Shown here: one piece after another, positions 1 to 64,000 of the stretch
Position numbering within the stretch: position 1 is the first letter of the stretch
Layout: every line of letters begins with the position of its first letter
Notes under the pieces: generated by a model
Database searches by the model: none
Told to the model about the DNA's origin: nothing
What the model saw: the letters and a program-made list of their open reading frames with translations, nothing else
Translations under genes and position numbers: made by a program
DNA from: a virus
Taxonomy: Duplodnaviria; Heunggongvirae; Uroviricota; Caudoviricetes
Length of the DNA stretch: 64,000 bases
Reading direction: 5' to 3' (one strand)
Virus record (IMG/VR): IMGVR_UViG_3300012007_000010
Location: 1-64,000 of that record

Positions 1-375
1 CAGCGCCTCGATGTAGCGGAACAGGTGGTCGGCCAGCGTCCGGCTGTCGGCATCGCGCGGCTGTCCGCCCTTCGCCTTCGAGAAATTCGTACATTCCAGG
101 CTCGCCCACAGCACCACCTTTGCCTTGGGGTACTGGCGGCGCTTCTTCTCCAGATGCTTCACCATCGGCGACAGCTCCAGCGTGCGGATGTCCTCGGTGA
201 AGTGGAGCGTGTGCGGATGGTTGGCCTTGTGCGACCTGATGGCATTCGCGTCGTGATTGACGCACGCCACCACCTCGGCGCACTTCCTCCCGTCCAGCCG
301 CGCATACTCTACGCCGCTCGACGTGCCTCCTGCCCCGCAGAACAGGTCGATGTATAATGCAGTTATTTGTTTCAT
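1..375 (-). CDS. DNA (cytosine-5)-methyltransferase, N-terminal part (CDS continues beyond window start)
   Basis: Hand translation of the reverse complement from ATG at 373-375: MKQITALYIDLFCGAGGTSSGVEYARLDGRKCAEVVACVNHDANAIRSHKANHPHTLHFTEDIRTLELSPMVKHLEKKRRQYPKAKVVLWASLECTNFSKAKGG. This carries C5-MTase motif I (DLFCGAGG = FxGxGG) and a motif-IV-like ECTNFS catalytic Cys region. Absent from the ORF track because it has no stop in the window. Confidence 0.55.
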   Translation of the reverse strand, partial: MKQITALYIDLFCGAGGTSSGVEYARLDGRKCAEVVACVNHDANAIRSHKANHPHTLHFTEDIRTLELSPMVKHLEKKRRQYPKAKVVLWASLECTNFSKAKGGQPRDADSRTLADHLFRYIEAL

Positions 376-403
376 TATCTCTTGTGTAGCTTTAAATTGT
401 TTG

Positions 404-1003
404 TCAATCCTCACTTTCTCCCGTCTCTATCTGCCGGATGCGCTCCTCGCAGATGTGAATGATCTTCTCGTAGTCCAGTCGGCGGGGGTCGGTCTGCTTG
501 TGGCGCAGCACGCGCTTGATGATGTCGCCGTCCCAGTAGTTCAGGCAGTACTCCAGGATGATACTCCACGGCTGGATGATGCGCTGCGAGTAGTCGCTCT
601 CGCCGACGTTATGCGAGCGCACTGATGTGTCGAGGATGCCCAGGCGGCGCAGTTGGCGGTAGAGGGTGGGGTTGATGGTGCAGTCGGCGGGGTCGTTCTC
701 GCGCTTCATCGGCTCCACCTTCTCCTCGGTTATCTGGCGGAGCGGCTTCGCGGCCTTTTGCTTCAGGGCGAGGTCGGAGGCGAGGATGGGCTTGGCGAAC
801 CCGTCGAACTTGACGAGCACTGCCTCGATGCCGCCCCAGTCGGTGTATTGTGCCACCACCTCGCCCTCGCAACCGTGCAGGGCGAGCATCGTGCCGCCGT
901 CGTCGGTTGCCAGTGCCAGTTGCAGGTCGGCGGTCACCTTCACGATGTCGCCGGGCTCAAACTTGGTTGTGTTGTTGTTCTCTGTCTGTTTCATATTGCT
1001 CAT
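404..1003 (-). CDS. hypothetical protein (199 aa)
   Basis: Long ORF with globular-looking composition, in the same orientation as its neighbours. No recognisable motifs. Confidence 0.55.
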   Translation of the reverse strand: MSNMKQTENNNTTKFEPGDIVKVTADLQLALATDDGGTMLALHGCEGEVVAQYTDWGGIEAVLVKFDGFAKPILASDLALKQKAAKPLRQITEEKVEPMKRENDPADCTINPTLYRQLRRLGILDTSVRSHNVGESDYSQRIIQPWSIILEYCLNYWDGDIIKRVLRHKQTDPRRLDYEKIIHICEERIRQIETGESED

Positions 1004-1304
1004 ATAAATGATAAATGCGTAATTCGTCTGTCAGTTGCTTTAGGGATTTCTTCTTTCGCCAGTCGTCATCGTTCTCATAGACGAGCTCGAAGGGCCGTGC
1101 CTGTCGCCAGTCTTTCCAGTCGAGCAGGTCGGGATCGACATCATCGCAGCAGTGACTGTGAGCTTCAAGGAACTTGTTCAGTTCCCTGCCTTTGGCTCCG
1201 TCGCTTTTTACGAAAAACCAGTCCATCCAATTCCCTCCCATTTTCGCGAGCATCATTTCTGCTCCGCATCCCTTGCATCTGAGGTACATTCTGTTATCTG
1301 CCAT
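957..1304 (-). CDS. hypothetical Cys-containing protein (115 aa)
   Basis: ORF with CKGCG...HSHCC cysteines. Small overlap with the downstream gene, as is typical of phage operons. Confidence 0.5.
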   Translation of the reverse strand: MADNRMYLRCKGCGAEMMLAKMGGNWMDWFFVKSDGAKGRELNKFLEAHSHCCDDVDPDLLDWKDWRQARPFELVYENDDDWRKKKSLKQLTDELRIYHLYEQYETDREQQHNQV

Positions 1305-1321
1305 ATTGCTCTTATAAATAA

Positions 1322-1954
1322 TTAAATGTTTTCTTCGTTATCTATCTCGCGGAAGCGGTCGCGGTTCTTGTGGTACACCACGAGCCAACCGATGTTGTCG
1401 AGTCCGCAGGTCAGCCCGAACACAAACATGGCCACCTGCAGCGATGGCATGCAGACGAGGGCGCAGACGTAGCCCACGATGCAGTAGATGCCGCACACCA
1501 CGTCGTTGTTGTTGTCGTACACCTCGCGCTCCTTCTCGTTCCACAGCTTGGGGCGGAAGGTCATCAGACACTTTCCGATGAACTCCGACACCAACGTGCC
1601 GTAGAGCAGGCAGGCGATGGCGAGTACCCACACGTTGTAGTCCACGAAGCATAACCACATGCCGACGAGGAAGCCTGCCGCTGACTCGATGATGCAGAGC
1701 ACCGTGAACCACCGGATAGCCCAGCGGCGCAGCCGGCCCTTCCATATCATGCCAATCACGAGACCCACAATGCTGTAGGTGAGCGACTGAAAGGCCAGCC
1801 ACTCGGCGGGCAACTCCGAAATCCACGCCTTGGTGATGGCGGGCTCAACATAAGTGTAGAGCAGTCCCGTGAAGAACAGCGTCGTCAGTGTCCACCGCTG
1901 GTTGTGGTCTGGGTGGATGTTGAAGAAGTCGAGTGTCTTGCGCAGTAGTTTCAT
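1322..1954 (-). CDS. integral membrane protein (210 aa, ~5 TM segments)
   Basis: Multiple long hydrophobic stretches (LLYTYV..., IVGLVIGMIW, FTVLCIIESAAGFLVGMWLCF, VLAIACLLYGTLV, VCGIYCIVGYVCALVCM). Confidence 0.55.
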   Translation of the reverse strand: MKLLRKTLDFFNIHPDHNQRWTLTTLFFTGLLYTYVEPAITKAWISELPAEWLAFQSLTYSIVGLVIGMIWKGRLRRWAIRWFTVLCIIESAAGFLVGMWLCFVDYNVWVLAIACLLYGTLVSEFIGKCLMTFRPKLWNEKEREVYDNNNDVVCGIYCIVGYVCALVCMPSLQVAMFVFGLTCGLDNIGWLVVYHKNRDRFREIDNEENI

Positions 1955-1963
1955 GTGGTCGTT

Positions 1964-2308
1964 CTATCGTTTACCGTTATTTTCTTTCATCCATTGCTCA
2001 GCCTGTTTGCACCAGTCCTGACCATGCGGACTGCGGCTGTACTCCGGTTGCCCCTTGGGGAAGCAGTCGGGGCAGAAGTACGCCCCGGCGGGGTTGGCAT
2101 CGTGCGTCGTGACGTGCCATCCGTGGTGGATGAGCCACTGCACGATGAGTACGGTCGTGGCGCAGCAGTAGGGTTTTAGCACGGAGTTTCGCTCTTTCTC
2201 TGAATACATATTGGGTATGTCAAGTGTCTTGCCGCACTTGTGGCATTTCACCTGTCCCACGCGGCTATCCATGCCGAGCCGCTTGCGTAATTTCTGAATT
2301 GCTGTCAT
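1964..2308 (-). CDS. hypothetical Zn-binding-like protein (114 aa)
   Basis: CHKCGK...CC...CPDC cysteine pairs. Preceded on the minus strand by the repeated early upstream element. Confidence 0.5.
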   Translation of the reverse strand: MTAIQKLRKRLGMDSRVGQVKCHKCGKTLDIPNMYSEKERNSVLKPYCCATTVLIVQWLIHHGWHVTTHDANPAGAYFCPDCFPKGQPEYSRSPHGQDWCKQAEQWMKENNGKR

Positions 2309-2372
2309 ATCGCTCTTTTGTTTTGGCCTGCTTTCGCAGGGAAATTGGTTAAAAATTAGATTAAAAATTCGT
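2305..2372 (-). promoter_or_regulatory. early-gene upstream element copy (GAATTTTTAAYCAATTTC + hairpin + AAAAGAGCGAT-ATG)
   Basis: Minus-strand ...cgaatttttaatctaatttttaaccaatttccctgcgaaagcaggccaaaacaaaagagcgatATG. Confidence 0.35.
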
Positions 2373-2732
2373 TCAGCCGTGCAGCTTCATGCCGTAGCGG
2401 TCGCGCATCAGTTTGTGCGCCCATTCGGGGATGCTGCTCTCGTCGTGCAGATGCTCGTGCATATAGTCCTCCAGCTCGCGGACGTAATGCTGCAGCAGAC
2501 TGGCGAACTCGGCCTCCGGCACGCAGCCGCCGTCGATGCCGAAGCGGCGCTGGATATACTTCACGTCGTTGGTAAACTTGCGATTGAGCACCATTTCTTC
2601 CTCGCCGCCGCCATGCACATAGACGATGGCGAAGATACGTGCCGCCGTGTCGCGGCTGATGTAGGGCAGGCCCACGCTCTCGAAAGCGGCGATGGTCTGC
2701 TCCTGCAGGGTATTGGCTTGTTCTCTGTTCAT
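2373..2732 (-). CDS. hypothetical protein (~119 aa); internal-Met start of the 391-aa ORF
   Basis: The N-terminal 270 aa of the 2373..3548 ORF is an Arg/Ala-rich GC artefact. The protein-like part begins at MNREQANTLQ. Its ATG overlaps the stop of the upstream gene (ATGA coupling). Confidence 0.45.
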   Translation of the reverse strand: MNREQANTLQEQTIAAFESVGLPYISRDTAARIFAIVYVHGGGEEEMVLNRKFTNDVKYIQRRFGIDGGCVPEAEFASLLQHYVRELEDYMHEHLHDESSIPEWAHKLMRDRYGMKLHG

Positions 2733-3619
2733 ATTGTCTTTCTGAATGTCTCGATGTCGTGTTTGAAATATCGCTGTAGAAACTGTATGCTCCGGCTGAC
2801 GCTGCAGCTGACCGTCGATAACGTGCAGCCCATGTCGCGGGCTATCTCTGAGGGTGTCTGTCCCTCCATGTAGCGGTGCAGGTAGGCTTGCCGCCGCTCG
2901 CCGGGCTGTATGTCGAACAGGCTGCGCTCGCATCGCGTCCTGTTGCTGTGCGGAAGCCAGTCCATTTCGTAGTGGGTCTCGCGCCACCGGCTGTGCTGCA
3001 GGTCGATGGCCCGCAGCCGACTCACCTTCATCCACAGCCCGATGAAGTCGTCGTCGGTGCGGATGGTCGGGTTGTGGCCGCTGGTGGTGATGTAAATGAA
3101 GGCTATCGACACCACGTCCTTGCAGTCGTCGAACGAGAGGCCGGTGGCGTAGTTCGTCGAGTAGCACACCTTCGAGAACTTCTGGCGGTAGATGTCCTTG
3201 CGGCTCTCCATCCGCTCCGTCCATTCGGGGTGCTGCTCCTGCTGCCGTGGGCGCAGGTTCTGCGGTCGCACGTCGTAGGGGTTGCCGTTCATGAACTCCA
3301 GCTCCACGTCGGGCTGCCATCGGTGCAGCGTGTAGGTGCAGTAGGTCAGCACTTGCAGCGGGAACCATGATTCGCGGTGGGGTGCGCTGCTCATGCGTGC
3401 CGCCTTGCCTCCCTTGTTGACCTGCACCTTTCGCGTCCTCGTGAGCCGTCGGCCCTGAATGGTCTGCATGCCGTAGAGGTCGCCCGTCTCGCTGACGTAG
3501 TAGGCGATGTTGCCTATCGTCTGGAAAGGCACGCGCTCCACCCTGCATCCGCTCCTGCGTCGCATCTCGTCGAGGGCCTGCGCCTCGGTGTCGCTGAAGA
3601 ATCCGTTACCTATGACCAT
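2729..3619 (-). CDS. putative HNH-like endonuclease / DNA-binding protein with C-terminal HTH (296 aa)
   Basis: LEFMNGNPYDVRPQNLR resembles the HNH_3/AP2-type motif (H.DGN..NNR.NLR). C-terminal GQTPSEIARDMGCTLSTVSCSVSR is a sigma-70-region-4-like HTH. The assignment is tentative. Confidence 0.4.
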   Translation of the reverse strand: MVIGNGFFSDTEAQALDEMRRRSGCRVERVPFQTIGNIAYYVSETGDLYGMQTIQGRRLTRTRKVQVNKGGKAARMSSAPHRESWFPLQVLTYCTYTLHRWQPDVELEFMNGNPYDVRPQNLRPRQQEQHPEWTERMESRKDIYRQKFSKVCYSTNYATGLSFDDCKDVVSIAFIYITTSGHNPTIRTDDDFIGLWMKVSRLRAIDLQHSRWRETHYEMDWLPHSNRTRCERSLFDIQPGERRQAYLHRYMEGQTPSEIARDMGCTLSTVSCSVSRSIQFLQRYFKHDIETFRKTI

Positions 3620-3662
3620 ATCGCCTAAATAATTAAATGGTAATTTCTGATAATCTCTTTCT

Positions 3663-4772
3663 TTAACCCTTGCGCTTGATTTTCGCGTTCATCTTCTCAA
3701 TCTCCTTGGCCTCTTTCGACATGGTGTTGAGCGTGCCGAGGATGATGGGCAGTTCGGTGTTATACACCTGCTCTGGAGAGCTGTAGCCCTGGTACTTCAT
3801 CACGGCGTTGATGGTGTCGGTCTCGCCTGTGAGGGCGGTGTGCAGGGGGTCGCTCTTGCCGCCGCCGAAGAGGAGGGGGAACACGGAGGGGTAGAAGTTC
3901 GCCACAGCAGTCTGCCAGACTTGGAAACAGATGTGGAAGAGGAGAGATGGCTGAAAGGCTACGGGTAGGCGCGTCAGCGGGAATTGGCTGATGGCTGATG
4001 GCTGATGGGTAGGCGCGTCAGCGGGAATTGGCTGATGTTCCTCACCTCTCAACTGGTTTTCCCAGAACGCCACGCTCGCTTCGGCCCGCTCGGCATCGTA
4101 GCGGAACGAGGGCTTGGTGTGGAATCGGTCGCCGGTGTCTGCCGTCGCCGGGGCGGGTACGAGGATGTAGGCCAGGAACTGCGCGTGAAGCGAGCGTGCC
4201 TCGTCGTCCGTCAGTCCGTCCTGCCACAGCTGCGGGGCGATGGCCTGCAGGCTTCGATATTGGTGCCAGGTGATGTTGGAGCACGCGCCCTGTGGCAGGG
4301 CGAAGGTGACGCCTGCCACCTCGACCGTCTCTTCCGTCAGCACCATTGCGTCCCGCCAGTCTTGCTGGTTGGGGTGGACGTAGCCCGGATGACCCTCGCG
4401 ACGCTCACGGATCACCTTGCCCTGCTCGTCACGCTCTTCCTTGTCGCCCTGGTCACCGTAGGGCCAGTCGAACCACGGCATCGTCTGCCGTGCGAGGTGT
4501 GCGAGTTCGCGGGCCGTCGCCGTCCACGTCTGCCCGTTCTGGTCCTTCAGGCGGTAAATGTTCTCGCCTGTCCGGCTTTCGGCAGGCTCGCGGCCTTCCA
4601 CGGTCAGTCCGCAGACGGCCAGCAGCCCTGCGGCCCGCGCCACGTCGGCATTGCCGCCGTAGCGCATCTTGGCATGCCAGCAGCCGCAGAGCTGGGGCCA
4701 CGAGAGCTCGCTCCAGGACTGGGGCACTGCGGGCAGCGCAGTGAGTACGTTTGTCTTTGAGGGTACGGCCAT
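3663..4772 (-). CDS. hypothetical protein (369 aa) containing a 23-bp duplication and (GCTGATG)3 heptanucleotide repeat
   Basis: Long ORF with protein-like composition. Internal DNA repeat at 3963-4037. Confidence 0.55.
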   Translation of the reverse strand: MAVPSKTNVLTALPAVPQSWSELSWPQLCGCWHAKMRYGGNADVARAAGLLAVCGLTVEGREPAESRTGENIYRLKDQNGQTWTATARELAHLARQTMPWFDWPYGDQGDKEERDEQGKVIRERREGHPGYVHPNQQDWRDAMVLTEETVEVAGVTFALPQGACSNITWHQYRSLQAIAPQLWQDGLTDDEARSLHAQFLAYILVPAPATADTGDRFHTKPSFRYDAERAEASVAFWENQLRGEEHQPIPADAPTHQPSAISQFPLTRLPVAFQPSLLFHICFQVWQTAVANFYPSVFPLLFGGGKSDPLHTALTGETDTINAVMKYQGYSSPEQVYNTELPIILGTLNTMSKEAKEIEKMNAKIKRKG

Positions 4773-4788
4773 AGTTCAGAGTTCAGAG

Positions 4789-5265
4789 TTAGTCCTCCAG
4801 ATACCATTTCAGAATTTCCTCGTCGCTGTCGCGGAAGAGTCCTTTGTTGTCGAAGATGTTGCCGATTACTTCCACCTTGGTCAGGTCAAGGTCGTAGAAG
4901 CACTTGTTGATGAAGTTGCTGATGCCACTTCTCTCCGATGATTTGAGCACGAACAGCATGACTTGAAACATGCCGACGGCATCGCCTGTGTCGCAGAACA
5001 CGACGCCCATGTAGTTGTCGTTGCCGTCGTCGCAGAACGGGTAATCGTCGGAGCGCAGTATGTCGCCCTCGTAGATGTCGCGTCCGTTCTTGTCCTTCAG
5101 GCCAGTGAACTGGCCAACAGACTGCGAGACGACCTCGTTATTTCGATACAAACCTTTGCATTCAGTCGGGAATACGTAGCATCCGCCAATGTTATCATGA
5201 ACAAGGTCGCCATATTCCCATTCCCCGTTATCAATCCTTTGTCCTCTGAATTTGATTGTTCTCAT
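4789..5265 (-). CDS. YopX-family phage protein (158 aa)
   Basis: KFRGQ...GEW.YG, KDKNGRDIYEGDI and the C-terminal VIGNIFDN motifs are characteristic of the YopX domain. Confidence 0.7.
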   Translation of the reverse strand: MRTIKFRGQRIDNGEWEYGDLVHDNIGGCYVFPTECKGLYRNNEVVSQSVGQFTGLKDKNGRDIYEGDILRSDDYPFCDDGNDNYMGVVFCDTGDAVGMFQVMLFVLKSSERSGISNFINKCFYDLDLTKVEVIGNIFDNKGLFRDSDEEILKWYLED

Positions 5266-5335
5266 ATCGCTCTTTTTTTTGTATCGCCTGTCGGCGAGAA
5301 ATTGGTTAAAAGTGAATAGTGAATAATGAAGAATT
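5266..5335 (-). promoter_or_regulatory. early-gene upstream element copy
   Basis: Minus-strand ...ttttaaccaatttctcgccgacaggcgatacaaaaaaaagagcgatATG, upstream of the YopX gene. Confidence 0.35.
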
Positions 5336-5337
5336 GG

Positions 5338-5748
5338 CTACCGCTCAGCATTAAGCAGTTCCGGGTTGTCATGGATATTGCCAACGACTTCTATGTAGTC
5401 CAGCTGATTACTGAGCAGTTCGCTGTCCTCTTCTATCAGCGTGAGCCACCCGCCATCGGAGTCCTTGCCTATCCATGCGCCGTTGTAGTATTCCACGCAG
5501 TAGGGCTGGCTGCTCCAGCCTTTGGCAGGGTCTCGCCAGTAGATGTCGCCCTCGTAGATGTCGCGTCCGTTCTTGTCGCGCAGTCCGGTGAACTCGCCTA
5601 CGGTGTCGGGGTCGATGACCAGACATCCCCTTTCGAGGCTCATAATGTGGGTATTGCCCTTGGTGTCCTTGTCGTAGAGGTTGCCGAAGAACCATTCTCC
5701 GTCTCTCGATGACTTGCCTCTGAATCTGATAGTTCTCATATCGCTCAT
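5338..5748 (-). CDS. YopX-family phage protein (136 aa), paralog
   Basis: IRFRGK..DGEWFFGNL, LRDKNGRDIYEGDI, VVGNIHDNPELL. Clearly paralogous to 4789..5265 and 62563..62940. Confidence 0.7.
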   Translation of the reverse strand: MSDMRTIRFRGKSSRDGEWFFGNLYDKDTKGNTHIMSLERGCLVIDPDTVGEFTGLRDKNGRDIYEGDIYWRDPAKGWSSQPYCVEYYNGAWIGKDSDGGWLTLIEEDSELLSNQLDYIEVVGNIHDNPELLNAER

Positions 5749-5802
5749 TTTTTTGTATCGCCTTACGGCGAGAAATTATCCAAAAATTATATTAAAAATT
5801 AT
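5749..5802 (-). promoter_or_regulatory. early-gene upstream element copy
   Basis: Minus-strand ...aataatttttaatataatttttggataatttctcgccgtaaggcgatacaaaaaaatgagcgatATG. Confidence 0.35.
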
Positions 5803-6222
5803 TCAGCCTCTTGCTCCTTGCTCAGGCTTGGCCCAATCGAGGCCGTGGTCGTGGAGCAGGTCGTCGAGCTCGAAGAGTGATTTCTTGCCGCCGTCGCGGA
5901 ATCTCAGCCAGTCAGTCCTGTGGAGCTTGCAAAGGTCGCCCAGCGTGTCGATGTCGTTGGCGACACAGATTTTGATGGTGCGCACACTAAGCTCGCAGTC
6001 CGCAATCCGTTTGGCCTTGATGTTGGCTTTCGGGTCAGGCTCAGTCGCAATTACGCCGTGGTTGACATCGTCGGCTGCCAGTTTTTCCAGATAGTCGGCC
6101 ACGTCGCGGCAAAGGTCGGTTACACGGACTGCCCCCGTGTCGGCAGGTTTGTTCTCGTTCTCCTTGGCGCACTGGCGTAGTGCTGCTATCGCCTTGTGCT
6201 GTGTTTCTTTTGTGATTTCCAT
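5803..6222 (-). CDS. RNA polymerase alpha-subunit C-terminal-domain-like (HhH) protein (139 aa)
   Basis: C-terminal CELSVRTIKICVANDIDTLGDLCKLHRTDWLRFRDGGKKSLFELDDLLHDHGL aligns with bacterial RpoA alphaCTD ([53 protein letters not shown]). ELSVR, LGDL and GKKSL.E are conserved. Confidence 0.65.
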   Translation of the reverse strand: MEITKETQHKAIAALRQCAKENENKPADTGAVRVTDLCRDVADYLEKLAADDVNHGVIATEPDPKANIKAKRIADCELSVRTIKICVANDIDTLGDLCKLHRTDWLRFRDGGKKSLFELDDLLHDHGLDWAKPEQGARG

Positions 6223-6376
6223 ATCGCTCTTTTGTTTTTGTCATCGTCTCTTTCGAGCCGAGAAATTAGTTAAAAAATTCTTTTAGTCGGCTGCCGCCTT
6301 TGTAAAAGCGGCAAAGCCGAGCGGGGTTAAAAATTCTTTCAGTCGCTTCGCTTGGTGAAAGCGCTAAAGCGAGTCT
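6223..6376 (-). promoter_or_regulatory. two tandem early-gene upstream element copies
   Basis: Two GTTAAAAA(A)TTC cores (6276-6290 and 6326-6345), each followed by a GC hairpin. Confidence 0.35.
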
Positions 6377-6679
6377 TCACTCTTCTTCCGCCGGCAGCAC
6401 CCTGAAGCCGTGCTTCTGGGCGTTGCGCTCCATGATGGGATGGCGCACGGTGTCGGCGAAGTAATAGATGTCGCGGCTGCCGGGGTCCACCTCGTAGCCT
6501 GCCTGCCGGAACTGGTATCGGTAGTGGCTCTTGTGCCAGTCGCGCTTGTTGTCCCACTGCTTCACCAGCTTCGTCTTCGGCTCCATGCCCCAGTGTATGC
6601 GGACGCGATCGCGACGGATGGTCTCGTTGCGCTTTTGGTGTATCTTCTGCATCATCGCCTTGTAGCGGCGTGGCGACAT
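6377..6679 (-). CDS. hypothetical basic protein (~100 aa from the internal Met; the ORF extends to 6751)
   Basis: W/Y/K/R-rich ORF overlapping the 3' end of the 6652..7185 gene in another frame. The start is uncertain. Confidence 0.4.
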   Translation of the reverse strand: MSPRRYKAMMQKIHQKRNETIRRDRVRIHWGMEPKTKLVKQWDNKRDWHKSHYRYQFRQAGYEVDPGSRDIYYFADTVRHPIMERNAQKHGFRVLPAEEE

Positions 6680-7185
6680 ACGGGTCTTGTTCGACTCTCC
6701 GGCTTGAAGCCCACGTTGCCGTAGTCGCCAGTACGCTTGCGCTCTGCCCACTGCTGACGTGCCCTCTCCGCAGCCCTTTCGCTCTCGCCGTGCTCACGGA
6801 ATGCGCGGGTGAAAGCCTCGCCTGCCACGCGCCGCATCCGGCGCATGAAGTAGTCGGTCTTCTTTAGTCCGTGCTTCTTGCGCACGTTGTTCAGCTGACT
6901 CTCGCTGATGCCGTACTTTTCCATGATGTCGCCGTTGCGGGTGTCGTGGAAGTGGCGTACTATCCACTGCTCCTCGCGCTCGGTCAGCCGGTGATAGGTG
7001 CCGTGCGTGGCGAGCTTGATGGCCGCCTGGTCTTTCTGCCATCCCCGTGGCCGTGCGAAGTGGTCCTGAATGGCATCGACCGACACGCCGAACATCTGGC
7101 TTAGTCTGCGGTTCGGTGTCACGGGGTAGAGCTGCTCCAGCTGCTGCACCTCCTCGTCGGATAGTTCACTGTAGTTTCTCATCAC
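6652..7185 (-). CDS. DNA-binding protein with two HTH-like segments (177 aa)
   Basis: RLSQMFGVSVDAIQDHF and IMEKYGISESQLNNVRKKHGL resemble HTH motifs. The Arg-rich C-terminus overlaps the next ORF. Confidence 0.5.
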   Translation of the reverse strand: MMRNYSELSDEEVQQLEQLYPVTPNRRLSQMFGVSVDAIQDHFARPRGWQKDQAAIKLATHGTYHRLTEREEQWIVRHFHDTRNGDIMEKYGISESQLNNVRKKHGLKKTDYFMRRMRRVAGEAFTRAFREHGESERAAERARQQWAERKRTGDYGNVGFKPESRTRPVCRHAATRR

Positions 7186-7207
7186 TGGTTATCGACTCCT
7201 TCGTTGC

Positions 7208-7372
7208 TCACTTCTGATATTTCTCCACGAGGCCGATGATGTCGCCGACGGTCTTCACGTGGATGATGTCGGGGTAGTCCATCACCTCCATCCGGCGGTA
7301 GAACTGTCTGTTGATAAGCCGGTTCGCCTCGATAGGCGACGGCTGCTTCTTTGCTTTGCGGTTGCTGGTCAT
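7208..7372 (-). CDS. small hypothetical protein (~54 aa, MTSNRKAKKQPSPIEANRLINRQFYRRMEVMDYPDIIHVKTVGDIIGLVEKYQK)
   Basis: Hand-translated ORF that fills a 200-bp gap between genes. It is below the ORF-track size cutoff. Coordinates are +/-1. Confidence 0.3.
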   Translation of the reverse strand: MTSNRKAKKQPSPIEANRLINRQFYRRMEVMDYPDIIHVKTVGDIIGLVEKYQK

Positions 7373-7390
7373 CGTTCAGTCCTCCTTTCG

Positions 7391-8119
7391 TTATTCATCA
7401 TCGTCATCATAGTCCTGTGGCTCGTGAGTGTAGTAGTTCTCTATATATTCAGCCTCGTGCTCGGTGTAGCAGTGGCCTTCATAGAGCCGGTACTTCTGCT
7501 GACCGTCCTCGGTACGGATCATCGTAACCTTCGGGTAGTATTTGGCTGGATATATCCTGCCCTTGATGGCGTAGAGTCCGCCCTCGACTACTTCCTCGTA
7601 TTTGGGGCACGGCACCATCTTGTCATCGTCAATCTCCCACACGGCGCATCTCGGTCCGATGTCCTTGCCGCCCATCATATAGCAGCGTCCGTCCTTTGCT
7701 TTCAGACACTTGCTGCAGCTGCCTTCTGGTTGGTCGGTGGTCAGCTCCACGGACAGCACCTCGTCACACCAACCACGGTAGTCTCCCTTACCATAGAAGC
7801 AAGGTGCGACATGCCCTGCATCGTCAATGCGATAACCGTTGAACACTCCCATAATAGTATAGGTGGCACCCAATGCGCATTTCTTCATCTTGCGATAGCC
7901 CTCCGTCATCCGCTTGCGTGACTCCTCCGTCACCCGTGCCGTCACCTTGATGCGCTGGAACCGCTTCAATGGCAGCGGCTGATGCTCGGCGATGTATTGC
8001 AGTTTCATGTCAAGAATCTTCTTGTCGCGCCGACGGATTTTTGCCTCTATCGACCGTGCTATCTTCTTTTGCTCGTCCTCCAGCATCTTCACCTGCTGGG
8101 TCAGTTCTTTGTAATCCAT
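7391..8119 (-). CDS. hypothetical protein with N-terminal coiled coil, Cys-rich, C-terminal DYDDDDE tail (242 aa)
   Basis: Long ORF with many Cys (CFYGKGDYRGWC, CSKC, CPKY, HC). Confidence 0.55.
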   Translation of the reverse strand: MDYKELTQQVKMLEDEQKKIARSIEAKIRRRDKKILDMKLQYIAEHQPLPLKRFQRIKVTARVTEESRKRMTEGYRKMKKCALGATYTIMGVFNGYRIDDAGHVAPCFYGKGDYRGWCDEVLSVELTTDQPEGSCSKCLKAKDGRCYMMGGKDIGPRCAVWEIDDDKMVPCPKYEEVVEGGLYAIKGRIYPAKYYPKVTMIRTEDGQQKYRLYEGHCYTEHEAEYIENYYTHEPQDYDDDDE

Positions 8120-8139
8120 AATTCGTTCAATTCGTAGTC

Positions 8140-8823
8140 TTATTCATCATCATCGTCGCAGTCGTGGTGCGTCATCTGGGCGAGAAAGCTCATCATGGCG
8201 GCACAGAGCATATTGCGGCGCTCCTGTCGGTCGCCGTCGATGCTGTCGGCGAGGCGGCGGGTCTTGCGGCGCAGGTCGAGCGCCTGACCTGCGAGGTTGG
8301 CACCTGTGGCAAGCATGAGCAGCACGGAGCAGATGGTAATCATCCAACTGCCGCCGACGATGAGCGGCAGGGCTATGAGTACCAGTGTCCATAGGGCGCA
8401 GAACGCTCCGGCGGCATACGTCCAGCGCAGCCTACGGCGCAGGCGGCGCAGCTCGTCGGCCATGTAGCCGTTGCCGCCGTCGGTGCTGCTCAGTATACGA
8501 GCCTTTCGGAAGAGGTCGCGCATTTGCTCCTGCTGCATCATAGAGGCGAGCGAGGTGGTGTTGATGGCACGGTCACCGAGCACAACGTGACACGCGCCCG
8601 TCTGCTCGTCATTGCCGCAGGTGCGGTCGGCGGCGCAGATGATCAGCCCCATGTCGCCGTCGCTGTCGTTGATATACTCCTTCTGCATGTACTCGGCGAA
8701 GCTCGCCACTTGGTTGATAAATGCCGACTCCTCGCGCAGCTTCTTTGCTTCTGCGGTCTGCCGGTTCTTGCTCTGACAAGCATCTCCTTGCGTCGCCGAG
8801 CGGTCTGTATTCTCTTGTCTCAT
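8140..8823 (-). CDS. membrane protein with C-terminal DDDDE tail (227 aa)
   Basis: Two hydrophobic TM stretches (AFCALWTLVLIALPLIVGGSWMITICSVLLMLATGANLAG). It ends with the same acidic tail as the neighbouring gene. Confidence 0.55.
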   Translation of the reverse strand: MRQENTDRSATQGDACQSKNRQTAEAKKLREESAFINQVASFAEYMQKEYINDSDGDMGLIICAADRTCGNDEQTGACHVVLGDRAINTTSLASMMQQEQMRDLFRKARILSSTDGGNGYMADELRRLRRRLRWTYAAGAFCALWTLVLIALPLIVGGSWMITICSVLLMLATGANLAGQALDLRRKTRRLADSIDGDRQERRNMLCAAMMSFLAQMTHHDCDDDDE

Positions 8824-8957
8824 ATCTTTACTCTTTTTGCCATAGTTTTTTATTAGGCTGTGCCGGGGGAACTCGCGTAATACGCTCGTTTACTGGACGG
8901 CGGCAGCAAATTCTTGCGTCCCTTCGGTAGCAAGCGACCAGAGGTCGAGCGATTCAT

Positions 8958-9137
8958 TATTCACTTCCTTTCGGTGTTATCGTCACTTCCCGTCCGTCGG
9001 TGCGGTAGAGGTCTGTGAGGCAGTCGGCCAGGCGTTTCATCTGGCGGTCGCTGTCGAGGGTAATGGTCGTCTGCAGGTCGCCCTCAGTTACATAGAGGAT
9101 GACGTGGTTCTGTTCGTAATGCTTGGTCTCTTTCATA
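8958..9137 (-). CDS. small hypothetical protein (~59 aa, MKETKHYEQNHVILYVTEGDLQTTITLDSDRQMKRLADCLTDLYRTDGREVTITPKGSE)
   Basis: Hand-translated ORF in an otherwise empty 300-bp gap. Coordinates are approximate (+/-1). Confidence 0.3.
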
Positions 9138-9149
9138 TTATTGTCTTTT

Positions 9150-9461
9150 TTACGATTTACTGTTTTCTTTCTCGTCGGATTTCACTTCGGGCTTCTCAAA
9201 GAGCCAGGACTTAATTTGGAAGTCGCCAACGGATTTGCCTATTAGAGCCGTGACGACGAAGGAAAGGAGAGCAATGGTGTTCAACACAGGAATGAATACT
9301 ACAATCAAACAGGCGATGTAGGCTATCCTCGGCAGGAAAATCCGTTTCGGCTCGCGCTGCTCCCAACTGTCGGGCACGTCGTACAGGCGATAGGCGAGCA
9401 GGTAGGTCGCATAGAGCGACGCTACCACACTCAGAATATATATGATGGTTGATGTTCCCAT
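9150..9461 (-). CDS. small membrane protein (103 aa, 3 TM), candidate partner of the SPFH protein
   Basis: Hydrophobic helices. Lies immediately downstream of the SPFH gene, as NfeD/YqiJ-type partners do. Confidence 0.5.
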   Translation of the reverse strand: MGTSTIIYILSVVASLYATYLLAYRLYDVPDSWEQREPKRIFLPRIAYIACLIVVFIPVLNTIALLSFVVTALIGKSVGDFQIKSWLFEKPEVKSDEKENSKS

Positions 9462-9465
9462 AGCC

Positions 9466-10317
9466 TTACTTCCCCATCACTTTACTTACGTCGAGCATCA
9501 TGCCGTTGCCGCCTACTATCTGCGGCATTTTTCCATCCCACTTCTCAATCATATCCTCCTGGATAATCATCGGGCTCAAAGAGGCGGCAATGGTCTTGTT
9601 GTAATATGCCTCGGCATCTGCCTTGATGCGCATGGCGCGGGCGGCACCTTCAGCCTTGGCTACGTCGATCTTCGCGTTGGCTTCGGCTTCCTTGACTTGA
9701 TTCTCTGCCTTCAGGGCGGATTGTATGGCGGCGTTCTTAGCATCTATCATGCTCGTCAGCGAGGCAGGCGGGGTAATCTTCGACGTAAACTCCTCGACGA
9801 GGAAGCCCTCGGCCATCATCGACTTCTCCAGTCGGCTGCGCACGTCGCGCTCAAAGTTGGCACGGTTCGACATCAGCGAGTCCGAGGTATACTGGTTGGC
9901 GCAGGTGCGGTAAGCTTCGTAGATGCAGGTGCGGATGTAGCCGTCCTCCAGCGACTTCACATCGACGCGGTACTTCACGAAGATGTCGCACGCCTTGACC
10001 GGGTTGATGTGGTAGGCAATCGTTGGGTCCATCTCGAAGATGGAGGCATCCTTGGCGTTCACCTTGATGGTCTCATACTGCTTGCGCTGCGTGAATGTCG
10101 GGTAGGTGAACACGTCGGTGGTGATGGGGTTGTAGAACACCCAGCCCTTGCACGTGCCCTCCACGCCGCCGTAGTCTTGCTCGGAGGCCGACCACTTATG
10201 AAACTTGATGCCTACCTCGCCTGAGTCAACCACCGTGCAGCAGGCGAAGAAGATAATTAACACGAGCAGTACCGAGGCTGCCACGGCAATGAGCCGCTTG
10301 ATTGTTTTTTGATCCAT
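9466..10317 (-). CDS. SPFH/band-7 (prohibitin/HflKC/flotillin-like) domain membrane protein (283 aa)
   Basis: N-terminal TM (LIAVAASVLLVLIIFFACC) followed by SGEVGIKFHKW. The C-terminal Ala/Glu/Lys-rich coiled coil (AIQSALKAENQVKEAEANAKIDVAKAEGAARAMRIKADAEAYYNK) is typical of SPFH proteins. Confidence 0.7.
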   Translation of the reverse strand: MDQKTIKRLIAVAASVLLVLIIFFACCTVVDSGEVGIKFHKWSASEQDYGGVEGTCKGWVFYNPITTDVFTYPTFTQRKQYETIKVNAKDASIFEMDPTIAYHINPVKACDIFVKYRVDVKSLEDGYIRTCIYEAYRTCANQYTSDSLMSNRANFERDVRSRLEKSMMAEGFLVEEFTSKITPPASLTSMIDAKNAAIQSALKAENQVKEAEANAKIDVAKAEGAARAMRIKADAEAYYNKTIAASLSPMIIQEDMIEKWDGKMPQIVGGNGMMLDVSKVMGK

Positions 10318-10346
10318 AATCGTTGTTGTTTAAAATTGGTGAATAA

Positions 10347-10649
10347 TTATTTTAATATCAGCCGCAGGGCGAAGAGGGCATTGCCGGGGTCGCCCATGCG
10401 TACTACTTCTTCATACACGTTCTCCAGTTGCCGGGGGTTGACCTCCTTGAAGCGGTTCATCTCCGGGATGGTCAGCCGGTGGCCCGCCAGCGTGGCAATC
10501 TTGAAGAGCATCGCCGTGCGCGAGAGGCCGTTGCCGCAGAAGCGGCGAGCTTGCTTCCGCTCGGCAGTGCCGGAGCAGGCTCCGCGCTGCTCTCGCTTAA
10601 CCGTAGCCTTGCCGAGGAAACGGCTCTTGGGGGTAATTGTTGTTGCCAT
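10347..10649 (-). CDS. hypothetical protein (100 aa)
   Basis: ORF with a start context (gccatagtcgtt) shared with the next small ORF. Confidence 0.4.
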   Translation of the reverse strand: MATTITPKSRFLGKATVKREQRGACSGTAERKQARRFCGNGLSRTAMLFKIATLAGHRLTIPEMNRFKEVNPRQLENVYEEVVRMGDPGNALFALRLILK

Positions 10650-10654
10650 AGTCG

Positions 10655-10831
10655 TTATCTCCTGTCAGGTTCTACCTTATATATTACTTTGGTCATTGTG
10701 CCGCCGGTGGCGAGCAATACCTTCACTTCCTTGCGCACGGCCTCGCCGTTGCGGATCATCTGGCGGAAGGTGTCGATGACCAGCTCCTCGCGGGTGCGAT
10801 GGTGGGGTGTGGGTTGTTGTTTCTTTGCCAT
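10655..10831 (-). CDS. small hypothetical protein (~58 aa, MAKKQQPTPHHRTREELVIDTFRQMIRNGEAVRKEVKVLLATGG...)
   Basis: Hand-translated ORF, below the ORF-track cutoff. Confidence 0.3.
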   Translation of the reverse strand: MAKKQQPTPHHRTREELVIDTFRQMIRNGEAVRKEVKVLLATGGTMTKVIYKVEPDRR

Positions 10832-10998
10832 AGTCGTTCAGTTTATTAGTCCAAGCGCCTGCCTCTCCTCGTCGGGGATATTATTCTCGGCGGTCAGTAC
10901 GATGTCAACGTCTGTCGTCAAGCGGGCTATCTACTGTTCCTTGATCATAGCGTTTCTTTGTTATGAGTACCAAATTTCGGGGATGTTTTCTGTTGTTG

Positions 10999-11715
10999 TC
11001 ATTGCCGTAGGGTTTTTAGTGATTGCCAGGTGTACCAGGATGAGCGCGTTGCGTCGTAGATGGCATCGTGCTGAATGCCGTCGTATTGAGAGGGTAGGGG
11101 AGAGAAGAGGTCGTAGGCCTTGCGGGAGCCGGCGAGGACTTCCTGCGGAGATACCGCAGGCGACGGGACGGGGGTGCCGTCCTGCGTGAGGAACTCGGCG
11201 GCGGCTACGGCCTCCAGTTGCTGCCGGCAGGCCAGCTTGTAGGCGGCTTCGAGGATGATGGTTCGGCAGTCGCGCAGCTGGGTGTGGGGGATGATGCTCT
11301 CCAGGTCGATGTCGAAGCGACGGCAAAGGGAACGGAGGATGGCACAGTCTACGTCCATGCCGTGCGCCCAGAGGCAGATGCTCTCCAGCTTATGCTCCTC
11401 CACCAAGCGTCGGATGAAGTTGAGCGCACCCACGAGCACGTCGGCAATCGGTTCTGGCAGGTCGCGGCATACGGCCCGCTTCGCGTCGTCACTCCGTCGG
11501 CTCCACCAGTCGATGGTGGCGGGGTCGAAGTCCATGCCCTCCACCACGCAGGAACGGAGGTCAACATAGTTCACGAAAGGCTCTGCGTCGGCCTTGCTCA
11601 TAAACGGCTCCACGTCGGCATCGCGCAGCCAGGGCACGACGGCCACCTGCATGATGGCGGCATTATCCGAGAGCGAGCAGGTCTCAAAGTCGATGGTAAA
11701 ATCTAAGTGTTTCAT
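10999..11715 (-). CDS. DEDDh-type 3'-5' exonuclease (DnaQ/epsilon-like) (238 aa)
   Basis: Exo I motif FTIDFETCSL (D.E), Exo II WAHGMDVDCAIL, Exo III HDAIYDA (H....D). Confidence 0.7.
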   Translation of the reverse strand: MKHLDFTIDFETCSLSDNAAIMQVAVVPWLRDADVEPFMSKADAEPFVNYVDLRSCVVEGMDFDPATIDWWSRRSDDAKRAVCRDLPEPIADVLVGALNFIRRLVEEHKLESICLWAHGMDVDCAILRSLCRRFDIDLESIIPHTQLRDCRTIILEAAYKLACRQQLEAVAAAEFLTQDGTPVPSPAVSPQEVLAGSRKAYDLFSPLPSQYDGIQHDAIYDATRSSWYTWQSLKTLRQ

Positions 11716-11717
11716 TG

Positions 11718-12059
11718 TTATTCTATTTTGGTGATGTCTATTACGTGTTGTTCAACGTAGGTGAGAGTCCCTTCGTAGCCCAGATTTTTCAGCGCTTTCA
11801 TCAGTTCGCGGGGCTTGAACTCGCTCAGCCGCATGCGGCGGGCTTCCTCCAACTGGCGGCGCAGCTCGGCCACCTCGTCGGTCTTTTTCGCTTTACGAGC
11901 CATACCAGATTTTTTGCTAATACATTCAGTACAAGTGTGAAGTCTGTGCCGATATTGTGGCTCTCCGACCATTCTGAATTGCTCGATGGGCAGCTCGCGT
12001 CCGCAGCACTTACATACCTGTGTCGCGGCATCGGGGGGGGTAGTTTTACTTGTTTCCAT
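11718..12059 (-). CDS. zinc-ribbon protein (113 aa)
   Basis: CKCCG...CTEC CxxC pairs plus a basic C-terminal coiled coil. Confidence 0.5.
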   Translation of the reverse strand: METSKTTPPDAATQVCKCCGRELPIEQFRMVGEPQYRHRLHTCTECISKKSGMARKAKKTDEVAELRRQLEEARRMRLSEFKPRELMKALKNLGYEGTLTYVEQHVIDITKIE

Positions 12060-12089
12060 TGTGTGTAGCTTTTAGGGTTGATAGTTTTT

Positions 12090-12248
12090 TCACATCGAAA
12101 TGATGTTCCTGCGTTTCAGGATTTCGCGCACTGTGTCGGCATTCACCTTGACGATGCTGGCGATGTTGGCTACGTGCCATCCTTCTTTCTGCAGCCGGAT
12201 GACCTGCTGTTCCAGGGCTTTGCCCCCATGTACTCTTGTTGTTGCCAT
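12090..12248 (-). CDS. small HTH protein (~52 aa, MATTRVHGGKALEQQVIRLQKEGWHVANIASIVKVNADTVREILKRRNIISM)
   Basis: Hand-translated third-frame ORF with an HTH-like segment (WHVANIASIVKVNADTVREIL). The two listed ORFs here (12046..12282 and 12078..12275) look spurious. Confidence 0.4.
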   Translation of the reverse strand: MATTRVHGGKALEQQVIRLQKEGWHVANIASIVKVNADTVREILKRRNIISM

Positions 12249-12278
12249 AATACTTCAGTCGGTTGTTTAAGTTAATGA

Positions 12279-12719
12279 TCATTTTTGTTCGCTATTGATG
12301 TTCTCGATGGTCAGCAGTATCTTCTGCATGGCATCCTCGATTTTCTCCATGCGCTTCTTGCGCTCTGTGAGGGCGGTGAGGATGACGTTCACGTTGCGCA
12401 CCAGGTCGCCGGCGTAATTACGGCTTAATTTCTCCTCGGCCTCACGGGCACGTTCCTTCAGTGCCTCCATTTCGCGCTTGTAGGCCTCCAATTTCCTGTG
12501 TTGTTCGGCAATGATTTCAAGGTCGGTAGCCTCGCCTGTGGCACAGGCGTGACGCTCTATCAGTTCGCAGCGGAACCACTCGTGGCCACCCTGCGGCATA
12601 CTGATGCGTACAGAGCGCGTGGGAAAGCATACGTTGTTCACGCGGCCCGTGATACCGCCGTCGATGGTGACGGTATCGTAGGGACGCCACACCTGTTGAA
12701 AAAATTCTTTCTCTGTCAT
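12279..12719 (-). CDS. hypothetical protein with coiled-coil C-terminus (146 aa)
   Basis: Protein-like ORF. Confidence 0.5.
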   Translation of the reverse strand: MTEKEFFQQVWRPYDTVTIDGGITGRVNNVCFPTRSVRISMPQGGHEWFRCELIERHACATGEATDLEIIAEQHRKLEAYKREMEALKERAREAEEKLSRNYAGDLVRNVNVILTALTERKKRMEKIEDAMQKILLTIENINSEQK

Positions 12720-12728
12720 AGTAATTCG

Positions 12729-12950
12729 TTATTTATTGTATCTGTATGAAATTCGCCCACGGGTGAGGTCGTAGGGCGAGAGCTCTACCTCCACGCGGTC
12801 GCCAACCATCACGCGGATATGATGCTGGCGGATTTTGCCAGAGAGGGAGGCGAGGATGGTGATGCCATTGTCTAACTCCACTCGGAAGTTATCGCGGCTC
12901 AGGTTCTCTACGACGCGGCCTTGTGCCTTAATCTGATCTTTTTTACCCAT
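12729..12950 (-). CDS. infA: translation initiation factor IF-1 homolog (73 aa)
   Basis: [70 protein letters not shown] aligns along its whole length with bacterial IF-1 (…[61 protein letters not shown]). Confidence 0.85.
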
Positions 12951-12992
12951 TGCTCTGTTTTACTATATTATTGACTATCAGACTGTTATTTA

Positions 12993-13451
12993 TCATAACA
13001 CCGATTCTAATACTTTCCCGGTCTGCGGTTTCTTGCGTCTCCGTTCCCGCTCATGCTGGCGGAAATCTGCGTCCTTCCAGTAGTGTCGCCGGCGCTTCTC
13101 TAAGTAGTTCTGATGTCGCCGCTCTCGGTCATGATCGAGGAACGGGCTGCAGAACTCCGGCATATCGTCGGCCATTTGTTGCAGTGTCTTGGTAGCCTCG
13201 CGCTGTGCCTTCGTCAGTGTGCCGAGAATGGGCAGCGCGGCCATGCACTCGCTGAGCAGCTGGCGGATGTTCGCCTGTCGGGTCTGCCGTAGCTTCGGCC
13301 ATTGCCGCCGACGCTTGCGCTCGCTCTCCACCGTGCGGTAGTATTTTCTCTTCATGCCTTCGCGGCTCTGGCCCTGATAGGTCCAAACGGCTTGACCTGT
13401 TACCTTGCTGTAACAGATGTAGCGATACTGAGGTGGACGACGTTGGTACAT
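12993..13451 (-). CDS. hypothetical highly basic protein (152 aa)
   Basis: R/K-rich ORF that abuts the primase gene. Confidence 0.45.
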   Translation of the reverse strand: MYQRRPPQYRYICYSKVTGQAVWTYQGQSREGMKRKYYRTVESERKRRRQWPKLRQTRQANIRQLLSECMAALPILGTLTKAQREATKTLQQMADDMPEFCSPFLDHDRERRHQNYLEKRRRHYWKDADFRQHERERRRKKPQTGKVLESVL

Positions 13452-13456
13452 ATTGT

Positions 13457-16400
13457 TTATTCTTCATTATTCACTTTTTCTGGATCCTCCTTGGCCGCTG
13501 CCTGCACATAGCCCTCCTCATATTCCTTACCTACGGTGTAGGGATTGGCAGGGATGCCGCCGGGGCGGTTGCGGTAGAAGTAATGCACGAAGACGTGCTG
13601 AGAGAGTTCGCGGGGCACACGCTCGCCGGTCGATACCTCGCGGCGGTACTGGTTCTTGACGGTCTTTTCCACGGGCTTGCCACCAGCGTCGAGCACAGTG
13701 AGCCAGGCGCGGGCCTGACGGCCACCGTGACGTCGATACGAGGCGGTGGTCAGTACCACGTCAGGGTCCATCACGATGCCCATGCGGTTCAGGCAGGGCT
13801 TCAGGCTCTTGGCAATGCGCTTCTTCGCCTTCTCGATGGAGTCGAAGCAGACGCTCTCTCCCTCGCTGTCGAGCAGGCTGATAGCCATCTCCTGCGGCGC
13901 GATGGGCTGGCCGATGTGGGGGTTGTTCGGGATGTCCTCAAAGTACTGCACCAGCCAGTCGGTCAGTGCGCCGTCCTTGGTCATGGCGTAGAGCTCGCGG
14001 CGCAGGCTGCGTGTCTCGGTCGGCGGCAGGATGACCTCGCCGGGGTGCTGCAGATAGAACTGCGCACAGCATAGCAGGAGGTTGCGGGCCTCGTTGAGCA
14101 GGTGCATGGGCAGTCCGTTGGCTACCTCCTGCACACCATATTCCTCCTGAAACTCGTCGGTCGGTGTGAAGTCGAGCCAGCGTCCGTCGTCGGTGGCGGC
14201 ATGATAGTAGTCGGAGGTGAAGCAGGGATAGATACGCCCTTTCACTGAGCCGCCGGAGCGGTCGAAGGGTTTGTTGCTGGCGATGAATATCTTGGGCACG
14301 TCCTCGCCGCGCAGGGTGACGGGCTGCTTGTAGAGGGTCTTGATGACGATGGTGGTGCCGGTGTTGAACATATCCTCGAACTTGAAGTTGTCTGGCAACT
14401 CGTCAATGCAGACGAGCGAGTGGACTCCTGGCACCACGTTGCCCATCATCACCTCGATGGTGATGTTCTTCATCGACTTGCCTGCGATGTTGGCCGACGA
14501 CGGGCGCACCGTGGCCAACAGGTCGATGTCTGCGCTCTTGCCGTTGCGCCCGCTGGCTTTGTTCTCGTCGGTCACGCTGTAGTCGGTGATATGTACGGCC
14601 CGCTGCACGGCGCGGCTGCGGTGGCGCGTGAGGGCATAACCGAAGGCATGGACTTTGTTGATGAAGTGCATGTCCTGCATCTGGCGCTCGGTGGCCGTCA
14701 GCGTCTCGCCAAAACTTTGTTTCTCCCAGAAGATGCGCCCCTGGTTGTAGAGAAAGCGGAAGTGCATCGGCATCTGGTCGAGTGGCTTATCCATAATGAG
14801 CTGGTATTTCCACAGCTGCTCCCACTCCTTCCAACGGGTGTTCTCGGCTGCACGCATGGCGGGGGTCGAGCATTGGCGGCTGATGCCCTCGTGACGTTTC
14901 TTCTCGGCCTCGTATCTGGGGTTGACGATGATGCGCCACGGTTGCGGGATGGCCGTGAAGTCGCCCGGCATGATCAGCTCCTCGTTGGTCAGGTAGGGCA
15001 TCTGCTCGTAGCCTACGGTGACAATTTTTTCTTTGTTGACGAGCACGGCGGTGTTATCGAAAAAGAAGTAGTCGAAGTCATCGCCGTATGAGTGATCATT
15101 GATTGGAATCGACGGCATGGTGCTCAGTGTGCGCCCGTCGAGTCCCTTGCCGGTGAAGACGGCGTTCACGAGGTTGGCCTTGTATGGCGCGTCGGCCTCG
15201 CTGATGTGCGCGTCGAGCCAGTCGAGCATCGCCGTGCGGCTGACGCTCTCCAGCTGGTTGCCCGTGCGCCCGTTGTCGAGCAGGCGGTAGGTGTTCTTGT
15301 GCGTCAGCTGATAGAACATGCGCTGCCCCTGGTTGTTGGCATAGCAGCGTATGCCCTTCGCTTCCAAGAACTGCAGGAGGTTGGCCACGCTCAGCACGTA
15401 GCGCACGTTTGTCTCGCGGCTCTCACCGTCGCGGTTCTTCTTGGTGGTGGCTTTGTCTATCCAGAACTGCATCGTCAGGGCGTTGTCGAGCATGCGCATC
15501 AGTGCTGCACTTGGGTTGGCCTTGCGCAGGTCTGGGGCCAGCAACTTCTGAATCTGCGGAAAATGCGTCACGAAGTCGGTGACGTCCTTCAGGGGCTTCG
15601 GCAATTTCGGAGTACTCTGACTATTCTGAGAGCTCTGAGAACTCTGAACCACCTGCTCCATCTCCCTCGGCAGCCGAACCCAATGCACGTTGGCATTCTC
15701 AAGGGCAATGCTGCTGCTACTGCTGATGCCCGTCGCATCGAGGTCGTAGCAAACATATATATTACAGGCCACCGTCTGCATGCGGCAGAGCAGCATCTGC
15801 AGCCATTCTTCCACCACGCCTTCGTGTATGCCAGACGTCTCGCTGTTGAGCCACAGCACATGAGCATCGGTGGCAGCCCACATCTGCATCGCGTCGCGCG
15901 GACCGGAGCACAGCACCAGTCGCTTCATCTTGTAGTAGGTATTCTTCTCGCCGTTCTCCTCGCGCATCAGCTTCACGAGCGGGTGACGCGGGTCTTTCAT
16001 CACGTCCATCCACCAGGGGCGGTCGGCGTTGCCGTCGCCCGTCGTGTGCTCAGCGGTTTTTCCGCCGACGGTCATCTGCCTCAGTGCCGCTACCGCTACG
16101 CTGTCACCATACGCCTTCGTCGCCACACCCTCCTTTTTGTCCCAGTACCACTTCGTCCTGCCGCTGGCTTTCGGCTCATACTTCTTCACGCCCCAGTCGT
16201 AGGTAAAGACGAATATGGGGTAAGACGGACGGGCATGTACCTCCAGTGAGCAATGACCGCCCTGTTTGGCATCCACCGGCCCAGTGATGAACGTCGCCAC
16301 GGGGAACACGGAGAACTCGCGCTCCAGCACTTCGCCCCATTCCTGGGCGGTCTTGGTTCCTCCCCTGCCCCGCCAGTAGTTGCGGTCGAGCGAGCAGCGG

Positions 16401-16999
16401 TACAGCGGCAGGCCACTATCAGGGTCGAACTCCGTCACCATGTCGCCTATCTGAATCTCGGCACGGTCGGCATCGTCGGTCTCTTCCCCACCCTGCTTTA
16501 TTTTCTCCACGTCCCCCTGCTCGGCTTTGCGCCTTGCCAGCTCCACCTTGAATCCCAGCGCACGCAGGTGCTGTTCCGTCCAGGGTGTCAGGTCGAACTC
16601 GCACTCCTGAGGTTTGACAGCCTGTGTGTGCTGCTCCGGCGTGGTCGGTGCCACACCGCTTAGCTCTATGCCGTGGTCGTCAACAAGTCGCTGCAGCACT
16701 TCCCCCATTTGTTTGTTGGTCAGTGCCGTGTGGTCGTAGCCCAGTAGCGCGGCCTGCAGCGAGATAGCGCCGTAGCCGCGTCGCCCGCATTTACCGTAGC
16801 ATATCCAGCCCGAAGAGTCGGCACCGCCATCGACGCTCTGGTCCACCTTGAACGACGGTGTCCTGTCGTTGTGGTCGGGGAACGGACAGTAGTACGTCGC
16901 CTTACCCTTCTTCGGCAGATGGTAAGGCTCATATCCATTCTCGCGCATCACATCAACAAGCGAGATGTTCTTCAGTATCTTGATGTCTTCTTTTGTCAC
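13457..16999 (-). CDS. DNA primase-helicase (1180 aa)
   Basis: N-terminal CHC2-type zinc finger (YYCPFPDHNDRTPSFKVD...CYGKCG) as in DnaG/phage primases. C-terminal NTPase segment with a Walker-A-like GRNGKS and Walker B LVCIDELPD (SF3/D5-like). Confidence 0.8.
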   Translation of the reverse strand: MTKEDIKILKNISLVDVMRENGYEPYHLPKKGKATYYCPFPDHNDRTPSFKVDQSVDGGADSSGWICYGKCGRRGYGAISLQAALLGYDHTALTNKQMGEVLQRLVDDHGIELSGVAPTTPEQHTQAVKPQECEFDLTPWTEQHLRALGFKVELARRKAEQGDVEKIKQGGEETDDADRAEIQIGDMVTEFDPDSGLPLYRCSLDRNYWRGRGGTKTAQEWGEVLEREFSVFPVATFITGPVDAKQGGHCSLEVHARPSYPIFVFTYDWGVKKYEPKASGRTKWYWDKKEGVATKAYGDSVAVAALRQMTVGGKTAEHTTGDGNADRPWWMDVMKDPRHPLVKLMREENGEKNTYYKMKRLVLCSGPRDAMQMWAATDAHVLWLNSETSGIHEGVVEEWLQMLLCRMQTVACNIYVCYDLDATGISSSSSIALENANVHWVRLPREMEQVVQSSQSSQNSQSTPKLPKPLKDVTDFVTHFPQIQKLLAPDLRKANPSAALMRMLDNALTMQFWIDKATTKKNRDGESRETNVRYVLSVANLLQFLEAKGIRCYANNQGQRMFYQLTHKNTYRLLDNGRTGNQLESVSRTAMLDWLDAHISEADAPYKANLVNAVFTGKGLDGRTLSTMPSIPINDHSYGDDFDYFFFDNTAVLVNKEKIVTVGYEQMPYLTNEELIMPGDFTAIPQPWRIIVNPRYEAEKKRHEGISRQCSTPAMRAAENTRWKEWEQLWKYQLIMDKPLDQMPMHFRFLYNQGRIFWEKQSFGETLTATERQMQDMHFINKVHAFGYALTRHRSRAVQRAVHITDYSVTDENKASGRNGKSADIDLLATVRPSSANIAGKSMKNITIEVMMGNVVPGVHSLVCIDELPDNFKFEDMFNTGTTIVIKTLYKQPVTLRGEDVPKIFIASNKPFDRSGGSVKGRIYPCFTSDYYHAATDDGRWLDFTPTDEFQEEYGVQEVANGLPMHLLNEARNLLLCCAQFYLQHPGEVILPPTETRSLRRELYAMTKDGALTDWLVQYFEDIPNNPHIGQPIAPQEMAISLLDSEGESVCFDSIEKAKKRIAKSLKPCLNRMGIVMDPDVVLTTASYRRHGGRQARAWLTVLDAGGKPVEKTVKNQYRREVSTGERVPRELSQHVFVHYFYRNRPGGIPANPYTVGKEYEEGYVQAAAKEDPEKVNNEE

Positions 17000-17024
17000 G
17001 ACTTGTTAGTAGTATAACCGGTTT

Positions 17025-17333
17025 TTAAAACGGTATCTCTTTCTTCTGCGCCAGCTGCAGTTCGCCCCGCAGTGCGTCTGCCTCTATTTTATATTGGGCG
17101 ATGGCGGCATCCTTGTCCTTGATGCGTTCGCGCAGGTTCTCCACGAGCTGCTGCAGCGAGGCCAGTTGCTTACGCTCGGCCTCCCACCGCTCCACCATAT
17201 TGTAATATAGTTCTTGCAGGCCGCGCACATTATCGCCGGCCTGCTCCAGCTTCGCCGTCAGGTCGTCGCGCTCAGCCCGATAGGGATTGTTGCCCAGCAG
17301 GGCCGAAAGAAGATTCTTGAAGTATTGTTTCAT
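17025..17333 (-). CDS. coiled-coil protein (102 aa)
   Basis: Heptad-rich sequence (LQELYYNMVERWEAERKQLASLQQLVENLRERIKDKDAAIAQYKIEADALRGELQLAQKK). Confidence 0.45.
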   Translation of the reverse strand: MKQYFKNLLSALLGNNPYRAERDDLTAKLEQAGDNVRGLQELYYNMVERWEAERKQLASLQQLVENLRERIKDKDAAIAQYKIEADALRGELQLAQKKEIPF

Positions 17334-17345
17334 GTCAAAAGCCTC

Positions 17346-17537
17346 CTACATAGTACGGGTAATACATACAGCCGGTACGCTGGGATCCGTGCGCACCTCA
17401 TACTCCTTGTCCTCCAGTTTCATGTCGTGAACCTGCACCTTAACCGACTTTATCTTCTTCTTGTCAGCCAAGGTAAAGATACGCGACTGTCGGACTCGCA
17501 TACCTCTTAACTCTTCTTTGCTTACGGTTTCCTGCAT
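17346..17537 (-). CDS. small hypothetical protein (63 aa)
   Basis: First gene of the leftward operon, next to the switch region. Confidence 0.4.
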   Translation of the reverse strand: MQETVSKEELRGMRVRQSRIFTLADKKKIKSVKVQVHDMKLEDKEYEVRTDPSVPAVCITRTM

Positions 17538-17792
17538 AAAGGTCTTTTAAAATCTCTTAATTTTAGGCTTAAATATCTTAAAAACGGGAGAAAAGCCTTA
17601 CCTTTGCGGATGGTCTAATTTCGCAAGGCGACGCACGGCTTCCTTCTGAAAGGTGCTTCATCGCGTCTGCAGGCTCTCCTTGTACCCGTTGGAGAGTTAA
17701 TTAACTAACTCACGGTGCAAAAGTAAGCAAAATGAAGCAAAGTTGTGCGTTATCGAGCAAAGTATTAACGTAATTTAATAATAAGGCTTAAT
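17538..17792. promoter_or_regulatory. divergent intergenic switch region with three AGCAAA(G) repeats
   Basis: A 255-bp non-coding stretch between the leftward early operon and the rightward HTH gene. It contains taAGCAAAatgaAGCAAAGttgtgcgttatcgAGCAAAGtatt. Confidence 0.4.
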
Positions 17793-18323
17793 ATGACAAC
17801 AACTGAGATTTTCCTGAAGATGGTGTATTGGCTTGTGGACAATACCGAGATGAAGAACCCTACCGCAGTGGCTCGCAAGGCTGGTATCAATGCAGCAAAC
17901 GTAACTAAGATTAAGACTGGCAAGAACAAGTCGGTGCAGTACGAAACAATGGTGAAGCTGAACAATGCGTTCGGAAATGTATTCAATCCCGAATGGATGC
18001 GCGGCAAGAGCGACGTGATGCTGATGGCAGACGTTGCTCCACTTTGCTCGGATAAGCAGAATAGTTTTCCTAACAGTGATTCAGTAACAATCACCGCCCT
18101 CCTCGCCGCCAAGGACGAGACCATCGCCTCACTGAAGCGCGAACTCGCCGCCAAGGATGATGTCATTGCCGCAAAGGACGGCATCATCAGCACGAAGAAC
18201 AAGCTAATTGACACCCTCCAACAACAGAACGATGACCTGCGAATGCAAGTCGCCTCGGGAAAGGGGTTCCGCTCTGGCCATTCCCCTTCGGCAGCTGCTG
18301 AACGCGAGCCCGCTCACCCATGA
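17793..18323 (+). CDS. XRE-family HTH transcriptional regulator, repressor-like (176 aa)
   Basis: N-terminal HTH (NPTAVARKAGINAANVTKIKTGKNKSVQYETMVKLNNAF) followed by a coiled-coil dimerisation-like region. Transcribed divergently from the early operon. Confidence 0.6.
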   Translation: MTTTEIFLKMVYWLVDNTEMKNPTAVARKAGINAANVTKIKTGKNKSVQYETMVKLNNAFGNVFNPEWMRGKSDVMLMADVAPLCSDKQNSFPNSDSVTITALLAAKDETIASLKRELAAKDDVIAAKDGIISTKNKLIDTLQQQNDDLRMQVASGKGFRSGHSPSAAAEREPAHP

Positions 18324-18466
18324 TTATTGGACACGTAAGGGACCGCTACCTCATGGCGGTCTTTTTCTTCTACGCAAAGAAGAAATCGCCTCGACTGCTT
18401 GGCGGTTCGCAATATTATGCTTATCTTTGCCACCGCTACGACAAACTTTTAAAAAAGCTACACACA

Positions 18467-19264
18467 ATGAAACAGGTATTATTCATGGTAGTGATTGCCG
18501 CAGGCATGCTGCTGGCAGGTTGCTCGAAAGACGAAAGTGACATGGGAACTATAAACAATACGGAACAGCAGACGCTGACAAAGGAGCAGATAGTAGGCGT
18601 GTGGCGTAGCGGCGACTACTGGGTGTCGTTCTCGGAGGATGGGTTTATGTGTGGTTATCTCAGCGAGAAGTGTATTTCAATGGGATATTACGATATTTCC
18701 GAGAAAGATATTGTCGTTACAGATAACTTTTGCGAGAACAACATGACAACATTCAATATTCTATCTGTTTCGGCTGACTCGTTTAGCTGCAATGTCAAGT
18801 GCAGTGAGATTGAAGTACAATCGCTAACTGTTGCAGAAGAGCTGGTCTACAAAGAAATTATTTCTAATAAAGAAGCTCAATTAGAAATGACATTTGTCAA
18901 AACGGCGGAAATTCCGACGATACAGGATAATTCAATTACAGGAAAGTCTTTTGAATATTATTGTAATTATACCTACATGTATGGCCAAAAGCCATCTGTT
19001 AGGTGTCTTAATAAGGGGAAAATTGATAAGAATGGTACAATTTTGAGAGAGATTACAAAACTCTCAGACGAGGGTGCTCTTCAAAGACCGTTTACGGTAC
19101 ACATGGAGGACCGCTATGTTTTACTATTACCATACATCTATTTTATAGAACTGCACAATGACGAGGACTATAATACAGATATCTCTTTCTTTGAATTAAA
19201 CACATACACAGTACAGAGAAGAAAAGTGACTTTTGTCTCTAATGAAAGTGTTTTGTTAGAATAG
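18467..19264 (+). CDS. lipoprotein, low-GC moron (265 aa from the internal Met)
   Basis: MKQVLFMVVIAAGMLLAGCSKDE is a signal peptide plus LAGC lipobox. The gene body is ~40% GC against ~58% in the flanks. The ORF-track start at 18320 lies upstream of the signal peptide. Confidence 0.65.
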   Translation: MKQVLFMVVIAAGMLLAGCSKDESDMGTINNTEQQTLTKEQIVGVWRSGDYWVSFSEDGFMCGYLSEKCISMGYYDISEKDIVVTDNFCENNMTTFNILSVSADSFSCNVKCSEIEVQSLTVAEELVYKEIISNKEAQLEMTFVKTAEIPTIQDNSITGKSFEYYCNYTYMYGQKPSVRCLNKGKIDKNGTILREITKLSDEGALQRPFTVHMEDRYVLLLPYIYFIELHNDEDYNTDISFFELNTYTVQRRKVTFVSNESVLLE

Positions 19265-19283
19265 AGAGTCAGAAGAATTATTC

Positions 19284-22200
19284 TTACTCTGCGACGGCCA
19301 TCTTAGCATTAACTTCCAATTCCCAAGCAACCCCCTCGTAATGATATCCGTCAGATTCATTCATATATGGTTTGCACACCAGCGAAAACATATAACCAGG
19401 TAATACCAGTCTGTCATTACCTGCAAAAACAACCACTCTGTACTCACTATTATTGTAAATAATCATACGATTCCCAATAAGAGATCTTGCTTCATCTAAT
19501 TGGTCCTCAGTGTATCCAGCACTTCTCGGAGTGAAACTTGGTAGTTCAAATATAACAGGACCTTGTAATCTTTCAAACTCTAAAAATGTTCCTGATTTTA
19601 TTATATCTATAACATTGGTAACTCCAGAATCAAGAGAGGTAATGGCATATTGATCAATATTATCTGCGGTTATAACCGTTTTTCTTTTTCTTAATACACC
19701 GCTAAATTCTCCGCTTGTGGCATGTACCTCACCGCGTATATACGCATCATTCTGATACGTCTTTCCCGTGAGCAGGTTGACGGCATAGTGAGGGATGAAG
19801 TTGTGGTGGTCGGCACCCCATTGGCTACCGTCCGACTGCGGCTTGCCTGCGTGATCCTCGTTGGGATAGGCAGGGTCGAACCAGAAGTAAGTGGGCTTTG
19901 TCTCGCTGCCGTTGGTATATGTGGCAGGGTCTGTGTACTTTCCTTCGTAAGCAGTGCCGTTGATGGTGCCATGCACGGAGATGAGCCAGTCGCCGCTGAC
20001 GACGGCTGCACCGAACTGCGCGAAATCGGCAAAGAGATAGCGGGCGCGGACGAGGTTGTACTGGCTCATGCCCAGCACCCAAACGGGTTTCCCGTCAATC
20101 ACGATGCCATCGGTGGGGCCGATGGCACTCTGTGCGGTGCCGTCTGGCCAGTTGCTCTCAGCATTGAGGTAGTAGATGTCGGTGGTATCGTTGGTGCCGC
20201 TCACCTCCACGGCCACCGTCTGACTGTCGTTGCTGGTATATTCTACGTCTTCACGATATTCGCCGGCCATGTAGCATAGCTTACCCATTGCGCCGACGGC
20301 TCCAGTCAGGCAGATGTAGGAGGTCTTGTCGTTCACGCCTGCTGCCGTGTAGTGCATGATGCGCTCCCAAACGTAGGGGTGTGTTGGCTTCGGGTCGGGA
20401 GCCGACTGGAGCCAGCGCACGCCGTTCACCTGATAGAGATCGCCGTCGGCATGGCTGGTGCGGCTTCGGCTCAGAGCATAGGCATGCTCGTTGTAGGGGG
20501 CATTGTCGCCCTTCAGGTCGTCCTCATGTGCCATGTAGGCCGTAGCCACGCGGCCTTCTTCCAACTTGGGCATGCAGATGCAGGCGATAGAATGATTGCC
20601 TGTGCCGCTGTCGAAGGCCTGGTAGAATTGCAGATTGAGTGTCTCGGTGCTTATGCTGTTGTTAGTCAAGAAAGTGATGGTATGCCGTTTTCCATCCCAG
20701 TCGCCTGTAATCAGAACGTCATTAAATCCGTCATTGCTTACCTGATAATCCTCGCCATCAAGTATCACCTTTAAATCGTTGCCGAAAATGTTGGTACGAG
20801 TTCCGTCGAATAGGTTAAGAAAAGAGACGACAAGCCGCCCTCCGCCATTCGCAAGAAAGGCGTTAAACGACAATGTGTACCAAGTGTTGGCTTTTAACTT
20901 ACCTATCAGATTCTGGGAAATACTCGTATCTGCCCCGTTGTCCTTAGCGTTCAGCCGGATTGACTTCCGCCCGTTGACAACTGTGTCGGAATTGGTGTCG
21001 ATTGTGACATAGGTATCGCTGTTACTGTACCATGCCTCCAACACGAAAGGCATGCCACGATCGAAGATGGTGCGCAACAGGATGTTCGTATTGACCTCCT
21101 GCGCATCGTCGCCCTTTGGACCGGTGTCGCCGTCCTTAACGACTGTTATCTGCGGTGCTTCCTTCAGGACGGCACCTTCGCCGTCAACGAGTCTCAGTGC
21201 GATGCCGTCGGCGGCTGTGCGTACAGATGCAGCCGGGATGCCATACGCCATTCTAAGCATACCGTCTTCCTCGACTCTTAACCTCTCGCAGCTCCTCCAT
21301 GCTTTCCCGTCAATGCTGAATTTGACTTCATGCGCCGGGCTTCCGTCTAAATGCGCAATAAACAATATTTCTGTCCGCTTAGCCCCCGTGATAGAGAAAG
21401 CCCTGACTTCGATGTCGCCCGTCTCAATCGTCCCGTCGGCCTTGGCGTTGATGACACTTACACTTGTAACAATGTCATAAGTGACGGCATCCTCGGCATA
21501 GCGGTTGTGAATGACGGGTGCGTGGAATGTGCCCCAGCGGTGGTTCTCGTCGTCGTAGTCGCGCCAAGACTCCCACTCCACGTCGCCCGGCTTCGACACG
21601 CCCGTAGGGTCGTCGCTCCAGCCGGAGGGCACAAAGTCGTCAACAAGCAGGCAGTTGTCCACGCCGTCGGTCTGTCCGCTGACAGCCGTTCCGCCAGCCG
21701 TACCGGTGGTGGCATCGTAGCCTGTGTTGCTGTTTAGGCGGTAGATCCATTCGCGTATCTTCGAGTCCTCTCCATCGCGGACGAAGGCGATGGTGGCGCG
21801 AGAGAGTTCCTTCTCTGCTACAGTCTTGCCGTCGGCAGTGATGCGGCGCATGAGCCTCACGTTCACGCTCTGTTGTAAGGCAAAAGCCGTCGTAGCGATG
21901 TTGGCCGTGGCAGCTTCCTGCGATGAATCGCTGAAGGTGAGCTTCGTCCACTGAGTTGAGCCGACGGGAGCATATTCAGCCTCGAGCGAGGCATTGGCTA
22001 TCTGCCCCAGCGTCATGTCGAACACCTCGCCGCGCTGGTCGGTGCCCCGTATGCCCACGTTTACGCCGCCGTCAGGGCTGTAGTTCTGCGTCTGTGGATC
22101 ATAGCTGACGATAGTCTCTGACAGCGACAACTCATATTTCTCAATGGTTTCAGCCAGAATGGTGATAATGGATGATTTAAGTATAAGGTATGGAGGAAGA

Positions 22201-23063
22201 TCAGAACCTTCTTCATACTCAGGATTGGCTTCCATTGCCATGATAGTAAACGTGGCGGCTACGGCTCCGTTGAAATCGTCTTCGTCGCGTTTGTGTTTCA
22301 GGATAATTTCTCCCGACGTACTGAATGTATTTGCACGGATGTCCCCTTCGAGCCAGTTGCGGTTCTCGTGCGGATCATTGTCTGTCTTACGGCTAATCTC
22401 CCAGTGGTCAAAGCGTTGTATGTCGGTTCCAGTCCAACCCTCTGTAATCGTGGCGGTGAGCACAAGCTGCTGATCCCAGTAGACATAAGGGCTCGTACCA
22501 ACATCCTCATCGTTGATGGTGCAGCCAAGGTCAATTCGCAGCGGCAGCTCATCCGGACGGAGTGACCATTCGTCGTTGAACTGGTCGGTACCCAGTATGC
22601 CGGTGTCGAGCGTGACAGTGCGCTGGTTGTTGGCATCGGGTAGTGACACGTCGCCAAGGCGGACGTAAAAGTAATTAATGTTCGTGACCCCCACGGGATT
22701 CCCGAACTGGTCTAAGTAAAGAGTACTATACCCGTCAACCGAAACACTTGAGTAAGCATCTGCCCAGTTGTGGGCTTCATCCTTTTTCACAAACACCAAG
22801 TACCCGTTAGTTCGGTCTTCCCTTGATAGCCGGGCATAGATGGTGTAGGGCTTGGTCCAGTCGGCCAGGCGGCGGTTGCGCCCGGTGAGCGTCCATTCCT
22901 GATATTCGCCATCAGTCGTCTTGTCTATTCCAGCACGGGGCGAATAGACCTTGATTTTTGCATTCCGGCTGATAGTGACGGCCAGGTCACTCGATGTGCC
23001 GTTGCAGTTGGGCTCAATGCTGATGGCCGATGGGGCTATGTAGTGGACAGGGGATGTACGCAT
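19284..23063 (-). CDS. large tail fibre / host-specificity protein (~1260 aa; ORF extends to 23129)
   Basis: A 1281-aa ORF with beta-rich, Gly/Thr/Asp-rich composition and a GDTGPKGDD collagen-like tripeptide run. The last ~140 codons (19284-~19700) are low-GC. The second Met (MRTSPVHY, 23061-23063) is preferred as the start because the late-promoter motif and the shared AAAAGGCGATAT context lie just upstream of it. Confidence 0.65.
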   Translation of the reverse strand: MRTSPVHYIAPSAISIEPNCNGTSSDLAVTISRNAKIKVYSPRAGIDKTTDGEYQEWTLTGRNRRLADWTKPYTIYARLSREDRTNGYLVFVKKDEAHNWADAYSSVSVDGYSTLYLDQFGNPVGVTNINYFYVRLGDVSLPDANNQRTVTLDTGILGTDQFNDEWSLRPDELPLRIDLGCTINDEDVGTSPYVYWDQQLVLTATITEGWTGTDIQRFDHWEISRKTDNDPHENRNWLEGDIRANTFSTSGEIILKHKRDEDDFNGAVAATFTIMAMEANPEYEEGSDLPPYLILKSSIITILAETIEKYELSLSETIVSYDPQTQNYSPDGGVNVGIRGTDQRGEVFDMTLGQIANASLEAEYAPVGSTQWTKLTFSDSSQEAATANIATTAFALQQSVNVRLMRRITADGKTVAEKELSRATIAFVRDGEDSKIREWIYRLNSNTGYDATTGTAGGTAVSGQTDGVDNCLLVDDFVPSGWSDDPTGVSKPGDVEWESWRDYDDENHRWGTFHAPVIHNRYAEDAVTYDIVTSVSVINAKADGTIETGDIEVRAFSITGAKRTEILFIAHLDGSPAHEVKFSIDGKAWRSCERLRVEEDGMLRMAYGIPAASVRTAADGIALRLVDGEGAVLKEAPQITVVKDGDTGPKGDDAQEVNTNILLRTIFDRGMPFVLEAWYSNSDTYVTIDTNSDTVVNGRKSIRLNAKDNGADTSISQNLIGKLKANTWYTLSFNAFLANGGGRLVVSFLNLFDGTRTNIFGNDLKVILDGEDYQVSNDGFNDVLITGDWDGKRHTITFLTNNSISTETLNLQFYQAFDSGTGNHSIACICMPKLEEGRVATAYMAHEDDLKGDNAPYNEHAYALSRSRTSHADGDLYQVNGVRWLQSAPDPKPTHPYVWERIMHYTAAGVNDKTSYICLTGAVGAMGKLCYMAGEYREDVEYTSNDSQTVAVEVSGTNDTTDIYYLNAESNWPDGTAQSAIGPTDGIVIDGKPVWVLGMSQYNLVRARYLFADFAQFGAAVVSGDWLISVHGTINGTAYEGKYTDPATYTNGSETKPTYFWFDPAYPNEDHAGKPQSDGSQWGADHHNFIPHYAVNLLTGKTYQNDAYIRGEVHATSGEFSGVLRKRKTVITADNIDQYAITSLDSGVTNVIDIIKSGTFLEFERLQGPVIFELPSFTPRSAGYTEDQLDEARSLIGNRMIIYNNSEYRVVVFAGNDRLVLPGYMFSLVCKPYMNESDGYHYEGVAWELEVNAKMAVAE

Positions 23064-23090
23064 GATTCTGATATCGCCTTTTTTTTGCAC

Positions 23091-23126
23091 ATTATATATA
23101 TTATACGGCACTGAGGTCAAGGGCAA
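23091..23126 (-). promoter_or_regulatory. late-promoter motif copy (TTGCCCTTGACC-N18-TATAAT) for the 1281-aa gene
   Basis: Minus-strand reading TTGCCCTTGACC tcagtgccgtataatata TATAAT. It is arranged as a palindrome with the plus-strand copy. Confidence 0.5.
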
Positions 23127-23138
23127 CACTCCTGCTTA

Positions 23139-23173
23139 TTGCCCTTGATGTTCGCTTTCTGTTCAGCGATATT
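23139..23173 (+). promoter_or_regulatory. late-promoter motif copy (TTGCCCTTGAT-N18-GATATT) for the 1163-aa gene
   Basis: ttgcccttgat gttcgctttctgttcagc gatatt, ~40 bp upstream of the ATG at 23213. Confidence 0.5.
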
Positions 23174-23212
23174 GTGATAGCAAATAAAAAATAAAAGGCG
23201 ATATACGATATT

Positions 23213-26200
23213 ATGGGACATTTAGCACTGGAAGTATTCGATTTGCCAACTAATGAGAATCCGAAGCCGACGGGCAGTAAGTATGCTGTGCTGTCAGAGA
23301 ACGCGAGTATCACCATCACCGACACGTCGGAGATATTCGGAAGTGGTGATGTTTGGTCATTTCCGTTCAAGCTTAACGTCAATGCCAATGCGCACATCTT
23401 CGGCACGGCGGGCGAGACGCACGGCTCGCGGCTGCACGAGCAGATAGATAAGCGCCGCGCCCGGCTATGGGTGGATGGCCTGCCGCTCTATCTCGGTTAT
23501 CTGAAACTCGGCGACGAAGCGGATGTGGACGCGAGTGGCGACGTGGATGTCAGCTTAGAGGCGGGAAGAAAAACTTTCGACGAGATGATAGAAGGGGCGA
23601 GTGCAAGAGATGTGAGCGTCGGCGACGTGGTGATAGGCGTGGCTCTGAACAGGAAACGCGTCATAACAATTAGTGACATTAACGTGAAATTTCGGCTCAA
23701 GAACTTACCTATAGACGATGTTAACGTAAGAAACGCCGTTGAAAGTTATATTTTCGAGCTCTCGGCAGGGGATTACGAATATCATTCCGCTCTTTCGCAT
23801 AGATGGCCAAAATTGGTGCTGTCAAAAGGCGAACTGACAGACTACACATCTGGAACAGGGGTTCCCGTTTCTTTTAATAAGACCAACATACAAAATCCTT
23901 ATGATGATAGTCACCCGTTTTGCAATGTCAACGTATGCTATCAGCGTAAACGGCAGAATGCGGATCTTAGTGAGACTACATTGCGCGACTATGTTATGCG
24001 ACTTGCCTATGGAAATGACACAACTACTGGTGGCGATGGACAAACACGTTTCAATAATGCACCAAATTTCTATCTTCTCTATTGGTTGAAGCGACTGTTC
24101 ATGGACCTTCATATTCAAGTCGTAGAAAATCAGATGCTCAACGTAGAAGACTTCCGACATGTATTTCTTGCCAATCTTGGCTGTTTTTACGAAGAGATGG
24201 ATAATGACAACGATACGACGGACAACTACTCGCAAGATAGTGCCGAATGGAAGAGGTATGGGAAATATTCCTTCCCTGATAGTTTTATTCTTGACCCAGA
24301 CAAGATATTTGCAGATGAACCAGGAAAAATCTATGTAAACAGCATTGATATAGAATCCGATATGTTTACTGAACATTTCCACGGAACTTATCATGGACAA
24401 ACGGGAGAGGTCACAGAAGTAACACAAACAATAAGGACAGAACCTATTAATGGATATCTTGCCTACGCAACAGGCGAGAATTATCCAAATGTGGAAATCT
24501 CGGAGATCATCGAGGCAACGGAGTCCGCATTTGGAGTAAGATTTCTTTTCAACAATGATTTCTCAGAAGTGCGCATAGTCCTGATAAGGAATATCTTAAC
24601 AAACAGAGCTGTAAAGGATTTGGACTGCGACATTATCGAAGAAACAAAAATAGAGAATAATATACGTGGGTTTAAGATGACTTACGGCCAAGGGAAAAGC
24701 AATGTTTCTTATTTTTACAAAGGGTTCGATGATATGCTCCCGAAGAAAAAAGTAATCTGGAAAGACAAAAGTGACAAACATGACTACTCGAATTGGAATC
24801 TAACTGCAAACTACAATGATGTAATAAACAATGTAACCGCTTTCGATAAGACATGCTATGTGACGCCGGATAACGGAAACGCATACGGCATAATGATTGA
24901 TGAAAAAGAAGATGTCTTTTTCCCCGCTGTCTTTGAATTTGCAGGATTCATGGATGCCTGCGATGGAGACTGTACTGAAGAAGGCACTACCATAGACACA
25001 AAGACGATCAATGCAACGCCTCTTATACCTAATAATATTAATGGTGATTATGCGGTTTTCTTTAATGGAGAGATGAAAGCACCTGGTGGGAAACATGAAG
25101 TAGCGGCCATGATTCCAATTAAATCTGTTGAATTAATACATGGATATAAACGTGTTTATAAAGGAACTGAACCCAGTGGCTGGGTTTCATTATGGGATGG
25201 TTACTATTTAGACTTGAAAAACGTAGAGATATATGTTAAAGAGGGATATTCATTGTCCCTCATGGATAACTATAGTTTCACAGGCAACGAAGGTACTCCA
25301 TTCGACAATGCCGACTTAGGGCTAAGCTTTGGGGTTATGCGTAGAGACGGAAGGAACTCTTCAATCATAAGCTATGAAGATCTGATCGAGGGAGAGGGAA
25401 ACTTTAACTGGGAGGTATCTCCGGACGGTGGTGCTATCATTCATCCCGATACCTGCGACAGTTATGGCAATGAATGGTATTATCACCCTGAGGAATCAGC
25501 AACAACTCTCACCGTCACAAGTCGAGAGGATGCTGTAAGGCTGTTAGAAAAAATGTTCCCAAGACGCAATGCACAATTTTATACGCCAGAACGAGGATAT
25601 ATAACCGGCTGTAATACACATGAATTATATGACTATGATGCTAATAGGGCATTCTATGCGATTACAGCCTGGTATCAATATTATCCCGTTACAGATCAAG
25701 ATATGGCAGATTGGTTATGGGAGATCACAATACTAAATAAAGATACACCGTTCTTTGCAATAAGAAGCATTGAAGCAGCCTATGAAGAAGATCGGAAACG
25801 GTGTAACATACTATTGGATTGTGGCTATGATGTTGATATTTCCCCAGGAAGAATAAAAACCATAGAAGATCTATTTAGAAAAGCCTATGGTCCTGATTCA
25901 CAAGAAGAGCATCCCATCATCATCGACAACGGTATAAGTGCGAGGTACGGGCGATTCTCACTCAAGCTACGGGCAGAGAAGCTGAACCCGTATTTCGACC
26001 CTTCTTTGCCAGATATCATTTCCACTAAAGATGCTGCAGGAAGAGCGATGAAAAGCATTTTCATAACAGCAAACACAGATTTGCTTTCTCGGCCAAGGAT
26101 CAGTGGCGCTGAGATGAAAGCTGCTGGATGGAACGATTTTGCCGATGGTGACTATGCCACGCTGTACAGTACGAGCTATTCGGTTTATTATGATACAGGT

Positions 26201-26704
26201 AAGGTGCATGAAATACTTTTTACCCCTATTCGCGAGGATGGAACGGTGCTTTCGCCAAGTCAACTCCAGAATTACGCTGTCGGATTTAATGGGCTGTCGG
26301 CTCATTCTATAGCTGCCAATGACACACAACATCTGGTACTCGACATAGACACTAATGACTCACGGGCGGAAATTCTGCATCAGCTTCAGGCAATCTATTA
26401 TGCCGCAGATGGAGAAATAGTTCCTACAGTAGATATAGGTAACACACGATATCTTAGTATCACTAATCCGAATCTGCGCAATCGTGGACTTTGCGATCAG
26501 TTCTACAAAGAATACTCATACTTGATACGTAATGGCCGTATTTGTAGAAAAAAGGTACGAATGGAGCTGGCTGTTCTGCTTTCCATAGACAAGACAAATC
26601 TTTATTGCGTCGGTGATATAACTGGATATATCCGCAAGATACAGTACACAGTAAGCAACAATACAGGACTTAATGATGTGACATTGGATATTATATATAT
26701 TTAA
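23213..26704 (+). CDS. large tail fibre-like protein (1163 aa) with a low-GC C-terminal ~1000 aa
   Basis: Long ORF. GC drops sharply from ~55% to ~40% at ~23650. The embedded antisense ORFs are AT-frame artefacts. Confidence 0.65.
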   Translation: MGHLALEVFDLPTNENPKPTGSKYAVLSENASITITDTSEIFGSGDVWSFPFKLNVNANAHIFGTAGETHGSRLHEQIDKRRARLWVDGLPLYLGYLKLGDEADVDASGDVDVSLEAGRKTFDEMIEGASARDVSVGDVVIGVALNRKRVITISDINVKFRLKNLPIDDVNVRNAVESYIFELSAGDYEYHSALSHRWPKLVLSKGELTDYTSGTGVPVSFNKTNIQNPYDDSHPFCNVNVCYQRKRQNADLSETTLRDYVMRLAYGNDTTTGGDGQTRFNNAPNFYLLYWLKRLFMDLHIQVVENQMLNVEDFRHVFLANLGCFYEEMDNDNDTTDNYSQDSAEWKRYGKYSFPDSFILDPDKIFADEPGKIYVNSIDIESDMFTEHFHGTYHGQTGEVTEVTQTIRTEPINGYLAYATGENYPNVEISEIIEATESAFGVRFLFNNDFSEVRIVLIRNILTNRAVKDLDCDIIEETKIENNIRGFKMTYGQGKSNVSYFYKGFDDMLPKKKVIWKDKSDKHDYSNWNLTANYNDVINNVTAFDKTCYVTPDNGNAYGIMIDEKEDVFFPAVFEFAGFMDACDGDCTEEGTTIDTKTINATPLIPNNINGDYAVFFNGEMKAPGGKHEVAAMIPIKSVELIHGYKRVYKGTEPSGWVSLWDGYYLDLKNVEIYVKEGYSLSLMDNYSFTGNEGTPFDNADLGLSFGVMRRDGRNSSIISYEDLIEGEGNFNWEVSPDGGAIIHPDTCDSYGNEWYYHPEESATTLTVTSREDAVRLLEKMFPRRNAQFYTPERGYITGCNTHELYDYDANRAFYAITAWYQYYPVTDQDMADWLWEITILNKDTPFFAIRSIEAAYEEDRKRCNILLDCGYDVDISPGRIKTIEDLFRKAYGPDSQEEHPIIIDNGISARYGRFSLKLRAEKLNPYFDPSLPDIISTKDAAGRAMKSIFITANTDLLSRPRISGAEMKAAGWNDFADGDYATLYSTSYSVYYDTGKVHEILFTPIREDGTVLSPSQLQNYAVGFNGLSAHSIAANDTQHLVLDIDTNDSRAEILHQLQAIYYAADGEIVPTVDIGNTRYLSITNPNLRNRGLCDQFYKEYSYLIRNGRICRKKVRMELAVLLSIDKTNLYCVGDITGYIRKIQYTVSNNTGLNDVTLDIIYI

Positions 26705-26715
26705 AGAAAATCACT

Positions 26716-27882
26716 ATGGCAAGCAATATTGTGACAATCAGTGGCATGTTCGGCAACGGCAGAACTTACTTTGCCGACAGTCCTGTGGTGATAGACATCA
26801 GCGGACTACGATGGAGTAAGGAAGGGCAACCCGTGACCAGTCCGTTTACCATCGTCCGCGTGAAGGTCCTTCGGAACGGTGAAGTAGTAGGCGAATTCAA
26901 GGGTGATACAGGTGGTCAGACGAGTATATCGTTCGACATCTCGTCGGCACTCCGGGCCATCTGGAGCGACTTCGACTACGACAAGGAGGTGGCGGCGGCG
27001 AAGAGCGCGGCGGCACATCGGCTGACGGCGAAGGCGTTTGCGCCGTCGGGCGACGGCTATCAGGATGGTGTGCGCCGCTACCGCGAGTATTATCTTCAAG
27101 TATATACTGAGTATCTGGCAAGCGACGATGGCGGTGTGTTCACACAGACGCAGTACACCGACGAGGACGGTAACGCAAACATCCCCGGCGGACAGTGCTG
27201 CATCGGCGGCATGACGGAGTGGGAGCGCATGAAAGCAGTGGAGGACAGTGGCGGTGCGGACAATGCCGACGTGTCTTATCACGAACACAAGAACCGGCGC
27301 AACGGCGACGCGAGCAACAAGCCGACCGACATGCCGGAGCGCGTTGGCAGCATGAGCATCACGTCGTGGGTGGACGTTCAGAGCGGTGGCACGCAGTGCG
27401 TCTATTACCCAGTAAATGCCGATCCCGCCACCGACCAGCAGACACCTCACGCCCCGCTCGTATTGCGCGACAGCGTGCCGTATGTCGATTTCCTCTTCCT
27501 GAACCGGCGCGGAGCCGTCGAGACGTGCAGCGGGCAGACATTAGAGTCGATGGGTATCAACGTGAAGGTGACGCAGTACAGCCGCACGGAGCGCCCGTCG
27601 TTCAACCCTGTGCGCTCGCTGATGGCCATCGGGCAGGACGGGCGACGGTCGTGGCAGATGTCAAGCGGTTACGTCACGCGAGAGTGGGCCGAGTGGTGGG
27701 CACTGGAGTTCCTCGGCGGTAAGCGCAAGCAGTGGTGGATGCGGTACCCCATCGGCGACGCTAACGGAACGTATGTCCCCGTCATCGTGGAACCGGCGAA
27801 GCAGAACATCAGTATCTACGACAGGTCGAAGCAGAACATGGCGCACGTGGACTTCACCGTGACGCTGGCACTGGAGGGGTAG
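26716..27882 (+). CDS. tail / baseplate-associated protein (388 aa)
   Basis: ORF that follows the fibre gene with a 12-bp gap. No motif recognised. Confidence 0.55.
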   Translation: MASNIVTISGMFGNGRTYFADSPVVIDISGLRWSKEGQPVTSPFTIVRVKVLRNGEVVGEFKGDTGGQTSISFDISSALRAIWSDFDYDKEVAAAKSAAAHRLTAKAFAPSGDGYQDGVRRYREYYLQVYTEYLASDDGGVFTQTQYTDEDGNANIPGGQCCIGGMTEWERMKAVEDSGGADNADVSYHEHKNRRNGDASNKPTDMPERVGSMSITSWVDVQSGGTQCVYYPVNADPATDQQTPHAPLVLRDSVPYVDFLFLNRRGAVETCSGQTLESMGINVKVTQYSRTERPSFNPVRSLMAIGQDGRRSWQMSSGYVTREWAEWWALEFLGGKRKQWWMRYPIGDANGTYVPVIVEPAKQNISIYDRSKQNMAHVDFTVTLALEG

Positions 27883-27918
27883 CCTGCCCTTGATTTCGGA
27901 TTCCTATTTACCGATATT
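27883..27918 (+). promoter_or_regulatory. late-promoter motif copy (CCTGCCCTTGATT-N-GATATT)
   Basis: cctgcccttgat ttcggattcctatttacc gatatt, upstream of the 27967 gene. Confidence 0.5.
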
Positions 27919-27966
27919 CAATATTGTAACACAGAACGAAATAATGTCTTAACTCGAAAAAGTGAA

Positions 27967-28326
27967 ATGAATCAAGTAATGATTGACCTCTGGCCCCTGT
28001 TGGTGCCGATATTGCTGGCAGCCGTGGGATGGCAGTGGCGCGAGAATCACCAACTGAAGATCCGCGTGGCTGTACTGGAAACAACTGTTGAGAACTTAGA
28101 GACTACGTTGACGAACATACAGAAGCGGCAGGACTCGCAGTCGAAGAAGCAGGATGACATCCTCGACCGCATACAGTCGATGGAGTCGGAGGTGCTGGAA
28201 CGAATGGGCAAGACCGACAGCAGCATCTCGTCGCTGTCGGCGCAGGTGAAAGGCTTGCACGACCTGCTGGTAGTGTCGGACTTCGGTATTCACACCAAAC
28301 ATAACAGTCATGGGCGAGAAGATTAA
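27967..28326 (+). CDS. membrane-anchored coiled-coil protein (119 aa)
   Basis: N-terminal TM (LWPLLVPILLAAVGW) then heptad repeats. Confidence 0.5.
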   Translation: MNQVMIDLWPLLVPILLAAVGWQWRENHQLKIRVAVLETTVENLETTLTNIQKRQDSQSKKQDDILDRIQSMESEVLERMGKTDSSISSLSAQVKGLHDLLVVSDFGIHTKHNSHGRED

Positions 28327-28672
28327 GAACACTGGAAGCGAACTGAAGAACCGCTGGCTGATGAAGATGCCACGCTTCTTCCGCATGATAGCCATCGGTG
28401 CCATCAATATTATCGTGGCAGCTACGGCGGTCAACTTCGGAGTGCCCGCGCTTGGCGGAACACTCTATGAATGGTGGGGCGACGTCTATACCCACATTCT
28501 CGTTGGTGCCATCTGCACGCTCGTGACGTGCAAGGTGACGGTGGCCGGTGGCTACAAGAACATTGACACCGACGAGCTGCTGCGCGGAAAGATAGAGCGG
28601 CACATACAGATGGAACGCGACATAGACGAAGACACCGACGGCGAACAGCCGGGGGAAGGGCAAGAAGAGTAG
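28310..28672 (+). CDS. small membrane protein (120 aa, 2 TM) with acidic C-terminus
   Basis: MIAIGAINIIVAATAVNFGVPALGG and ILVGAICTLVTC hydrophobic helices. Confidence 0.5.
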   Translation: MGEKIKNTGSELKNRWLMKMPRFFRMIAIGAINIIVAATAVNFGVPALGGTLYEWWGDVYTHILVGAICTLVTCKVTVAGGYKNIDTDELLRGKIERHIQMERDIDEDTDGEQPGEGQEE

Positions 28673-28808
28673 TGTTTTCTTCATAGTATTTGCATGGGGC
28701 GTAGCGACGCCAGAAAATTGTTTTAGGTTAGTAATAGTTTTAGGTTTTTAGTTATTGGTAAAAAGGGAAGGCCGTTGCCCGTGATGGGTAGCGGCCTTCT
28801 GACTTTCC

Positions 28809-28843
28809 CTGCCCTTGACCGCTACGGGCTGACATCGTATCTT
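28809..28843 (+). promoter_or_regulatory. late-promoter motif copy (CTGCCCTTGACC-N18-TATCTT)
   Basis: ctgcccttgacc gctacgggctgacatcg tatctt, upstream of the 28876 ORF and the fibre operon. Confidence 0.45.
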
Positions 28844-28875
28844 ACCGTCAGATTGTTTCACGAATAAATACTATT

Positions 28876-29037
28876 ATGGCAGACAACAACAGAACCAAAG
28901 TAGATCCTCGCTTCCTGAAGTACGATGCTTCAGAAGTAGAAGCGCTCCTCGACAAAGTAAACGCGCAGCAGGTGGCCGACGAAGCCGACATCCGCGCAAT
29001 GGTTACTGACTACGAAACCGCAGAGAGCGGTGAGTAA
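28876..29037 (+). CDS. small hypothetical protein (~53 aa, MADNNRTKVDPRFLKYDASEVEALLDKVNAQQVADEADIRAMVTDYETAESGE)
   Basis: Hand-translated ORF immediately downstream of a late-promoter motif. Below the ORF-track cutoff. Confidence 0.35.
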   Translation: MADNNRTKVDPRFLKYDASEVEALLDKVNAQQVADEADIRAMVTDYETAESGE

Positions 29038-29051
29038 AGAACAAACTGACT

Positions 29052-29438
29052 ATGGCAAAGACAACAGACCTCAGCAGCCTGAAGCATGTTCTCGCCCATC
29101 AGCTGCACCTCTATTACGAACCACAAGACGACGGCACCAATGTGCTGCGCCACATCCGCGTGAACCAGCGCACGTTCAATGTGCCGTCCGACGGAATCAC
29201 CATCGACACCCTTCCCGATGACTTCATCGGCTCCGAGCACATCAAGGACGGCACCGTGCAGGAGCAGGACCTCAGCCAGCAGCTGAAGAGCGGGCTGGTG
29301 AAAGCAGCTGAGAAGGGAACCAACGGCGGCATTGCCACGCTTGACAGCGACGGCAAGGTGCCAGCCGCCCAGCTGCCACAGCCGACAGTGGCCACGGAGG
29401 AAGACGTGCGCGGCATTGTAAGTAATTACACTGAATAA
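29052..29438 (+). CDS. tail fibre protein with phage tail-fibre repeat motif (128 aa)
   Basis: GGIATLDSDGKVPAAQLP matches the conserved phage tail-fibre repeat (GGvagLd.nGkvP..qLP). Confidence 0.6.
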   Translation: MAKTTDLSSLKHVLAHQLHLYYEPQDDGTNVLRHIRVNQRTFNVPSDGITIDTLPDDFIGSEHIKDGTVQEQDLSQQLKSGLVKAAEKGTNGGIATLDSDGKVPAAQLPQPTVATEEDVRGIVSNYTE

Positions 29439-29468
29439 TAAAAATAACAACACAAACAAAAAACGATT

Positions 29469-30959
29469 ATGGCAAATACAGACTTAATTACCCGTGGCTT
29501 GCTCGACGCATTCCACAAAGAACTGCGAAAGGGCCTGAAAAATGGCAGCGTAGAAGTAAGCGCACAGAAAGCCAAGGATGAGACTTTGGCAGCTATCAAA
29601 GAAGCGCTTGAGAGTGGGGTTATCACCCCCGCCGTGGCTCACAACCTGGCATCATGGGATGGCGCGTCGACAAACGCCGACTACACGCAGACTTTGCCCG
29701 TCGACACCACCGGCGGCGACCTGAGTATCGACAGTGGCGTTCCGGCACGTCTGGTGAGCATCGGTGCAAAGACCGACTTCTCGGCCTCAGTGCTCTGGGC
29801 TACAGGATTCAATCTGCTGCGTCGCGCCCGCACCGTGGGCAGCGGCTATGCTATCATGGTGCCCGCCATGCCTTATTCGGAAATCGGTCACGCCACAACC
29901 CCCAACGGACTGCTGTTTACCGACGAGAATGGGGAGAACCTGCGCCCGACGGTGCGCTTCAAGCCGCTGTCGGCAGGGGTGCCCACCAGTGTCAGTGACG
30001 GCACGGAGTGCGCATACACCGATGCCACGCAGAACGGCAAGACCTACCGCTTCTACAACACCGCGCAGGCAGGCTGGCTGGTCATCAGCGGCATCACGCT
30101 CTCGAAGACCTGTGCGCATATCGGCTGGAGCCGCCGCTACGACGACTATGTGGCCATCGACGACGCCGGCGACGCCGGCTCGGAGATTGCGCTGACCGCC
30201 GTCATCGAAGCATGCCATTCGTTCGGCCAGATGCTCGTCGTCGGCAACGCATCCGACACCATCGAGGTCGTCAGCGACACGCAGCTGCGCTGGATTCGCA
30301 ACGTAGACCGCGTGCAGCCCTCGTGGTCGAACACGGAAACGGAAGGCACCGACGGCACCGTCACCTATCTGCACACCGCCATCATCGCCGGCATGAAGCA
30401 GGGCGGCAGCGCGGCCTTCCAGAACGAGGGCCAGGCACTCACCATAGACGGGCAGACCGTCAGCTATAGCGACCAGAACGAAGCTGCCCTGACCGACTAT
30501 GTGAAGTATGAACTGGCCACCGCCGCCACCGGTACCGTGGATATCGGAACGACGCTGACCGTGGAAGACTGGGGTATGATAGTGCTGCAGACCGCCGTCG
30601 GCGAGGCCTACGTCTCTATTGCCTACGCCCAGGGACTGCCCGACACGCTGCGTTCGCTGGCCGGCTCGCTCGACTCGCACAAGCTGCAGGTGCTGGTGGA
30701 AGCCATCGCAGGGCTGCACTATGAGGTAAACGCGCTGCGTCGCACACTCGCCGAGGGGCAGGCCGCACTGAAGGCCATCACCTTCGACTCTGAAGACGGC
30801 TTCATGATCATGGGACAGAAGATGTTCGATATCGTCAGTGCTGCCCCCACCGAGATTCCGAAGGCCGTAGGCCTGGTGCGCTTCAATGCCGAGACGGGCG
30901 CCTGCTACCTGAGCAAGGCTGTCACAAACTCTACGGGCGACTGGGCGCTCATCAAGTAA
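29469..30959 (+). CDS. tail fibre protein (496 aa)
   Basis: Long Thr/Gly/Ala/Asp-rich ORF in the fibre operon. The embedded antisense ORFs are artefacts. Confidence 0.6.
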   Translation: MANTDLITRGLLDAFHKELRKGLKNGSVEVSAQKAKDETLAAIKEALESGVITPAVAHNLASWDGASTNADYTQTLPVDTTGGDLSIDSGVPARLVSIGAKTDFSASVLWATGFNLLRRARTVGSGYAIMVPAMPYSEIGHATTPNGLLFTDENGENLRPTVRFKPLSAGVPTSVSDGTECAYTDATQNGKTYRFYNTAQAGWLVISGITLSKTCAHIGWSRRYDDYVAIDDAGDAGSEIALTAVIEACHSFGQMLVVGNASDTIEVVSDTQLRWIRNVDRVQPSWSNTETEGTDGTVTYLHTAIIAGMKQGGSAAFQNEGQALTIDGQTVSYSDQNEAALTDYVKYELATAATGTVDIGTTLTVEDWGMIVLQTAVGEAYVSIAYAQGLPDTLRSLAGSLDSHKLQVLVEAIAGLHYEVNALRRTLAEGQAALKAITFDSEDGFMIMGQKMFDIVSAAPTEIPKAVGLVRFNAETGACYLSKAVTNSTGDWALIK

Positions 30960-30997
30960 TATCGTAAATAATAAATCATCAAATAGTAAATTACATT

Positions 30998-32332
30998 ATG
31001 GCTATCAAGAAAGTAAACAACCTCTCTGAGTATGCTGCCAAGCCAAAGAGCAGCACCGAGACGACGCTTACGGGCGTGACCGACGGCAACGAGCTGCGCG
31101 TTGACGGCATCAACGTGCGAGTCGGCACTCCCGCCCTGGGTGATGCAGTCTATGAAGACGCCAATGGCTACTACTTTTACAAGGGTGGTGACCGCCTGAA
31201 CCACACTCTCCTCACTGCCGCCGGACTGACTGCCGTCGGGCCGGTGTGCGGATTCTACGGCGGCAAGGCCGTGGTAATGAACGGTACCGAGGCCGACCGC
31301 AAGTATGCCGACGTGCTGCAATACACCATCACCGCCATCACCAGCACCACGCCAACCATCAATCTCCGCTTCCGAGACACGTCGAAGAGCGGACAGGCGC
31401 AGTATGACAGCAACATCCCCGTCACACCTACGCTCACCTCTACCGACATCAACGCCACCACCGCCGCCGAAATCAGCGCCGCCGTGGCTGCCAAGGCCGT
31501 CGAGGTGGGCGACACGCAGGCATGGTGGGCCTATCTGGCCGATGCCGACGGCAATAAGGTGGACGAAGACGGTACGTGCATCATCATCCAGTGCGACGTG
31601 TGGAGCAACTACAATCAGTACAACGTCAGCGGCTCCGGCCTTACCGTCAAATTCACCACGTGGGGCGACATGCCCGCCAACAGCTGGTATAAGAAACTGA
31701 ACGGCAAGACCACGAGCTATCGCGGTCTGTTGAATATCGCCAGTGGCGCAACCTACTTCGGCACCGAAGGACGTGTGCCGACGTCCGACATCGCAGTGGG
31801 CAGCGAGGCCGGTGATACCAGCCCCGTGAAGCGCGAGGAGTTCAACACCTCGGCATTCTGCACCGCCATCCGCAATCATTACAAAACCTACGAAGCCTAC
31901 CTGCATGGCGAGTTTGACATCCCCTACCCGCAGAAGTGGGGCTGCTTCGGCCTGCCGCACGCAAAGGAACTGACGCTGAAGTATGCGTTGAAGACCGCTC
32001 CCACCAAGAACGGCGGCGAGAAGTACAAGTTCCCAGCCATGTACTATGCCTACAACACCTCCTACGGCATCGACGGCCTGGACTTCGGCGACTGGTATCT
32101 GCAGGGTGTTCACGAGGGCGTTCAGTTCATGGACGACGCCAACATAGCCGTCATCAACCGCACGCTGTCCAAGATGGGTAAGTCTACCATTAGTACCGGC
32201 ACGCACCGTTGGTTTGCTCAGAGGGACAACGCGGACGGCGCTTGGATCTTCAGCGGCTACAGCGGCACCTTGGGCTACAACCACGTGAACCGCACGTTTC
32301 GTGCGAGGGCCCTTGCGCTATTGAATTTTTAA
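30998..32332 (+). CDS. DGR target protein: receptor-binding tail fibre with C-terminal variable repeat (444 aa)
   Basis: C-terminus ...TGTHRWFAQRDNADGAWIFSGYSGTLGYNHVNRTFRARALA is the VR counterpart of the TR 750 bp downstream. Confidence 0.8.
   Translation: MAIKKVNNLSEYAAKPKSSTETTLTGVTDGNELRVDGINVRVGTPALGDAVYEDANGYYFYKGGDRLNHTLLTAAGLTAVGPVCGFYGGKAVVMNGTEADRKYADVLQYTITAITSTTPTINLRFRDTSKSGQAQYDSNIPVTPTLTSTDINATTAAEISAAVAAKAVEVGDTQAWWAYLADADGNKVDEDGTCIIIQCDVWSNYNQYNVSGSGLTVKFTTWGDMPANSWYKKLNGKTTSYRGLLNIASGATYFGTEGRVPTSDIAVGSEAGDTSPVKREEFNTSAFCTAIRNHYKTYEAYLHGEFDIPYPQKWGCFGLPHAKELTLKYALKTAPTKNGGEKYKFPAMYYAYNTSYGIDGLDFGDWYLQGVHEGVQFMDDANIAVINRTLSKMGKSTISTGTHRWFAQRDNADGAWIFSGYSGTLGYNHVNRTFRARALALLNF
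32195..32317 (+). repeat. DGR variable repeat (VR), 123 bp
   Basis: Aligns base-for-base with 33079..33201. All but one of ~22 mismatches fall where the TR has A. Confidence 0.8.
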
Positions 32333-32343
32333 TCTTAATCGCT

Positions 32344-32401
32344 CCGCGCCCATCCCGTAAGGGTGTGGCGCGGGCGTCATAACGCCGCCCCTTGGGGCGG
32401 C
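32344..32401 (+). terminator. two GC-rich hairpins immediately 3' of VR
   Basis: CCGCGCCcatCCC gtaa GGGtgtGGCGCGG, then the perfect palindrome GCCGCCCC tt GGGGCGGC. Confidence 0.45.
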
Positions 32402-32498
32402 TCGCAATCAGTGAAACAATATACCGACTACGACACCTATCTGCAGGACGCCTACGAACAGCAGGCCGACAGGTGGCGCGGAATAACAAGAACGCAAA

Positions 32499-32894
32499 AT
32501 GAATCACGGAACAAAGCCGAGACCAGGCGGCAATAAAGCCAAAAACGACAAGTCGAGCATACTGGTAGATGCCAAGATGCTGCTCAGGATTTACAATCCC
32601 ATCTTCCAGCACATGCCGAAGATAGAGCGCATCGACGGCCTCGGAGCCGACATGCGGCGTGCCATCCTCGACATCATCAGCCACTTCTCAATAGCCTACG
32701 AGTGCGAAGAGGTGCGGCAGCAGGAGATACGGCAGATGATAGGCAGCTACGGCAAGGCGATGGCCGTGTTTGATTTGCTGCGCGACCTTGGCGTGGTACC
32801 CGACACTGAACTGTATCTGATGGCGGAAAGGATGGACCGCATCGAGTGCGGCATCATGAAATGGCGCAATTCACTAAGAAGCTGTAAGTCTTAA
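32499..32894 (+). CDS. avd: accessory variability determinant (Avd)-like protein (131 aa)
   Basis: Small basic helical protein between VR and TR. YNPIFQHMPKIERIDG resembles the Avd YPIAQSIPRKHG segment. Position is canonical (target-avd-TR-RT). Confidence 0.65.
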   Translation: MNHGTKPRPGGNKAKNDKSSILVDAKMLLRIYNPIFQHMPKIERIDGLGADMRRAILDIISHFSIAYECEEVRQQEIRQMIGSYGKAMAVFDLLRDLGVVPDTELYLMAERMDRIECGIMKWRNSLRSCKS

Positions 32895-33078
32895 TTCCCG
32901 TCAGGAGCGGCGTCAGGTCCCGGCTTACGATGCTACGGGTTAGCATGCACACCGAAAGAGGTCGCCGTCAGCTACGGAATAAGATAATAGGGGACGCGGC
33001 TATCATTCCTGTCATTTGCGGCAGGCGTCGCGGCGGCTACGGCAGCCCGGCGATAGCAACATCGTAATGTCGTCCGAC

Positions 33079-33201
33079 ACCGGCACGAACCGTTGGTTTG
33101 CTCAGAGGTACAACGCGAACAACGCTTGGATCTTCAACGGCAACAACGGCAACTTGAACAACAACAACGTGAACAACACGAATCGTGCGAGGGCCCTTGC
33201 G
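33079..33201 (+). repeat. DGR template repeat (TR), 123 bp, AAC-rich
   Basis: Reads ...TGTNRWFAQRYNANNAWIFNGNNGNLNNNNVNNTNRARALA with ~15 Asn codons. The ORF-track '33016..33231 71 aa' is this TR, not a gene. Confidence 0.8.
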
Positions 33202-33259
33202 AAATTGTCTAAACGTATCATATTGGAATGACTTATAGTTTTCTTATCTGTTTAAAAAA

Positions 33260-34573
33260 ATGACCCTTCGAGAAAAAGCAACCATATTCAGGCATCAGTG
33301 CGACGTGATGGACGCTACCCGTAAGAATAAGCGCTACGGACGCGACTCCGTGGCCTTCGAGCGGCGTTGGGCCTCGCAGCTCTATAGCGACACGCAGGCA
33401 CGGCTGGGGCTTACGTTCCGGATAGAAGAGAATTACGTGTTCCTTACTTCGATTCCGCGCTGGCGGGAGATTTTTGCCACCTGCGCCTCCGGGCGCAACG
33501 CCGACCACGAACTGTGTGATGCACTGGAGCCGTATATTGAGCGCGAGTTGCACGAGCGCACGTTCAACAACCGCAAGAAGATGGGCAGCCAGGCAGCCAT
33601 CGACCGGGTTATGGAGGATGTCTTCGAGGTGACGCAGGGCTATACCCGTCCTGCCCGCATCATCAAGCTCGACCTCAAAGGATTCTTCCCTAATGCCAAT
33701 CTCGACGTTATGGAGCAGTTCTTCCTTCGCATCATCGACAAGTATCAGGACGACATCATTGCCAATGCTGGTATGTCGGGCGAATGTCCGCCGGCCTACG
33801 CCGCCGAATATCCTGCCTATCTGCGCTGGCTTGCGATGATTGTCATCCACTGCTGTCCCGCACGCCACTGTGAACTGCGCACGCCACGCACCCTCTGGCA
33901 TGAAAACATCGCCCCGGAGAAATCGCTCTTCGGCAAGCCCGACGGCATCGGTGCGCCAATAGGCCGTCTGCCGTCACAGAAAGGCATGGGTCTGTATGTG
34001 AACGACGAGGTGCGCTGGCTCAACGATGACTGCGGTGTGCGCACCACCTGCTTCATGGACGACTTCGTAATAGTAGTCACGGAAAGTCAGCATCGCTATG
34101 CGCTGTCACTTATACCAGCACTTCGTCGCCGGCTCGCCGCCAAAGGCGTTCGTCTGAACGAGAAGAAGTTCTACGACCAGCCATCCAAACGCGGGCTTGA
34201 GTTTCTCGGGTCACATATCCGCAACAACCGGCTGCACCTGAACGACTGCACCTATTGGCGCGGCATGGAGCGGTTGTGGTGGTTTAACGGCCTGTCGCCG
34301 GACTGGAAGTATCTGTTTCTTGAAAACTTCCTGTCGTCGGTCAACAGTTACTTCGGGCTACTGAAAACCCGCACAGACCACAAACGCCTGTTAGCACTGC
34401 TGCAGGTCGTCAATCTGGACTGGTGGTACTACTGCCACTACAATCCCCAACGCCAGTGCATCGCAGCCAACGAGAGTTACAGCCATCGCAACCTTATCAA
34501 CAGCAAATATCATTTATTAACCAACAAAAAGATTAAGCATTATGACACAACAGGAAAAGCAATCGCTGCTTAA
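33260..34573 (+). CDS. DGR reverse transcriptase (437 aa)
   Basis: RT motifs: IKLDLKGFFPNANLDVM (motifs 1/2), IGAPIGRLPSQ (DGR-RT signature GLPIGNLTSQ), FMDDFVIVV (YxDD box). Confidence 0.85.
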   Translation: MTLREKATIFRHQCDVMDATRKNKRYGRDSVAFERRWASQLYSDTQARLGLTFRIEENYVFLTSIPRWREIFATCASGRNADHELCDALEPYIERELHERTFNNRKKMGSQAAIDRVMEDVFEVTQGYTRPARIIKLDLKGFFPNANLDVMEQFFLRIIDKYQDDIIANAGMSGECPPAYAAEYPAYLRWLAMIVIHCCPARHCELRTPRTLWHENIAPEKSLFGKPDGIGAPIGRLPSQKGMGLYVNDEVRWLNDDCGVRTTCFMDDFVIVVTESQHRYALSLIPALRRRLAAKGVRLNEKKFYDQPSKRGLEFLGSHIRNNRLHLNDCTYWRGMERLWWFNGLSPDWKYLFLENFLSSVNSYFGLLKTRTDHKRLLALLQVVNLDWWYYCHYNPQRQCIAANESYSHRNLINSKYHLLTNKKIKHYDTTGKAIAA

Positions 34574-34790
34574 CGAGCAGTATCTTATCGTGAACAACGC
34601 CGAGGCAGAATTGAAGGCTACCGACTATATCGCAGCCAAGATTGCCGAGGGCAAGGCCACCAAGACCGAGTACAAGGAGAAGATTGAGCAACGCCAGCAG
34701 TGGCGAGATCAAATCAATGCCGCACAGGAAGAGATAGCCCGACTGGAGGCTGTCGAAACCGAGGACGATGCGCCACATCTCGATGAGTAA
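34542..34790 (+). CDS. hypothetical coiled-coil protein (82 aa)
   Basis: ORF that overlaps the RT 3' end by ~30 nt. Confidence 0.4.
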   Translation: MTQQEKQSLLNEQYLIVNNAEAELKATDYIAAKIAEGKATKTEYKEKIEQRQQWRDQINAAQEEIARLEAVETEDDAPHLDE

Positions 34791-34893
34791 GCAGCAGCAC
34801 CCGCCGCCTCTCCGGCGGGCATGCTGCCCTTGCGTCAAACGGCGCTCGCATTTATCTTAACACCAACACAACAACTTAACACCGATCAGAATT

Positions 34894-35283
34894 ATGACTA
34901 AGGCTAATTATTACAAAGGCGATGAGATTAAGTTCGCCATCAGACTCGAAGCCCCGGGCTTCTCTTTGGACGACGATGACTTCGACATCGAAGTCAAGTC
35001 TGGAAACACCAGCATCAAAGGCTACAAGGATGCGTCCAAGAGCCAGGACACCGATGTAGTCATCTTTAAGGAGACTGAGACGGTACAGCCAGAGACTCCC
35101 GAAGGAGAGGAACCTGCAGAGCCCGTCACCGTCAATACATGGTACGCTATCGTTGATACTTCTAAGCTTGCGATATCAAGCATGCGCGTCATCGCCACGG
35201 CATATATCGTCGATGCCAACGCCAATGACGGTGTGCGAAAGAATATCGCGGTAGAGACATTGGGGAAACTCGTAGAAATATAG
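34894..35283 (+). CDS. hypothetical acidic protein (129 aa)
   Basis: Protein-like ORF. Confidence 0.45.
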   Translation: MTKANYYKGDEIKFAIRLEAPGFSLDDDDFDIEVKSGNTSIKGYKDASKSQDTDVVIFKETETVQPETPEGEEPAEPVTVNTWYAIVDTSKLAISSMRVIATAYIVDANANDGVRKNIAVETLGKLVEI

Positions 35284-35287
35284 CACC

Positions 35288-35614
35288 ATGGCATGCCTTA
35301 ATTTCGACCTCACTCCGGTTCCATCAGCAGTGCTGACTGCTACCGTCGTCGCTGCAGCAACGCTTGAGGTGACGACGGAGGAGCAGCCGGCACTGGAGGT
35401 GACACCCGTCGAGCAGCCGTCGCTCGCCGTCACGCCAGCCGACCAGGCTGCACTCGCCGTCACACCCGTGCAGCAGGCAACGCTCACCCTCGGCGAGGTG
35501 TGTACCGTTAGCCGTGGTACCATCGTGGTGCTCGCCGCCAGCGACGGCCCGCTGCGCACCCGCGACGGCGGCTACATCCTGCTCAATCCGGCGACGAATC
35601 CGCCACAGTCATAG
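35288..35614 (+). CDS. hypothetical protein with four 10-aa tandem repeats (LEVTTEEQPA-like) (108 aa)
   Basis: 30-bp DNA tandem repeats at ~35370-35490. Confidence 0.45.
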   Translation: MACLNFDLTPVPSAVLTATVVAAATLEVTTEEQPALEVTPVEQPSLAVTPADQAALAVTPVQQATLTLGEVCTVSRGTIVVLAASDGPLRTRDGGYILLNPATNPPQS

Positions 35615-35875
35615 CACTGTCCCGTCTGTTGCGATACCATCGCAACAATCCTTCACGCTCTCCCCTCGGGGACGAGAGTATAAAAAAGGTCCCCGAACAA
35701 CTTTTCTTCATTATACAAACTCTGACCTCTATATAATATAGCCGCTCTACAACAGCAAGTTGTCGGGGACCGTAGTCGCCCTCTCTCCGCTGTTGTAAAG
35801 CGTTTTATTCTATATATAGAGGTCAGATGGGTGCAAAGGTAATAAGAATATTTTGATTATTAACATTCTTGCACA

Positions 35876-36115
35876 ATGAGAAGAATAGATTTAGTGGAAT
35901 TTAACAAGGAGCTACTTCAAAAGCTGAACGAAGCGGGCATCCGTTTGGAGGATTACAAGTACTGTGACCTATATCGCGACTACCTTGAATTATCCGAAAC
36001 GATAGTCACTCGCAAGGCTGTGATATTGACACTGGCCGAACGGCACCATATCAGCGACAGGCAGGTTTATAACATTCTTCACCACCTCGAAATGTCAGTA
36101 AACAGAAGACATTGA
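35876..36115 (+). CDS. Mor-family-like transcriptional activator (79 aa), low GC
   Basis: C-terminal TLAERHHISDRQVYNIL resembles the HTH of phage Mu Mor/C (LA..fg.Serq.yrIl). Assignment is tentative. Confidence 0.5.
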   Translation: MRRIDLVEFNKELLQKLNEAGIRLEDYKYCDLYRDYLELSETIVTRKAVILTLAERHHISDRQVYNILHHLEMSVNRRH

Positions 36116-36262
36116 AATTACTGTTTCATAGATGAACCGCAGGCTTCGGGCGATATGCTTTCATTCACTTCATAATCAAGTGATTAAGGAATAACTTTGC
36201 CCGTGGGTTCGGACTTCCCGACCCGCGAGTTAATTCACATTATTCACAAACACTTAAACATT

Positions 36263-36814
36263 ATGGCACTCGAAATGAATGACCTGATGGCCCTGAAATC
36301 AATGGGCAACGGGGGTGGCATGACTCCCTACGAGCAGTACATGGTTGGCTACAAGCAATCGAAGCGCCCCAGCGGCGTGGCGATTGCAGGACTGACCGTG
36401 GCGTCAGTAGCAGCCGTAGCAGGCGCAACAGCATGGATCTTCGGCGGCACCTACGCCAACGCCAAGGCCAAGGAAGCCAAGGAGGTCGCAAAGTCGGCCA
36501 AGGAGCTGTCGATGGCTTACTACGCTGGTGTTGACAAGCGACTCGACAACATCGGTGCGCTGCTGGAGAGCGAGGTGAACCGTCGTGTGGCTGGCGACCA
36601 GACCATCACGCAGACCATTACCGACACCATCTCGGGTCAGCAGTCGGCTTCTCAGAGCCAGGCTACCAGCGTCGAGAACTCTGCTATGGCTACGGCCTAC
36701 AACCAGATTATCTCCGACCGTCTGACTGGTCGCTCCAGCCTCGATGCTCAGCCCGTCTGCATCTACTCGGCTCCAAAGCCATGCGACTGCCCGGGCTGCG
36801 GTTGCAACGGCTAA
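36263..36814 (+). CDS. membrane protein (183 aa from the internal Met), Gly/Cys-rich C-terminus
   Basis: TM helix VAIAGLTVASVAAVAGATAWIFGG. C-terminal CDCPGCGCNG. Confidence 0.45.
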   Translation: MALEMNDLMALKSMGNGGGMTPYEQYMVGYKQSKRPSGVAIAGLTVASVAAVAGATAWIFGGTYANAKAKEAKEVAKSAKELSMAYYAGVDKRLDNIGALLESEVNRRVAGDQTITQTITDTISGQQSASQSQATSVENSAMATAYNQIISDRLTGRSSLDAQPVCIYSAPKPCDCPGCGCNG

Positions 36815-36852
36815 AGGCCACCGTGCCCTGCGCTTCTTCGCAGGGAACAACC

Positions 36853-36899
36853 GAGGGGCTGCGCCCGTCCCGTAAGCTGCGGTACTTCCGCAGCCCCTC
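36853..36899 (+). terminator. hairpin with 11-bp perfect stem (GAGGGGCTGCG...CGCAGCCCCTC)
   Basis: Inverted repeat directly 3' of the 36263..36814 gene. No U-run follows. Confidence 0.4.
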
Positions 36900-36925
36900 C
36901 CTTAAAAACATTCACGGCAAAAAGA

Positions 36926-37303
36926 ATGAATTGGTTTAACCGACCCTCAAAAAAGAAACTCGAAATGCTGCAAGCTATCCGGCCCTCCAGTAAGGCGACG
37001 CTTAAAATCCAGTGCCTCATGCTCTGCAACGGCAAGGTTGATGAAGCCGAAAAGCTCTACGACTACTTTGCCAAGGACATGCCCGACCTGCCCGATTACG
37101 ACGCGCCCGTCCCCACTTGGCTCGACAATACCAAGGACGTAGCCAACGGCATCGTCTCGTGGCTCGGACAGAACAAGGACACACTGGCCCAAGGCTACGA
37201 AATCCTGCGAGGCATCACCGGCAACCGACTCCCCCCGCTCATGGGCGGCTTCGACGCACCGCCCGCGCCTCCAGCAGATTCCCTCCCTCCCATCAACGAA
37301 TAA
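36926..37303 (+). CDS. hypothetical protein (125 aa)
   Basis: ORF followed by a hairpin. Confidence 0.45.
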   Translation: MNWFNRPSKKKLEMLQAIRPSSKATLKIQCLMLCNGKVDEAEKLYDYFAKDMPDLPDYDAPVPTWLDNTKDVANGIVSWLGQNKDTLAQGYEILRGITGNRLPPLMGGFDAPPAPPADSLPPINE

Positions 37304-37314
37304 ATGTTAAGTAT

Positions 37315-37333
37315 GCTGCCGTACCACGGCAGC
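37315..37333 (+). terminator. conserved hairpin GCTGCCGT-ACC-ACGGCAGC (family member 1)
   Basis: 8-bp perfect stem. A near-identical 30-bp copy lies at 41860-41890. Confidence 0.45.
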
Positions 37334-37356
37334 CCGACAATTAAAATCACGGCAAA

Positions 37357-37584
37357 ATGACAATGGAAACACAGCAACCGCTCAAAGGCTTTCCCATCAC
37401 CTTCCAGCTCTACGCCCATAGCGAGGAGGAAGCAGAGGAAGCACGCATGGCCATCGTGGCCTTCATAGGACAGTTGCGCCAGTACGGACGCGCCGTCACC
37501 GGCAAGAAGGTAGCGCAGGCCGTAGCAAACTGGGACAGCAACCCCATAGTAAAGAACCAGATACTGAAACATTTTAAAGAATAA
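37357..37584 (+). CDS. hypothetical protein (75 aa)
   Basis: Small ORF in the operon. Confidence 0.4.
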   Translation: MTMETQQPLKGFPITFQLYAHSEEEAEEARMAIVAFIGQLRQYGRAVTGKKVAQAVANWDSNPIVKNQILKHFKE

Positions 37585-37590
37585 AAAACA

Positions 37591-37950
37591 ATGGCAGACA
37601 TAAACAACATCCCTCAAAGTCCAGTGAACGGCGGCACTGCCGCCGTCTCATCCGCTGCCTCCCCGCAGCAAGCCACCGTGCCCGGCGGTTCTCCGTCGGG
37701 GACTCAGCAGCAATCCCGCCCATGCCCCAAGGACTGTCGCAAGTGCTCGATGCAACAGCAGGTATGCTGCGCCTCAATGCTCTCGTTCCAGTCCTTCGAG
37801 GTGATGAGTTCCATCATCCGGCGCATAGACCGCCAGCAACGCACTATCGACGTGCTCACCGAACGCATTAACGCCATTCAGAACACCGAGGCCGAGCTGA
37901 GCAGTCCCGTACCCCTTCAGGGCGGTCCCTTTGCTGGAGGGAAGCAGTAG
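37591..37950 (+). CDS. hypothetical protein (119 aa)
   Basis: ORF with a Cys cluster (CPKDCRKCSMQQQVCC), followed by a hairpin. Confidence 0.45.
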   Translation: MADINNIPQSPVNGGTAAVSSAASPQQATVPGGSPSGTQQQSRPCPKDCRKCSMQQQVCCASMLSFQSFEVMSSIIRRIDRQQRTIDVLTERINAIQNTEAELSSPVPLQGGPFAGGKQ

Positions 37951-37955
37951 TGCGT

Positions 37956-37974
37956 GTCGCCGTACCACGGCGAC
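37956..37974 (+). terminator. hairpin GTCGCCGT-ACC-ACGGCGAC (family member with compensatory changes)
   Basis: Same architecture as 37315..37333. The stem changes are compensated. Confidence 0.4.
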
Positions 37975-38052
37975 CAAAGATACAGCACAGGAGGAGGACG
38001 GTGCAAAGAATAGGTCCTCGTATAAATAAACCAACACAAAAACTTTAGCATT

Positions 38053-38514
38053 ATGGCTTGTAATCAGAATGGGAAGACTTATTTCAACAGTCTGACCCCG
38101 TACCCCGGAGGCACTGCCGCCTCCACCTCGTACATGCTCGACTGTACGCACTACACTTGCGGCAACCGTCAGATGTGCGTCAACAGCGCCGAGGGATTCC
38201 CCCTGGCAAGCAACTTCGACATCCAGGTTATCGGAGCTCCCCGGCAGCTTGGCGGCGACCTCTACTGCTGCGACGTGCGCTGCATCTGCGACCTCACCTA
38301 CCAGCAGGTCTATCGCTGCGGCAACGGCTGTCCTAACAGCTGCCTGCAGACGGAGAAGGTTATCGTCACAAAGTGCATCCCCTGCTCGTCGGCAGACGTG
38401 CCAACCGTCACGCCCGTCGGTGTCAGCGCATCGCCCGTCGGCGCAACCTGCGGATGTCCGTCGACCAACATGGCCGACGTGGAGTTTGCCTTCACCGTCG
38501 CCACTGGCGCATAG
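38053..38514 (+). CDS. Cys-rich protein (153 aa)
   Basis: More than 20 cysteines (CTHYTCGNRQMC, CCDVRCICD, CGNGCPNSC, CIPC, CGC). Confidence 0.45.
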   Translation: MACNQNGKTYFNSLTPYPGGTAASTSYMLDCTHYTCGNRQMCVNSAEGFPLASNFDIQVIGAPRQLGGDLYCCDVRCICDLTYQQVYRCGNGCPNSCLQTEKVIVTKCIPCSSADVPTVTPVGVSASPVGATCGCPSTNMADVEFAFTVATGA

Positions 38515-38528
38515 GTATCTGTCAGACT

Positions 38529-38912
38529 ATGGCATGGAGTGACATCGCGTGGATCGTCGTCGCCTGCACATCGGCCAACCACCTCGGGCTGATAGCGGCA
38601 GTGGAGGATGTTCTCCACCGCCGCCTGCCCGTGGTCAACTGTCCGAAGTGCTTCACCTTCTGGAGCACGCTGGCCTACCTGCTGGCATGCTTCCTGACGG
38701 GCGGCGATGCACCGCTGAGAGGCGGTGGTCCTATAACGGCCCTCATCTCAGCGGTGCCACGGATGCTCGCGGTTTCCTTCCTTGCAGCCTACTCCGCCCT
38801 ATGGCTCGAACTCATCATGTATTTTATCGACACCATCTACAACAGCATCTATGACCAAATCAGCAAAAATAACAGAGAAGAAACAGACGACGAAGACACC
38901 AGTGAAGACTGA
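38529..38912 (+). CDS. membrane protein (128 aa, ~3 TM), holin-like topology
   Basis: MAWSDIAWIVVACTSANHLGLIAAV, WSTLAYLLACFL and AVSFLAAYSALWLELIMYFI hydrophobic helices with an acidic C-terminus. The ORF-track start at 38373 is Arg-rich and unlikely. Confidence 0.45.
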   Translation: MAWSDIAWIVVACTSANHLGLIAAVEDVLHRRLPVVNCPKCFTFWSTLAYLLACFLTGGDAPLRGGGPITALISAVPRMLAVSFLAAYSALWLELIMYFIDTIYNSIYDQISKNNREETDDEDTSED

Positions 38913-39149
38913 TGTCGCGCAGTCCGTCGAGTCTGTTGCTGTATCACAGCAACCCACGTCCCACTCCGCAACATCCAAGCCTCGCCGTCCTGTCTCACAG
39001 ATATCCTCCCGCAGCATCCCGGTACAGCGCACGCCGCGCATCCCGTCGGTTCGCTGCCCGTCATGCTGATTTCCAATCTTGCAAGAAACGGAAAGAGCAG
39101 AAGATATTTGCAGAAATCCTACAAAATCAACATCTAAACAAAAGTAGAA

Positions 39150-39650
39150 ATGACAACAGAAGAAATGAGAAACGAGTTCCATGCCCTATTCAATCTAATG
39201 GCTGGCTCGAACAAGGTAGAGAACATGCACGTCTTCGGTAACGTGCATAAGGAGATGATGGAGTGGTTCATCGTCAATAAACCCGACCTCGCACAGGAAT
39301 GGCTCGACAAACTGGCGAGCATCCGCTGGTGCCAGTACCTCACTCCCAAGGAGGCCGACAAGATTATCGCCGGCATGGACCCCAAGGCTCCCTGGAGCCG
39401 CGAACAGTGGAAGCAGGCGATGACATCGTTCGGCTTGCCACTCGAAGAACAGCCGTGCTACAACCGATGTGCATTGTTCGTTGAGATGTCAAAGATGTAT
39501 TCCGATTTCGGAGAGAACATTGCCGAGATGCTCGGCAAGCCCCTCGCCCCAACCGACAAGGATATCATCGCTGCCTGCTACAAGATGGCACTGAAGACCC
39601 TGAAGGACAAGGACGGTATCTACGACATCCGCAAGTATTTCAACGTCTGA
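39150..39650 (+). CDS. hypothetical protein (166 aa)
   Basis: Protein-like ORF. Confidence 0.5.
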   Translation: MTTEEMRNEFHALFNLMAGSNKVENMHVFGNVHKEMMEWFIVNKPDLAQEWLDKLASIRWCQYLTPKEADKIIAGMDPKAPWSREQWKQAMTSFGLPLEEQPCYNRCALFVEMSKMYSDFGENIAEMLGKPLAPTDKDIIAACYKMALKTLKDKDGIYDIRKYFNV

Positions 39651-39687
39651 TGTAGTGTGCCTTGCGGTACCGCCGCAAGGATAAACC

Positions 39688-39963
39688 ATGGATGCCGCCC
39701 TCGAATACCTCGCCCGCCGTCAGTTGTTGGAACGTATCTACGACCGCATGACCGATGAAGAGCGCCGTCTCTTCGTCCAGATGGCCCTGCAGAATCGCTC
39801 TACCGACGAGATCTTGCAGGCCCTACAGCAACAGTCGGCGCAGATAGCGCAGGTAGCCGACAAAATAAACCGTCAGTCGTGGCTCACCGACTTCGGCAGC
39901 GACGTGGCAGCCAACTTCTTCACCGACGGGCTGATATTGCTCGCCCGTCGTCTCTTCCGATAA
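39688..39963 (+). CDS. hypothetical protein (91 aa)
   Basis: ORF. Confidence 0.45.
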   Translation: MDAALEYLARRQLLERIYDRMTDEERRLFVQMALQNRSTDEILQALQQQSAQIAQVADKINRQSWLTDFGSDVAANFFTDGLILLARRLFR

Positions 39964-40063
39964 ACCGTCATTCGCCGTGACGTTGCAACAGGGTGCCGGT
40001 GTTGCTTCAGCACCGTGCGCCCTGTCATTTGTTTTGCCGGGCGCAGACCTATGCCCGGTTCTC

Positions 40064-40098
40064 CTGCCCTTGATTCCCGTCCCGTGTTTTGCGATATT
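40064..40098 (+). promoter_or_regulatory. late-promoter motif copy (CTGCCCTTGAT-N18-GATATT) overlapping the palindrome TTTTGCGATATTATCGCAAAA
   Basis: cctgcccttgat tcccgtcccgtgttttgc gatatt, immediately upstream of the ATG at 40112. Confidence 0.5.
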
Positions 40099-40111
40099 AT
40101 CGCAAAAAACT

Positions 40112-40615
40112 ATGCCCAACTGCAAAGAATTTTTCCTCGACGATCTCATGGCCATCACCGCCATCCCCGTCACTGACTTCAATCCCGGTTTTTCTGGTTG
40201 GCAGTTACAGCCAGCCATTGCCGACGTAGACTTTTCGCCCACCCTCACCCGTGCCATCACCATCGGACAGCAGCCCGTCACCACCGGCGGCACACTTATC
40301 CCCATCATGCGCGGTACAGGCAAGGCCAAGGATGACGAAAGCGATCAGACTGCTGGCCGTTTACATAAGGTGACGGTAAATTGTCAGACTGATGACCGCG
40401 ACCTGAGCCGCGATGCCAGCGGGATGACCGTCCTTGATCATCTGCTCACGCTGGAACGCACTCCCTCCCATCTGCTGCTCACCTTCCGCGACCTGAGCCG
40501 CGCCTTCGTGCAAGCCGGCAAAGACACCTACCTCTGCACTATTGACCGTGACGGCGCGAAGACTTCCGTACAGTTTCGCATCGAGTGCCTGATGGGTATT
40601 CAGACGATTGTCTAA
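40112..40615 (+). CDS. late structural protein, unknown function (167 aa from MPNCKEFF)
   Basis: The start was chosen downstream of the late motif. The ORF-track N-terminal extension is unlikely. Confidence 0.5.
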   Translation: MPNCKEFFLDDLMAITAIPVTDFNPGFSGWQLQPAIADVDFSPTLTRAITIGQQPVTTGGTLIPIMRGTGKAKDDESDQTAGRLHKVTVNCQTDDRDLSRDASGMTVLDHLLTLERTPSHLLLTFRDLSRAFVQAGKDTYLCTIDRDGAKTSVQFRIECLMGIQTIV

Positions 40616-41124
40616 CCCATCTTCTCATACTGTGAGCGCAAGGTCTCTATAGTCCTTGCGTTTTTTGTGGCCAGCGCCGTGAAGTGCCCTCCATACGAAA
40701 GGTTCATAGGTCCCCACAGCGCAATGTCAGGCAACAGTATTGCCGTATCGTTTTGCTGCACGTCCTTCAGCGTCATCCGCTCACCGAACGGATTCTTGCT
40801 TACCCACTCCGAAGCCATCGGCGACCGCCGCTCGGAAAGGTCGGCAACAATCGTAAGGTGGGCAATGACATTCAGGTTCCCCTTCCCCGTCATCTTGGCC
40901 CGTGTCTGACGCATGGCAGCCAGGATGGCATCTGCAGTAGTGCCCGGCAGCGATGGTGCTACGATTGTCATTTCCGTCTCGCAGTAGCGAATGAGCAGTG
41001 CAGGTAGTATCTCGGCCAGCGACAGGTCGCCATAGCCGTGAAAGAAGGCGGTTCCACTTTCTCCAAGATTTTCGCGCAGCGTAAGCAAATGCTTGGGTGC
41101 GCAGCAAGGTTCTATCAGTTGCAT
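40612..41124 (-). CDS. hypothetical protein (170 aa)
   Basis: Last gene of the minus-strand morphogenesis block. Confidence 0.45.
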   Translation of the reverse strand: MQLIEPCCAPKHLLTLRENLGESGTAFFHGYGDLSLAEILPALLIRYCETEMTIVAPSLPGTTADAILAAMRQTRAKMTGKGNLNVIAHLTIVADLSERRSPMASEWVSKNPFGERMTLKDVQQNDTAILLPDIALWGPMNLSYGGHFTALATKNARTIETLRSQYEKMG

Positions 41125-41209
41125 ATCGTTTCTTTTGGGTTGTTAATAACAAAGCCCAGACCGTGAAGCCTGGGCTTTGCTGATGCTGTGTGAAGGATGG
41201 TTAGGCATC

Positions 41210-41818
41210 CTACTCAATGAACTCGTCGGTGATGTCAAGACCGTCGTCGGCAATGTCTGTAGGAGTGGCACCGCCGGAAATGGCCTCTATCTTACCATAC
41301 CACTTCATGACAGGATAAAGCTGATATGGGCAGGTTACGGTAAACGTCTGTCCGTGATCATCGCCTCTTGCCGCACCAGTGTCGCTGGCGACAGTCCACT
41401 CGGTATCACCGAACTGGTTACCAACGACCTTGAACTCGGTCTTACCATCGACAACATTGCCGGTTGGGAAGAAATACATAAACTTGTCGGTGTTGTGCAG
41501 TACGCGACTGGTGTAGGCCATGTCGTCTTCACTCAGTTCCACTCGGCCCGTGCCGGTGTGCGTCCAGCCTTTGCCGACGCCATTGTCTTCAGAAGTCACC
41601 TGACCTGTCTGGCCTTTGAAGTCGATGCGATACCCCTGCAGGGCAGCATCGTTGCCTCCGGCCACGGTGATGACATACTCGTTCTTTGCATCGTTGACGG
41701 CAATGTTCGTCACGAAGTTCTTGTCCAGGGGCACCGCAAAAAGGTGGTTGCTCAGGCCGGCGGGGTTCTCCTTGCAGTTGGCGCCTGTGGAAAGTACGTT
41801 TTTAGGAATGCAAGACAT
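41210..41818 (-). CDS. virion protein, unknown role (202 aa; possibly tail tube or head decoration)
   Basis: Beta-rich Gly/Thr/Asp composition, immediately downstream of the capsid gene. Confidence 0.5.
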   Translation of the reverse strand: MSCIPKNVLSTGANCKENPAGLSNHLFAVPLDKNFVTNIAVNDAKNEYVITVAGGNDAALQGYRIDFKGQTGQVTSEDNGVGKGWTHTGTGRVELSEDDMAYTSRVLHNTDKFMYFFPTGNVVDGKTEFKVVGNQFGDTEWTVASDTGAARGDDHGQTFTVTCPYQLYPVMKWYGKIEAISGGATPTDIADDGLDITDEFIE

Positions 41819-41870
41819 AATCGTAAAATATTAAATTTTGTGTTTGTGTTGGTTGTTTCTTGTTCAGTAT

Positions 41871-41889
41871 GCTGCCGTATCACGGCAGC
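41871..41889. terminator. conserved hairpin GCTGCCGT-ATC-ACGGCAGC (family member 2) downstream of the capsid gene
   Basis: 30-bp near-identity with 37305-37336. Palindromic, so it functions on either strand. Confidence 0.45.
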
Positions 41890-41966
41890 CATAGAGGAAA
41901 TCAGAGGGCGGCAGCGCGGGCGGCGATATGATTCATACCCGCGCCGCCGCAGCACCTCCGATGCGT

Positions 41967-43406
41967 TTAGCCCTTCGTGTAGTAGGTCTTTCCAGACACT
42001 ACCGTGGTGTCCTCAGTCAGAGAATACACGTCGCCGCTCTTCTCGTACCAGCCCTGCTCTGCGGGGTTGCCAGCGGGATTCACTACGGCTGTGTAGGTGG
42101 GAGTCTCGTCGCCACCGCCGTTGCCGCCGTCAGCAGCTTCCTCGAACTGTGCCACCAGATGAACAACGCCACCACCGAAGGTGTAGTTGAACGGGTTGGC
42201 ACCGTTGATAATCTGGCCGCTGATGCCCTCAGACCAGCCTACGAACACGTAGCCGCTCTTCGGAGTAGCCTTGACGGTGATAACATCGCCCTCCTTGTAG
42301 AGGTCCTTCTCGCCGCTGGCCAGCTCGGCAGTGCCCTTCTCGTCGTCAGAGGTGGCAACGGTGAAGATGTCGGCGATGTAGTCGCCTGCGGGCACGTTGT
42401 TCGGCGTGTTCACCTGCTCGTTCACGCAAATCACCTTCGGACTATAGTCGTAGATACGAGTAGCCTGAGCGGTCTGAATCTGGTAGTCGAACAGGTTGTG
42501 GTCGTCGGGGTTCATGGCCACGGTGATGTTTGACTGACCCTCGGGGCGCACGTCGCAAACATACTCCAGGTTGTCGGGCAGCGAGAAGATAATCTGTGAA
42601 CCCTTACCCATAGAGGTGTGGGTCACGATGGTCAGGTTCTTCATCTGAGCGAACTTCCAGCCGTCCTTCAGCGTTTCGGGCGACAGCTGCGGGTGCATGA
42701 TCATGTAGCCCTCGATGATGTGGTCGGCTAACTCCTGCGACATGTAGGCCAGCAGTTCGTCGGCGGCGCGGAGGTCGTCGTTCAAGGCGTTGTAGGCTGC
42801 CTTGAACTTCGTGTAGGCCACGTCGCTCTCCATAGCCATCAGATCGCCGGTCTCAATCAGGTTGCCGATTTCCTTGCTGATGAAGCCGCGAGTGATACCC
42901 TTGGCTATCTTGGTGTAGATACCGTCGTAGAGCGACAGACCCAGCTTCACCAGGTTGGCCTTCGTCTCGGGCAACTTGTCGTTCTCCTCGTTGCCGAAGA
43001 AGAAGTTGGCACGGACGTCCTTGGCGTGGCGGTCGGCAATCTTGTTGATGAGGAACGTGGTCTTCTCGGCGTTGTTGGTTCCGTCGGGGTTCACGTGGAA
43101 GGGCTCCTTCTCACGATACTTCTGCACGTTGTCCTGCGGGTGAGTTACTGCGAGAATCACCTTGGTGGGGTTCTCAATCATGGTTCCGAGTTGCACCTTC
43201 TTGACGGCACCCTGCTTGTACTGGCGTGCGAGCAGGCCCTTGTCGTTGAAGATGAACGTCTTGTCGATATTCTCGACATCGGTAGTGACCTTTACGCGGA
43301 GATCCTCCAGCATTCGGTCGTTCAACATGGAGGCGCGAGCCACCAGGTCGACGTGCATCTGTTCGGTGACAGTCTGCACCTGAGAGAGGTTGATTGCGTT
43401 TGGCAT
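41967..43406 (-). CDS. major capsid protein candidate with C-terminal Listeria-Bacteroides-repeat/Ig-like domain (479 aa)
   Basis: Sits directly after the prohead protease-scaffold gene. C-terminal GYVFVGWSEGISGQIINGANPFNYTF matches the GYtFxGW...F..t pattern of the Listeria-Bacteroides repeat. Confidence 0.6.
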   Translation of the reverse strand: MPNAINLSQVQTVTEQMHVDLVARASMLNDRMLEDLRVKVTTDVENIDKTFIFNDKGLLARQYKQGAVKKVQLGTMIENPTKVILAVTHPQDNVQKYREKEPFHVNPDGTNNAEKTTFLINKIADRHAKDVRANFFFGNEENDKLPETKANLVKLGLSLYDGIYTKIAKGITRGFISKEIGNLIETGDLMAMESDVAYTKFKAAYNALNDDLRAADELLAYMSQELADHIIEGYMIMHPQLSPETLKDGWKFAQMKNLTIVTHTSMGKGSQIIFSLPDNLEYVCDVRPEGQSNITVAMNPDDHNLFDYQIQTAQATRIYDYSPKVICVNEQVNTPNNVPAGDYIADIFTVATSDDEKGTAELASGEKDLYKEGDVITVKATPKSGYVFVGWSEGISGQIINGANPFNYTFGGGVVHLVAQFEEAADGGNGGGDETPTYTAVVNPAGNPAEQGWYEKSGDVYSLTEDTTVVSGKTYYTKG

Positions 43407-43464
43407 ATTCTCTACTGTTTTTTGTGTTGGTGAATATTATTTTTGTCTTTGTGTTGTTAGCCGC

Positions 43465-43499
43465 AATTTAGCGTGATGCGTCAGGCAAATCAAGGGCAG
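43465..43499 (-). promoter_or_regulatory. late-promoter motif copy (CTGCCCTTGATTT-N-TAAATT) upstream of the capsid gene
   Basis: Minus-strand reading ctgcccttgat ttgcctgacgcatcacgc taaatt. Confidence 0.5.
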
Positions 43500-43501
43500 T
43501 C

Positions 43502-45382
43502 TTAGCGACGGTGGTTGCGGGCGGCGATTTCCTCGTCCTGCTTGCGCAAGGCGGCGGCAATTTCCTTGGGAGTCATGCCCGGCTTCACAACACTCTTGAT
43601 GCCGTTATACTGGGGAGCCTCGCCTGTTCCGTTATCCTGCGGAATACCAGCACCGGCGTCCACCATCGGTGCGGGCTTCTCCGAGAATTCCTTCACCTCG
43701 CTCTGTAGTTCCTTCACCTGCTTCTGCAGCTTCTCGATGGTAGCCACATGCTCGGCAATCTTAGCATCCTTTGCGGTGATGGTAGCCACATGCTCTGCGA
43801 TGGTCTTGCCCTGCTCGTCCTTCTCGACGGTCAGCGTCTCAATGGTCTTGTCGCGCTCGGCGAGGGTGGCGTTGGCCTGGTCGCGCTCTTCGGCAATGCC
43901 GTTCAGCGTAGCCAGCGTTTCCTTCAGCTGCGCTATCTCCTTGTCCTTCTCGGCAATCTTCTGCTCCGCCGAGTGCAGTGTTTCCTGAATCTTGTCGATC
44001 TCAGCAGCGGCGTTCTCCTGAGCCTCCTGCGATGCAGGGTCGGTAGCGGGTTCTGCGGCAGGGGCTTCCTCCTGGGCGGCGGGCTGCTCCTCCTGTGCGT
44101 TCTCTTCACTGACAGCGGGTGCCTCGGTTGCTGCTGCTCCCTCGGCTGGCTGTTCCGTAGCAGGAGTCTGCTCCTGCGTGGCTGCGGGCTGCTCGGCAAC
44201 CTCTGCGGCCTTCTTCTCTTCGTCTGGCATATCTTCTTGGTTTTGGGGTTTGGCTATCTCTACAGTCTCAGGACCGAAAAAGCCCTGCTCTTCTTTCTTT
44301 ACATGACCGTCATCGACTATTCTCAGGTCGCCACGGCTCGTAGCGACAGCGGCTTTCTGCTGTGCGTTGAGCTTGGCCATCTCCTCTGGCTCCTCACCCT
44401 CCGGCTGCTCGCCGTCGGGCTCGTTCTTCGGCTCCGCCGTCACCAGTCGTGCGGCGGTCAGCGTCTCGTTGGCCAGTTCGTAGATGCACTCAATGGCGCG
44501 GTTCATGTCGCCTATCTCATCGACCAGTGCCGGCATCACCTCCTGCGCCTCAAACACCTTTCCCGTCAGCATGTCGGCAGTAACGAGTGGGCGATTCTCG
44601 CGCACAGTCTGGTGGAACTGTTCGGTATCTCTGTCGAGTTCTGCCTGCAGCTTCTCATACTCGCCTGCGGCGGCCTCACGGTACCAGTCGTTCTTCTCGG
44701 GGCAATCCTTGCCGACGAGCTCCACATAGCGGTAGCCGTCCTGACTGACGGTATCATGGGCGACAGCCCAGAAAGCGGCCATCGTGCCGATGCAGCCGAA
44801 CTCGTCGCGAGGGTTCATCACCACCACGCGGTCGCACCGACAGGCAAGGTTCACACCGCTGCTGCAGCACATGCCGTCAACGAAGGCGACGGTAGGCTTG
44901 CCGGCCTGGCGGCAGTCTTCAATCATCATCTCGTAGTCGTTACGGCACGATGCCTGACCGCCCGGCGTATTGATGAGGAACAGGTGGCCTATCACCTGCG
45001 GAATCTGGTTGGCATACATCACCTGATCACGGAAGTCCTTGGTGCCATACGAGCAGCCGTCGCCGTCGCGGGTCACGGGACCGTCAACCACCACTACGTT
45101 GATTATCTCGTCGTCCTCCTGCAGTTCCTCGTCGTTCCAGTACAGATGGCGCTCTATGCGGTGGATGTTGCCGACGTACAGCTTATCCTCGAAGTTGGCC
45201 CCTACGGTCTTGCCGTCCTTCTGGTAGCCCTTCTTCGAGAGGAAGTAGCCGTGCTGCTTTTCTATGTCGTTGGGCAGGTGCAGCTCGATGGCCTTCTTCA
45301 GCGCATCGGCATACGTCTGTGCCAGGTCTGGGCGGAAGTCCCAGACCTTGTTGTGCATGATGTTCAATAGCCCGATATTCAT
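43502..45382 (-). CDS. prohead protease (S49/ClpP-like) fused to scaffold domain (626 aa)
   Basis: INTPGGQASC and MCCSSG segments are typical of ClpP/SppA-fold head-maturation proteases (lambda gpC-like). The C-terminal 300 aa is an acidic low-complexity region plus coiled coil (KEIAQLKETLATLNGIAEERD...), typical of scaffolds. Confidence 0.7.
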   Translation of the reverse strand: MNIGLLNIMHNKVWDFRPDLAQTYADALKKAIELHLPNDIEKQHGYFLSKKGYQKDGKTVGANFEDKLYVGNIHRIERHLYWNDEELQEDDEIINVVVVDGPVTRDGDGCSYGTKDFRDQVMYANQIPQVIGHLFLINTPGGQASCRNDYEMMIEDCRQAGKPTVAFVDGMCCSSGVNLACRCDRVVVMNPRDEFGCIGTMAAFWAVAHDTVSQDGYRYVELVGKDCPEKNDWYREAAAGEYEKLQAELDRDTEQFHQTVRENRPLVTADMLTGKVFEAQEVMPALVDEIGDMNRAIECIYELANETLTAARLVTAEPKNEPDGEQPEGEEPEEMAKLNAQQKAAVATSRGDLRIVDDGHVKKEEQGFFGPETVEIAKPQNQEDMPDEEKKAAEVAEQPAATQEQTPATEQPAEGAAATEAPAVSEENAQEEQPAAQEEAPAAEPATDPASQEAQENAAAEIDKIQETLHSAEQKIAEKDKEIAQLKETLATLNGIAEERDQANATLAERDKTIETLTVEKDEQGKTIAEHVATITAKDAKIAEHVATIEKLQKQVKELQSEVKEFSEKPAPMVDAGAGIPQDNGTGEAPQYNGIKSVVKPGMTPKEIAAALRKQDEEIAARNHRR

Positions 45383-45415
45383 AATCTTTTGTGTCGTTAA
45401 ATGTTTCTGTGTTGC

Positions 45416-45451
45416 ATTATAATGGCAGGCGCTTTGATAATCAAGGGCAAG
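45416..45451 (-). promoter_or_regulatory. late-promoter motif copy (CTTGCCCTTGATT-N-TATAAT) upstream of the protease gene
   Basis: Minus-strand cttgcccttgat tatcaaagcgcctgccat tataat. Confidence 0.5.
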
Positions 45452-45455
45452 TTTT

Positions 45456-46631
45456 CTATTCTACCTCCGGTGTCCGGTGTGTAGCTGGGAAAGCAGTGAA
45501 CAGCCGCTTGCGGCTCTGCTCGCACGCCGCCCTTCTGCGCCGCGCCTCTGCCGCACGGGCGCACTGCCGCTCGCGTGCCGCCTGTGCCTCCCTCTCTCGC
45601 GCGATATTATATATAGGTGTGCCCACCGCCGCCTCGCCCAGCGCATCCAAGTTCTCGGCGATATAGTCGCACGCCATCGCCATCGCCTGCTGCGCGTCGG
45701 TCATCGAGTCGCGCCGTGCCAGCCGTTCCTTTGTCGGTTCCAGTGACACACGCCGGCTCTCGACATAGAAGGCCAGTGCTATGCGCAGTTTCTTCAGCAG
45801 CGTCTTCATCACAGTACTATCACCGCCGTTGTTGGCGAAGTCCACAACAGCGTCCAATAGTCGTGCGCCGATGCGGGGCTCCAGATAGGTGTCCTGACAA
45901 AAGCGAATATCCCTCACCAGCGAGACATACGCCATGCGCTGGCTCTTGATGTCAAGGAACTTGTCGAGCACCGTCGCGGTCTGGAAGAGCAGGTCCTTGT
46001 TCAGGTAGAAAGCGTCGGCCTCCTGCCACATCTCGGTAAACAGTTTCTCTCCCTTCGCGTCGGCTTCGAGAAACAGCAGCAGCGAGTCGATGGCACGTCC
46101 GGCTCCGCCCAGTGCGTCCTTCACGGCGCGGTCTTTCGCCTTCTCGTCGGCAGCGTCGTAGCTCTCGCCTACGGATATGTTCATGCCGCCGCCCTCGTTG
46201 AACGAGATAGTCAGCAGTCCGGCCTTGTTGGCCAGCATCCTGTACCACTCGATGCGCTGGCAGATGCGTATCAACTGTATGGTCTTCATGTCCTTGGCGG
46301 GCACCTCCTTCTCGCCCTCCTCCGGCGTGGTATAAGTCTCGCGGTACTTGCCCTGCGCCACCTGCTCCAGGCGCTCCGTCACGTCGGCATGCGCCAGACG
46401 CGGATCCTGCTTCGCCTTGCCCGTAGGCCGCACGGTGGTAGCGGTAATATCCACATACTCCTGCCGCAGCCGGTCATACTCCGTCAGCACATGCTGGTAG
46501 AGCCTGCCGCCCAGCAGCGGCTCCAGTGCCACCGCTTCCTCTTCCTCCAGGTAGCCGAACAGCTTCTCCGGCTTATCCCACCGCGCCGTAGGCATCAGGG
46601 CTTGTATCTCGTTCTGAGTTGTTATTAACAT
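45456..46631 (-). CDS. hypothetical virion-morphogenesis protein (391 aa)
   Basis: Long ORF with its own late motif. Function unknown; too small for a typical portal. Confidence 0.5.
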   Translation of the reverse strand: MLITTQNEIQALMPTARWDKPEKLFGYLEEEEAVALEPLLGGRLYQHVLTEYDRLRQEYVDITATTVRPTGKAKQDPRLAHADVTERLEQVAQGKYRETYTTPEEGEKEVPAKDMKTIQLIRICQRIEWYRMLANKAGLLTISFNEGGGMNISVGESYDAADEKAKDRAVKDALGGAGRAIDSLLLFLEADAKGEKLFTEMWQEADAFYLNKDLLFQTATVLDKFLDIKSQRMAYVSLVRDIRFCQDTYLEPRIGARLLDAVVDFANNGGDSTVMKTLLKKLRIALAFYVESRRVSLEPTKERLARRDSMTDAQQAMAMACDYIAENLDALGEAAVGTPIYNIAREREAQAARERQCARAAEARRRRAACEQSRKRLFTAFPATHRTPEVE

Positions 46632-46641
46632 GGTCGTCGTT

Positions 46642-46677
46642 ATTTTTCCGCAATATCGTGCAGAATGGTTGGGAAAT
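46642..46677 (-). promoter_or_regulatory. late-promoter motif copy (CCTGCCCTTGATTTC-N-GATATT)
   Basis: Minus-strand cctgcccttgat ttcccaaccattctgcac gatatt, upstream of 45456..46631. Confidence 0.5.
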
Positions 46678-46691
46678 CAAGGGCAGGAGGA

Positions 46692-49600
46692 TTACAGGTA
46701 TTTCTCGCCGTGCCTTTGCGCTTCCTTCTGCATCTTGTTATACATGTTGGGTATGCCCTCGGGGCCCGTCCAGATGTTCCGTGCGTAGATGGGCTGGTTC
46801 AGCCGCTCCAGCAAGGCTTCCTGTATGGCACTGTTGCGGTCGAGCGCAGTGAGCATCTGCTCCATCCCCATGCCGCCAGTTCCCTCAGCCGTCAGCCCTC
46901 CGCCATCAGCCATATCCTCGAACTCCCCGATGTTGCCGTCGGCAAAGGCTCTCACGCCAGTGCCGCGACGGCGGCGGGTGCTCAGCCCGGAAATAGAGCC
47001 GCCGTTATACAGCGTTTGTATATCGCGCCAGATGCCGGTGTCGTCCATGCGCATCAGGCGGGTGGTGCGAGCGTCGATGATGGCCTCCGGCCCCGCCTCG
47101 CCCACGAGGTGAAACTCCGGCCCGTTCGTAATGTGGGTCTTTGCTCCCTTGCCCATGTAGCGGGCGCGGTAGGTCTTACCGTCCGCCCCGTCCACATTGT
47201 ACTGTCTGCCAGGTGTCAGCGAAGCCGGATCGGTCAGCTCGTTCACGTTACCCGTTTTGTAAGTCAGCATGCCCGTCGCCAGACGGCCAGCTGATACCGA
47301 TGCACCCGTGGCCTGAGAAATTTCAGATTTATGCTTACCAATCTTACTGGCTGCTATTCCCATTAGTCCGCCGAGCACTCCTGTGAGTGCAGCAAATATT
47401 GCAGCACCGGCAATCGGGTGAATCTTCAAGCACTCTGCAAGAATAGCCGGTAGTGAGCCTGCCACTTTTGACTGATCTTTCGACCAGTTGGTAGTTAGCA
47501 TGGCTATAGCCGTCTGTCCAGCGGTCTGCAGGGCAATCATCTGGAATTTCTGCTCCGTCGATAGGTTGTCGTTGCTCATGGCCTGATAGGCGATGCCATA
47601 CAGATTAGCAGCCTGCGTCATCTTAGCAAACATATTGCCAGTACTCTGCGTCATCTGTTTGCTTGTCTGGTTCTCGCCTTGCTTGATCTTCTGTTGATTC
47701 TCAAGAATGGCCTCTGTTGCATGGTTGCTGGCAGATATATTAGCATTGGCCACGCTGTTATACATATTGGCAGCGTTCTGAGTAGCCGTTTCCACATGTT
47801 CCTCCGTCAACTGCGTCGGGTCGGGAATCTTGTTCGGCATCTCAGCCATTGCGTCGCTCATCTGCTGCATGGCGGCAATGCCCTGATCGGCATAGCTCTG
47901 CCACAGCGTGCCCATGCGCTCCATCACCGCCTCCAGTTCGTCCTCGCGTATCTGCCACGGCGGTAGCACCACGCCCGGTATCTCAGCCAGTGAGGCAGCC
48001 ATCTGTGTCATGGCTTCCACGCCTCCCTCGTTGTAAGCCTGCCACAACTCGCCGATGGCGGTCATAGCCTGAGCCTTCTCCTCCTCGGTCATCTGGAAGA
48101 AAGGCTTCTGCAGGAACACGCCGTCGGCAGTCTCGCCGCCTGCGGGAGCCAGTGCCGGTGCTGCGGGAACGTCTGCTGGCGTAGAAGCGGCTGGAGCCTG
48201 ACCGCCCAGTGCCTGAGTCAGTGCATTCACGGCCTGCGTGTTGGCATCCGTGGCAGCGGTGTTGGCGGGGTCGGTCGCCGTCCACATCGGCTTCTGCTCT
48301 GTGTCTCCTATAGGCCAGTATGACGTCGGCTGCTCCGTCTGGGCAGGTTCCGTCGGCTGGATGGGGGCGATTATCTGCCCGCTGCCGTCGAGGGCAAAGC
48401 CGTTCTCGTCGCGCTTCAACTGGCTTGCGTCGGTGAAGCCGGTTGATGCGCCCTGTCCCACCTGTGCCCACAGCGCCTGTGTGTTGGCTATCACAGCCTG
48501 CGTGTTCGCATCAATACTCTGGTTCTGCAACATGGCGTTGATCTGGTCGGTGATGGTTTCGCTCATCTTCTTGTTCAAGTCATCCATCAGTTTGCGCCAC
48601 GCTTCCGCCTGTGCGTTCTGCACTTCGATTTCGTGCTGCCGCTCCAGTGCCTGCCGCTCGTCGAGGTATTCATAATGAGCCTTGGCATCGCTGGTTCCCG
48701 CATCGTCGATGACGACGTAGGTACCTGCTCCTGGCCCGCCTTTGCCGGTCAGGTTCAACTTCGCCAGCTCATTGTAGTATTCGGCATCCCCCGCATGGCT
48801 GGCCTCGAAGACGCCCTGCAGCGAGCTCGTCAGCAGGTCGGCCCACTCGCGCAGCGACGTATAGAGGCGGTTCTGGCTCTCCTCCTGAATCTTCAGCAGC
48901 TCGGCTTTCTGCTGCTCCTGCTTCTTCGTTTCCTCGGCCAGCGTCAGCCCCAGCGAGAGGCGCACGTTCTCAGCGTCGCGCTCGGCGTTCGTCGCCATCA
49001 GCAACTCGCGCTTGCTCTCTGCCAGATGGTTCTCTTTCTCCATCTGTTTCGCCAGCCTACGATGCTCTTCCGCTTCCGCCTTCAGCGCCGCCATGCGCTG
49101 GTTGGCCTGCACGCGGTACATGTCGTACTGTGCCTTCTGCATCCGCATCTGCACCTCTATCTGCTTCATGGCCAGTCGCGAGGCCACGTTGTCGCTCGCC
49201 GCCCCGGCACCTATCAGACTGTTGGCGCGGCTCACCGAGTCCTGCTGCATGCCAAGCTGTGCCAGTGCCTTATCGAAGGTGGCCTTCATCGACATGCCGC
49301 CGATGCCACGGGCGTCGTCGTTCCAGATGATTTCCACGTCCTTCTTGATCTGGCTCGCCTCCTTCTTCACCGCGTCCTGCACCTCCTGATATGTCTTGCG
49401 CAGCTGTCCCATCACGGCCTGCTTCAGCATGTCGCTCTTGCTGATTTCCTCGGCGGTGGCGGTCATGCCCTCCTTCACCATGCGGCGCAGCAGTTCGTCG
49501 ATGTCTATCGAGTAGGCGTCGGCGGCCTGCCGCAGATAGAAGGCCATCTCGTCGTAGCTCTGGGCGGTTATCTGCTCGTTGGAGTATTTCGGCTCCTTGC

Positions 49601-52600
49601 CCTGCCGTGCCAGTTCCTCGTTCTCGCGTCGGTACTTGGCGGCCAGCACACCCATCTTGTCGAGGTTGTCCTGCAGGTTCTTCGTGATGCCGTCGTATGG
49701 TCGCTCCTTGGCCAGCGTGTCCTCGATGAACTTCATCTGCTTTCCGATGGCCTGGGCAGCCTTCAGGAAGCTACGCTCCGCACTGAGGTCCATGTCCGAC
49801 TCCCACTTGTGGATCATAGCCGCCCCCTTCTCGCCCGTCTTGGCGATGTCCTTGGCAAACTTGTTGGTCCTGGCCACCGTGCCTCTGACGAACTCCACCG
49901 TGTCGCCTGTGCGCTCGCTGATGATACGGTAGATGGCATCCATCTCTTCCTTCGTCACCTCGCCGCTCTTGTCGGCATATATCTTCTGCAGTTCGGCGCG
50001 TCGCGTCTGCCACTCGTTTTCGTTCTGAATGGTGCGCCGCCACGCCTCGCCCTCGGTTATCTCCTCGTCGTTGCGGGCCTGCTCTATGCGCGTTTTGCGC
50101 TCCGTGTAGTAGGCATCCAGCTCGTGCAGGTAGGCATCTATCTCGTCGTGCCACTGTTTCTTGGCCGCCCGCTGTTGTTTTGGATCCTTCCAGTCGCCGG
50201 TGTTCGTCAGGTGGCGGGCGTGAAGCTCGTCCTGAATCTTCAGGCGCTCAGTGTTGTACCACTCGATGACCGTGCGCATGTCGCTCGACATACCCGCCTC
50301 GATGGCTTTCTTCAGAGCCTTGTCCTCTGCCAATACAGCCTTCACGTCGGTATCAGTCTGGATGGCGTTGACGAAGTCCTTCATCTGCTTGCGACGGTTC
50401 ACCAGCTGTTCAGCCGTCATGTTCTTCCAGTCGGTACTCTCGGCTGGAAGACGGTTGCCCCAGATGTTGTTCGTCTCAGTATCGAGCGTGCTGAAAGCAT
50501 CGAAGCCCTGCTGTATCTTGTCGCGTGCCCTCTGCAGGCGGCTGCTGTCGATGAACTTCTTGTTCTTCTCCAGCACGTCGGTCACAAACTGCTTGGTCTG
50601 CTGCTGCTCTGCCGTTTCCAGTTCGTCCACGTTCTCGTTCACTCCCTCCAGCGCACGGGCCAGTTCGGCATAGGCATCGTTGCGCTCCTTGGCCGACAGG
50701 TCGCTCTGCCGTAGCAGTGAAATCTGTGCGTTGATATTATCTTTCAACTGGCCGACGATAGTAGTGGTCGATTCTTTCAGGTCTTCCTCCGTAGCTCCGA
50801 GGTCTTCCTGATAGAGCCTGCCCGTCTTGGCATTCTCACGCTGCATGTCGAAGTACTCCTCCAGGTAGTCGCCACGAAGGTTGTTGCCCCAAAGTTCTTT
50901 CGAGGTAGTCCAGATGTATCGCCCCTTGCTCATGCCGTAGTCGCTCTTGTAGTAGTCGATACCGGTAATGTCCTTGATGGCATTGCGGTTCAGCCCGTAG
51001 TTCTGTTGCAGGTAGCGAGCCATCCATACGGCAGTCAGCTGTTCGAGCGAGGCATTGTCGTTATAGAGCGAGCCGAGATCTTTCTTCAGCTGGTCGCTGG
51101 CCACGAGGTCACCATTGGCATTGGTGGTGTAACTCTTCGACAACATCTTCCTGAAGGCCAGTCGTGCGCTGGCGGCCTGATCGCCCGTCATGCGGTCGTC
51201 CTCGGTCATCTGGCTCACGATTTTTGCCCAGTCGTCGCTCAGGTCGTCCTGGTGTTTCTTTTCGTTCTCTTCGATAGATGCCTGCTTCTGCTTCATCAGT
51301 ATCTCGCGGCGGATGGCAGCGGCAATCTTGTTGTGGGCAGCGGCCACCATCTCAGCGCGGTCGTACTCCGTGAGCATGAAGCCCAGGTACTTGCTGTAGT
51401 TCTGATTGATGTTGGCTATGGCGGTACGGTGGTTGTCGGTGGCTTTCGTCATGCGGATTTCCGCCTCGGTGGCTTTGTCCGTTCCGGCGGTCATCCCTTC
51501 GGTGGCTTTCCTGGCAGCATCCAGTTCCGCCGTGGTGTCCTTCAGATGGTCGAAGTACACACCCAGCTTCTCCGTAGCCCTGTCGGCCTCCTGATTGGCT
51601 TCGGCCAGTGCCTTCTTCTCTGCGTCCACACTGGTTACAATGTCGTATATCGCCTTGCCCAACGTATAGAGCAGGGCGATGACGGCCACGATGATGTTGG
51701 CCTTCATCGTCGTGTCGAGACCTTTCCATGCCGTTTTCAGTCCGTTGATGCTGAAGATACTCACCTTCGATGCGGCACCCATGCCGGAGATGGCTCCCGT
51801 GGCCGACTCCACGGCCTCGCCAGCCTGTTCGCCCGCCTCCTTGGCGTCGCTCAGTGCGTCGCCCATATCGCCCACCACGTCGGCAGCTTCTCCCACGCCC
51901 TCTGCCGCATCCGATATAGCATCGGTGGCGTTGGCTGCTTTTTCCAAATCTGCGGCAGCTTTCTGGGCGCTCTCTTTCAGGTAGTCGAACACGCTGCCCG
52001 CTGCCGCCGGTATGCTGGTCAGTCCGCTCTTGATGGCAACTACGGAAATGACGGTAGAGTTGAATGCCGTGTTGAGCGGTCCGCTTATCAGGTCAACGAT
52101 GACGCGCAGGGCGTCAATCACGCCGCCCAGCGCATTATTTGCCGACGTGCCTACCCACATCTCCTCGAACTGGTTCTTCAGTCGCTCCCACTTGGCGGCG
52201 GTCGTCTCGCTCATACGGTCGTACTCCTGCTGTATGGCAACATTCTCCTCATAGGCTTCGGCGGCTATACCCAGATGCTGGCGCAGCACATCGACGTTCT
52301 GCGACAGTCCGGCGAACACGATACCGGCGCGTGCTCCCTGCTGGTTCAAGTCCTTCATGATGTCCTGCATACCGCCCATGCCCAGCATCTTCTCAATGTC
52401 GTCGGGGTTCATGCCCGCATCCTTGATGTGCTGGAAGATGGCAAGCATGGCGTTCATGCCGCCGCCTGCCTCGTCGAACATCTTGCGCAGGGCCTCGGGA
52501 GCCATGCCGATAGCCTTGGCCACCTCGAAGGCGTTATTCCTGATGGCGGGAATCATTCGCGACAGGGCCGTGGCCGACATCTCGACTCTCATACCAAGGG

Positions 52601-55600
52601 CATCAACCGTAGAACCGAGGGCTGCCACCTGGTCGATGGTGATGCCGCTCTGAGCACCCACGGCTCCCACACGTTTTACGAAGTCCGTAATCTGTGGAGC
52701 GGCGGCGGCTGAGTTGGCACGCAGTTGGTCGATGGTCGAAGCGATTTTCTCCATAGCCACAGCCGTTGCGCTGCTGCCCTCTATCAGTCCCTTGTCCATA
52801 TCCTTCTTAATCCTGTTCACCTCGCCCGTAGCCAGAGCCACCTTCATCATCTGCGTGGCACCGTCGGCTCCCATTTCAGGCAGGGCGACAAGCATCTTAT
52901 TGGCAGCCTCGGTGAAGCCCAGTATGTCCTCCTCAGTCTTCAAACCCAGCTGTCCGGCCTTGGCACTCAACTCGGTCAGAGCTACCAATGTAGTCCTCGT
53001 ATCAAGGTCTCGCAGTCTGTCCGTCAGCCTGCCTACCTGTTCGGCGGTCATCTGCGTGGTCTTGCCCACCTCGCCCATGCGGTCGGAGAGTTGCATCAAG
53101 TCGCCCAGCGTGCCAGATACTTTCTGCCACAGTTCATTGAAGCCCATATACATCACGACATAGGTCTTCAGGCGGCTGAAGGCTTTCTCCCATGCGGTGG
53201 CGCTGGCCTTGGCCTGACCCTCCATCTCCTTCATCACGTTCTTGGCGTTGCGCACCTGCTCGGCGAAACGCTTATATTCGTCGCTGTTCTGACCGAGCGA
53301 GTCCTGCATCTGGCGCAGTTGTCCGTCGGCGCGTTTGATGGCGGCCCGCAGCTCGTCGAGGTTCACGGCGTTGGCGGGTGTCTCTATCAGCGTCCGCATC
53401 TTCTCCTGCGACATGTTGACGTTGTCTTGCTCGAACTTCAGCGAGCGCAGCTTCTTCGTCAGGTCGTCGAGTTCCTTCTCCTGAGCGTCCACGGCGTTGT
53501 CCAGGTCGCGCTCGGCCCTTATCTGGCGTATCAGTTCCTCGCGGCGGCGCTCCAATGCCTGCGTGGCCTGCTGTATCTCTTGCGCACTGGCGGCAAATCC
53601 TTTCTTGCCAGCGCCATCGGCAATCTTCTGCGCGTCGGCCAGCTTCATCCACTCGCCCGTGGCCTCCTTCAGCTCCTTGTTCATCTCGCCGATGGTCTTG
53701 CGCAGCTCCTCCCACCGTTTCTGCCCGTCGGCGGTAGAGCGGTCCTGAGCCATCGCCTCGGCCTCCAGCACCTTGATACCCTCCTGCATCTCCTCGCGGG
53801 TCATGCGGCGGGCCTTCTGCACCTGCTCCTCTACCTCCACCAGTCCGAGGGCTTCGGCCTTCTGCTGCTTGTAGTAGTCGAGCCGTTCTTTGGCACTGTC
53901 AAGATACCATTTGTTCATGGTCACCAGTTCCCTTGCACCCACACGGTGGTCTTCATCCCCCTCAATCTCGTCATTGAGTTTGCGCATCTTCTTTCTGTCG
54001 CTATCGCCAAACATGGCGCGGCCAAGAGAAGAACGGTTCCTTACTTTCTCTGACAACTTATCGCGCTGGGCTTCAAGCGAGGCAAGCCTTTCCTCGGCTT
54101 TCTTTACTTCCTTCTCCCAGCGGTCTATGTCTTCGGTTGCCTCTTTGATGTTGTCATCAAACACCGACACATGCTGGCTCAGCTGCTCGTCAATCGACTG
54201 CCCCGACGTGGTGACCACCGTGCCTTTCATGTGCTCGCTGAACCGTGCTATCACCGCGTCTGCATTCTCAAAGGCAGCCTTCGCCTTGTCGGTCTTGCCC
54301 TTCAGTGCGTCGAGCTGGGCGGTGAGTTTCTCTATCTCTGCGGTCACGTCGTCAAACGTGCCTTTGCCGCTGGTAGATGGATTCTCAATGAGAGCTCTAT
54401 ACGCTTTCAGGCGCTTGATGGCTTCGTCGAGCTGGTCCATGCTGGCACCGTCAAACCCGCCAGTCTGCGACTTTGCCAGCGTCGCCTGTTGTTCCTGCAG
54501 CTCGTCGGCATCCTTCTTCGCCTTGCGGGCGATCTCTATACTATATTTGTTAAGGTGTTCCTCGGCGGCGACAATCTTCTTTGTTAGCTCCGTAGCTTCG
54601 GTGCTACCCGACTTATACGATGCAGCCAACTGCTTGGCGGCCTCGATAGCCTCGCGAATTTCGGCGGTGCTGTAGTCTCTCAGGTTGCCGTTCAAGCGGG
54701 CGGCACGCTCTTCGCGGGTGACGGATGCCTGCTGCTCCTGCAGAGCGATGGTGCGCTCCAGTTCGTAGCGGTAGCCTGCCAGACTCTCCTTGGCGGTCTT
54801 GGGATCGTCAATGAGCCGCTGCCAGTACTGCTGCTGTGTCTTCAGCGCCGACTCCGAGAGAGACGTGCCTTGGTCGAGCTGCTGGCGCATCAGCTGGTCC
54901 TGTTCCTTGCGGCGCTGTGCGGCTTCCTCCAAAGCCTGCGCCTCGCGGCGTGCGCTTCGCTCTGCCTCTATGCCGTACTGCTTCAGGTGCTCCTCTGCAT
55001 CGAGGATGGCCTGCGACAGGCGCCTGGCAGCAGGACCGCCGGAGTCGTAGGTATCGATTAGCCGACGGCCTGCCTCGATAGCGGCACGTATATCCTCGCC
55101 GTTCTTCTTGCTCAGGTCGCCGAACAGTGTGCGCACCTGCTGCTTGTCGGCAGTGCGGCGGCGCTCGCTCTCTATATCGTTGATGCGTTTCAAGGCTGCC
55201 TCGGCATCGCGTGCTTCGTCGCTTCCGCGCTTGGCACCGTCGGCCATAGCCTGCCAGTAGCGCTTCACCTCGGTCAGTCCAGCGGTGGAGAGGTTGTTCA
55301 GGTCGCGCATCTGCTCGTTAATGTACTGTGCCTGGATGTTTGCCTTGCGGCGGTTCTCCTCGTTGGTGAGTGCCTTGACGGCCAACTCGGCTTTCTTGTA
55401 GGCTGCAGATGTCTGGCTGACACCGTCGCGCACGGTCTCCCAGTAGCGCTTTGTCTCGGCAAGGTCGGCGGTAGATAGCTTTTCCAGGTTGTTCAGGCGC
55501 TTGCGCATCGGGGCCTGTATCTCCTGGCGGCGTTTCTCCTCCTCCTTGGCAACCTTCTCCAGGTTGCGCTCATATTCCTTCAGTTCCGTGCTGCCGTGCT

Positions 55601-58600
55601 CGGCGCCGGTTATCATTCCCTGCCAGAACTTCTTCGTCTCTTGCAGGGCGTCGGCAGAGAGATTGCGGATGTTACCCATGCGCTGGGTCATCATGTCGAG
55701 CACGGGCTGCTGCTTCAGGCGGTCGAGCTCTGCCTGATACTGGCGTATGAGTCGGGCATTCTTGACCCACTCCTCGCTCTCGGGCTCGATGGCGCGGTTC
55801 CTGGCTTCGAGCACCTTGACAGCCTCGGTCATGGTGTCGATGGTGAGCCGCTGTGCCTGAACTTGCTTCTTCTGGGACTCCAGTCGCTTCTCGGCGTTAT
55901 CGTCAATCTTCTGGTCATATTCTGCCAACGCCTTGCGACCCTCGTTCACCTTGTCGTTCAGTTTGCCTTGCTCGAACTCAGACTTCTTCAGCTTCTCACT
56001 CTCCTTATCCAGAGCGTCGGCATTCTTACCGTGGGCCTGTGAGAGTTCTTCGGTCATCTGACGGGCTTCGCTGCGGTTGTTATTGGCGCGTACATCGGCA
56101 GCGGCGGCAGCCTCTTCCTTCTTGGTTATCTCGTCAATCTTCTGTCCGCGCTTAGCCTCCAGCTCCTGTTTCTTCTGCTCCAGGGCGATGCGCTTCTGGT
56201 CTTGCTCGCTCAACTGCTCCTGCTGCTTGGCGGCATCACCCTCGGCGTTGGCTTCCTCCTTCACGGCCTTGGTGGTGTCCTCCAAGGTCTTCTTTTTGCG
56301 GCCACGGCTCTTGGCGCCTTTCTCTACAGCCTCCGTCTCCTGGTTCTGGGCGGCGGTCGATTTCTGGGTCTCCTCAGTGGATATGCCCATCATCTTCGTC
56401 AGGTCACTTACCGACTTCTCCCAGAGCTTCTTCAGACGGTTCTTGTCGGCTCTTGCCTTCTTGACCACGTTCTCGTTGTAGTCGTCAATCTCGTCCTTCA
56501 GTTGAGCCTTGGCGAGGGCGGCGTCAGTACCGCTACTGGGCAGGCTGGCATAGCGCTGCCGCATATCTTTCAGCTTTTTGTCAGCCTGCTCATATTCCTC
56601 GTTCATCTTGTCGAGGGCTGCCTTGCGGCGCATCACCTCTGCCTCCTGTGCCTTTATGGCGTCGGTCTGGTCCTTCGTGGCCTCGGTGGCATCCTTGGCG
56701 GCATCGGCTCCGCGACGGGTGGCATCGCTCACCTCGTCGGTGGCCTGCTTCACACCCTTGCTCACATCGACGAGCGCCTTTGCTTTCTCAATACGGGCAT
56801 CGTAAATATCCTTGACATACTGGATATGGACAGAGCCCACATCGGCACTAAGGTCTACGTCGCCGCCCATGAACATACCGTCCTTGCCTTGCAGGATTTT
56901 TTTGAGCAGCGCCTTGGCATTGGTCTTGTCATCCTTCCAACCGTATCGCTGCTGGAAAGCAGACACCAGGGCATCCACCTGACTGCCAGCCAGCGAGAGG
57001 GAACCGTTGTCGTTCTTGATCTTGCCAATCGTTCTCATCTTGCCAATCAGGAACTGCTGCACCTCCTCTGGGTCCGACATGTGCAACTTGCCAGCCTTGT
57101 AGCCCACGGTCGAAACCTTCTTGGCTTCTTCGAGGGCGGCTTTGGCTTCCTCCTGACTCATCTGCCTGACAGCCTCTGTCTCAGCTTTGATAGTCGCGAT
57201 GCGCTCCTTCTGCGCGTCGGTGAGCCTAACGGTCTTCTGCGTCAGCCCTTCAGTGGCAGCCGCTTGGCCGTTCCTCATCTTCATGGTCTGTATGGAGATG
57301 TCGTGCGACTCCTTCTGCGCCGCTTCGAGTTCTGCTTCCACGTCGGCGAGGGTGCGTTTCTTCTCTGTATCCTCCTCCACGGCCTTCACCTCACCGTTGA
57401 TAACGGCGGTCAGGTCTTTTATCTCCTTGCTATAGGCGGCAACCTTCGGCACGTTCTCCTCGACGTTCATGAAGAACTTATTCATGAAGCCGCTCTTTAC
57501 CAGTCCACCGCCCGACATAAGTTCCCTGACGGCAGCCATTGCCTCACCCTCTCCCTCTATGCCGTAACGCTCCTGGAACTTGCCCAGCAGCTGACTGATT
57601 TTCTCCGGACTGCTCTCGATAGACATGATGGTCTTGCCCATGTTGGCGGGGTTGATTTCTCCCAGCGCGTCGAAGAGATACCGCTGTGCCTCTTCGCGGT
57701 TGCCTATTTGCCACTTCTCACCCTCTTTCTTAAAGGTGGCCAGCTGCTGCTTCTGGTCGAGCATGGCCTGCGCCTGCTCCTTACTCAGGTCTTTGTAGGC
57801 GTTGGCTTCCTCCTTGACGGCAGCGGCGTTCTTCTCCTGCGTGGCGAGCATCTGCTTGCGTTCCTCGTTGAGCGCAGCTATCTTTATCTTCAGTTCGTCG
57901 TTGCGCTTTATCAGCGACTCCACTGTTACCTTTTCGTTCTCTGCAGCTTTAGCGGCAGTCTCGCCGGCCTTCACCTCCTTCTCCTTGGCAGCGGTGTTTT
58001 CCTCCGTGGCTTTGGTCTCTTCCTTCTTGGCGGCTGCTGAATCCTTAGAGGTCTGCTGTTCCTTCTTGGCGGCTTCGGCACTCTTGTCGGTAGACTGTGC
58101 CTCCTTCTCTTTGGCGGCACTAACTTTATCCGCAGACGCACCGGCAGCGGCAGGACCTGCCGACGTGCTCATCTTGGCGAGTTCTTCATTCACCTGCTTC
58201 AGTTCGTCGTCAATCCCCTTGACCTCGGTCTTCATCGTCTCGGCAGCCTCGCGGAAGCTCTTGGCGTTGTTCTCGTAGGCGGTCGCCTCCTGGTTCAGCT
58301 TGTCTATATTCTTCTGCTTGCGTTCGGCATCCTTCTTCTCGTTGTCGATGCGGTCCTGGATAGCGGCCACCACCTTGCGCTGTTTCTCCACCTCCTTGTC
58401 CTTGGCGATGGCGTTGGCAGCGTCTATCGACACCTGCTTGGCCTTCTCGTCGCGCTCGGCCTTCAGTGCGGCGATGTTCTCGGTGCGCTGTTTCACCTCC
58501 GCCTCGGCCTCCTTGCGCTGACGGGCGGCTTCCTCCACCCCCTTGCGGGTGAGCTGGCTGCTGCGCTCGCGGGCATCGTTGGCATCCACGATGGCACCCG

Positions 58601-59255
58601 TCAGGCGCCTCTCGTCATCGGTCTGCTGCTTGATGGCGGCATTTACCTGCTTCAGTATGTCGTTATACTCCAGCCACTCGTGGCTCATGTGGGGCAGCAG
58701 TCGCATCAGCTCCTGTATGCCGTCGGCCTCCTGCTTCAGGTCCTGCGACGAGATCTTACTGCCCTCTTTCCCGATAGACTGCAACATCTGCTCGGTGCGC
58801 AACTTATACTTCGCCAGGTTCTCCAGGTTCTTCTGCTGCAGGGCGTCCAGCTCCGCCATGTTCTTCTGGTAGTCCTTTGTGCCGGGCAGCAGTGCCTTCT
58901 TCGCGTTCTCGGCGGCATTATAGGATGCCTTCTGAAAGGCGGCGCTCATCTGGTCGAGCGTGCCTGTGTTGAAGGCGTCGATGGCACGCGAGAGGGTGGT
59001 CACACCCTTGGCGAGCGTGTTCATCGCGGTCTCGAATGATTTAAGTTCCCGTTCCTGCGTTCTCAGCTTCGCGCCGAGCTTGTCGAGTTCTTCCTGCGAC
59101 TTGCCCGTCTTGATGCCGTCGCTGATGGCAGTCTTGGTCTTCTCAACCTCAGTGCGCATGCTCTTGGCCGATTCGCGCAGCGCGTCCATGGCAGGGTTGG
59201 CCTTGGCGGCGTTGGCGCGGAAGTCGATGCTGATAATTTCGTGTCTGGATGCCAT
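46692..59255 (-). CDS. giant tape-measure-like protein (4187 aa)
   Basis: A single uninterrupted 12.5-kb ORF. The N-terminal ~2500 aa is almost pure coiled coil with ~55-aa tandem repeats (NLS..L.E(T/V)KRYWQ.M.DG...GS). The central Ala/Gly/Met-rich region resembles tape-measure core regions. The C-terminus has hydrophobic TM-like helices (LPAILAECLKIHPIAGAAIFAALTGVLGGLMGIAASKIG) and Gly-rich segments. The many antisense ORFs inside it are GC artefacts. Confidence 0.65.
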   Translation of the reverse strand: MASRHEIISIDFRANAAKANPAMDALRESAKSMRTEVEKTKTAISDGIKTGKSQEELDKLGAKLRTQERELKSFETAMNTLAKGVTTLSRAIDAFNTGTLDQMSAAFQKASYNAAENAKKALLPGTKDYQKNMAELDALQQKNLENLAKYKLRTEQMLQSIGKEGSKISSQDLKQEADGIQELMRLLPHMSHEWLEYNDILKQVNAAIKQQTDDERRLTGAIVDANDARERSSQLTRKGVEEAARQRKEAEAEVKQRTENIAALKAERDEKAKQVSIDAANAIAKDKEVEKQRKVVAAIQDRIDNEKKDAERKQKNIDKLNQEATAYENNAKSFREAAETMKTEVKGIDDELKQVNEELAKMSTSAGPAAAGASADKVSAAKEKEAQSTDKSAEAAKKEQQTSKDSAAAKKEETKATEENTAAKEKEVKAGETAAKAAENEKVTVESLIKRNDELKIKIAALNEERKQMLATQEKNAAAVKEEANAYKDLSKEQAQAMLDQKQQLATFKKEGEKWQIGNREEAQRYLFDALGEINPANMGKTIMSIESSPEKISQLLGKFQERYGIEGEGEAMAAVRELMSGGGLVKSGFMNKFFMNVEENVPKVAAYSKEIKDLTAVINGEVKAVEEDTEKKRTLADVEAELEAAQKESHDISIQTMKMRNGQAAATEGLTQKTVRLTDAQKERIATIKAETEAVRQMSQEEAKAALEEAKKVSTVGYKAGKLHMSDPEEVQQFLIGKMRTIGKIKNDNGSLSLAGSQVDALVSAFQQRYGWKDDKTNAKALLKKILQGKDGMFMGGDVDLSADVGSVHIQYVKDIYDARIEKAKALVDVSKGVKQATDEVSDATRRGADAAKDATEATKDQTDAIKAQEAEVMRRKAALDKMNEEYEQADKKLKDMRQRYASLPSSGTDAALAKAQLKDEIDDYNENVVKKARADKNRLKKLWEKSVSDLTKMMGISTEETQKSTAAQNQETEAVEKGAKSRGRKKKTLEDTTKAVKEEANAEGDAAKQQEQLSEQDQKRIALEQKKQELEAKRGQKIDEITKKEEAAAAADVRANNNRSEARQMTEELSQAHGKNADALDKESEKLKKSEFEQGKLNDKVNEGRKALAEYDQKIDDNAEKRLESQKKQVQAQRLTIDTMTEAVKVLEARNRAIEPESEEWVKNARLIRQYQAELDRLKQQPVLDMMTQRMGNIRNLSADALQETKKFWQGMITGAEHGSTELKEYERNLEKVAKEEEKRRQEIQAPMRKRLNNLEKLSTADLAETKRYWETVRDGVSQTSAAYKKAELAVKALTNEENRRKANIQAQYINEQMRDLNNLSTAGLTEVKRYWQAMADGAKRGSDEARDAEAALKRINDIESERRRTADKQQVRTLFGDLSKKNGEDIRAAIEAGRRLIDTYDSGGPAARRLSQAILDAEEHLKQYGIEAERSARREAQALEEAAQRRKEQDQLMRQQLDQGTSLSESALKTQQQYWQRLIDDPKTAKESLAGYRYELERTIALQEQQASVTREERAARLNGNLRDYSTAEIREAIEAAKQLAASYKSGSTEATELTKKIVAAEEHLNKYSIEIARKAKKDADELQEQQATLAKSQTGGFDGASMDQLDEAIKRLKAYRALIENPSTSGKGTFDDVTAEIEKLTAQLDALKGKTDKAKAAFENADAVIARFSEHMKGTVVTTSGQSIDEQLSQHVSVFDDNIKEATEDIDRWEKEVKKAEERLASLEAQRDKLSEKVRNRSSLGRAMFGDSDRKKMRKLNDEIEGDEDHRVGARELVTMNKWYLDSAKERLDYYKQQKAEALGLVEVEEQVQKARRMTREEMQEGIKVLEAEAMAQDRSTADGQKRWEELRKTIGEMNKELKEATGEWMKLADAQKIADGAGKKGFAASAQEIQQATQALERRREELIRQIRAERDLDNAVDAQEKELDDLTKKLRSLKFEQDNVNMSQEKMRTLIETPANAVNLDELRAAIKRADGQLRQMQDSLGQNSDEYKRFAEQVRNAKNVMKEMEGQAKASATAWEKAFSRLKTYVVMYMGFNELWQKVSGTLGDLMQLSDRMGEVGKTTQMTAEQVGRLTDRLRDLDTRTTLVALTELSAKAGQLGLKTEEDILGFTEAANKMLVALPEMGADGATQMMKVALATGEVNRIKKDMDKGLIEGSSATAVAMEKIASTIDQLRANSAAAAPQITDFVKRVGAVGAQSGITIDQVAALGSTVDALGMRVEMSATALSRMIPAIRNNAFEVAKAIGMAPEALRKMFDEAGGGMNAMLAIFQHIKDAGMNPDDIEKMLGMGGMQDIMKDLNQQGARAGIVFAGLSQNVDVLRQHLGIAAEAYEENVAIQQEYDRMSETTAAKWERLKNQFEEMWVGTSANNALGGVIDALRVIVDLISGPLNTAFNSTVISVVAIKSGLTSIPAAAGSVFDYLKESAQKAAADLEKAANATDAISDAAEGVGEAADVVGDMGDALSDAKEAGEQAGEAVESATGAISGMGAASKVSIFSINGLKTAWKGLDTTMKANIIVAVIALLYTLGKAIYDIVTSVDAEKKALAEANQEADRATEKLGVYFDHLKDTTAELDAARKATEGMTAGTDKATEAEIRMTKATDNHRTAIANINQNYSKYLGFMLTEYDRAEMVAAAHNKIAAAIRREILMKQKQASIEENEKKHQDDLSDDWAKIVSQMTEDDRMTGDQAASARLAFRKMLSKSYTTNANGDLVASDQLKKDLGSLYNDNASLEQLTAVWMARYLQQNYGLNRNAIKDITGIDYYKSDYGMSKGRYIWTTSKELWGNNLRGDYLEEYFDMQRENAKTGRLYQEDLGATEEDLKESTTTIVGQLKDNINAQISLLRQSDLSAKERNDAYAELARALEGVNENVDELETAEQQQTKQFVTDVLEKNKKFIDSSRLQRARDKIQQGFDAFSTLDTETNNIWGNRLPAESTDWKNMTAEQLVNRRKQMKDFVNAIQTDTDVKAVLAEDKALKKAIEAGMSSDMRTVIEWYNTERLKIQDELHARHLTNTGDWKDPKQQRAAKKQWHDEIDAYLHELDAYYTERKTRIEQARNDEEITEGEAWRRTIQNENEWQTRRAELQKIYADKSGEVTKEEMDAIYRIISERTGDTVEFVRGTVARTNKFAKDIAKTGEKGAAMIHKWESDMDLSAERSFLKAAQAIGKQMKFIEDTLAKERPYDGITKNLQDNLDKMGVLAAKYRRENEELARQGKEPKYSNEQITAQSYDEMAFYLRQAADAYSIDIDELLRRMVKEGMTATAEEISKSDMLKQAVMGQLRKTYQEVQDAVKKEASQIKKDVEIIWNDDARGIGGMSMKATFDKALAQLGMQQDSVSRANSLIGAGAASDNVASRLAMKQIEVQMRMQKAQYDMYRVQANQRMAALKAEAEEHRRLAKQMEKENHLAESKRELLMATNAERDAENVRLSLGLTLAEETKKQEQQKAELLKIQEESQNRLYTSLREWADLLTSSLQGVFEASHAGDAEYYNELAKLNLTGKGGPGAGTYVVIDDAGTSDAKAHYEYLDERQALERQHEIEVQNAQAEAWRKLMDDLNKKMSETITDQINAMLQNQSIDANTQAVIANTQALWAQVGQGASTGFTDASQLKRDENGFALDGSGQIIAPIQPTEPAQTEQPTSYWPIGDTEQKPMWTATDPANTAATDANTQAVNALTQALGGQAPAASTPADVPAAPALAPAGGETADGVFLQKPFFQMTEEEKAQAMTAIGELWQAYNEGGVEAMTQMAASLAEIPGVVLPPWQIREDELEAVMERMGTLWQSYADQGIAAMQQMSDAMAEMPNKIPDPTQLTEEHVETATQNAANMYNSVANANISASNHATEAILENQQKIKQGENQTSKQMTQSTGNMFAKMTQAANLYGIAYQAMSNDNLSTEQKFQMIALQTAGQTAIAMLTTNWSKDQSKVAGSLPAILAECLKIHPIAGAAIFAALTGVLGGLMGIAASKIGKHKSEISQATGASVSAGRLATGMLTYKTGNVNELTDPASLTPGRQYNVDGADGKTYRARYMGKGAKTHITNGPEFHLVGEAGPEAIIDARTTRLMRMDDTGIWRDIQTLYNGGSISGLSTRRRRGTGVRAFADGNIGEFEDMADGGGLTAEGTGGMGMEQMLTALDRNSAIQEALLERLNQPIYARNIWTGPEGIPNMYNKMQKEAQRHGEKYL

Positions 59256-59288
59256 AATCGTATGTTGTGTTTTTGCGTTGTCCTTATA

Positions 59289-59852
59289 TTATCGTGAAAC
59301 CTTGTCGCGGGTACTGGCCCAGAAGAGGGCGCGGTTGATGGCGTTGCGCCCCTCGACGGTGTCGCCTGCCGAGAAGACCATATACACCAGTCCGGCGAAG
59401 GAGAAATACTTCGTGGCGTAGGCGGCGAAGTGTTTGGCCTGCGTGCGCATCTCGGCCACTACATGCGGGCGACCCTTCATCTTGCGGGTTGGGATGGCAA
59501 TGGGCTTCCACTTCTTATGCGGGATGGCGGGCACGGGACCGTTATAGGGGTTGTTGAAACCGACGCCGAGCTCCAGAAACTTGGCGTAGTAGATGTAGCG
59601 GGCGCGGAACACCTGCTCGTCGCCCCCGCTGGCGGCGAAGGTCATCCACTGCAGCGATCGCCTGAGCTGTCCGCTGCGCTCGTTGATTACTCGTCCGTAG
59701 TTATCCATCGTGCGGTCGTGGGCAATCTTCTGGAAATTGTTTATCCACCGCATGATGTGGTCGTCGTGCCAGTTCCATTTCCACGACAGTACTTTGTCGC
59801 CGTACTTGTCGCCTATCCAGCTGGCGCCTTGCATCTCAGATATGAGGTCCAT
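59289..59852 (-). CDS. hypothetical tail-associated protein (187 aa), co-transcribed with the giant gene
   Basis: W/Y-rich ORF 33 bp upstream of the giant gene. It has its own late motif. Confidence 0.5.
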   Translation of the reverse strand: MDLISEMQGASWIGDKYGDKVLSWKWNWHDDHIMRWINNFQKIAHDRTMDNYGRVINERSGQLRRSLQWMTFAASGGDEQVFRARYIYYAKFLELGVGFNNPYNGPVPAIPHKKWKPIAIPTRKMKGRPHVVAEMRTQAKHFAAYATKYFSFAGLVYMVFSAGDTVEGRNAINRALFWASTRDKVSR

Positions 59853-59878
59853 CGTATTTACTCCTTTTTTTTGTGGGG

Positions 59879-59913
59879 AAGATAGAGCGCGGAGGGGCCG
59901 GAATCAAGGGCAG
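59879..59913 (-). promoter_or_regulatory. late-promoter motif copy (CTGCCCTTGATTCC-N-TATCTT)
   Basis: Minus-strand ctgcccttgat tccggcccctccgcgctc tatctt. Confidence 0.45.
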
Positions 59914-60018
59914 AGCGGGCGGGAGCGATGGGCACGAAAGCGTGCTTTCGGTGAATATGTCGAGCCGCTGCCTGCGCTCGGTGAAGTCAGGGACAATGCG
60001 AGACAGAAGCAGAGACAT

Positions 60019-60060
60019 ATAAAAAGCGGATGCAGCGGACCGTCGCGGTCGGCTGCATCC
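60019..60060 (-). terminator. rho-independent terminator (9-bp stem GGATGCAGC...GCTGCATCC + T5)
   Basis: Minus-strand transcript reads GGATGCAGCcgaccgcgacggtccGCTGCATCC GCTTTTTAT, directly after the 60146..60736 gene. Confidence 0.6.
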
Positions 60061-60145
60061 TGATACGTTTAATTAAAAATCCTTTTTACCTGCGAGTCTC
60101 GCGGCGGGCGGATGGCAATAATTTGTACATCATATTGTTATAACC

Positions 60146-60736
60146 TTAAATGATTGTTGTCTCTTCGGGTTGGTGGGTCGATGGTATATTGGGTTGGCGG
60201 GTCAATGCTGCATCGGCTTCTTCGTTTTCCCTCTCCTCCTCCTCCATCTGTCGCACAAGAACTTCGGCCAGGCAGTGCTGCCATCGACGGTGCAGCTCGC
60301 CGCCCTCGCGCTCGGCCACGTCCATAGCGCGGTACAACTTCCGCTCCGTGTCGCCCCACTGGCCCTTATACAGCGCTGTCGGCTCCGCCAGCTGCTCCTC
60401 TACGGAGGCCAGCAGGCGCATCGTGAGGCGTGCCTCGGCGCTGCGGGCGGTGCGGATGCGATTGGCGAGGGCGTGGTAGTAGGAAGCCCCCCTCTCATCC
60501 CCCGAGGGGGGAGCCTCTTTCTCTCCTTCCCTCGGGGAGGCTGGGTGAGGGTTGGCCATGTTTTCCAGCAGCGCCTGTGCCGCCAGTTCCGCGTCGTCGG
60601 GCTCTGGGGTGAGCGGTGCGGGCTTAGTGCCCTCGATGCGGAGGGGAACAGGCTCCACCCCCTGCCCCTTCTGCTGATGGGTCTGGGTGGCAGCCTTACG
60701 TCGGAAGAATTTCTTGATAGTATCTGTCAGTTTCAT
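60146..60736 (-). CDS. hypothetical protein (~196 aa from MKLTDTIKKFF)
   Basis: Protein-like ORF with an Ala/Glu/Arg-rich helical region. The ORF-track start at 60799 is less likely. Confidence 0.45.
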   Translation of the reverse strand: MKLTDTIKKFFRRKAATQTHQQKGQGVEPVPLRIEGTKPAPLTPEPDDAELAAQALLENMANPHPASPREGEKEAPPSGDERGASYYHALANRIRTARSAEARLTMRLLASVEEQLAEPTALYKGQWGDTERKLYRAMDVAEREGGELHRRWQHCLAEVLVRQMEEEERENEEADAALTRQPNIPSTHQPEETTII

Positions 60737-61046
60737 GCCCGCAAGATAGGGTGCGGGGCTGCGGGGTGCAAGGGCAGGGAGCGTCCGCAAAATCCGCACG
60801 ATTTGCGTAAATTAACTTCACTTTGCTTTGCTTTCCCGAAAACTTTGCATATCTTTGCACCTGTTAAAGCATCTGTGCGGCCATGCCGTCCTCACCAAAG
60901 CGGCATTTATGTTTGCCATAATTACAGATAATACTTACCCATCGGCCACACCGCCAGCGTCGGGAACAGCGAAAGCCTCCCGGAGTCCAAATCGCACAGA
61001 GGACTTGACACCGCCGCGAGTGTGGCCGATATTTTTTGCAAGGATT

Positions 61047-61574
61047 ATGGAGAAGAACGACATCTTGAAACACGAGCCGCAGACTGAGGCGGTGGCAATG
61101 GAGAACGAGCCGGGCAGCTACGTGGCCTACTTGAGCCTGGACTACCTCGACATGGTGTTTGCCGACAATGGCACCGTCGGCGACAAGGACAAGCAGCAGG
61201 AGTTCATCGACGGCCTGCAGCAGGAGCTGGGGGACGTGATACTGCAGCGCAAGGGGCGACCCGGCATCGCGTGGTCGTGGATGTGGCAGGACGCGAAGGG
61301 AGAGCAGCACCGCGCCGTGGAGATTATGCCCATGAAGGCCAAGGTGGCCGGGCTGCAGACGGTTGCACCGCCCGACATGACGGGCTACCAGGAGTTGCGC
61401 GACAAGTTGAAGGCACTGGAACTGGAGTGTGTCATCCAGAAACGGCAGATAACCATGCTCGCCGAAGCGCTGAAGATGAACAACCTTATCAGCGAGCGCG
61501 GCTTCTGCACCTGTTTCGACCGCGAGCCGGGCGGACTGGTGGAAGAGTATGAGAAACAGAAGAAGGAGGAGTGA
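61047..61574 (+). CDS. hypothetical protein (~175 aa from MEKNDILKHE)
   Basis: An internal-Met start is preferred over the low-complexity N-terminal extension of the 60828 ORF. Confidence 0.45.
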   Translation: MEKNDILKHEPQTEAVAMENEPGSYVAYLSLDYLDMVFADNGTVGDKDKQQEFIDGLQQELGDVILQRKGRPGIAWSWMWQDAKGEQHRAVEIMPMKAKVAGLQTVAPPDMTGYQELRDKLKALELECVIQKRQITMLAEALKMNNLISERGFCTCFDREPGGLVEEYEKQKKEE

Positions 61575-62269
61575 GCGGCTATGGAACAAAAATAAACGAT
61601 ACGATTATGTCAAGAGCATTTTACAAGGCGGAAATCCGCTACGACAACAACGACTCGACCACGAGCGAGCAGACGCTCTACGTGTACTGCGACAACACCT
61701 CGGACTTCGAGTATGTGATGAACGAGAAAGGCCAGACGGTGGACTGCGGTGGCACGGACTCTTACATGACTGTGCTGGGAAAGGTGATGGCACTGGAAGA
61801 ATGCTACGGACCGGGCACGGAGCGAGTGAAGATAACAAGGTTGGCGCCCGGCTCCGCCGACCTGCCGCAAGCCGTCAGGGTGCGCCTGTTCGGACACAGG
61901 GATGGCGAGAGTAAGCCCGCCTTCAATCAGATGATGCTTTTCCTGCGCGACGAAGTGAGACAAGCCGTGTTTGAATGGATGAGTCGATTCGACGCCGCCA
62001 GTGAGCGTGACGTATGGCAGGCTGTGCGCTATTGGGCCGAGGATTGGACCAGGCTGCTTGAAGGCTATGAGAAGTGGCACCAGATGAAGGCAGGCGACAG
62101 GGTGGTCTGTGATATCGCATCAAAGAAAGGCTGCACGGGCGTCGTGACATCCCTTGGTTTTAGCCGCAGTCACGGCTACATCGCCGACGTGAAGATGGAC
62201 AGCGACGGCAGTATCTATGTGCTGAACGTGAAATACATGGAGGTGGTCAAGAAGGAGCAGGAGGACTGA
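61571..62269 (+). CDS. hypothetical protein (232 aa with GTG start, or 220 aa from ATG at ~61607)
   Basis: Protein-like ORF whose start overlaps the upstream stop. Confidence 0.45.
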   Translation: MSGYGTKINDTIMSRAFYKAEIRYDNNDSTTSEQTLYVYCDNTSDFEYVMNEKGQTVDCGGTDSYMTVLGKVMALEECYGPGTERVKITRLAPGSADLPQAVRVRLFGHRDGESKPAFNQMMLFLRDEVRQAVFEWMSRFDAASERDVWQAVRYWAEDWTRLLEGYEKWHQMKAGDRVVCDIASKKGCTGVVTSLGFSRSHGYIADVKMDSDGSIYVLNVKYMEVVKKEQED

Positions 62270-62273
62270 GCGT

Positions 62274-62528
62274 ATGGGACTGGTGGATGAATTTATGAAC
62301 GAGTACAAGTACTTGTCGGAGACGAACGAAGAACGATGCCGGCGAGTCAGACGGCTGGCGTTTTACCGTCAGCAGCTGCACGACTACCTGACCGAGCGGT
62401 TCAGACGCAACAACCACCCGAAGTATCACAAGTATTGCGAGGAATGGATAAGCCAGACCACGATAGAACAGCTGCGATACTTCGAGCAGGAGAAACGGAG
62501 AATAGATTGCGGCGTAGTGCTGCGATGA
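62274..62528 (+). CDS. hypothetical protein (84 aa)
   Basis: Starts 4 bp after the upstream stop (GGAGGACTGAGCGTATG junction). Confidence 0.4.
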   Translation: MGLVDEFMNEYKYLSETNEERCRRVRRLAFYRQQLHDYLTERFRRNNHPKYHKYCEEWISQTTIEQLRYFEQEKRRIDCGVVLR

Positions 62529-62562
62529 AAGAACGATAAAACAAACAGAGCAATAGAGCAAT

Positions 62563-62940
62563 ATGAGAGAGAGTAAGTTTCGCGGTTTTAACCGCAAGAA
62601 CGGTGTGTGGCTGTATGGTTTTTATTTGCAGAACCGGGGCGCACACTTCGTCTGTCCCGACGAGTTTGCCGAGGGCAAGTCGTGGGACGACTACGAGATT
62701 GACCCCGAGACGCGCGGCGAGTACACGGGGCAGAAGGACAAGAACGGGCAGGAGATATATGAGGGCGACGTGATGGCTACCGAAATGAATGGCTGCAGGT
62801 ATGTGCAAGAGGTCGTTTGGTCAGACATCACAAACGGATTCTCGTTCCGTGGTCACGGTTGCGGGCCGATGTTTCACAAGCCATCGTTCATGGAGGTTAT
62901 CGGCAACATCCACGATAATCCCGAACTTTTGGAGCAGTGA
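62563..62940 (+). CDS. YopX-family phage protein (125 aa), third paralog
   Basis: KFRGFNRKNGVWLYG, KDKNGQEIYEGDV, VIGNIHDNPELLEQ. Confidence 0.7.
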   Translation: MRESKFRGFNRKNGVWLYGFYLQNRGAHFVCPDEFAEGKSWDDYEIDPETRGEYTGQKDKNGQEIYEGDVMATEMNGCRYVQEVVWSDITNGFSFRGHGCGPMFHKPSFMEVIGNIHDNPELLEQ

Positions 62941-63207
62941 GAACGTATGAAACAATTCCTTGAACTGACGGACGACGAAAATTTTTCTCCCGAAATGCTT
63001 GCGCGGTTCGGAAATGATGCTTATCTTTGCAGCGTCAAATCTTAGAAGCGGCATGAAGAGAGCCGCGCCGAGCGGCATTTTTTGTGCCCGTACTGTGGAG
63101 GTACATTTATATTAAATAAAAGGAATAACTGCACCGCGTGGGGTATGGGATAACCACCCCAAGGCATCTGCTTCTAAGAGCCTGACAGCGCGTAGTGCAG
63201 TTTTTAA

Positions 63208-63531
63208 TTGTCAAATCTTAGAAGTATTATGAGTAACAACATGAAGAAGATGCTGGAGAACCAGCAGAAGGTGAACGAGGCGGTGAAGGCCATCACCAGC
63301 TATTTCGAGGACAGTCCGTATGAGACCGACCTGGAGCTGATGCTCGACGCCACGACTCAGATCGTGGGGCTGATGGAGCTGGCCAAGCAGCAGATGATCA
63401 AGACCAGCGGCATGGACGAGCTGGAGTTCAAGACCGACGACATCACGATATTCCTGCGCGTGGTGAACGAACACCTGAAGATGCTCCGCCCGTTTGCGAT
63501 GATGGCCGAGGGCAAGGAAGTGGAAGTATAA
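63208..63531 (+). CDS. hypothetical protein (107 aa)
   Basis: ORF preceded by the GTCAAATCTTAGAAG motif. Confidence 0.45.
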   Translation: MSNLRSIMSNNMKKMLENQQKVNEAVKAITSYFEDSPYETDLELMLDATTQIVGLMELAKQQMIKTSGMDELEFKTDDITIFLRVVNEHLKMLRPFAMMAEGKEVEV

Positions 63532-63551
63532 TAAGGAAAGGAGTAGAGCGT

Positions 63552-64000
63552 ATGGCAAAGAAAGGAGGATATAAATATTCCTACGAGGAGCTGGCCAAGA
63601 TAGCATCGGGCTATGATGATAAGGCAGAGTTTCGTAAAAAGGAACCGTCAGCCTACAATCAGATGAGTAAACGAGGACTAATAAAAGAGCTATGCGGGCA
63701 CATGAAGGAGAAAGTAAATCATCACGATTTAGAGGGGATGGCTGCTGTCGCCAATAGCTACGATGACCTGACCTTGTTCAGGCGGGAACAGAAAAAAGTC
63801 TACGCCGCCATTCAACGCAGGGGAATGCTTGATGAACTATGCGGGCACATGAAGCGGAATATGCACCCCGACTATGCCGACGAAGAACTCATTGAGATAG
63901 CCAGTGGGTACGACGATCTGAAACTGTTCAGGAAGGAACAGAGATATCCTTATTTTGCTATCGTGCGCCGAGGCAAGCTGGAGGAGTTTTGTGGTCACAT
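63552..64000 (+). CDS. tandem-repeat protein, 5' partial (runs off the window end)
   Basis: Hand translation: MAKKGGYKYSYEELAKIASGYDDKAEFRKKEPSAYNQMSKRGLIKELCGHMKEKVNHHDLEGMAAVANSYDDLTLFRREQKKVYAAIQRRGMLDELCGHMKRNMHPDYADEELIEIASGYDDLKLFRKEQRYPYFAIVRRGKLEEFCGH.... Three ~47-aa repeats, each ending ELCGHMK. Confidence 0.45.
   Translation, partial: MAKKGGYKYSYEELAKIASGYDDKAEFRKKEPSAYNQMSKRGLIKELCGHMKEKVNHHDLEGMAAVANSYDDLTLFRREQKKVYAAIQRRGMLDELCGHMKRNMHPDYADEELIEIASGYDDLKLFRKEQRYPYFAIVRRGKLEEFCGH

Follow-up and report, generated by a model that had tools for sequence, protein, structure and literature searches.

The window analysed here comprises 64,000 nucleotides of a tailed-phage genome (positions 1 to 64,000 of IMG/VR record IMGVR_UViG_3300012007_000010). 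It carries two divergent fibre genes, a reverse-transcriptase gene, an S49 protease/scaffold gene (product assigned by PF01343 and PHROG 53), a putative major capsid gene and a 4187-aa gene, and a short motif recurs on both strands ahead of virion, fibre and lysis genes (Table 1). The 9-mer core of the motif, TGCCCTTGA (box in oligonucleotide form, TGCCCTTGATT), occurs 11 times in the window, counting both strands, where sequence length alone would predict ~0.5 occurrences. The bipartite pattern TGCCCTTGM-N20-ANNTT has 9 matches, against 0.04 expected from 100 dinucleotide shuffles, none of which gave more than 1. The promoter-like sites number 11, namely nine TGCCCTTGA copies and two weaker TGCCCTTGC variants; all of them fall within the non-coding 9.7% of the window and face the adjacent gene, with predicted 5'UTRs of 0-52 nt. 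The two further core copies, which lie in coding sequence (7558+ and 15707-), have no -10 element and are evidently no promoters.

Table 1. Predicted late promoters of the window (window coordinates; PWM scores in bits)
Position	Strand	Predicted promoter and gene served	Box	-10 hexamer	PWM score
23085..23126	-	late promoter, 1256-aa fibre gene (19284-23054)	TTGCCCTTGAC, 23116-23126	TATAAT	
23139..23180	+	late promoter, 1163-aa fibre gene (23213-26704)	23139-23149	GATATT, 23168-23173	32.8
27884..27925	+	late promoter, genes 27967-28326 and 28310-28672		GATATT, 27913-27918	27.9
28809..28850	+	late promoter, plus-strand operon starting at 28876	CTGCCCTTGAC	TATCTT, 28838-28843	24.4
34824..34865	+	weaker variant promoter, gene 34894-35283	TGCCCTTGC	TATCTT	10.8
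40064..40105	+	late promoter, 167-aa gene 40112-40615		GATATT, 40093-40098	33.6
43458..43499	-	late promoter, 479-aa putative major capsid gene (41967-43406)		TAAATT	35.1
45409..45450	-	late promoter, S49 protease/scaffold gene (43502-45382)		TATAAT	28.4
46645..46686	-	late promoter, 391-aa gene (45456-46631)	46676-46686	GATATT	35.2
59872..59913	-	late promoter, 187-aa gene (59289-59852) and 4187-aa gene behind it		TATCTT	29.9
60736..60777	-	variant promoter, 196-aa gene 60146-60736	TGCCCTTGC	TATCTT	15.4

The original prediction listed nine copies, oriented to the genes behind them, and all nine were recovered, most within 1 nt of the places given. Most coordinates were right, but two sites lie at 27884 and 45450 rather than at 27883 and 45451; the minus-strand copy given as 46677 is present, but with a box spanning 46676-46686. 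The rule of orientation extends to the two variants at ~34825 (+) and ~60776 (-), which had been missed. The proposed assignment of sites to genes is right as far as testable, the capsid gene being putative and identified by position alone.

A back-to-back pair had been proposed to drive the divergent fibre genes, and such a pair is found at 23116-23149. The 23085..23126 site is one half of it and has a low fixed-spacing PWM score because its hexamer is shifted by 1 nt; the predicted +1 of the other half, at 23139 on the plus strand, is near 23180. The products of genes 27967-28326 and 28310-28672 have PHROG spanin/membrane-protein matches and are thus holin/spanin-like. A hairpin, GGCCG...CGGCC, is located at ~28768-28803, ahead of the 28809 promoter. 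The variant site at ~34825 lies just downstream of the reverse-transcriptase gene. At 40064 the predicted 5'UTR is 7 nt, and orthologous sites are kept in the related loci L001, L006, L144 and L232. The 46645..46686 promoter starts 6 nt past the stop codon of the 4187-aa gene, and the 59913 promoter has an orthologous promoter in L145. A minus-strand hairpin with a T-run behind it (60027-60063) is present just upstream of the latter site. For the variant at ~60776, the orthologous gene of L145 has a full TGCCCTTGA box; the mRNA of the 60146-60736 gene may be leaderless, as the predicted +1 is the A of its ATG.

Numbered from the predicted start, the invariant box TGCCCTTGA spans -40..-32, with an internal TTG at -35..-33 and the usual continuation y-t. 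The -10-like hexamer kAwaTT, which starts 19 bp past the 9-mer core, is placed at -12..-7, with A-11 and T-7 present without exception, and the predicted +1 is an A followed by a short A-rich leader that has no Shine-Dalgarno sequence. The distance from TTGAY to the hexamer is exactly 18 nt in eight of the nine copies, which leaves a spacer of 17 bp from hexamer to hexamer. The ninth copy (23126, minus) has a good TATAAT at 19 nt and only ATATAA at 18 nt, so the earlier statement that the distance is exactly 18 nt in every copy holds for 8/9 and was slightly overstated. An unbiased census over 770 kb of related phage DNA found the hexamer at one exact offset in 56 of 59 sites; A-11 and T-7 are present in 100% of sites and 88% have an A where the start is predicted, whereas the spacers between box and hexamer diverge freely among relatives. 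These features (two conserved blocks, a fixed and non-conserved spacer of ~17 bp, A-11, T-7 and a purine start ~7 nt downstream) correspond at the sequence level to those of sigma-70-family promoters. A generic sigma-70 and terminator scan showed no enrichment and was uninformative.

For syntenic comparison, relatives were found via protein homology (protease 50-92% identical). In these relatives, both box and hexamer recur at syntenic positions ahead of the 391-aa, protease, capsid and 40112-like genes: a counterpart of the 45450 site is present in 8/8 of the loci L001-L008, and one of the 43499 site in seven of them (the exception is L008). Genes served by the motif include those of fibres, protease/scaffold and holin/spanin-like proteins. 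By contrast, the early operons of 22 related contigs (~300 kb) hold no site, the single apparent exception adjoining a fibre-module gene. The original prediction is thus supported in that the motif marks a separate promoter class limited to virion, fibre and lysis genes. A DNA-pattern scan of IMG/VR returned true clade sites together with chance matches inside unrelated coding sequences, and was left out of the final logo for this reason. Neither DNA nor protein relatives were found among GenBank phages, and no description of the motif was found in a literature search. The clade, known from gut and rumen, consists of uncultured large phages of Bacteroidota (Bacteroidales), and one member was binned in a Bacteroidaceae MAG.

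Taken together, conservation, geometry and restriction to late genes argue that the motif is very probably a class of late promoters shared by the whole clade, with the geometry of the sigma-70 family. The motif might instead be a cis element of another type, such as a repressor operator, a signal for processing or anti-termination, or a site of recombination or at a module boundary; the boxes do mark boundaries of mosaic modules, e.g., between genes of very different identity. This is improbable, as a promoter predicts just such an A-11/T-7 block at a fixed 17-bp spacer, an A at +1, strict orientation to the downstream gene and divergent pairs, and the other element types do not. In the divergent pairs, the gap between boxes is variable and only 1-14 bp, and therefore nothing upstream of -41 would be needed and each box would act alone.

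The early promoters of the window provide a comparison. At 18399, 60828 and 62999, the pattern TTG-N19/20-TATCTTTG is found, and by sequence these promoters are of the Bacteroidota sigma-ABfr type, which is characterized by TTTG at -33, TAnnTTTG at -7 and variable spacing (PMC7366714). Late sites resemble this type in having TTG at ~-33, TAnnTT in the -10 region ~20 nt away, and A-rich leaders without Shine-Dalgarno sequence; the TTG-to-TA distance of 20 nt is the same as in two of the three early promoters, the third having 19 nt. They differ in the -10 region, where TAwaTTGC replaces TAnnTTTG (TTTG of the -7 octamer is found in 0/11 late sites of the window; late consensus, kAwaTTGC), and in the -35 region, where cTTG lies within an invariant 9-mer, TGCCC and A-y-t around TTG are invariant, and spacing is rigid rather than variable. 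The earlier description of the motif as unlike the Bacteroidota housekeeping promoter is therefore only partly right: the TG of TAnnTTTG is missing and the TGCCC...A around TTG and the rigid spacing are distinctive, but the TTG/TAnnTT spacing agrees with that of two of the three host-type promoters. The missing TG together with the added invariant box leads us to infer a phage specificity factor.

A host alternative sigma factor could also read the motif. It might be an ECF sigma, or whichever sigma reads PM2, the -10/-30 motif of B. thetaiotaomicron; a second class of Bacteroides promoters, with elements at -10 and -30, is as yet unexplained (PMC7366714). Such a reader would explain why the box is invariant across phages that share only 30-60% identity in their early proteins. 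Nevertheless, it would be unusual for a phage to rely on a host stress sigma to express all its virion genes, and no TGCCCTTGA at -40 was found in the examined part of the B. thetaiotaomicron TSS table, which represents another host species; the idea is thus quite improbable.

An alternative sigma was one of the options of the original prediction, and its appeal came from an ECF-like sigma encoded in the window (2729-3619, minus, 296 aa). This protein was studied with Pfam, a PDB profile search, AlphaFold and Foldseek, 99 homologues and five context searches, which indicate a genuine sigma2+sigma4 protein: Pfam Sigma70_r4_2 scores 28.8 bits (cutoff, 25.7), the family profile matches both domains of M. 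tuberculosis SigE (E = 7e-5), and the top Foldseek matches of the AlphaFold model are all ECF sigma factors. Its gene is placed in the early operon, and in L145 a sigma 52% identical lies ~1 kb upstream of two motif promoters. The phyletic distribution, however, points the other way, and the protein was rejected as reader on these grounds. Sibling phages with the same promoters are without this protein: in L238 and L251, the early genes g369 (85-88% identity) and g114 (92-95%) are adjacent, with an unrelated ~190-aa ORF in place of sigma and its neighbour g119, and the sigma HMM has no match (E <= 10) in any of L227-L252. In a scan of all IMG/VR contigs, the family was found on only 6 contigs, 0/6 of which bear the motif. 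Likewise, 44 sigma-bearing metagenome loci (274 kb, mostly early regions) have no motif, and neither has L190, despite a sigma 53% identical and relatives of the protease and capsid. Elsewhere, the sigma gene adjoins integrases in small elements. As an accessory cassette absent from siblings with the same promoters, the ECF-like sigma is very unlikely to be the reader, and it is apparently dispensable for the promoters.

Two other products of the window were considered. The g119 protein adjoins sigma in the window, L130, L138 and L145, but is not a specific partner, as most of its 37 IMG/VR loci lack sigma and most lack the motif. The alpha-CTD-like protein (5803-6222) has homologues in few siblings (L083/L246, L240 and L148) and none in the scan of close relatives, and is not universal on present evidence from these genomes.

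A phage sigma beyond current sequence recognition might replace the host sigma and read TGCCCTTGA as -35 and kAwaTT as -10. The rigid bipartite spacing (one offset in nearly all sites of the census), the long and invariant -35 element and the self-sufficiency of back-to-back boxes are all consistent with this. Phage sigma factors, T4 gp55 and phiEco32 gp36 among them, have often diverged too far for Pfam to recognise, and the clade-universal proteins g12993 and g369 have no known fold. On the other hand, the geometry agrees with that of host-type promoters, and searches of the window, 10 kb on each side of it and six sibling early operons turned up no sigma-like protein besides the accessory ECF-like one; among the 117 ORFs of these operons, neither a sigma nor an HTH activator domain was seen. 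Pfam, PHROG and PDB gave no match to the universal early proteins g369, g12993, g63 and g17025, profile searches of g369 and g12993 against PDB gave no informative match, and the confident AlphaFold model of g12993 (pLDDT 85) matched no known fold and does not resemble sigma domains. Within this genome, these scans covered mainly the window, beyond which ~74 kb more is present. A divergent phage sigma is thus an unlikely reader, if less so than the ECF-like one.

The best explanation overall, to which we assign a probability of roughly 0.6, is that the sites are late promoters of the clade, sigma-70-family and bipartite, to which the host polymerase is redirected late in infection. We infer that transcription starts at these sites, with host sigma-A in use and a phage factor reading the box. 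In this mechanism, host core RNA polymerase would initiate at the late sites only late in infection. The likeliest reader would be the host primary sigma, contacting TTG and TAnnTT as at the host-type early promoters; because the late -10 has no TG like that of Bacteroidota TAnnTTTG, the polymerase would need a specificity factor made by the phage. This factor would recognise the extra invariant bases, i.e., TGCCC upstream of TTG and A-y-t downstream, and might be a monomeric class-II-type activator or a sigma-appropriation factor like T4 MotA/AsiA, or alternatively a phage sigma not yet recognisable by sequence. That the reader is specifically host sigma-A with a phage activator or appropriator is plausible but falls somewhat short of an even chance. 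Several points weigh against redirection of the host polymerase: a rigid spacer and a long invariant -35 are found more typically at promoters of alternative or ECF sigma factors than at activator-dependent housekeeping ones, the likeness of the -10 to the host element could be that of any sigma-70-family -10, and the proteins examined include no candidate reader.

It is possible, though rather doubtful, that the factor is of a new kind, with no detectable similarity to sigma, MotA/AsiA or Mor, and retargets the unusual Bacteroidota RNA polymerase. Candidates would be clade-universal early proteins without known fold, e.g., g12993 or g369. With similar reservation, the target promoters of such a factor may resemble those of classical E. 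coli sigma-70, i.e., TTGAyt-N17-TAtaTT with a TGCCC extension. If true, a sigma-appropriation-like system would thereby be described for the first time in Bacteroidota.

To our knowledge, almost nothing is known about the timing of gene expression in phages of Bacteroidota, which are dominant bacteria of gut and rumen. The motif offers a precise sequence-level marker of late genes for an uncultured clade with genomes of ~95-146 kb, aiding annotation where >80% of proteins are without match. It also poses the question of how TGCCCTTGA is read, and by what, when the primary sigma of the polymerase reportedly does without classical -35/-10 boxes. As the promoters are compact (~45 bp), strong-looking and sequence-orthogonal to host promoters, they and their reader could become tools for controlled expression in Bacteroidales.

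Among known systems, the late promoters of Mu (Mor/C) and P2 (Ogr) are similar in being activator-dependent with weak core elements. However, their sites have dyad symmetry, and dimers bind them upstream of -35 or in overlap with it, whereas the box described here is asymmetric and present as independent single copies, with only the short gaps noted above between divergent neighbours. The original prediction named a Mor-like protein as a candidate for binding; this was not supported, as no Mor family protein was found in ~60 window ORFs scanned and the box is unlike Mor/C dyad sites.

Promoters read by phage sigma factors (phiEco32/7-11 gp36, SPO1 gp28 and gp33/34, T4 gp55) share with the late sites a phage-specific consensus before middle or late genes. 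Such promoters are discoverable by motif search alone, and GATATT likewise serves as the late -10 of SPO1. All of these systems have the cognate sigma gene in every genome; in the present clade, the lone sigma-like gene belongs to the accessory cassette.

T4 middle promoters consist of a MotA box and a sigma-70 -10, and are used via sigma appropriation by AsiA/MotA. The present box differs in being centred near -36 (-30 in T4) and in still containing a -35-like TTGAyt, and the host belongs to Bacteroidota, whose primary sigma is unlike sigma-70. MotA and AsiA have no Pfam or PHROG match among ~60 window and 117 sibling ORFs, although analogues need not be homologous. In both systems, a phage-specific box of 9 bp, asymmetric and located around -35, is combined with an ordinary sigma-70-family -10 (TAnnnT) at a fixed distance; use of host RNA polymerase, a temporal gene class and no need for upstream sequences would be further common features.

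A clade-wide, late-gene-restricted motif, very probably a promoter class, is present in these phages, with a bipartite sigma-70-family architecture, rigid spacing and independence of upstream DNA. Both strands of the 64-kb window were searched with CTGCCCTTGAT, mismatches being allowed, and then with the invariant core TGCCCTTGA, which occurs 11 times where length alone predicts ~0.5. All nine copies of the original prediction are among these cores, most with coordinates correct to within 1 nt (the box of the copy placed at 46677 occupies 46676-46686); the remaining two cores (7558, plus strand; 15707, minus strand) are intragenic and lack a -10-like element. The bipartite pattern TGCCCTTGM-N20-ANNTT gives nine matches in the window, compared with 0.04 expected from dinucleotide shuffles. 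The spacer of exactly 18 nt claimed for every copy holds for eight of the nine, whereas at 23126 (minus strand) the TATAAT hexamer lies one base farther off. A position-weight scan of the window separates eight sites of 24-35 bits, two of intermediate score and the rest at 5 bits or less. The intermediate sites, absent from the earlier list, combine the box TGCCCTTGC with TATCTT as hexamer, canonically spaced, each directly before a gene (see table).

Coding sequence makes up 90.3% of the window according to the curated gene map. All 11 promoter-like sites fall within the 9.7% that is non-coding and are directed at the adjoining gene, with predicted 5'UTRs of 0-52 nt. At the variant promoter spanning 60736-60777 (minus strand), the predicted +1 is the A of the ATG, and from this position the mRNA of gene 60146-60736 would be leaderless. 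Between this gene and P59913, the predicted late promoter of a 187-aa gene and the 4187-aa gene behind it, a perfect G+C-rich hairpin is followed by a minus-strand T-run and looks, from its sequence, like an intrinsic terminator insulating two neighbouring late transcription units.

Coordinates of predicted promoters and other features in the window
Feature	Position	Strand	Basis or remark
Variant site	60776	-	15.4 bits; precedes gene 60146-60736
Variant site	34825	+	10.8 bits; precedes gene 34894-35283
Host-type promoter, TTG-N19/20-TATCTTTGC	18399-18429	+	sequence pattern
Host-type promoter, TTG-N19/20-TATCTTTGC	60828-60857	+	sequence pattern
Host-type promoter, TTG-N19/20-TATCTTTGC	62999-63029	+	sequence pattern
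Host-type promoter, TACTTTTG	17718	-	
Hairpin and T-run	60027-60063	-	
ECF-like sigma gene	2729-3619	-	296 aa
Sigma gene and g119	2373-3619	-	1.25 kb together
YopX-family gene	4789-5265	-	
YopX-family gene	5338-5748	-	
YopX-family gene	62563-62940	+	
Alpha-CTD-like protein gene	5803-6222	-	139 aa; PF03118, 32 bits
IF-1 homologue gene	12729-12950	-	PF01176, E = 8e-23
g12993	12993-13451	-	152 aa
Cro/CI-type HTH protein gene	17793-18323		divergently transcribed
Reverse transcriptase gene	33260-34573	+	PF00078
4187-aa ORF	46692-59255	-	late operon

The consensus was first drawn from the window sites and eight related contigs, recruited by the protease gene and not by the motif. It reads y-TGCCCTTGA-y-t, 16-17 variable bases and s-kAwaTT-g-c-r-G, followed by a strongly preferred A. 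With this A as +1, TGCCC occupies -40 to -36, TTGAyt -35 to -30 and the hexamer -12 to -7. Textbook sigma-70-family promoters consist of TTGACA-N17-TATAAT with the start 7 nt later; the geometry of the motif is the same, with 5 bp added upstream. The last census, confined to protein-anchored DNA (38 loci and the window, 770 kb), yielded 70 unique cores, 59 of them with a -10-like hexamer. The hexamer offset is identical in 56 of these 59 sites, A-11 and T-7 are conserved at 100%, and T-8 and the A at +1 at 88% each; the first ATG follows +1 by 1-65 nt. Divergent back-to-back pairs occur at seven places, with inter-box gaps of 1, 6, 6, 8, 8, 8 and 14 bp. With boxes this close together, sequence upstream of -41 cannot be required, and the supposed palindromic pair (23116-23149) consists of two promoters independent of each other, not one palindromic site.

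Restriction to late genes had been set beforehand as a refutation test. Early-region loci were anchored on g63, the first early gene, and g369, a conserved early gene (~500 kb, 22 related contigs). At the g63 loci, every motif site is on that side of the divergent control region where the fibre/lysis genes lie, and the early operons have none; the 15 g369 loci (~300 kb of early operon) hold a single site, beside a fibre-module gene, so the restriction stood. The window's left end (17.5 kb), a minus-strand early operon, is likewise free of promoter-like sites. Before orthologous late genes, box and hexamer are kept and the spacers have changed, even at 50-65% protein identity. The genes behind the window sites include two fibre-sized genes, a holin/spanin-like pair (27967, 28310), an S49 protease/scaffold gene (PF01343, PHROG 53), the next gene, whose putative capsid product carries an InlB B-repeat insertion, a 391-aa gene and an operon with the 4187-aa ORF.

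Pfam and PHROGs searches left the majority of window proteins without a match. The 4187-aa ORF has no Pfam match; its sibling relatives are 31-84% identical, and one of at least 3023 aa (locus L145) matches PhageMin_Tail weakly. The reverse transcriptase gene within the structural module probably belongs to a diversity-generating retroelement. The early operon encodes a primase-like protein, an IF-1 homologue, an exonuclease and YopX proteins, with methylases farther along. Three YopX-family paralogues occur in this one phage genome, and the IF-1 homologue is found on 14 of 22 related contigs sampled (53-95% identity). A Pfam batch scan of sibling early operons (L238-L250) revealed a DNA polymerase III beta clamp, a DnaB-like helicase, radical-SAM proteins, a HicA toxin and Thoeris anti-defence Tad2/Tad3-like proteins.

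The window matches a 138-kb ENA wolf-gut scaffold, and its relatives are rumen and gut metagenome contigs of ~95-146 kb; no relatives were found among GenBank phages. One relative, with five motif sites on its contig, lies within a Bacteroidaceae MAG. A Bacteroidota host is also indicated because window leaders are without Shine-Dalgarno sequences and host-type promoters occur elsewhere in the window. The latter (TTG-N19/20-TATCTTTG, and TACTTTTG on the minus strand) agree with the sigma-ABfr consensus, TTTG / TAnnTTTG (PMC7366714). The promoters at 18399 and 62999 have a longer near-identical stretch in common, GCGGTTCG..A..T.ATGCTTATCTTTGC, suggesting a second family of phage-specific promoters, early or moron. 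The former is predicted to drive a low-GC (44%) gene at 18467 with a signal-peptide-like start.

The ECF-like sigma of the window is a real sigma factor, as judged from its 99 homologues (the full-length ones nearly all ~290-300 aa, with a few shorter fragments), a family profile match to M. tuberculosis SigE spanning sigma2 and sigma4 (E = 7e-5), and a confident AlphaFold model (pLDDT 85.6) whose best Foldseek matches are nearly all ECF sigma factors. It contains a Sigma70_r4_2 domain (28.8 bits; cutoff 25.7) and a ~130-residue beta-rich N-terminal extension with weak HNH_3-like signals. At L145, the gene of a 52% identical sigma precedes, by 1 kb, two motif promoters that serve the operon they also serve in the window; this made the sigma the obvious candidate reader of the box. 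This candidate is largely ruled out by its absence from motif-bearing siblings and by sigma-bearing loci lacking the motif. The window order is g369, sigma, g119 (a conserved 119-aa gene), g114; in the motif-bearing siblings L238 and L251, an unrelated ~190-aa ORF stands between g369 and g114, and the flanking genes are 85-96% identical. The sigma-family HMM has no match (E <= 10) in any of 26 early-operon loci. Conversely, the motif was not found in 44 sigma-bearing metagenome loci (274 kb, mostly early regions), and it is absent at L190, where a 53% identical sigma adjoins protease and capsid relatives. Scanning all IMG/VR contigs with the family's two most conserved peptides returned only six, none motif-bearing. 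Elsewhere, in small elements, integrases directly adjoin the sigma gene. From this phyletic distribution, sigma and g119 are a mobile accessory cassette and very unlikely to be the reader of the clade-wide promoter class, for which the sigma is dispensable.

The pair is placed between g369 and g114 in the window, beside the late operon at L145 and beside integrases at L132 and L134. At L134, about ten tandem 15-bp repeats (CAGCAGATTTCCGGT; 9399-9545) adjoin the integrase gene and look like iterons. An unrelated 41%-GC phage contig with a distant sigma homologue (L130) has 17 intergenic copies of a short hairpin-gCTATTAACC-N10-AACTTTAnAAnTATG at 1393-11154, before almost every small gene; this regulatory repeat is different from the late-promoter motif.

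Other early proteins were considered as readers. The C-terminal domain of the alpha-CTD-like protein resembles the RNA polymerase alpha-subunit CTD, retaining a GKKS motif and the R265-equivalent residue, and could act on transcription; homologues occur in only a few siblings. The widespread early proteins of the clade are g63, g17025, the primase, g12993, IF-1 and g369. A PHROGs search gave no match for g63, g17025, g12993 or g369, nor did g369 and g12993 profiles against PDB. Present on 18 of 22 related contigs sampled, g12993 is among the most widespread window early proteins; a search with its profile yielded 179 homologues, several of which lie on contigs >95 kb, and its confident AlphaFold model (pLDDT 85), a beta-hairpin with long helices, has no matching PDB fold. 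The Cro/CI-type HTH protein resembles an ordinary repressor. Among 117 ORFs of six early operons of siblings, Pfam recognised methylases, a helicase, a sliding clamp and anti-defence genes but no sigma or activator domain; the Mor-like protein invoked by the original prediction was not seen in scanned ORFs. A host alternative sigma, which would explain an invariant box despite diverging early genes, seems an unlikely reader.

Late in infection, the host core polymerase would initiate at the motif promoters, with the host primary sigma and a phage specificity factor used together. This combination is favoured because the TTG-to-TA distance is alike (20 nt at late sites and at two of three host-type early promoters, 19 nt at the third) and because the late -10 matches the host element except for the absent 3' TG (TAnnTT-GC versus TAnnTT-TG). 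Lack of this TG is a defect of the sort that renders promoters dependent on an activator. The invariant TGCCC and the A-y-t around TTG may be where a monomeric factor binds beside sigma region 4. The main rival, an unrecognised phage sigma reading the motif, fits about as well, given the rigid spacing and long -35. It is a real possibility, though less likely than not, that the reader is a factor of a new kind.

Phage-specific late promoters are of a well-known kind, and a literature search found no paper describing this motif. The new aspects are the motif sequence, the host phylum and the contrast of a classical-looking -35/-10 promoter with a host said to lack such promoters (PMC7366714). 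The phage factor proposed to act with the host primary sigma would be functionally analogous to T4 MotA/AsiA.

Follow-up and report, generated by a model that had tools for sequence, protein, structure and literature searches.

A diversity-generating retroelement with a conserved structured RNA beside its template repeat in an uncultured gut phage

We describe here a region of an uncultured phage genome, positions 30998 to 34573 of a stretch of 64,000 nucleotides (referred to below as the window), that is almost certainly a complete diversity-generating retroelement (DGR) of the canonical Avd type. The phage is represented by a 138 kb contig of gut metagenome origin, and its relatives are found in Bacteroidales MAGs. 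The DGR is an ordinary representative of a well-known system, and its unusual part is a conserved RNA beside the template. The first-pass annotation had proposed a complete DGR with the order VR-avd-TR-RT as in phage BPP-1, and this is borne out by the repeats, the reverse transcriptase (RT) matches, and the fold and position of the Avd candidate. Its coordinates and translations match exactly on re-checking, and the 131-aa (32499-32894) and 437-aa (33260-34573) open reading frames are both present as claimed. The cassette runs from the target gene with its VR through avd and TR to RT, all on the + strand:

30998-32332, + strand: DGR target gene (444 aa), with VR at its 3' end and a C-terminal domain predicted to have a DUF1566/Lcl-type C-type-lectin (CLec) fold
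32195-32317, + strand: VR, codons 400-440 of the 444 in the target gene, with diversified positions at 32204-32298
32411-32536, + strand: small conserved ORF of 41 codons with a GTG start, where relatives L022 and L026 have ATG
32499-32894, + strand: avd (131 aa), putative accessory variability determinant, a predicted basic four-helix bundle
33079-33201, + strand: TR, with homology to VR that extends to 33207
33260-34573, + strand: DGR reverse transcriptase (437 aa)

VR and TR form a gapless alignment with an offset of 884 bp. No other repeat pair of this kind occurs on either strand of the 64-kb window; a search of both strands, with partial TRs also tried, revealed no second VR in the window. 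Translation gives TGTHRWFAQRDNADGAWIFSGYSGTLGYNHVNRTFRARALA for VR and TGTNRWFAQRYNANNAWIFNGNNGNLNNNNVNNTNRARALA for TR. When the mismatches are tallied by TR base, as had been proposed, they are adenine-specific: for 16 of the 17 the TR base is adenine, and for the other it is thymine (T at 33109, compared to G at 32225). With 38 adenines in the 123 nt of TR (31%), at least 16 of 17 mismatches at adenines has a binomial P of 8.3e-8. The adenine specificity reported in the first-pass annotation therefore stands, but its figure of 21 of 22 was a miscount. Continuing the alignment to the end of the homology at 32323/33207 adds two further adenine positions (AA in TR, CT in VR) and brings the tally to 18 of 19, but because these two are fixed in all close relatives they represent the IMH/IMH* boundary rather than diversified sites. 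TR contains 14 AAC and one AAT codon, in agreement with the approximately 15 Asn codons noted previously, and none of its 23 adenine-containing codons can be converted to a stop codon by substitution of adenine.

The same pattern is seen across 23 related loci, where adenine is the TR base at 408 of 421 VR/TR mismatches. A direct repeat is also what an ordinary duplication or a gene-conversion tract formed without reverse transcription would leave, and the presence of the repeat is all that speaks for such an origin. The restriction of the mismatches to adenines, in one direction (P = 8e-8) and in all 23 loci, refutes it, the downstream repeat is an AAC-rich non-coding copy, and genes for an RT and an Avd protein adjoin the repeats; we give this origin a vanishingly small probability.

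The 437-aa protein passes the RT domain searches that had been proposed as a check on its identity as a DGR RT, matching Pfam RVT_1 (34.3 bits, against a cut-off of 29.6) and PHROG 1423 (an RT family; 2.8e-25), and having 8ub7_A, the BPP-1 bRT, as its sole PDB match. BLASTP against Brt gives an E-value of 5e-11 with 26% identity. The protein carries GIGAPIGRLPSQ and CFMDDFVIV, and its IGRLPSQ and FMDD align with IGSLTSQ and YMDD of Brt; across the family and bRT there is no variation at residues I234, G235, S239, Q240, and M266-D267-D268. The motif [ILV]GxxxSQ together with a YxDD-type box is characteristic of DGR-clade RTs, and the presence of both suggests strongly that this protein is a member of that clade.

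The assignment of the 131-aa product as Avd is less direct. It is predicted to form a four-helix bundle that matches Avd structures, using an alignment built on database homologues, and a word-indexed homologue search recovered 15 proteins. Four-helix bundles match many unrelated structures too. The earlier description of this gene as Avd-like is favored by a weak PHROG match, the fold, and the position, but not by Pfam bAvd, which does not match the protein even at E = 10, nor by hhalign of the Avd family against BPP-1 Avd (Bbp7), which is not significant (4% probability); a PDB search with the Avd profile returned noise only. From the weak PHROG match, the fold, and the position we conclude that it is probably an Avd and would provide the accessory protein expected of a DGR. 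The phmmer match to PPR proteins was rejected as a repeat artefact with zero accepted stretches.

The small ORF upstream overlaps the start of avd by 38 nt, and avd is read in the +1 frame with respect to this ORF; inspection by eye showed no convincing slippery site for a +1 shift. Its motif, DY[DG]xYLxxAYE[EQ]Q, is kept in lineages whose RTs are only about 50% identical, and the peptide is fused in-frame to Avd in relatives L007, L008, L009, and L010, encoded separately in L011-L014 and L032, and absent from others. Because the codon-position counts are flat within the close family (9, 8, 9), it is taken as a putative coding ORF from the fusions and from how deeply its motif is conserved.

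Comparison of related genomes, also proposed earlier as a check, shows that VR is polymorphic and TR invariant. Between relatives L001 and L003 there are 19 differences in 8,000 bp, every one of them in VR and 18 at TR adenine positions, while their TRs are identical; L020 and L021 differ at 26 positions in VR, all corresponding to TR adenines, and at none in TR. No segment of the cassette is less conserved than VR, whose identity to relatives is 65-77% compared to 84-95% for TR. The DGR is thus apparently active, with the current activity of the window copy judged from its relatives.

A fossil element, in which a once active window copy has ceased to diversify its target and has left the VR/TR differences behind as relics, is improbable. 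The single non-adenine mismatch could reflect drift after the last homing event, and decay does occur in the family, as relative L009 has six non-adenine mismatches among 19. However, all three reading frames are intact in the window, the catalytic and DGR-specific residues of the RT are conserved, TR retains its 15 Asn codons and has no stop-prone codon, and the IMH-like end and hairpin described below are intact. Very close relatives show turnover in VR alone, and only one of 85 non-adenine positions differs between VR and TR, indicating that the last homing event was recent.

The 3' boundary of VR and the sequences beyond it contain the following features:

32300-32323, + strand: IMH-like VR 3' end, a G/C-rich 18-mer CGTGCGAGGGCCCTTGCG followed by CTATTG
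32340-32376, + strand: GC-rich hairpin or cruciform candidate with a GTAA loop, beginning 16 nt past the end of the VR/TR homology
32384-32401: second hairpin
33184-33207, + strand: IMH*-like counterpart at TR, the same 18-mer followed by AAATTG

The asymmetry of CT in VR and AA in TR is fixed in all close relatives, and an equivalent fixed difference is present in distant ones. This is the type of asymmetry that separates IMH from IMH* in DGRs, and the VR end is predicted, by analogy with BPP-1, to have an IMH-type function. The hairpin at 32340-32376 has a DNA fold z-score of -2.85, and a GC-rich hairpin lies 16-45 nt after VR in nearly every related locus, its position kept while its sequence differs; the related loci have no comparable GC-rich hairpin after TR. 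GC-rich hairpins or cruciforms with a 4-nt GRNA loop are found 4-34 bp downstream of VR in BPP-1 and other phage DGRs (PMC3240598); the GTAA loop here fits GNRA but not the published GRNA consensus. Possibly this hairpin acts instead as a terminator.

Diversification covers the last 40 aa of the target, and alignment of 22 target homologues shows variation concentrated at the Asn-codon positions within a conserved scaffold, RWFAQR..AW.F.G..G.L...V...RARALALL. Structure prediction, which had been suggested for the C-terminus with a C-type-lectin fold as one expected outcome, returned a DUF1566/Lcl-type C-type-lectin fold with high confidence, and VR maps onto this domain in the predicted model. 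The top match of the CLec fold is BACOVA_04982, the same template as reported for the targets of the Bacuni-phage DGRs, and the closest fold match to the target is a Bacteroides pilus-tip adhesin. Searches by sequence found no match to Pfam DUF1566 or FGE-sulfatase at E-values up to 10, using either the full target or its C-terminal 144 aa, and PDB sequence searches, run with the target profile and with the 496-aa, 1163-aa, and 1280-aa proteins, produced either nothing or noise. The N-terminal portion of approximately 300 aa has no assigned function.

The first-pass annotation placed the variable region at the tip of a tail fibre. This is plausible, and by analogy with BPP-1 the target is most likely a virion receptor-binding protein. 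The one tail-related signal comes from a 128-aa gene (29052-29438) two genes upstream, in the form of a weak tail-fibre-motif match, with a minor-tail PHROG at 5.4e-7; the 496-aa gene upstream of the target has no family match, and Pfam, NCBIfam, and PHROG scans of the neighbours, including the 496-aa, 1163-aa, and 388-aa proteins and the target, were almost all empty. It is possible, but we consider it doubtful, that the DGR is genuine and acts on some other surface-exposed lectin-fold protein rather than a fibre tip, such as a separate adhesin, a decoration protein, or a tentaclin-like protein, with ligands that could be host or non-host. Phage DGR targets outside tail fibres have been documented (PMC10743442). 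The target matches no tail-fibre or other family in Pfam, NCBIfam, or PHROG and has no tblastn match among GenBank phages, its predicted model is a compact globular 444-aa protein without a fibre-like shaft, and its best fold match is the pilus-tip adhesin, not a phage fibre.

The spacers on either side of TR are as follows:

32895-33078, + strand: conserved structured RNA that fills the 184-nt avd-TR spacer, with two domains, the 3' domain closing 4 nt before TR
33208-33259, + strand: AU-rich TR-RT spacer of 52 nt

Conservation of the avd-TR spacer equals or exceeds that of the flanking genes, and RNAalifold gives a consensus structure for it. In almost every distant relative, a covariance model (R1) places the element directly 5' of TR (E-values of 2e-10 to 0.15). 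Of the 50 pairs, 33 show compensatory changes, and pairing holds in 93.8% of cells compared to 26-51% in slid controls. The conserved core is about 120 nt, extended here to 184 nt by lineage-specific insertions. The structure is detected by comparative analysis only, since a single-sequence MFE fold of the whole avd-to-RT RNA is no better than shuffles (z = 0.18), and a search of Rfam with 32300-33330 gave no match up to E = 10.

The TR-RT spacer is, apart from VR, the least conserved segment of the cassette, and the consensus fold of its alignment is weak and unconvincing. Of 278 Avd-type DGRs, 207 are reported to have, immediately 3' of TR, an Avd-binding stem-loop of approximately 9 bp capped by a tetraloop (bioRxiv 10.1101/2023.10.23.563531). 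Neither the window nor its relatives have a GC-rich stem-loop within 75 nt downstream of TR, where weak AT-rich hairpins alone are found. We suggest, tentatively and as a reading that is rather unlikely, that this lineage of Bacteroidales-phage DGRs assembles its RT complex in a manner unlike BPP-1, with a 5' RNA scaffold, a short 3' spacer lacking the stem-loop, and an extra N-terminal Avd module. This module would be the DYxxYLxxAYEQQ peptide, fused to Avd in some members and encoded in others, including the window, by a separate overlapping ORF to which avd is in the +1 frame.

Mutagenic retrohoming, with an RNA intermediate and RT-dependent replacement of VR, is predicted for this DGR from the BPP-1 paradigm. 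The RT and the four-helix-bundle Avd protein would bind an RNA carrying TR and the structured element just 5' of it, forming an RT-Avd-RNA complex in which the RT would make cDNA of TR and misincorporate opposite template adenines. The cDNA would then take the place of VR in the 3'-terminal part of the target gene, a step that the GC-rich IMH-like VR end and the GC hairpin 16 nt downstream may direct. As many as 23 codons, including the 15 for Asn, would be randomly substituted in the CLec-fold C-terminal domain of the 444-aa protein, giving a potential repertoire of up to about 10^22 protein variants that could serve in receptor binding, as in BPP-1.

The resemblance to the BPP-1 element (mtd-avd-TR-brt) extends to a target with a 3'-terminal VR followed by avd, TR, and RT, adenine-specific mismatches, a homologous RT with IGxxxSQ and MDD motifs, the four-helix-bundle fold of Avd, a VR whose IMH-like, GC-rich end is followed by a candidate GC hairpin, and a variable domain with a CLec fold. 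The RT, however, is only 26% identical and has 109 more residues, with an insertion in its interior and an extended C terminus, and Avd has no detectable sequence similarity. The spacers are inverted in length, with a structured avd-TR spacer of 184 nt and a TR-RT spacer of 52 nt in the window compared to 0 nt and 144 nt in BPP-1, and the hairpin loop is GTAA rather than GAAA. The CLec domain is of the DUF1566/Lcl subtype and not the Mtd type, and no sequence search joins the target to Mtd.

Among GenBank phages, none of which matches the region 30000-35000 by megablast, the nearest RTs are those of the Bacteroides uniformis 'Bacuni' phages F1, F2, and F4 (Hedzet et al. 2021, PMC8143477). These share the host order, the local order of target, Avd, TR, and RT, and a VR comprising the last 35-40 codons. 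They differ in that RT identity is just 24-26%, the window target lacks a tblastn match in them as in all other GenBank phages and lacks a Pfam DUF1566 sequence match, two targets are present compared to one VR found in the 64-kb window, and their genomes are about 40 kb compared to the 138-kb contig here. The C-terminal domain of Legionella pneumophila Lcl, the DGR variable proteins of the DUF1566 class, and Treponema TvpA are also comparable, but these are cellular rather than phage proteins, and the window target has no sequence-level membership in their family.

The cassette adds one more phage to those in which targeted hypermutation acts on a surface lectin domain. Gut-phage DGRs are already catalogued in large numbers, including those of Hankyphage, the Bacuni phages, and crAss-like phages and those from metagenome surveys, and so the element itself adds little that is new. 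Its identification does provide annotation for three families of "hypothetical" genes and a function for a region of a 138-kb phage that is otherwise nearly unannotated. What could matter is the covarying avd-TR RNA together with the optional N-terminal Avd peptide. To our knowledge a single DGR ribonucleoprotein system has been solved structurally, and the RNA and peptide offer a testable handle on ribonucleoprotein variation outside it. If this lineage does assemble its RT complex differently, then priming, termination, and Avd docking would be organised differently in a large and abundant clade of gut-phage DGRs.

The region 30998-34573 contains a complete diversity-generating retroelement (DGR) with the canonical architecture, and evidence from the repeats, the reverse transcriptase (RT), the Avd protein and related loci shows that the first-pass annotation was correct in substance. 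Its components are:

30998-32332, + strand: DGR target gene, 444 aa, with the variable repeat (VR) at its end
32195-32317, + strand: VR, aligning without gaps to the template repeat (TR) at an offset of 884 bp
32340-32376, + strand: GC-rich hairpin with a GTAA loop (DNA fold z = -2.85)
32411-32536, + strand: small ORF of 41 codons, its start conserved as GTG or ATG
32499-32894, + strand: avd, 131 aa, with a PHROG 3206 match and a four-helix-bundle model
33079-33201, + strand: TR, a non-coding copy of VR
33260-34573, + strand: DGR reverse transcriptase, 437 aa, with Pfam, PHROG, PDB and Brt matches

Re-translation reproduced the reported VR and TR translations exactly, but the two repeats differ at 17 positions and not at the approximately 22 counted initially. 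The adenine-specific pattern stands, with 16 of the 17 mismatches at TR adenines and the other a T in TR (33109) opposite a G in VR (32225); adenine makes up 31% of TR, and the chance of at least 16 of 17 mismatches falling on it is P = 8.3e-8. Homology extends six bases further, to 32323/33207, and includes two more TR adenines that differ (AA in TR, CT in VR), but all close relatives have the same bases at both, which are therefore taken as boundary marks and not as diversified sites. Neither strand of the window has a further copy of the repeat, even with TR adenines treated as wildcards. The estimate of about 15 asparagine codons in TR corresponds to 14 AAC and one AAT. Adenine substitution yields a stop codon in none of the 23 TR codons containing adenine, and the ceiling on diversity computed from the TR codons is ∼10^22 protein variants. 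A spurious 71-aa ORF at 33016-33231 (+) encloses TR, and the RT in some database entries (P0059) is annotated with an N-terminal extension reading through TR (MNNAWNFNGTNRNLNNNNVNN...), an annotation artefact typical of DGRs.

The 437-aa protein was recovered as an RT in domain searches (34.3 bits for Pfam RVT_1, whose cut-off is 29.6) and matches PHROG 1423 (E = 2.8e-25). Its sole PDB sequence match is 8ub7 chain A, the DGR reverse transcriptase of Bordetella phage BPP-1, and it is 26% identical to Brt from the BPP-1 record (E = 5e-11). Brt and ten family members, when aligned, share without exception the DGR-typical motif I-G-x-x-x-S-Q (IGRLPSQ in the window) and the catalytic-box M-D-D. Relative to Brt (328 aa), the window RT family has a ∼45-residue internal insertion between the finger and palm motifs and a conserved C-terminal extension with a WW..C motif, and the regions of the window RT that differ lie at about residues 150-205 and 340-437, respectively. 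The gene described as Avd-like matches PHROG 3206, "Avd protein of DGR", at 7.4e-5, as do five of 13 Avd orthologues from related loci (best 9.7e-12). Homologues 52-55% identical to it match Pfam bAvd (PF22296) below the cut-off, and the predicted structure is a four-helix bundle (pLDDT 86.9).

A metagenome protein collection contains 490 RT and 284 target homologues. We retrieved 31 related loci, and the 23 with enough upstream DNA for comparison all have a VR/TR pair in the same arrangement, with 408 of 421 mismatches at TR adenines. The expectation that VR should be polymorphic and TR invariant is borne out in these relatives. Two IMG/VR contigs, L001 and L003, have identical TRs and differ at 19 of 8,000 aligned bases, all 19 within VR and 18 of them at TR-adenine positions; likewise, L020 and L021, both closely related to the window, have identical TRs and 26 VR differences, every one at a TR adenine. 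When the window is compared by segment with three relatives, VR has the lowest identity (65-77%; TR, 84-95%). Among 22 target homologues (73-100% identical) variation is at discrete positions of the last 45 residues, on the fixed scaffold RWFAQR..AW.F.G..G.L...V...RARALALL. These relatives suggest that the window DGR has been active recently. A further relative, L009 (IMGVR_UViG_3300014057_000001, 2924-3018 / 3797-3891), has six of 19 VR/TR mismatches at non-adenines, and may be a decaying element or have had its repeat over-extended by the script.

The last 18 bases of VR (32300-32317) are G/C-rich and common to TR; the fixed CT/AA difference that follows them resembles the asymmetry between IMH and IMH*, the 3'-end boundary sequences of VR and TR in BPP-1. 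The hairpin begins 16 nt past the end of VR/TR homology and could conceivably act as a terminator. Nearly all related loci have a GC-rich hairpin 16-45 nt 3' of VR, differing in sequence by locus, and in none was a comparable hairpin found after TR. BPP-1 retrohoming requires a hairpin/cruciform with GC-rich stems of 7-10 bp, 4-34 bp from VR, in which stem structure matters and sequence does not (PMC3240598). The hairpins of the window and its relatives resemble this retrohoming element and are candidates for it; the GTAA loop of the window departs from the published GRNA consensus (PMC3240598).

The layout around TR is inverted relative to BPP-1, whose TR directly adjoins avd and is separated from brt by 144 nt; the window has 184 nt between avd and TR and 52 nt between TR and the RT gene. 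The 144-nt BPP-1 spacer is an RNA scaffold that wraps around RT, binds Avd and serves to prime cDNA synthesis, and an Avd-binding stem-loop lies directly 3' of TR in 207 of 278 Avd-type DGRs (bioRxiv 10.1101/2023.10.23.563531). The 52-nt spacer is AU-rich and weakly conserved, and no GC stem-loop was found in it. The 184-nt spacer is 96.7%, 92.4% and 79.5% identical in three relatives, at least matching the flanking genes, and its RNA folds as two domains. A covariance model from six close sequences, searched against 334 kb, matches directly 5' of TR in nearly all distant relatives (E = 2e-10 to 0.15), whose RTs are only ∼50% identical, and has no match at BPP-1's own cassette. In the resulting alignment compensatory changes are seen at 33 of 50 pairs, pairing holds in 93.8% of cells (26-51% with partners slid) and 129 cells are changed on both sides (7-25 in slid controls), figures inflated by the fitting of the alignment to the model; helices present in most sequences each have several pair types. 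The conserved core of ∼120 nt has two parts joined by an A-rich linker: a hairpin in which AGGUC and AAGAG bulges are conserved, and a second stem, closed 4 nt before TR, which has a 45-nt insertion in the window lineage. No Rfam 15 family matches this RNA. We infer that it may be the RT/Avd-binding scaffold of this lineage, placed 5' of the template.

Lying 5' of avd, the small ORF shares 38 nt with it, and avd is read in the +1 frame. Distant relatives fall into three groups by the small-ORF motif, DY[DG]xYLxxAYE[EQ]Q: in L011-L014 and L032 it lies in an ORF of its own, again with avd in the +1 frame; in L007, L008, L009 and L010 it is joined in frame to the Avd N-terminus; and in L001, L004, L006, L015 and L016 it is absent. 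The small ORF seems to be an N-terminal Avd module that is optional; taken alone, substitution patterns among close relatives are not proof that it is coding.

The target has no family match in Pfam, NCBIfam or PHROG, even at E = 10, and no tblastn match among GenBank phages. Foldseek against viral models returned DUF1566-domain phage proteins, from which we place VR on a predicted C-type-lectin fold of the DUF1566/Lcl subtype, one of the folds anticipated for the C-terminus. Bacteroides phage DGR targets belong to this class and are themselves modelled on BACOVA_04982 (PMC8143477). Two genes upstream of the target have family matches:

27967-28326, + strand: Rz-like spanin candidate (PHROG 89 and 739)
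29052-29438, + strand: 128-aa gene with minor-tail (5.4e-7) and tail-fibre (1e-3) PHROG matches

The region 27967-29438 (+) encodes the spanin candidate, a 120-aa ORF without a family match and the 128-aa gene, in that order, directly 5' of a 496-aa gene and the target. The 128-aa gene, two positions upstream of the target and with PHROG matches running through the stretch containing GGIATLDSDGKVPAAQLP, is the sole local support for a tail-fibre reading; the description of the target as a tail-fibre tip is not established, and a receptor-binding role is inferred as the most likely one.

The window derives from a 138,214-bp contig of the ENA gut metagenome assembly WOLF17-1. Related RTs occur in ruminant Bacteroidales MAGs and a Prevotella genome, and the nearest GenBank-phage RTs, in Bacteroides phages F2, F4 and Bacuni_F1, are 24-26% identical to that of the window. 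Along with an exonuclease, the window encodes:

43502-45382, - strand: head maturation protease (E = 3.7e-36)
46692-59255, - strand: 4,187-aa ORF with weak tape-measure PHROG matches (1.5e-7, 3.7e-5, 4e-5)
63127-63204, + strand: c4-2 antisense RNA (Rfam RF02944; 47.4 bits, gathering score 41)

The 4,187-aa ORF also weakly matches an SbcC-like coiled coil and lies upstream of 45456-46631 and the protease on the same strand; if a tape measure, it is exceptionally long. P1-type phages have an antisense immunity RNA to which the c4-2 family is related. No tRNA genes were found in the window. Its GC content is ∼56%, with low-GC islands (about 0.56 elsewhere) at 18001-20000 (0.44) and 24001-26000 (0.40), the latter inside a 1,163-aa ORF (23213-26704) without a family match. 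Direct tandem repeats at 5060-5118/5543-5601 and 5243-5303/5717-5777 (88-92% identity, ∼480 bp apart) suggest that small minus-strand genes have been duplicated, and an inverted partner, 71-74% complementary, is located towards the opposite end of the window at 62693-62769. A 30-nt motif with a short palindrome, TGTTMAGTATGCTGCCGTAYCACGGCAGCC, is found at 37305-37334 and 41861-41890, the two best copies (93% identical), and also at 36866 and 38925, and probably represents a terminator or regulatory site repeated between genes.

The window DGR joins a well-populated class, the gut-Bacteroidales-phage DGRs that diversify DUF1566/Lcl-type lectin domains. Only two features go beyond this known picture, the structured RNA 5' of TR and the Avd peptide that is either separate or fused, and both merit targeted follow-up.

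Follow-up and report, generated by a model that had tools for sequence, protein, structure and literature searches.

A 12.5-kb open reading frame on the minus strand (46692..59255) of the 64,000-nucleotide stretch of viral DNA analyzed here (the window) encodes a protein of 4187 aa that we consider likely to be the tail tape-measure protein (TMP) of a long-tailed phage of the sheep rumen, most likely one of the siphovirus type. Residues ~1960–2400 of the protein are, by sequence comparison, homologous to the TP901-1/PF10145 tape-measure core. The protein is of a known kind at an extreme size, as it stands at the top of a large family whose members have a continuous range of lengths.

The giant gene is a single intact reading frame

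The source phage is uncultivated and comes from a sheep-rumen metagenome; its host is probably a member of the Prevotellaceae or Bacteroidaceae. The frame starts with ATG and is uninterrupted, as the original prediction had it, and a protein identical over all 4187 aa is found both in an ENA scaffold (138,214 bp) and in a 27-kb Logan contig, the product of a separate assembly of run SRR948090. The frame is therefore not an assembly chimera, since two independent sheep-rumen metagenome assemblies encode the same protein. The start codon is backed by those relatives in which the first residue aligns with residue 1 of the giant protein. A megablast search of 50,697 phage records with the gene gave no match.

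That the length of the gene is an artefact, arising from a chimeric or mis-assembled frame or from two genes fused through sequencing error, is hardly credible. The source is a metagenomic scaffold, and the gene appears as two ORFs in three relatives (loci L001, L002, and L004). However, the breaks in L001 and L002 fall at scaffold gaps and only that in L004 is a real frame break, a true out-of-frame deletion of ~45 aa whose source is a single metagenomic contig. The gene is a single ORF in all other gap-free loci and has relatives of up to 3981 aa. In addition to its identity in the two assemblies, it contains no N runs, and its protein aligns segment by segment, collinearly and from end to end, with the 3798-aa protein of L014. 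We also considered whether the C-terminal ~800 aa are a separate gene in relatives, through fusion or fission, and rejected this, as the breaks in L001 and L002 are N runs.

A tape-measure core in the middle of the protein

The tape-measure core spans residues 1962–2401 (52053..53372, on the minus strand, as are all genes and protein segments described below). When the protein was scanned in slices of ~600 aa, Pfam PF10145 matched residues 2082–2305 (nt 52341–53012; E 6.3e-11, 43.0 bits versus a gathering cutoff of 33.2), and nine PHROG tape-measure families matched residues ~1990–2400, the best being phrog_25337 (E 7e-24), with phrog_28 at E 2e-21. The PF10145 match was found only in slices. 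Scans of the whole protein missed it, giving only noise with Pfam and NCBIfam and only weak TMP matches with PHROGs. This is because the HMMER filters reject so long a target: phmmer with a true homologue also finds nothing on the intact protein, whereas BLAST detects the same pair with E 2.6e-48. That slicing recovered a match missed by scans of the intact protein indicates that giant tape measures are probably under-annotated in metagenomes.

Searches by tblastn led to the same region, with matches in 110 phage records, mostly annotated as TMP and all to residues ~1960–2430. The best BLAST match was the minor tail protein of Microcystis phage Mae-Yong924 (29% identity; E 8e-38 by tblastn), which for Mae-Yong924-2 is the pair detected by blastp above. 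The tape-measure reading, originally made from composition, is thus supported by homology (PF10145 and the PHROG TMP families in slices, as well as blastp and tblastn), and also by context, with an HK97-gp10-like tail component encoded upstream and a protein of tail-tube fold in the operon. The central and C-terminal part had been singled out as the place where a TMP core and lytic domains might be recognized. The core was matched there by Pfam; lytic domains were not found in any slice. Specifically, no muralytic or peptidase domain (lysozyme, M23, or similar) was matched in any slice using Pfam, PHROG, NCBIfam, or PDB, and the catalytic motifs DxDxD, HExxH, P-loop, and CxxC are absent from the 4187-aa protein. 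Slices of residues 1–1900 gave no domain matches beyond coiled-coil noise and weak TMP PHROGs, and a PDB sequence search with residues 1901–4187 was empty. Overall, ~85% of the protein, including its C-terminal domain, has no match to any characterized family.

Hydrophobic segments and the C-terminal domain

Residues ~2000–2600 contain 28–32% Ala, Gly, and Met, in agreement with the Ala/Gly/Met-rich core that had been predicted. The predicted transmembrane-like helices are present as hydrophobic segments at residues 2517–2541 (51633..51707; Kyte-Doolittle 19-residue mean 1.93) and 3937–3972 (47340..47447; mean 1.99), the latter being conserved in family alignment A1; a weaker hydrophobic segment lies at residues 2376–2420. 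Two 47-aa repeats with 40% identity (E 1.7e-8) occupy residues 3734–3822 (47790..48056) in an Ala/Pro/Gln-rich linker. In the family alignment, the most conserved domain is the C-terminal one, residues ~3880–4187 (46695..47618), which has 52–65% identity across relatives, many invariant columns, and the motif GKTYRARY...GPEFHLVGEAGPEAIIDA. Searches of Pfam, PHROGs, and the PDB gave no match to it, and neither did tblastn of the phage collection with the last 330 aa as query. In an AF2 model of the last 800 residues, which is of low confidence (pLDDT 50), the chain forms long helices without a compact fold. Composition and this low-confidence model suggest that the protein is mainly an extended alpha-helical chain with hydrophobic, membrane-like segments. 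Such features, together with the internal repeats described below, are typical of TMPs.

A hypervariable N-terminal extension built of repeats

The protein begins with a conserved N-terminal domain, residues 1 to ~230 (58566..59255), that aligns from residue 1 with the proteins of loci L001, L002, L007, L009, L010, L012, L013, and L014 at 24–34% identity. Of the 87 family representatives, 57 have a similar domain. It is followed by a hypervariable, charged, helical extension, residues ~231–1810 (53826..58565), as delimited by composition and anchor mapping. The charged, Pro- and Gly-poor composition (29–41% KRED) covers the first ~1950 residues, and the extent of ~2500 aa first given for the coiled coil was an overestimate. 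Matches to SMC, Rad50, and SbcC in the charged region were at chance level.

Self-comparison revealed three tandem repeats with the motif LSxxxLxExKxYW at residues 1190–1251, 1252–1313, and 1314–1375 (55131..55688) and a fourth copy at residues 1458–1519, with pairwise identities of 33–36% (E 1e-9 to 4e-8). The three tandem copies that had been predicted therefore exist, with a period of 62 aa and not of ~55 aa. The 62-aa unit is nested in a larger module of ~143 aa, of which it makes up the first half; two full copies of this module (residues 1314–1457 and 1458–1599; 54459..55316) match one another with E 5e-15. A further duplication was evident between residues 472–635 and 681–847 (score 126 versus 35 ± 5.7 for shuffles). 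These two ~165-aa units are richer in Gly and aromatic residues and look less like plain coiled coil. No tandem repeat was found at the DNA level in the giant gene, and the protein repeats are therefore old, diverged duplications.

Length variation in the family

Homologues were identified in 12 related loci, and the family has 87 full-length relatives (representatives at 50% identity), of 1717–3981 aa. Nearly all of the length variation lies N-terminal of the core, with an SD of 486 aa for the N-terminal part versus 180 aa for the rest. By anchor mapping, the core of the individual relatives starts anywhere from residue 233 to ~1860, and the N-terminal part has a length of ~0 to ~1900 aa, against a constant remainder. 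The ~143-aa module is present in 0–7 copies among the relatives. Both this and the N-terminal placement of the length variation speak for a tape measure. The 4187-aa protein is the longest in a distribution that is continuous from ~1700 to ~4200 residues. Its description as unusually large therefore holds in comparison to ordinary tape measures, whereas in its own clade it is the upper end of a continuous range of 1.7–4.2 thousand aa. With at least 87 representatives, a constant C-terminal part, and a putative N-terminal ruler of near 0 to ~1900 residues that varies through countable modules, the family would be a natural series for the study of what sets tail length and what makes it vary.

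Neighboring genes

The order terminase, portal, helical protein, HK97-gp10-like protein, giant gene, 391-aa protein, S49 protease, probable capsid protein, and 202-aa tube-fold protein was kept in all 12 of the related loci examined; in the source genome, the terminase (TerL) and portal genes lie just upstream on the same contig, beyond the window. The gene order had been flagged as atypical, and so it is, although it is conserved and also largely collinear with that of the siphovirus Leef_1. The genes that follow the giant gene (391-aa gene, protease with a coiled-coil C-terminus, 479-aa gene) are arranged as was described.

Directly upstream of the giant gene in all loci is the gene for protein B (187 aa; 59289..59852), an HK97-gp10-like tail or neck component. 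PF04883 was matched by 4 of 11 members of its family (best E 1.4e-4), and hhalign aligned it (P 5e-4) with the gp10-like protein that precedes the Mae-Yong924-2 tape measure. Its comparison with Leef_1 gp13 was not significant, and a PDB sequence search with the family profile was empty. Protein A (~196 aa; 60146..60736), conserved upstream of protein B in relatives, is predicted to be helical, has no family match, and is a candidate tape-measure chaperone. A hairpin with a T-run after it lies between the two genes in this genome (60021–60060). Proteins A and B were each considered as the tube protein and rejected, A being predicted helical and B gp10-like. No frameshift chaperone pair of the G/GT type was recognized upstream of the giant gene, nor was an overlapping −1 ORF pair seen.

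Downstream, the 391-aa protein (45456..46631) is conserved at 57–82% identity in all loci and is possibly a connector or adaptor, given its weak phmmer match (E 2e-4) to the Leef_1 gp07 “adaptor”; it had no match in Pfam, and PDB searches with its sequence and with its family profile were empty. Then come an S49 (SppA/ClpP-type) head maturation protease with a coiled-coil, scaffold-like C-terminus (43502..45382; PF01343 E 3.7e-9, phrog_53 E 4e-36) and a 479-aa protein (41967..43406), which its position after the protease and its conservation make the probable major capsid protein. The latter has a C-terminal Ig-like Flg_new_2 domain (PF18998, residues 349–423, E 8.5e-11); its family was not significantly similar to Leef_1 gp42, and a PDB search with the family profile was empty. 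The 202-aa protein (41210..41818) is probably the major tail (tube) protein based on its tail-tube fold, and its family profile likewise returned nothing from a PDB sequence search. The last gene of the operon encodes a 170-aa protein (40612..41124) that is conserved in relatives and has no family match. A PDB sequence search with the L003 portal was empty, Pfam and PHROG scans of ~45 other proteins of the window and loci were mostly empty, and no sheath or tip proteins were identified among the proteins analyzed.

A TMP gene usually stands after a G/GT pair and before distal-tail or tip genes, a position that is common in the family and not strictly defining. The giant gene does not occupy it: no baseplate or tip genes follow in the window, and the 391-aa, protease, and probable capsid genes are found instead. 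Some relatives, however, have 1–3 variable genes of 300–890 aa after the giant gene, in the usual tip position. The same genome encodes the tube-fold protein, the gp10-like component, the terminase, and the portal.

Comparison with known systems

A TMP of 4187 aa is not unprecedented, as the tape measure of Thermus phage P23-45, gp96, has 5002 aa, with an N-terminal virion RNA polymerase (PMC10770324). The tail of P74-26, a phage related to P23-45, is nearly 1 µm long. Since the N-terminal part of the P23-45 protein is an enzyme, not every residue of a giant TMP need measure length. The protein studied here resembles those of P23-45 and P74-26 in its giant size, its membrane segments, and its very long region N-terminal of the typical TMP parts. 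Unlike gp96, it has no RNA-polymerase DFDGD motif, which binds metal in the two-barrel polymerase of that protein (there is no D.D.D anywhere), and no metallopeptidase motif. No sequence similarity between the two was found, the host phylum and habitat differ, and the N-terminal part here consists of helical repeat modules.

The nearest TMP families are of the TP901-1 type (PHROGs 25337, 28, and 167, and PF10145 PhageMin_Tail). The minor tail protein of Mae-Yong924-1/-2 (1011 aa) has a homologous core of ~440 aa, a gp10-like gene directly upstream, and helical and hydrophobic segments. The giant protein is four times longer, its core lies at a distance of 1960 residues from the N-terminus (residue 12 in the Mae-Yong924 protein), and ~1800 residues without characterized relatives follow the core. 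For Mae-Yong924-1, only a ~40-nm tail-like structure has been described (PMC8875630).

Polaribacter phage Leef_1 (Helgolandviridae) is a cultured siphovirus with homologous portal, TerL, primase, S49 protease, and tube-like proteins, and it has the same unusual circular order (TerL, portal, ..., neck, TMP, ..., protease, capsid, tube). Its TMP of 927 aa and tail of 138.7 nm correspond to 0.150 nm per aa. There was no detectable homology between the core profile and the Leef_1 TMP (hhalign P 0.044). Leef_1 has a 37.5-kb genome of 30% GC, in contrast to a contig of at least 138 kb and ~57% GC here, and its lysogeny and replication genes stand between the TMP and head genes, which is not so in our phage.

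The paradigm of a tail-length ruler is gpH of phage lambda, an extended helical protein of 853 aa along which the tube polymerizes and in which internal duplications and deletions are tolerated; its gene lies between the G/GT chaperone and tip genes. The mechanism that we propose for the giant protein is like that of gpH. The two proteins differ in having no detectable homology, in length (4187 versus 853 aa), and in location, the giant gene being found between the gp10-like and head genes.

Alternative roles for the giant protein

The original prediction raised the alternative that the protein is an internal head or ejection protein, which would make it that of a short-tailed phage with a TMP-like domain. 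That the gene has the portal on one side and the head genes (protease and probable capsid protein) on the other, the lack of baseplate genes after it in the window, and the short tail-like structure of Mae-Yong924-1, its closest BLAST relative, could all be read in this way. We regard it as highly improbable, and our analyses produced nothing in its support: the tube-fold protein and gp10-like tail component share the operon, the gene order is largely collinear with that of a siphovirus, PF10145 and the matching PHROGs represent tape measures of long-tailed phages, and some relatives carry large variable genes at the usual tip position.

A second alternative accepts a tape measure, but confines the ruler and channel to the conserved C-terminal part of ~2100–2350 residues. 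The hypervariable N-terminal ~1800 residues would then be cargo or an accessory that, for example, enters the host by injection, sits in the neck or capsid, or binds DNA or host factors, with P23-45 gp96 as the model. In addition to this precedent, the N-terminal part ranges from ~0 to ~1900 aa across relatives while the rest is constant, its first ~230 aa are separately conserved, and the ~165-aa units look less like plain coiled coil. However, the catalytic motifs listed above are absent, residues 1–1900 matched no domains apart from weak TMP PHROGs and coiled-coil noise, the region has a composition typical of extended helices, and the variation occurs through modular helical repeats, as is expected of ruler evolution. 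We therefore consider this division of the protein rather unlikely.

Proposed control of tail length

For a tape measure acting along its whole chain, a mechanism can be proposed from the lambda gpH paradigm. The C-terminal ~2100–2350 residues, with the core, hydrophobic segments, and C-terminal domain, would anchor in the tail-tip initiator and at a later stage form the channel into the cell or line it. The tube protein would polymerize around the extended helical chains up to the N-terminus, after which tail-completion proteins would cap the tail. Chain length would set tail length in this model, as polymerization would continue until the N-terminus is reached. At ~0.15 nm per residue, 4187 aa would give ~0.63 µm; this figure, like the ~600 nm of the original prediction, is an extrapolation. 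Such a tail would be among the longest known, in an abundant uncultivated group infecting dominant rumen and gut bacteria. The relatives of 1717–3981 aa would have tails of ~0.26–0.60 µm. The 62-aa repeats and 143-aa modules may be the units by which the N-terminal ruler grows and shrinks, one module being equivalent to ~21 nm.

It is possible, if on balance doubtful, that a large group of uncultivated Bacteroidales phages from the rumen and gut adjusts its tail length 2.5-fold (~0.26–0.63 µm) by gain and loss of helical modules at the head-proximal end. The modules would include the ~143-aa (~21-nm) unit, and the TMP in the window would be the longest of this type, second only to those of the P23-45 group. 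In a bolder version of this reading, some of the hypervariable N-terminal ~1800 residues would not measure length but would form an accessory region, delivered or lodged in the neck, with a function of its own.

Promoter-like elements

Generic scans for sigma-70 promoters and terminators gave results no better than chance. The suggestion that each of the genes after the giant gene has its own late promoter has a basis, as an element of the form TGCCCTTGATT-N17-(G/T)A(T/A)(A/C)TT precedes the 391-aa, protease, and 479-aa genes by 54–92 nt. Its 11-mer had nine matches at no more than one mismatch (six of them exact) versus 1.1 expected from shuffles. A further copy on the minus strand, TGCCCTTGATT-N17-TATCTT (59878..59912), lies 60 nt upstream of the protein B gene, and probably drives the expression of both protein B and the giant gene.

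A Giant Gene Encoding a Tape-Measure Homologue

The giant gene (46692..59255, - strand) encodes 4187 aa without interruption, as was predicted for this 12.5-kb ORF, and contains no N runs. The ORF is not an assembly artefact: the identical protein was encoded in two assemblies, a 138,214-bp ENA scaffold and a separately assembled 27-kb Logan contig (run SRR948090, a sheep-rumen metagenome; PMC4704652). The start codon is backed by alignments in which relatives have their residue 1 opposite that of the giant protein.

Searches with the intact protein returned only noise from Pfam and NCBIfam and weak matches to tape-measure proteins (TMPs) from PHROGs. By tblastn, residues 1901-4187 matched 110 phage records, all at residues ~1960-2430, and the majority of these records carry a tape-measure annotation. 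Microcystis phage Mae-Yong924 supplied the top match, its “minor tail protein” (29% identity, E 8e-38). BLAST aligned this homologue to the giant protein with an E of 2.6e-48, while phmmer with the same homologue found no match; HMMER therefore breaks down on a 4187-aa target. Annotation may systematically miss tape measures of such length. When the protein was re-scanned as nine ~600-aa slices, the Pfam check proposed for its central and C-terminal region recovered PF10145 (PhageMin_Tail) at residues 2082-2305, above the gathering score (43.0 bits vs. 33.2). The sliced scan also gave a sub-threshold TMP_3 match (residues 2417-2498) and matched nine PHROG tape-measure families (best E 7e-24). 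The remainder of the protein outside this core, including the well-conserved C-terminal ~300 residues, matched no characterised family. The homology of the core to PF10145 and the nine PHROG families, with the tail-gene context, bears out the tape-measure claim, and the giant protein is very probably the tape-measure homologue of a long-tailed phage.

By composition, residues 1 to ~1950 are strongly charged with little Pro/Gly, and the Ala/Gly/Met-rich core that had been claimed was located at residues ~2000-2600. Hydrophobic segments corresponding to the predicted TM-like helices were found at residues 2517-2541 and 3937-3972. An AF2 model of the last 800 residues contained long helices of low confidence, which would be compatible with an extended protein but say little about it. 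The tandem repeats described in the original prediction exist, but their period is 62 aa and not ~55 aa; three copies start at residues 1190, 1252 and 1314 and one more at 1458 (33-36% identity). The repeats make up the opening half of a higher-order module of ~143 aa, of which the giant protein has two full copies. Old duplications were detected at residues 472-635 with 681-847, and at 3734-3822. TRF found nothing relevant among tandem repeats at the DNA level.

Length Variation among Relatives

Homologues of the giant protein were confined to metagenome and MAG contigs, namely ENA and JGI contigs, one 86-kb IMG/VR contig and eight binned contigs, whose bins were rumen Bacteroidaceae, Prevotellaceae or Bacteroidales. 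In the gap-free related loci the giant gene is a single ORF of 2296-3798 aa, except in L004, and where the gene seems split in L001 and L002 the scaffolds have gaps. The frame break in L004 (4350-4480), the only one observed, is an out-of-frame ~45-aa deletion that breaks up the TMP gene; the two resulting ORFs overlap by an ATGA stop/start. A genuine gene fission, a pseudogene and a sequencing error are all possible explanations. Close to its structural genes (14149-15985), this contig also has an IS605 OrfB/TnpB-like gene and a resolvase gene.

At E <= 1e-30, exhaustive searching with the core yielded 369 representatives. Among the best 150 of these, 87 were full length (1717-3981 aa, median 2722), all shorter than the giant protein. 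Anchor mapping across relatives placed the start of the core at widely differing positions, between residues ~230 and ~1860, with the distance from core to C-terminus constant at ~2060-2350 aa; in the full-length representatives, the length SD was 486 aa for the N-part vs. 180 aa for the rest. In the proposed comparison of repeat copy number, relatives had 0-7 copies of the 143-aa module, and copy number correlated with N-part length (r = 0.49). The module accounts for merely ~1/4 of the N-part, so further helical segments are also gained and lost. New here are the extent and continuity of this TMP length variation in an abundant uncultivated rumen/gut clade, and its modular origin.

A Conserved Operon

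Gene order was kept in 12 of 12 loci: the helical protein A (~165-200 aa) and then protein B (~180 aa) come before the giant gene, which is followed by 0-3 variable genes, a protein of ~400 aa, an S49 protease with a scaffold-like tail, the probable capsid protein, and proteins of ~200 and ~170 aa. The atypical order that had been claimed is real, and it is also found on the circular map of the cultured Polaribacter phage Leef_1, which has a primase and a protease in common with the window phage as well. It is a lineage trait common to our phage and a cultured siphovirus.

Protein B is, judged from profile comparisons, HK97-gp10-like: PF04883 was the sole family matched by several members (4/11, best E 1.4e-4), and hhalign against the gp10-like protein preceding the Mae-Yong924-2 tape measure gave P 5e-4. 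The 202-aa protein has a predicted tail-tube fold (model built with 30 homologues, pLDDT 74.6, pTM 0.70), and its BFVD matches include an uncharacterised 187-aa Leef_1 protein (E 1.4e-6). The probable capsid protein (41967-43406, - strand) matched neither a capsid family nor a PDB sequence; its C-terminal Listeria-Bacteroides repeat domain (Flg_new_2, Ig-like) is kept in relatives. Just beyond the right end of the window, on the same contig and on the giant-gene strand, are a terminase large subunit (639 aa, 1e-40 to Mae-Yong924-2 TerL) and a portal (611 aa, 5e-17 to the Leef_1 portal). An opposite-strand insert of ~4.4 kb, with genes for a YopX protein and for a 504-aa GIY-YIG protein among its contents, parts these from protein A. 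The portal immediately precedes protein A in L002 and L003. On L015 this region is 1-9110, which takes in window 60146-64000 and the sequence to the right of position 64000.

Late promoters had been claimed for the 391-aa, protease and capsid genes, and a shared promoter-like element, TGCCCTTGAT(T/G)-N17-(G/T)A(T/A)(A/C)TT, indeed precedes all three, as well as protein B with the giant gene. On the - strand it lies at 59912, 46685, 45449 and 43498, 54-92 nt upstream of the four operon genes; it also occurs on the + strand (23140, 27885 and 40065) and ahead of a 1163-aa gene and the gene at 39977-40615. The 11-mer TGCCCTTGATT had nine matches with <=1 mismatch vs. 1.1 expected. The element fits a common late regulon and may represent a late-gene promoter family of a Bacteroidales phage.

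Proposed Measurement of Tail Length

With core homology, tail-gene context and N-terminal length variation established for the giant protein, its action can be modelled on lambda gpH, the paradigm for the tail-length mechanism. The constant C-terminal two-thirds would engage the tail tip and then the membrane, and the tube protein would polymerise along the helical chains as far as the N-terminus. Tail length would be set by chain length, which predicts ~0.63 µm for the giant protein and a family range of 0.26-0.60 µm. The tail of the siphovirus Leef_1 is 138.7 nm long and its tape measure has 927 aa, or 0.150 nm of tail per residue.

We favour, with some reserve, the reading that the entire chain measures a tail of ~0.6 µm. 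The chief alternative gives some of the N-terminal extension another role, for which Thermus phage P23-45 provides a model: the N-terminus of its gp96 is a virion RNA polymerase (PMC10770324). The giant protein, however, is without an enzyme signature, and none of the catalytic motifs DxDxD, HExxH, P-loop and CxxC occurs in it. A position inside the head, raised in the original prediction beside the atypical gene order, is unlikely in view of the tape-measure core, the tail-gene context and the collinearity with Leef_1. As a tape measure the giant protein is new and extreme; it is not a size record, because that of P23-45 has 5002 aa (PMC10770324) and the tail of its relative P74-26 measures nearly 1 µm.

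Other Genes in the Window

A complete diversity-generating retroelement (DGR) is present on the + strand (30998-34573), comprising a 444-aa target gene (30998-32332) with the VR at its 3' end (32195-32323), an Avd-like gene (32499-32894), the TR (33079-33207) and the RT (33260-34573). TR and VR (129 nt) are 85% identical, with all mismatches at TR adenines, and the target is probably a receptor-binding protein. In L007, homologues of the RT and target adjoin the giant gene.

In L001 (11648-16585), homologues of the 1163-aa and 388-aa genes directly follow the TMP gene, and in L013 they lie close to it. The two genes themselves (23213-27882, + strand) are candidates for tail-tip or fibre genes, relocated in the window genome. 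A stretch at 24-26 kb within the 1163-aa gene has 40% GC vs. ~57% elsewhere, pointing to a domain that was acquired. The - strand also encodes a primase-like protein of 1180 aa (13457-16999), which has a relative in gp27 of Leef_1 (E 1.7e-25), an SPFH/Band-7 protein (9466-10317; phrog_200, E 1e-60) and two neighbouring paralogous small proteins (4789-5748; phrog_98 and phrog_8684).
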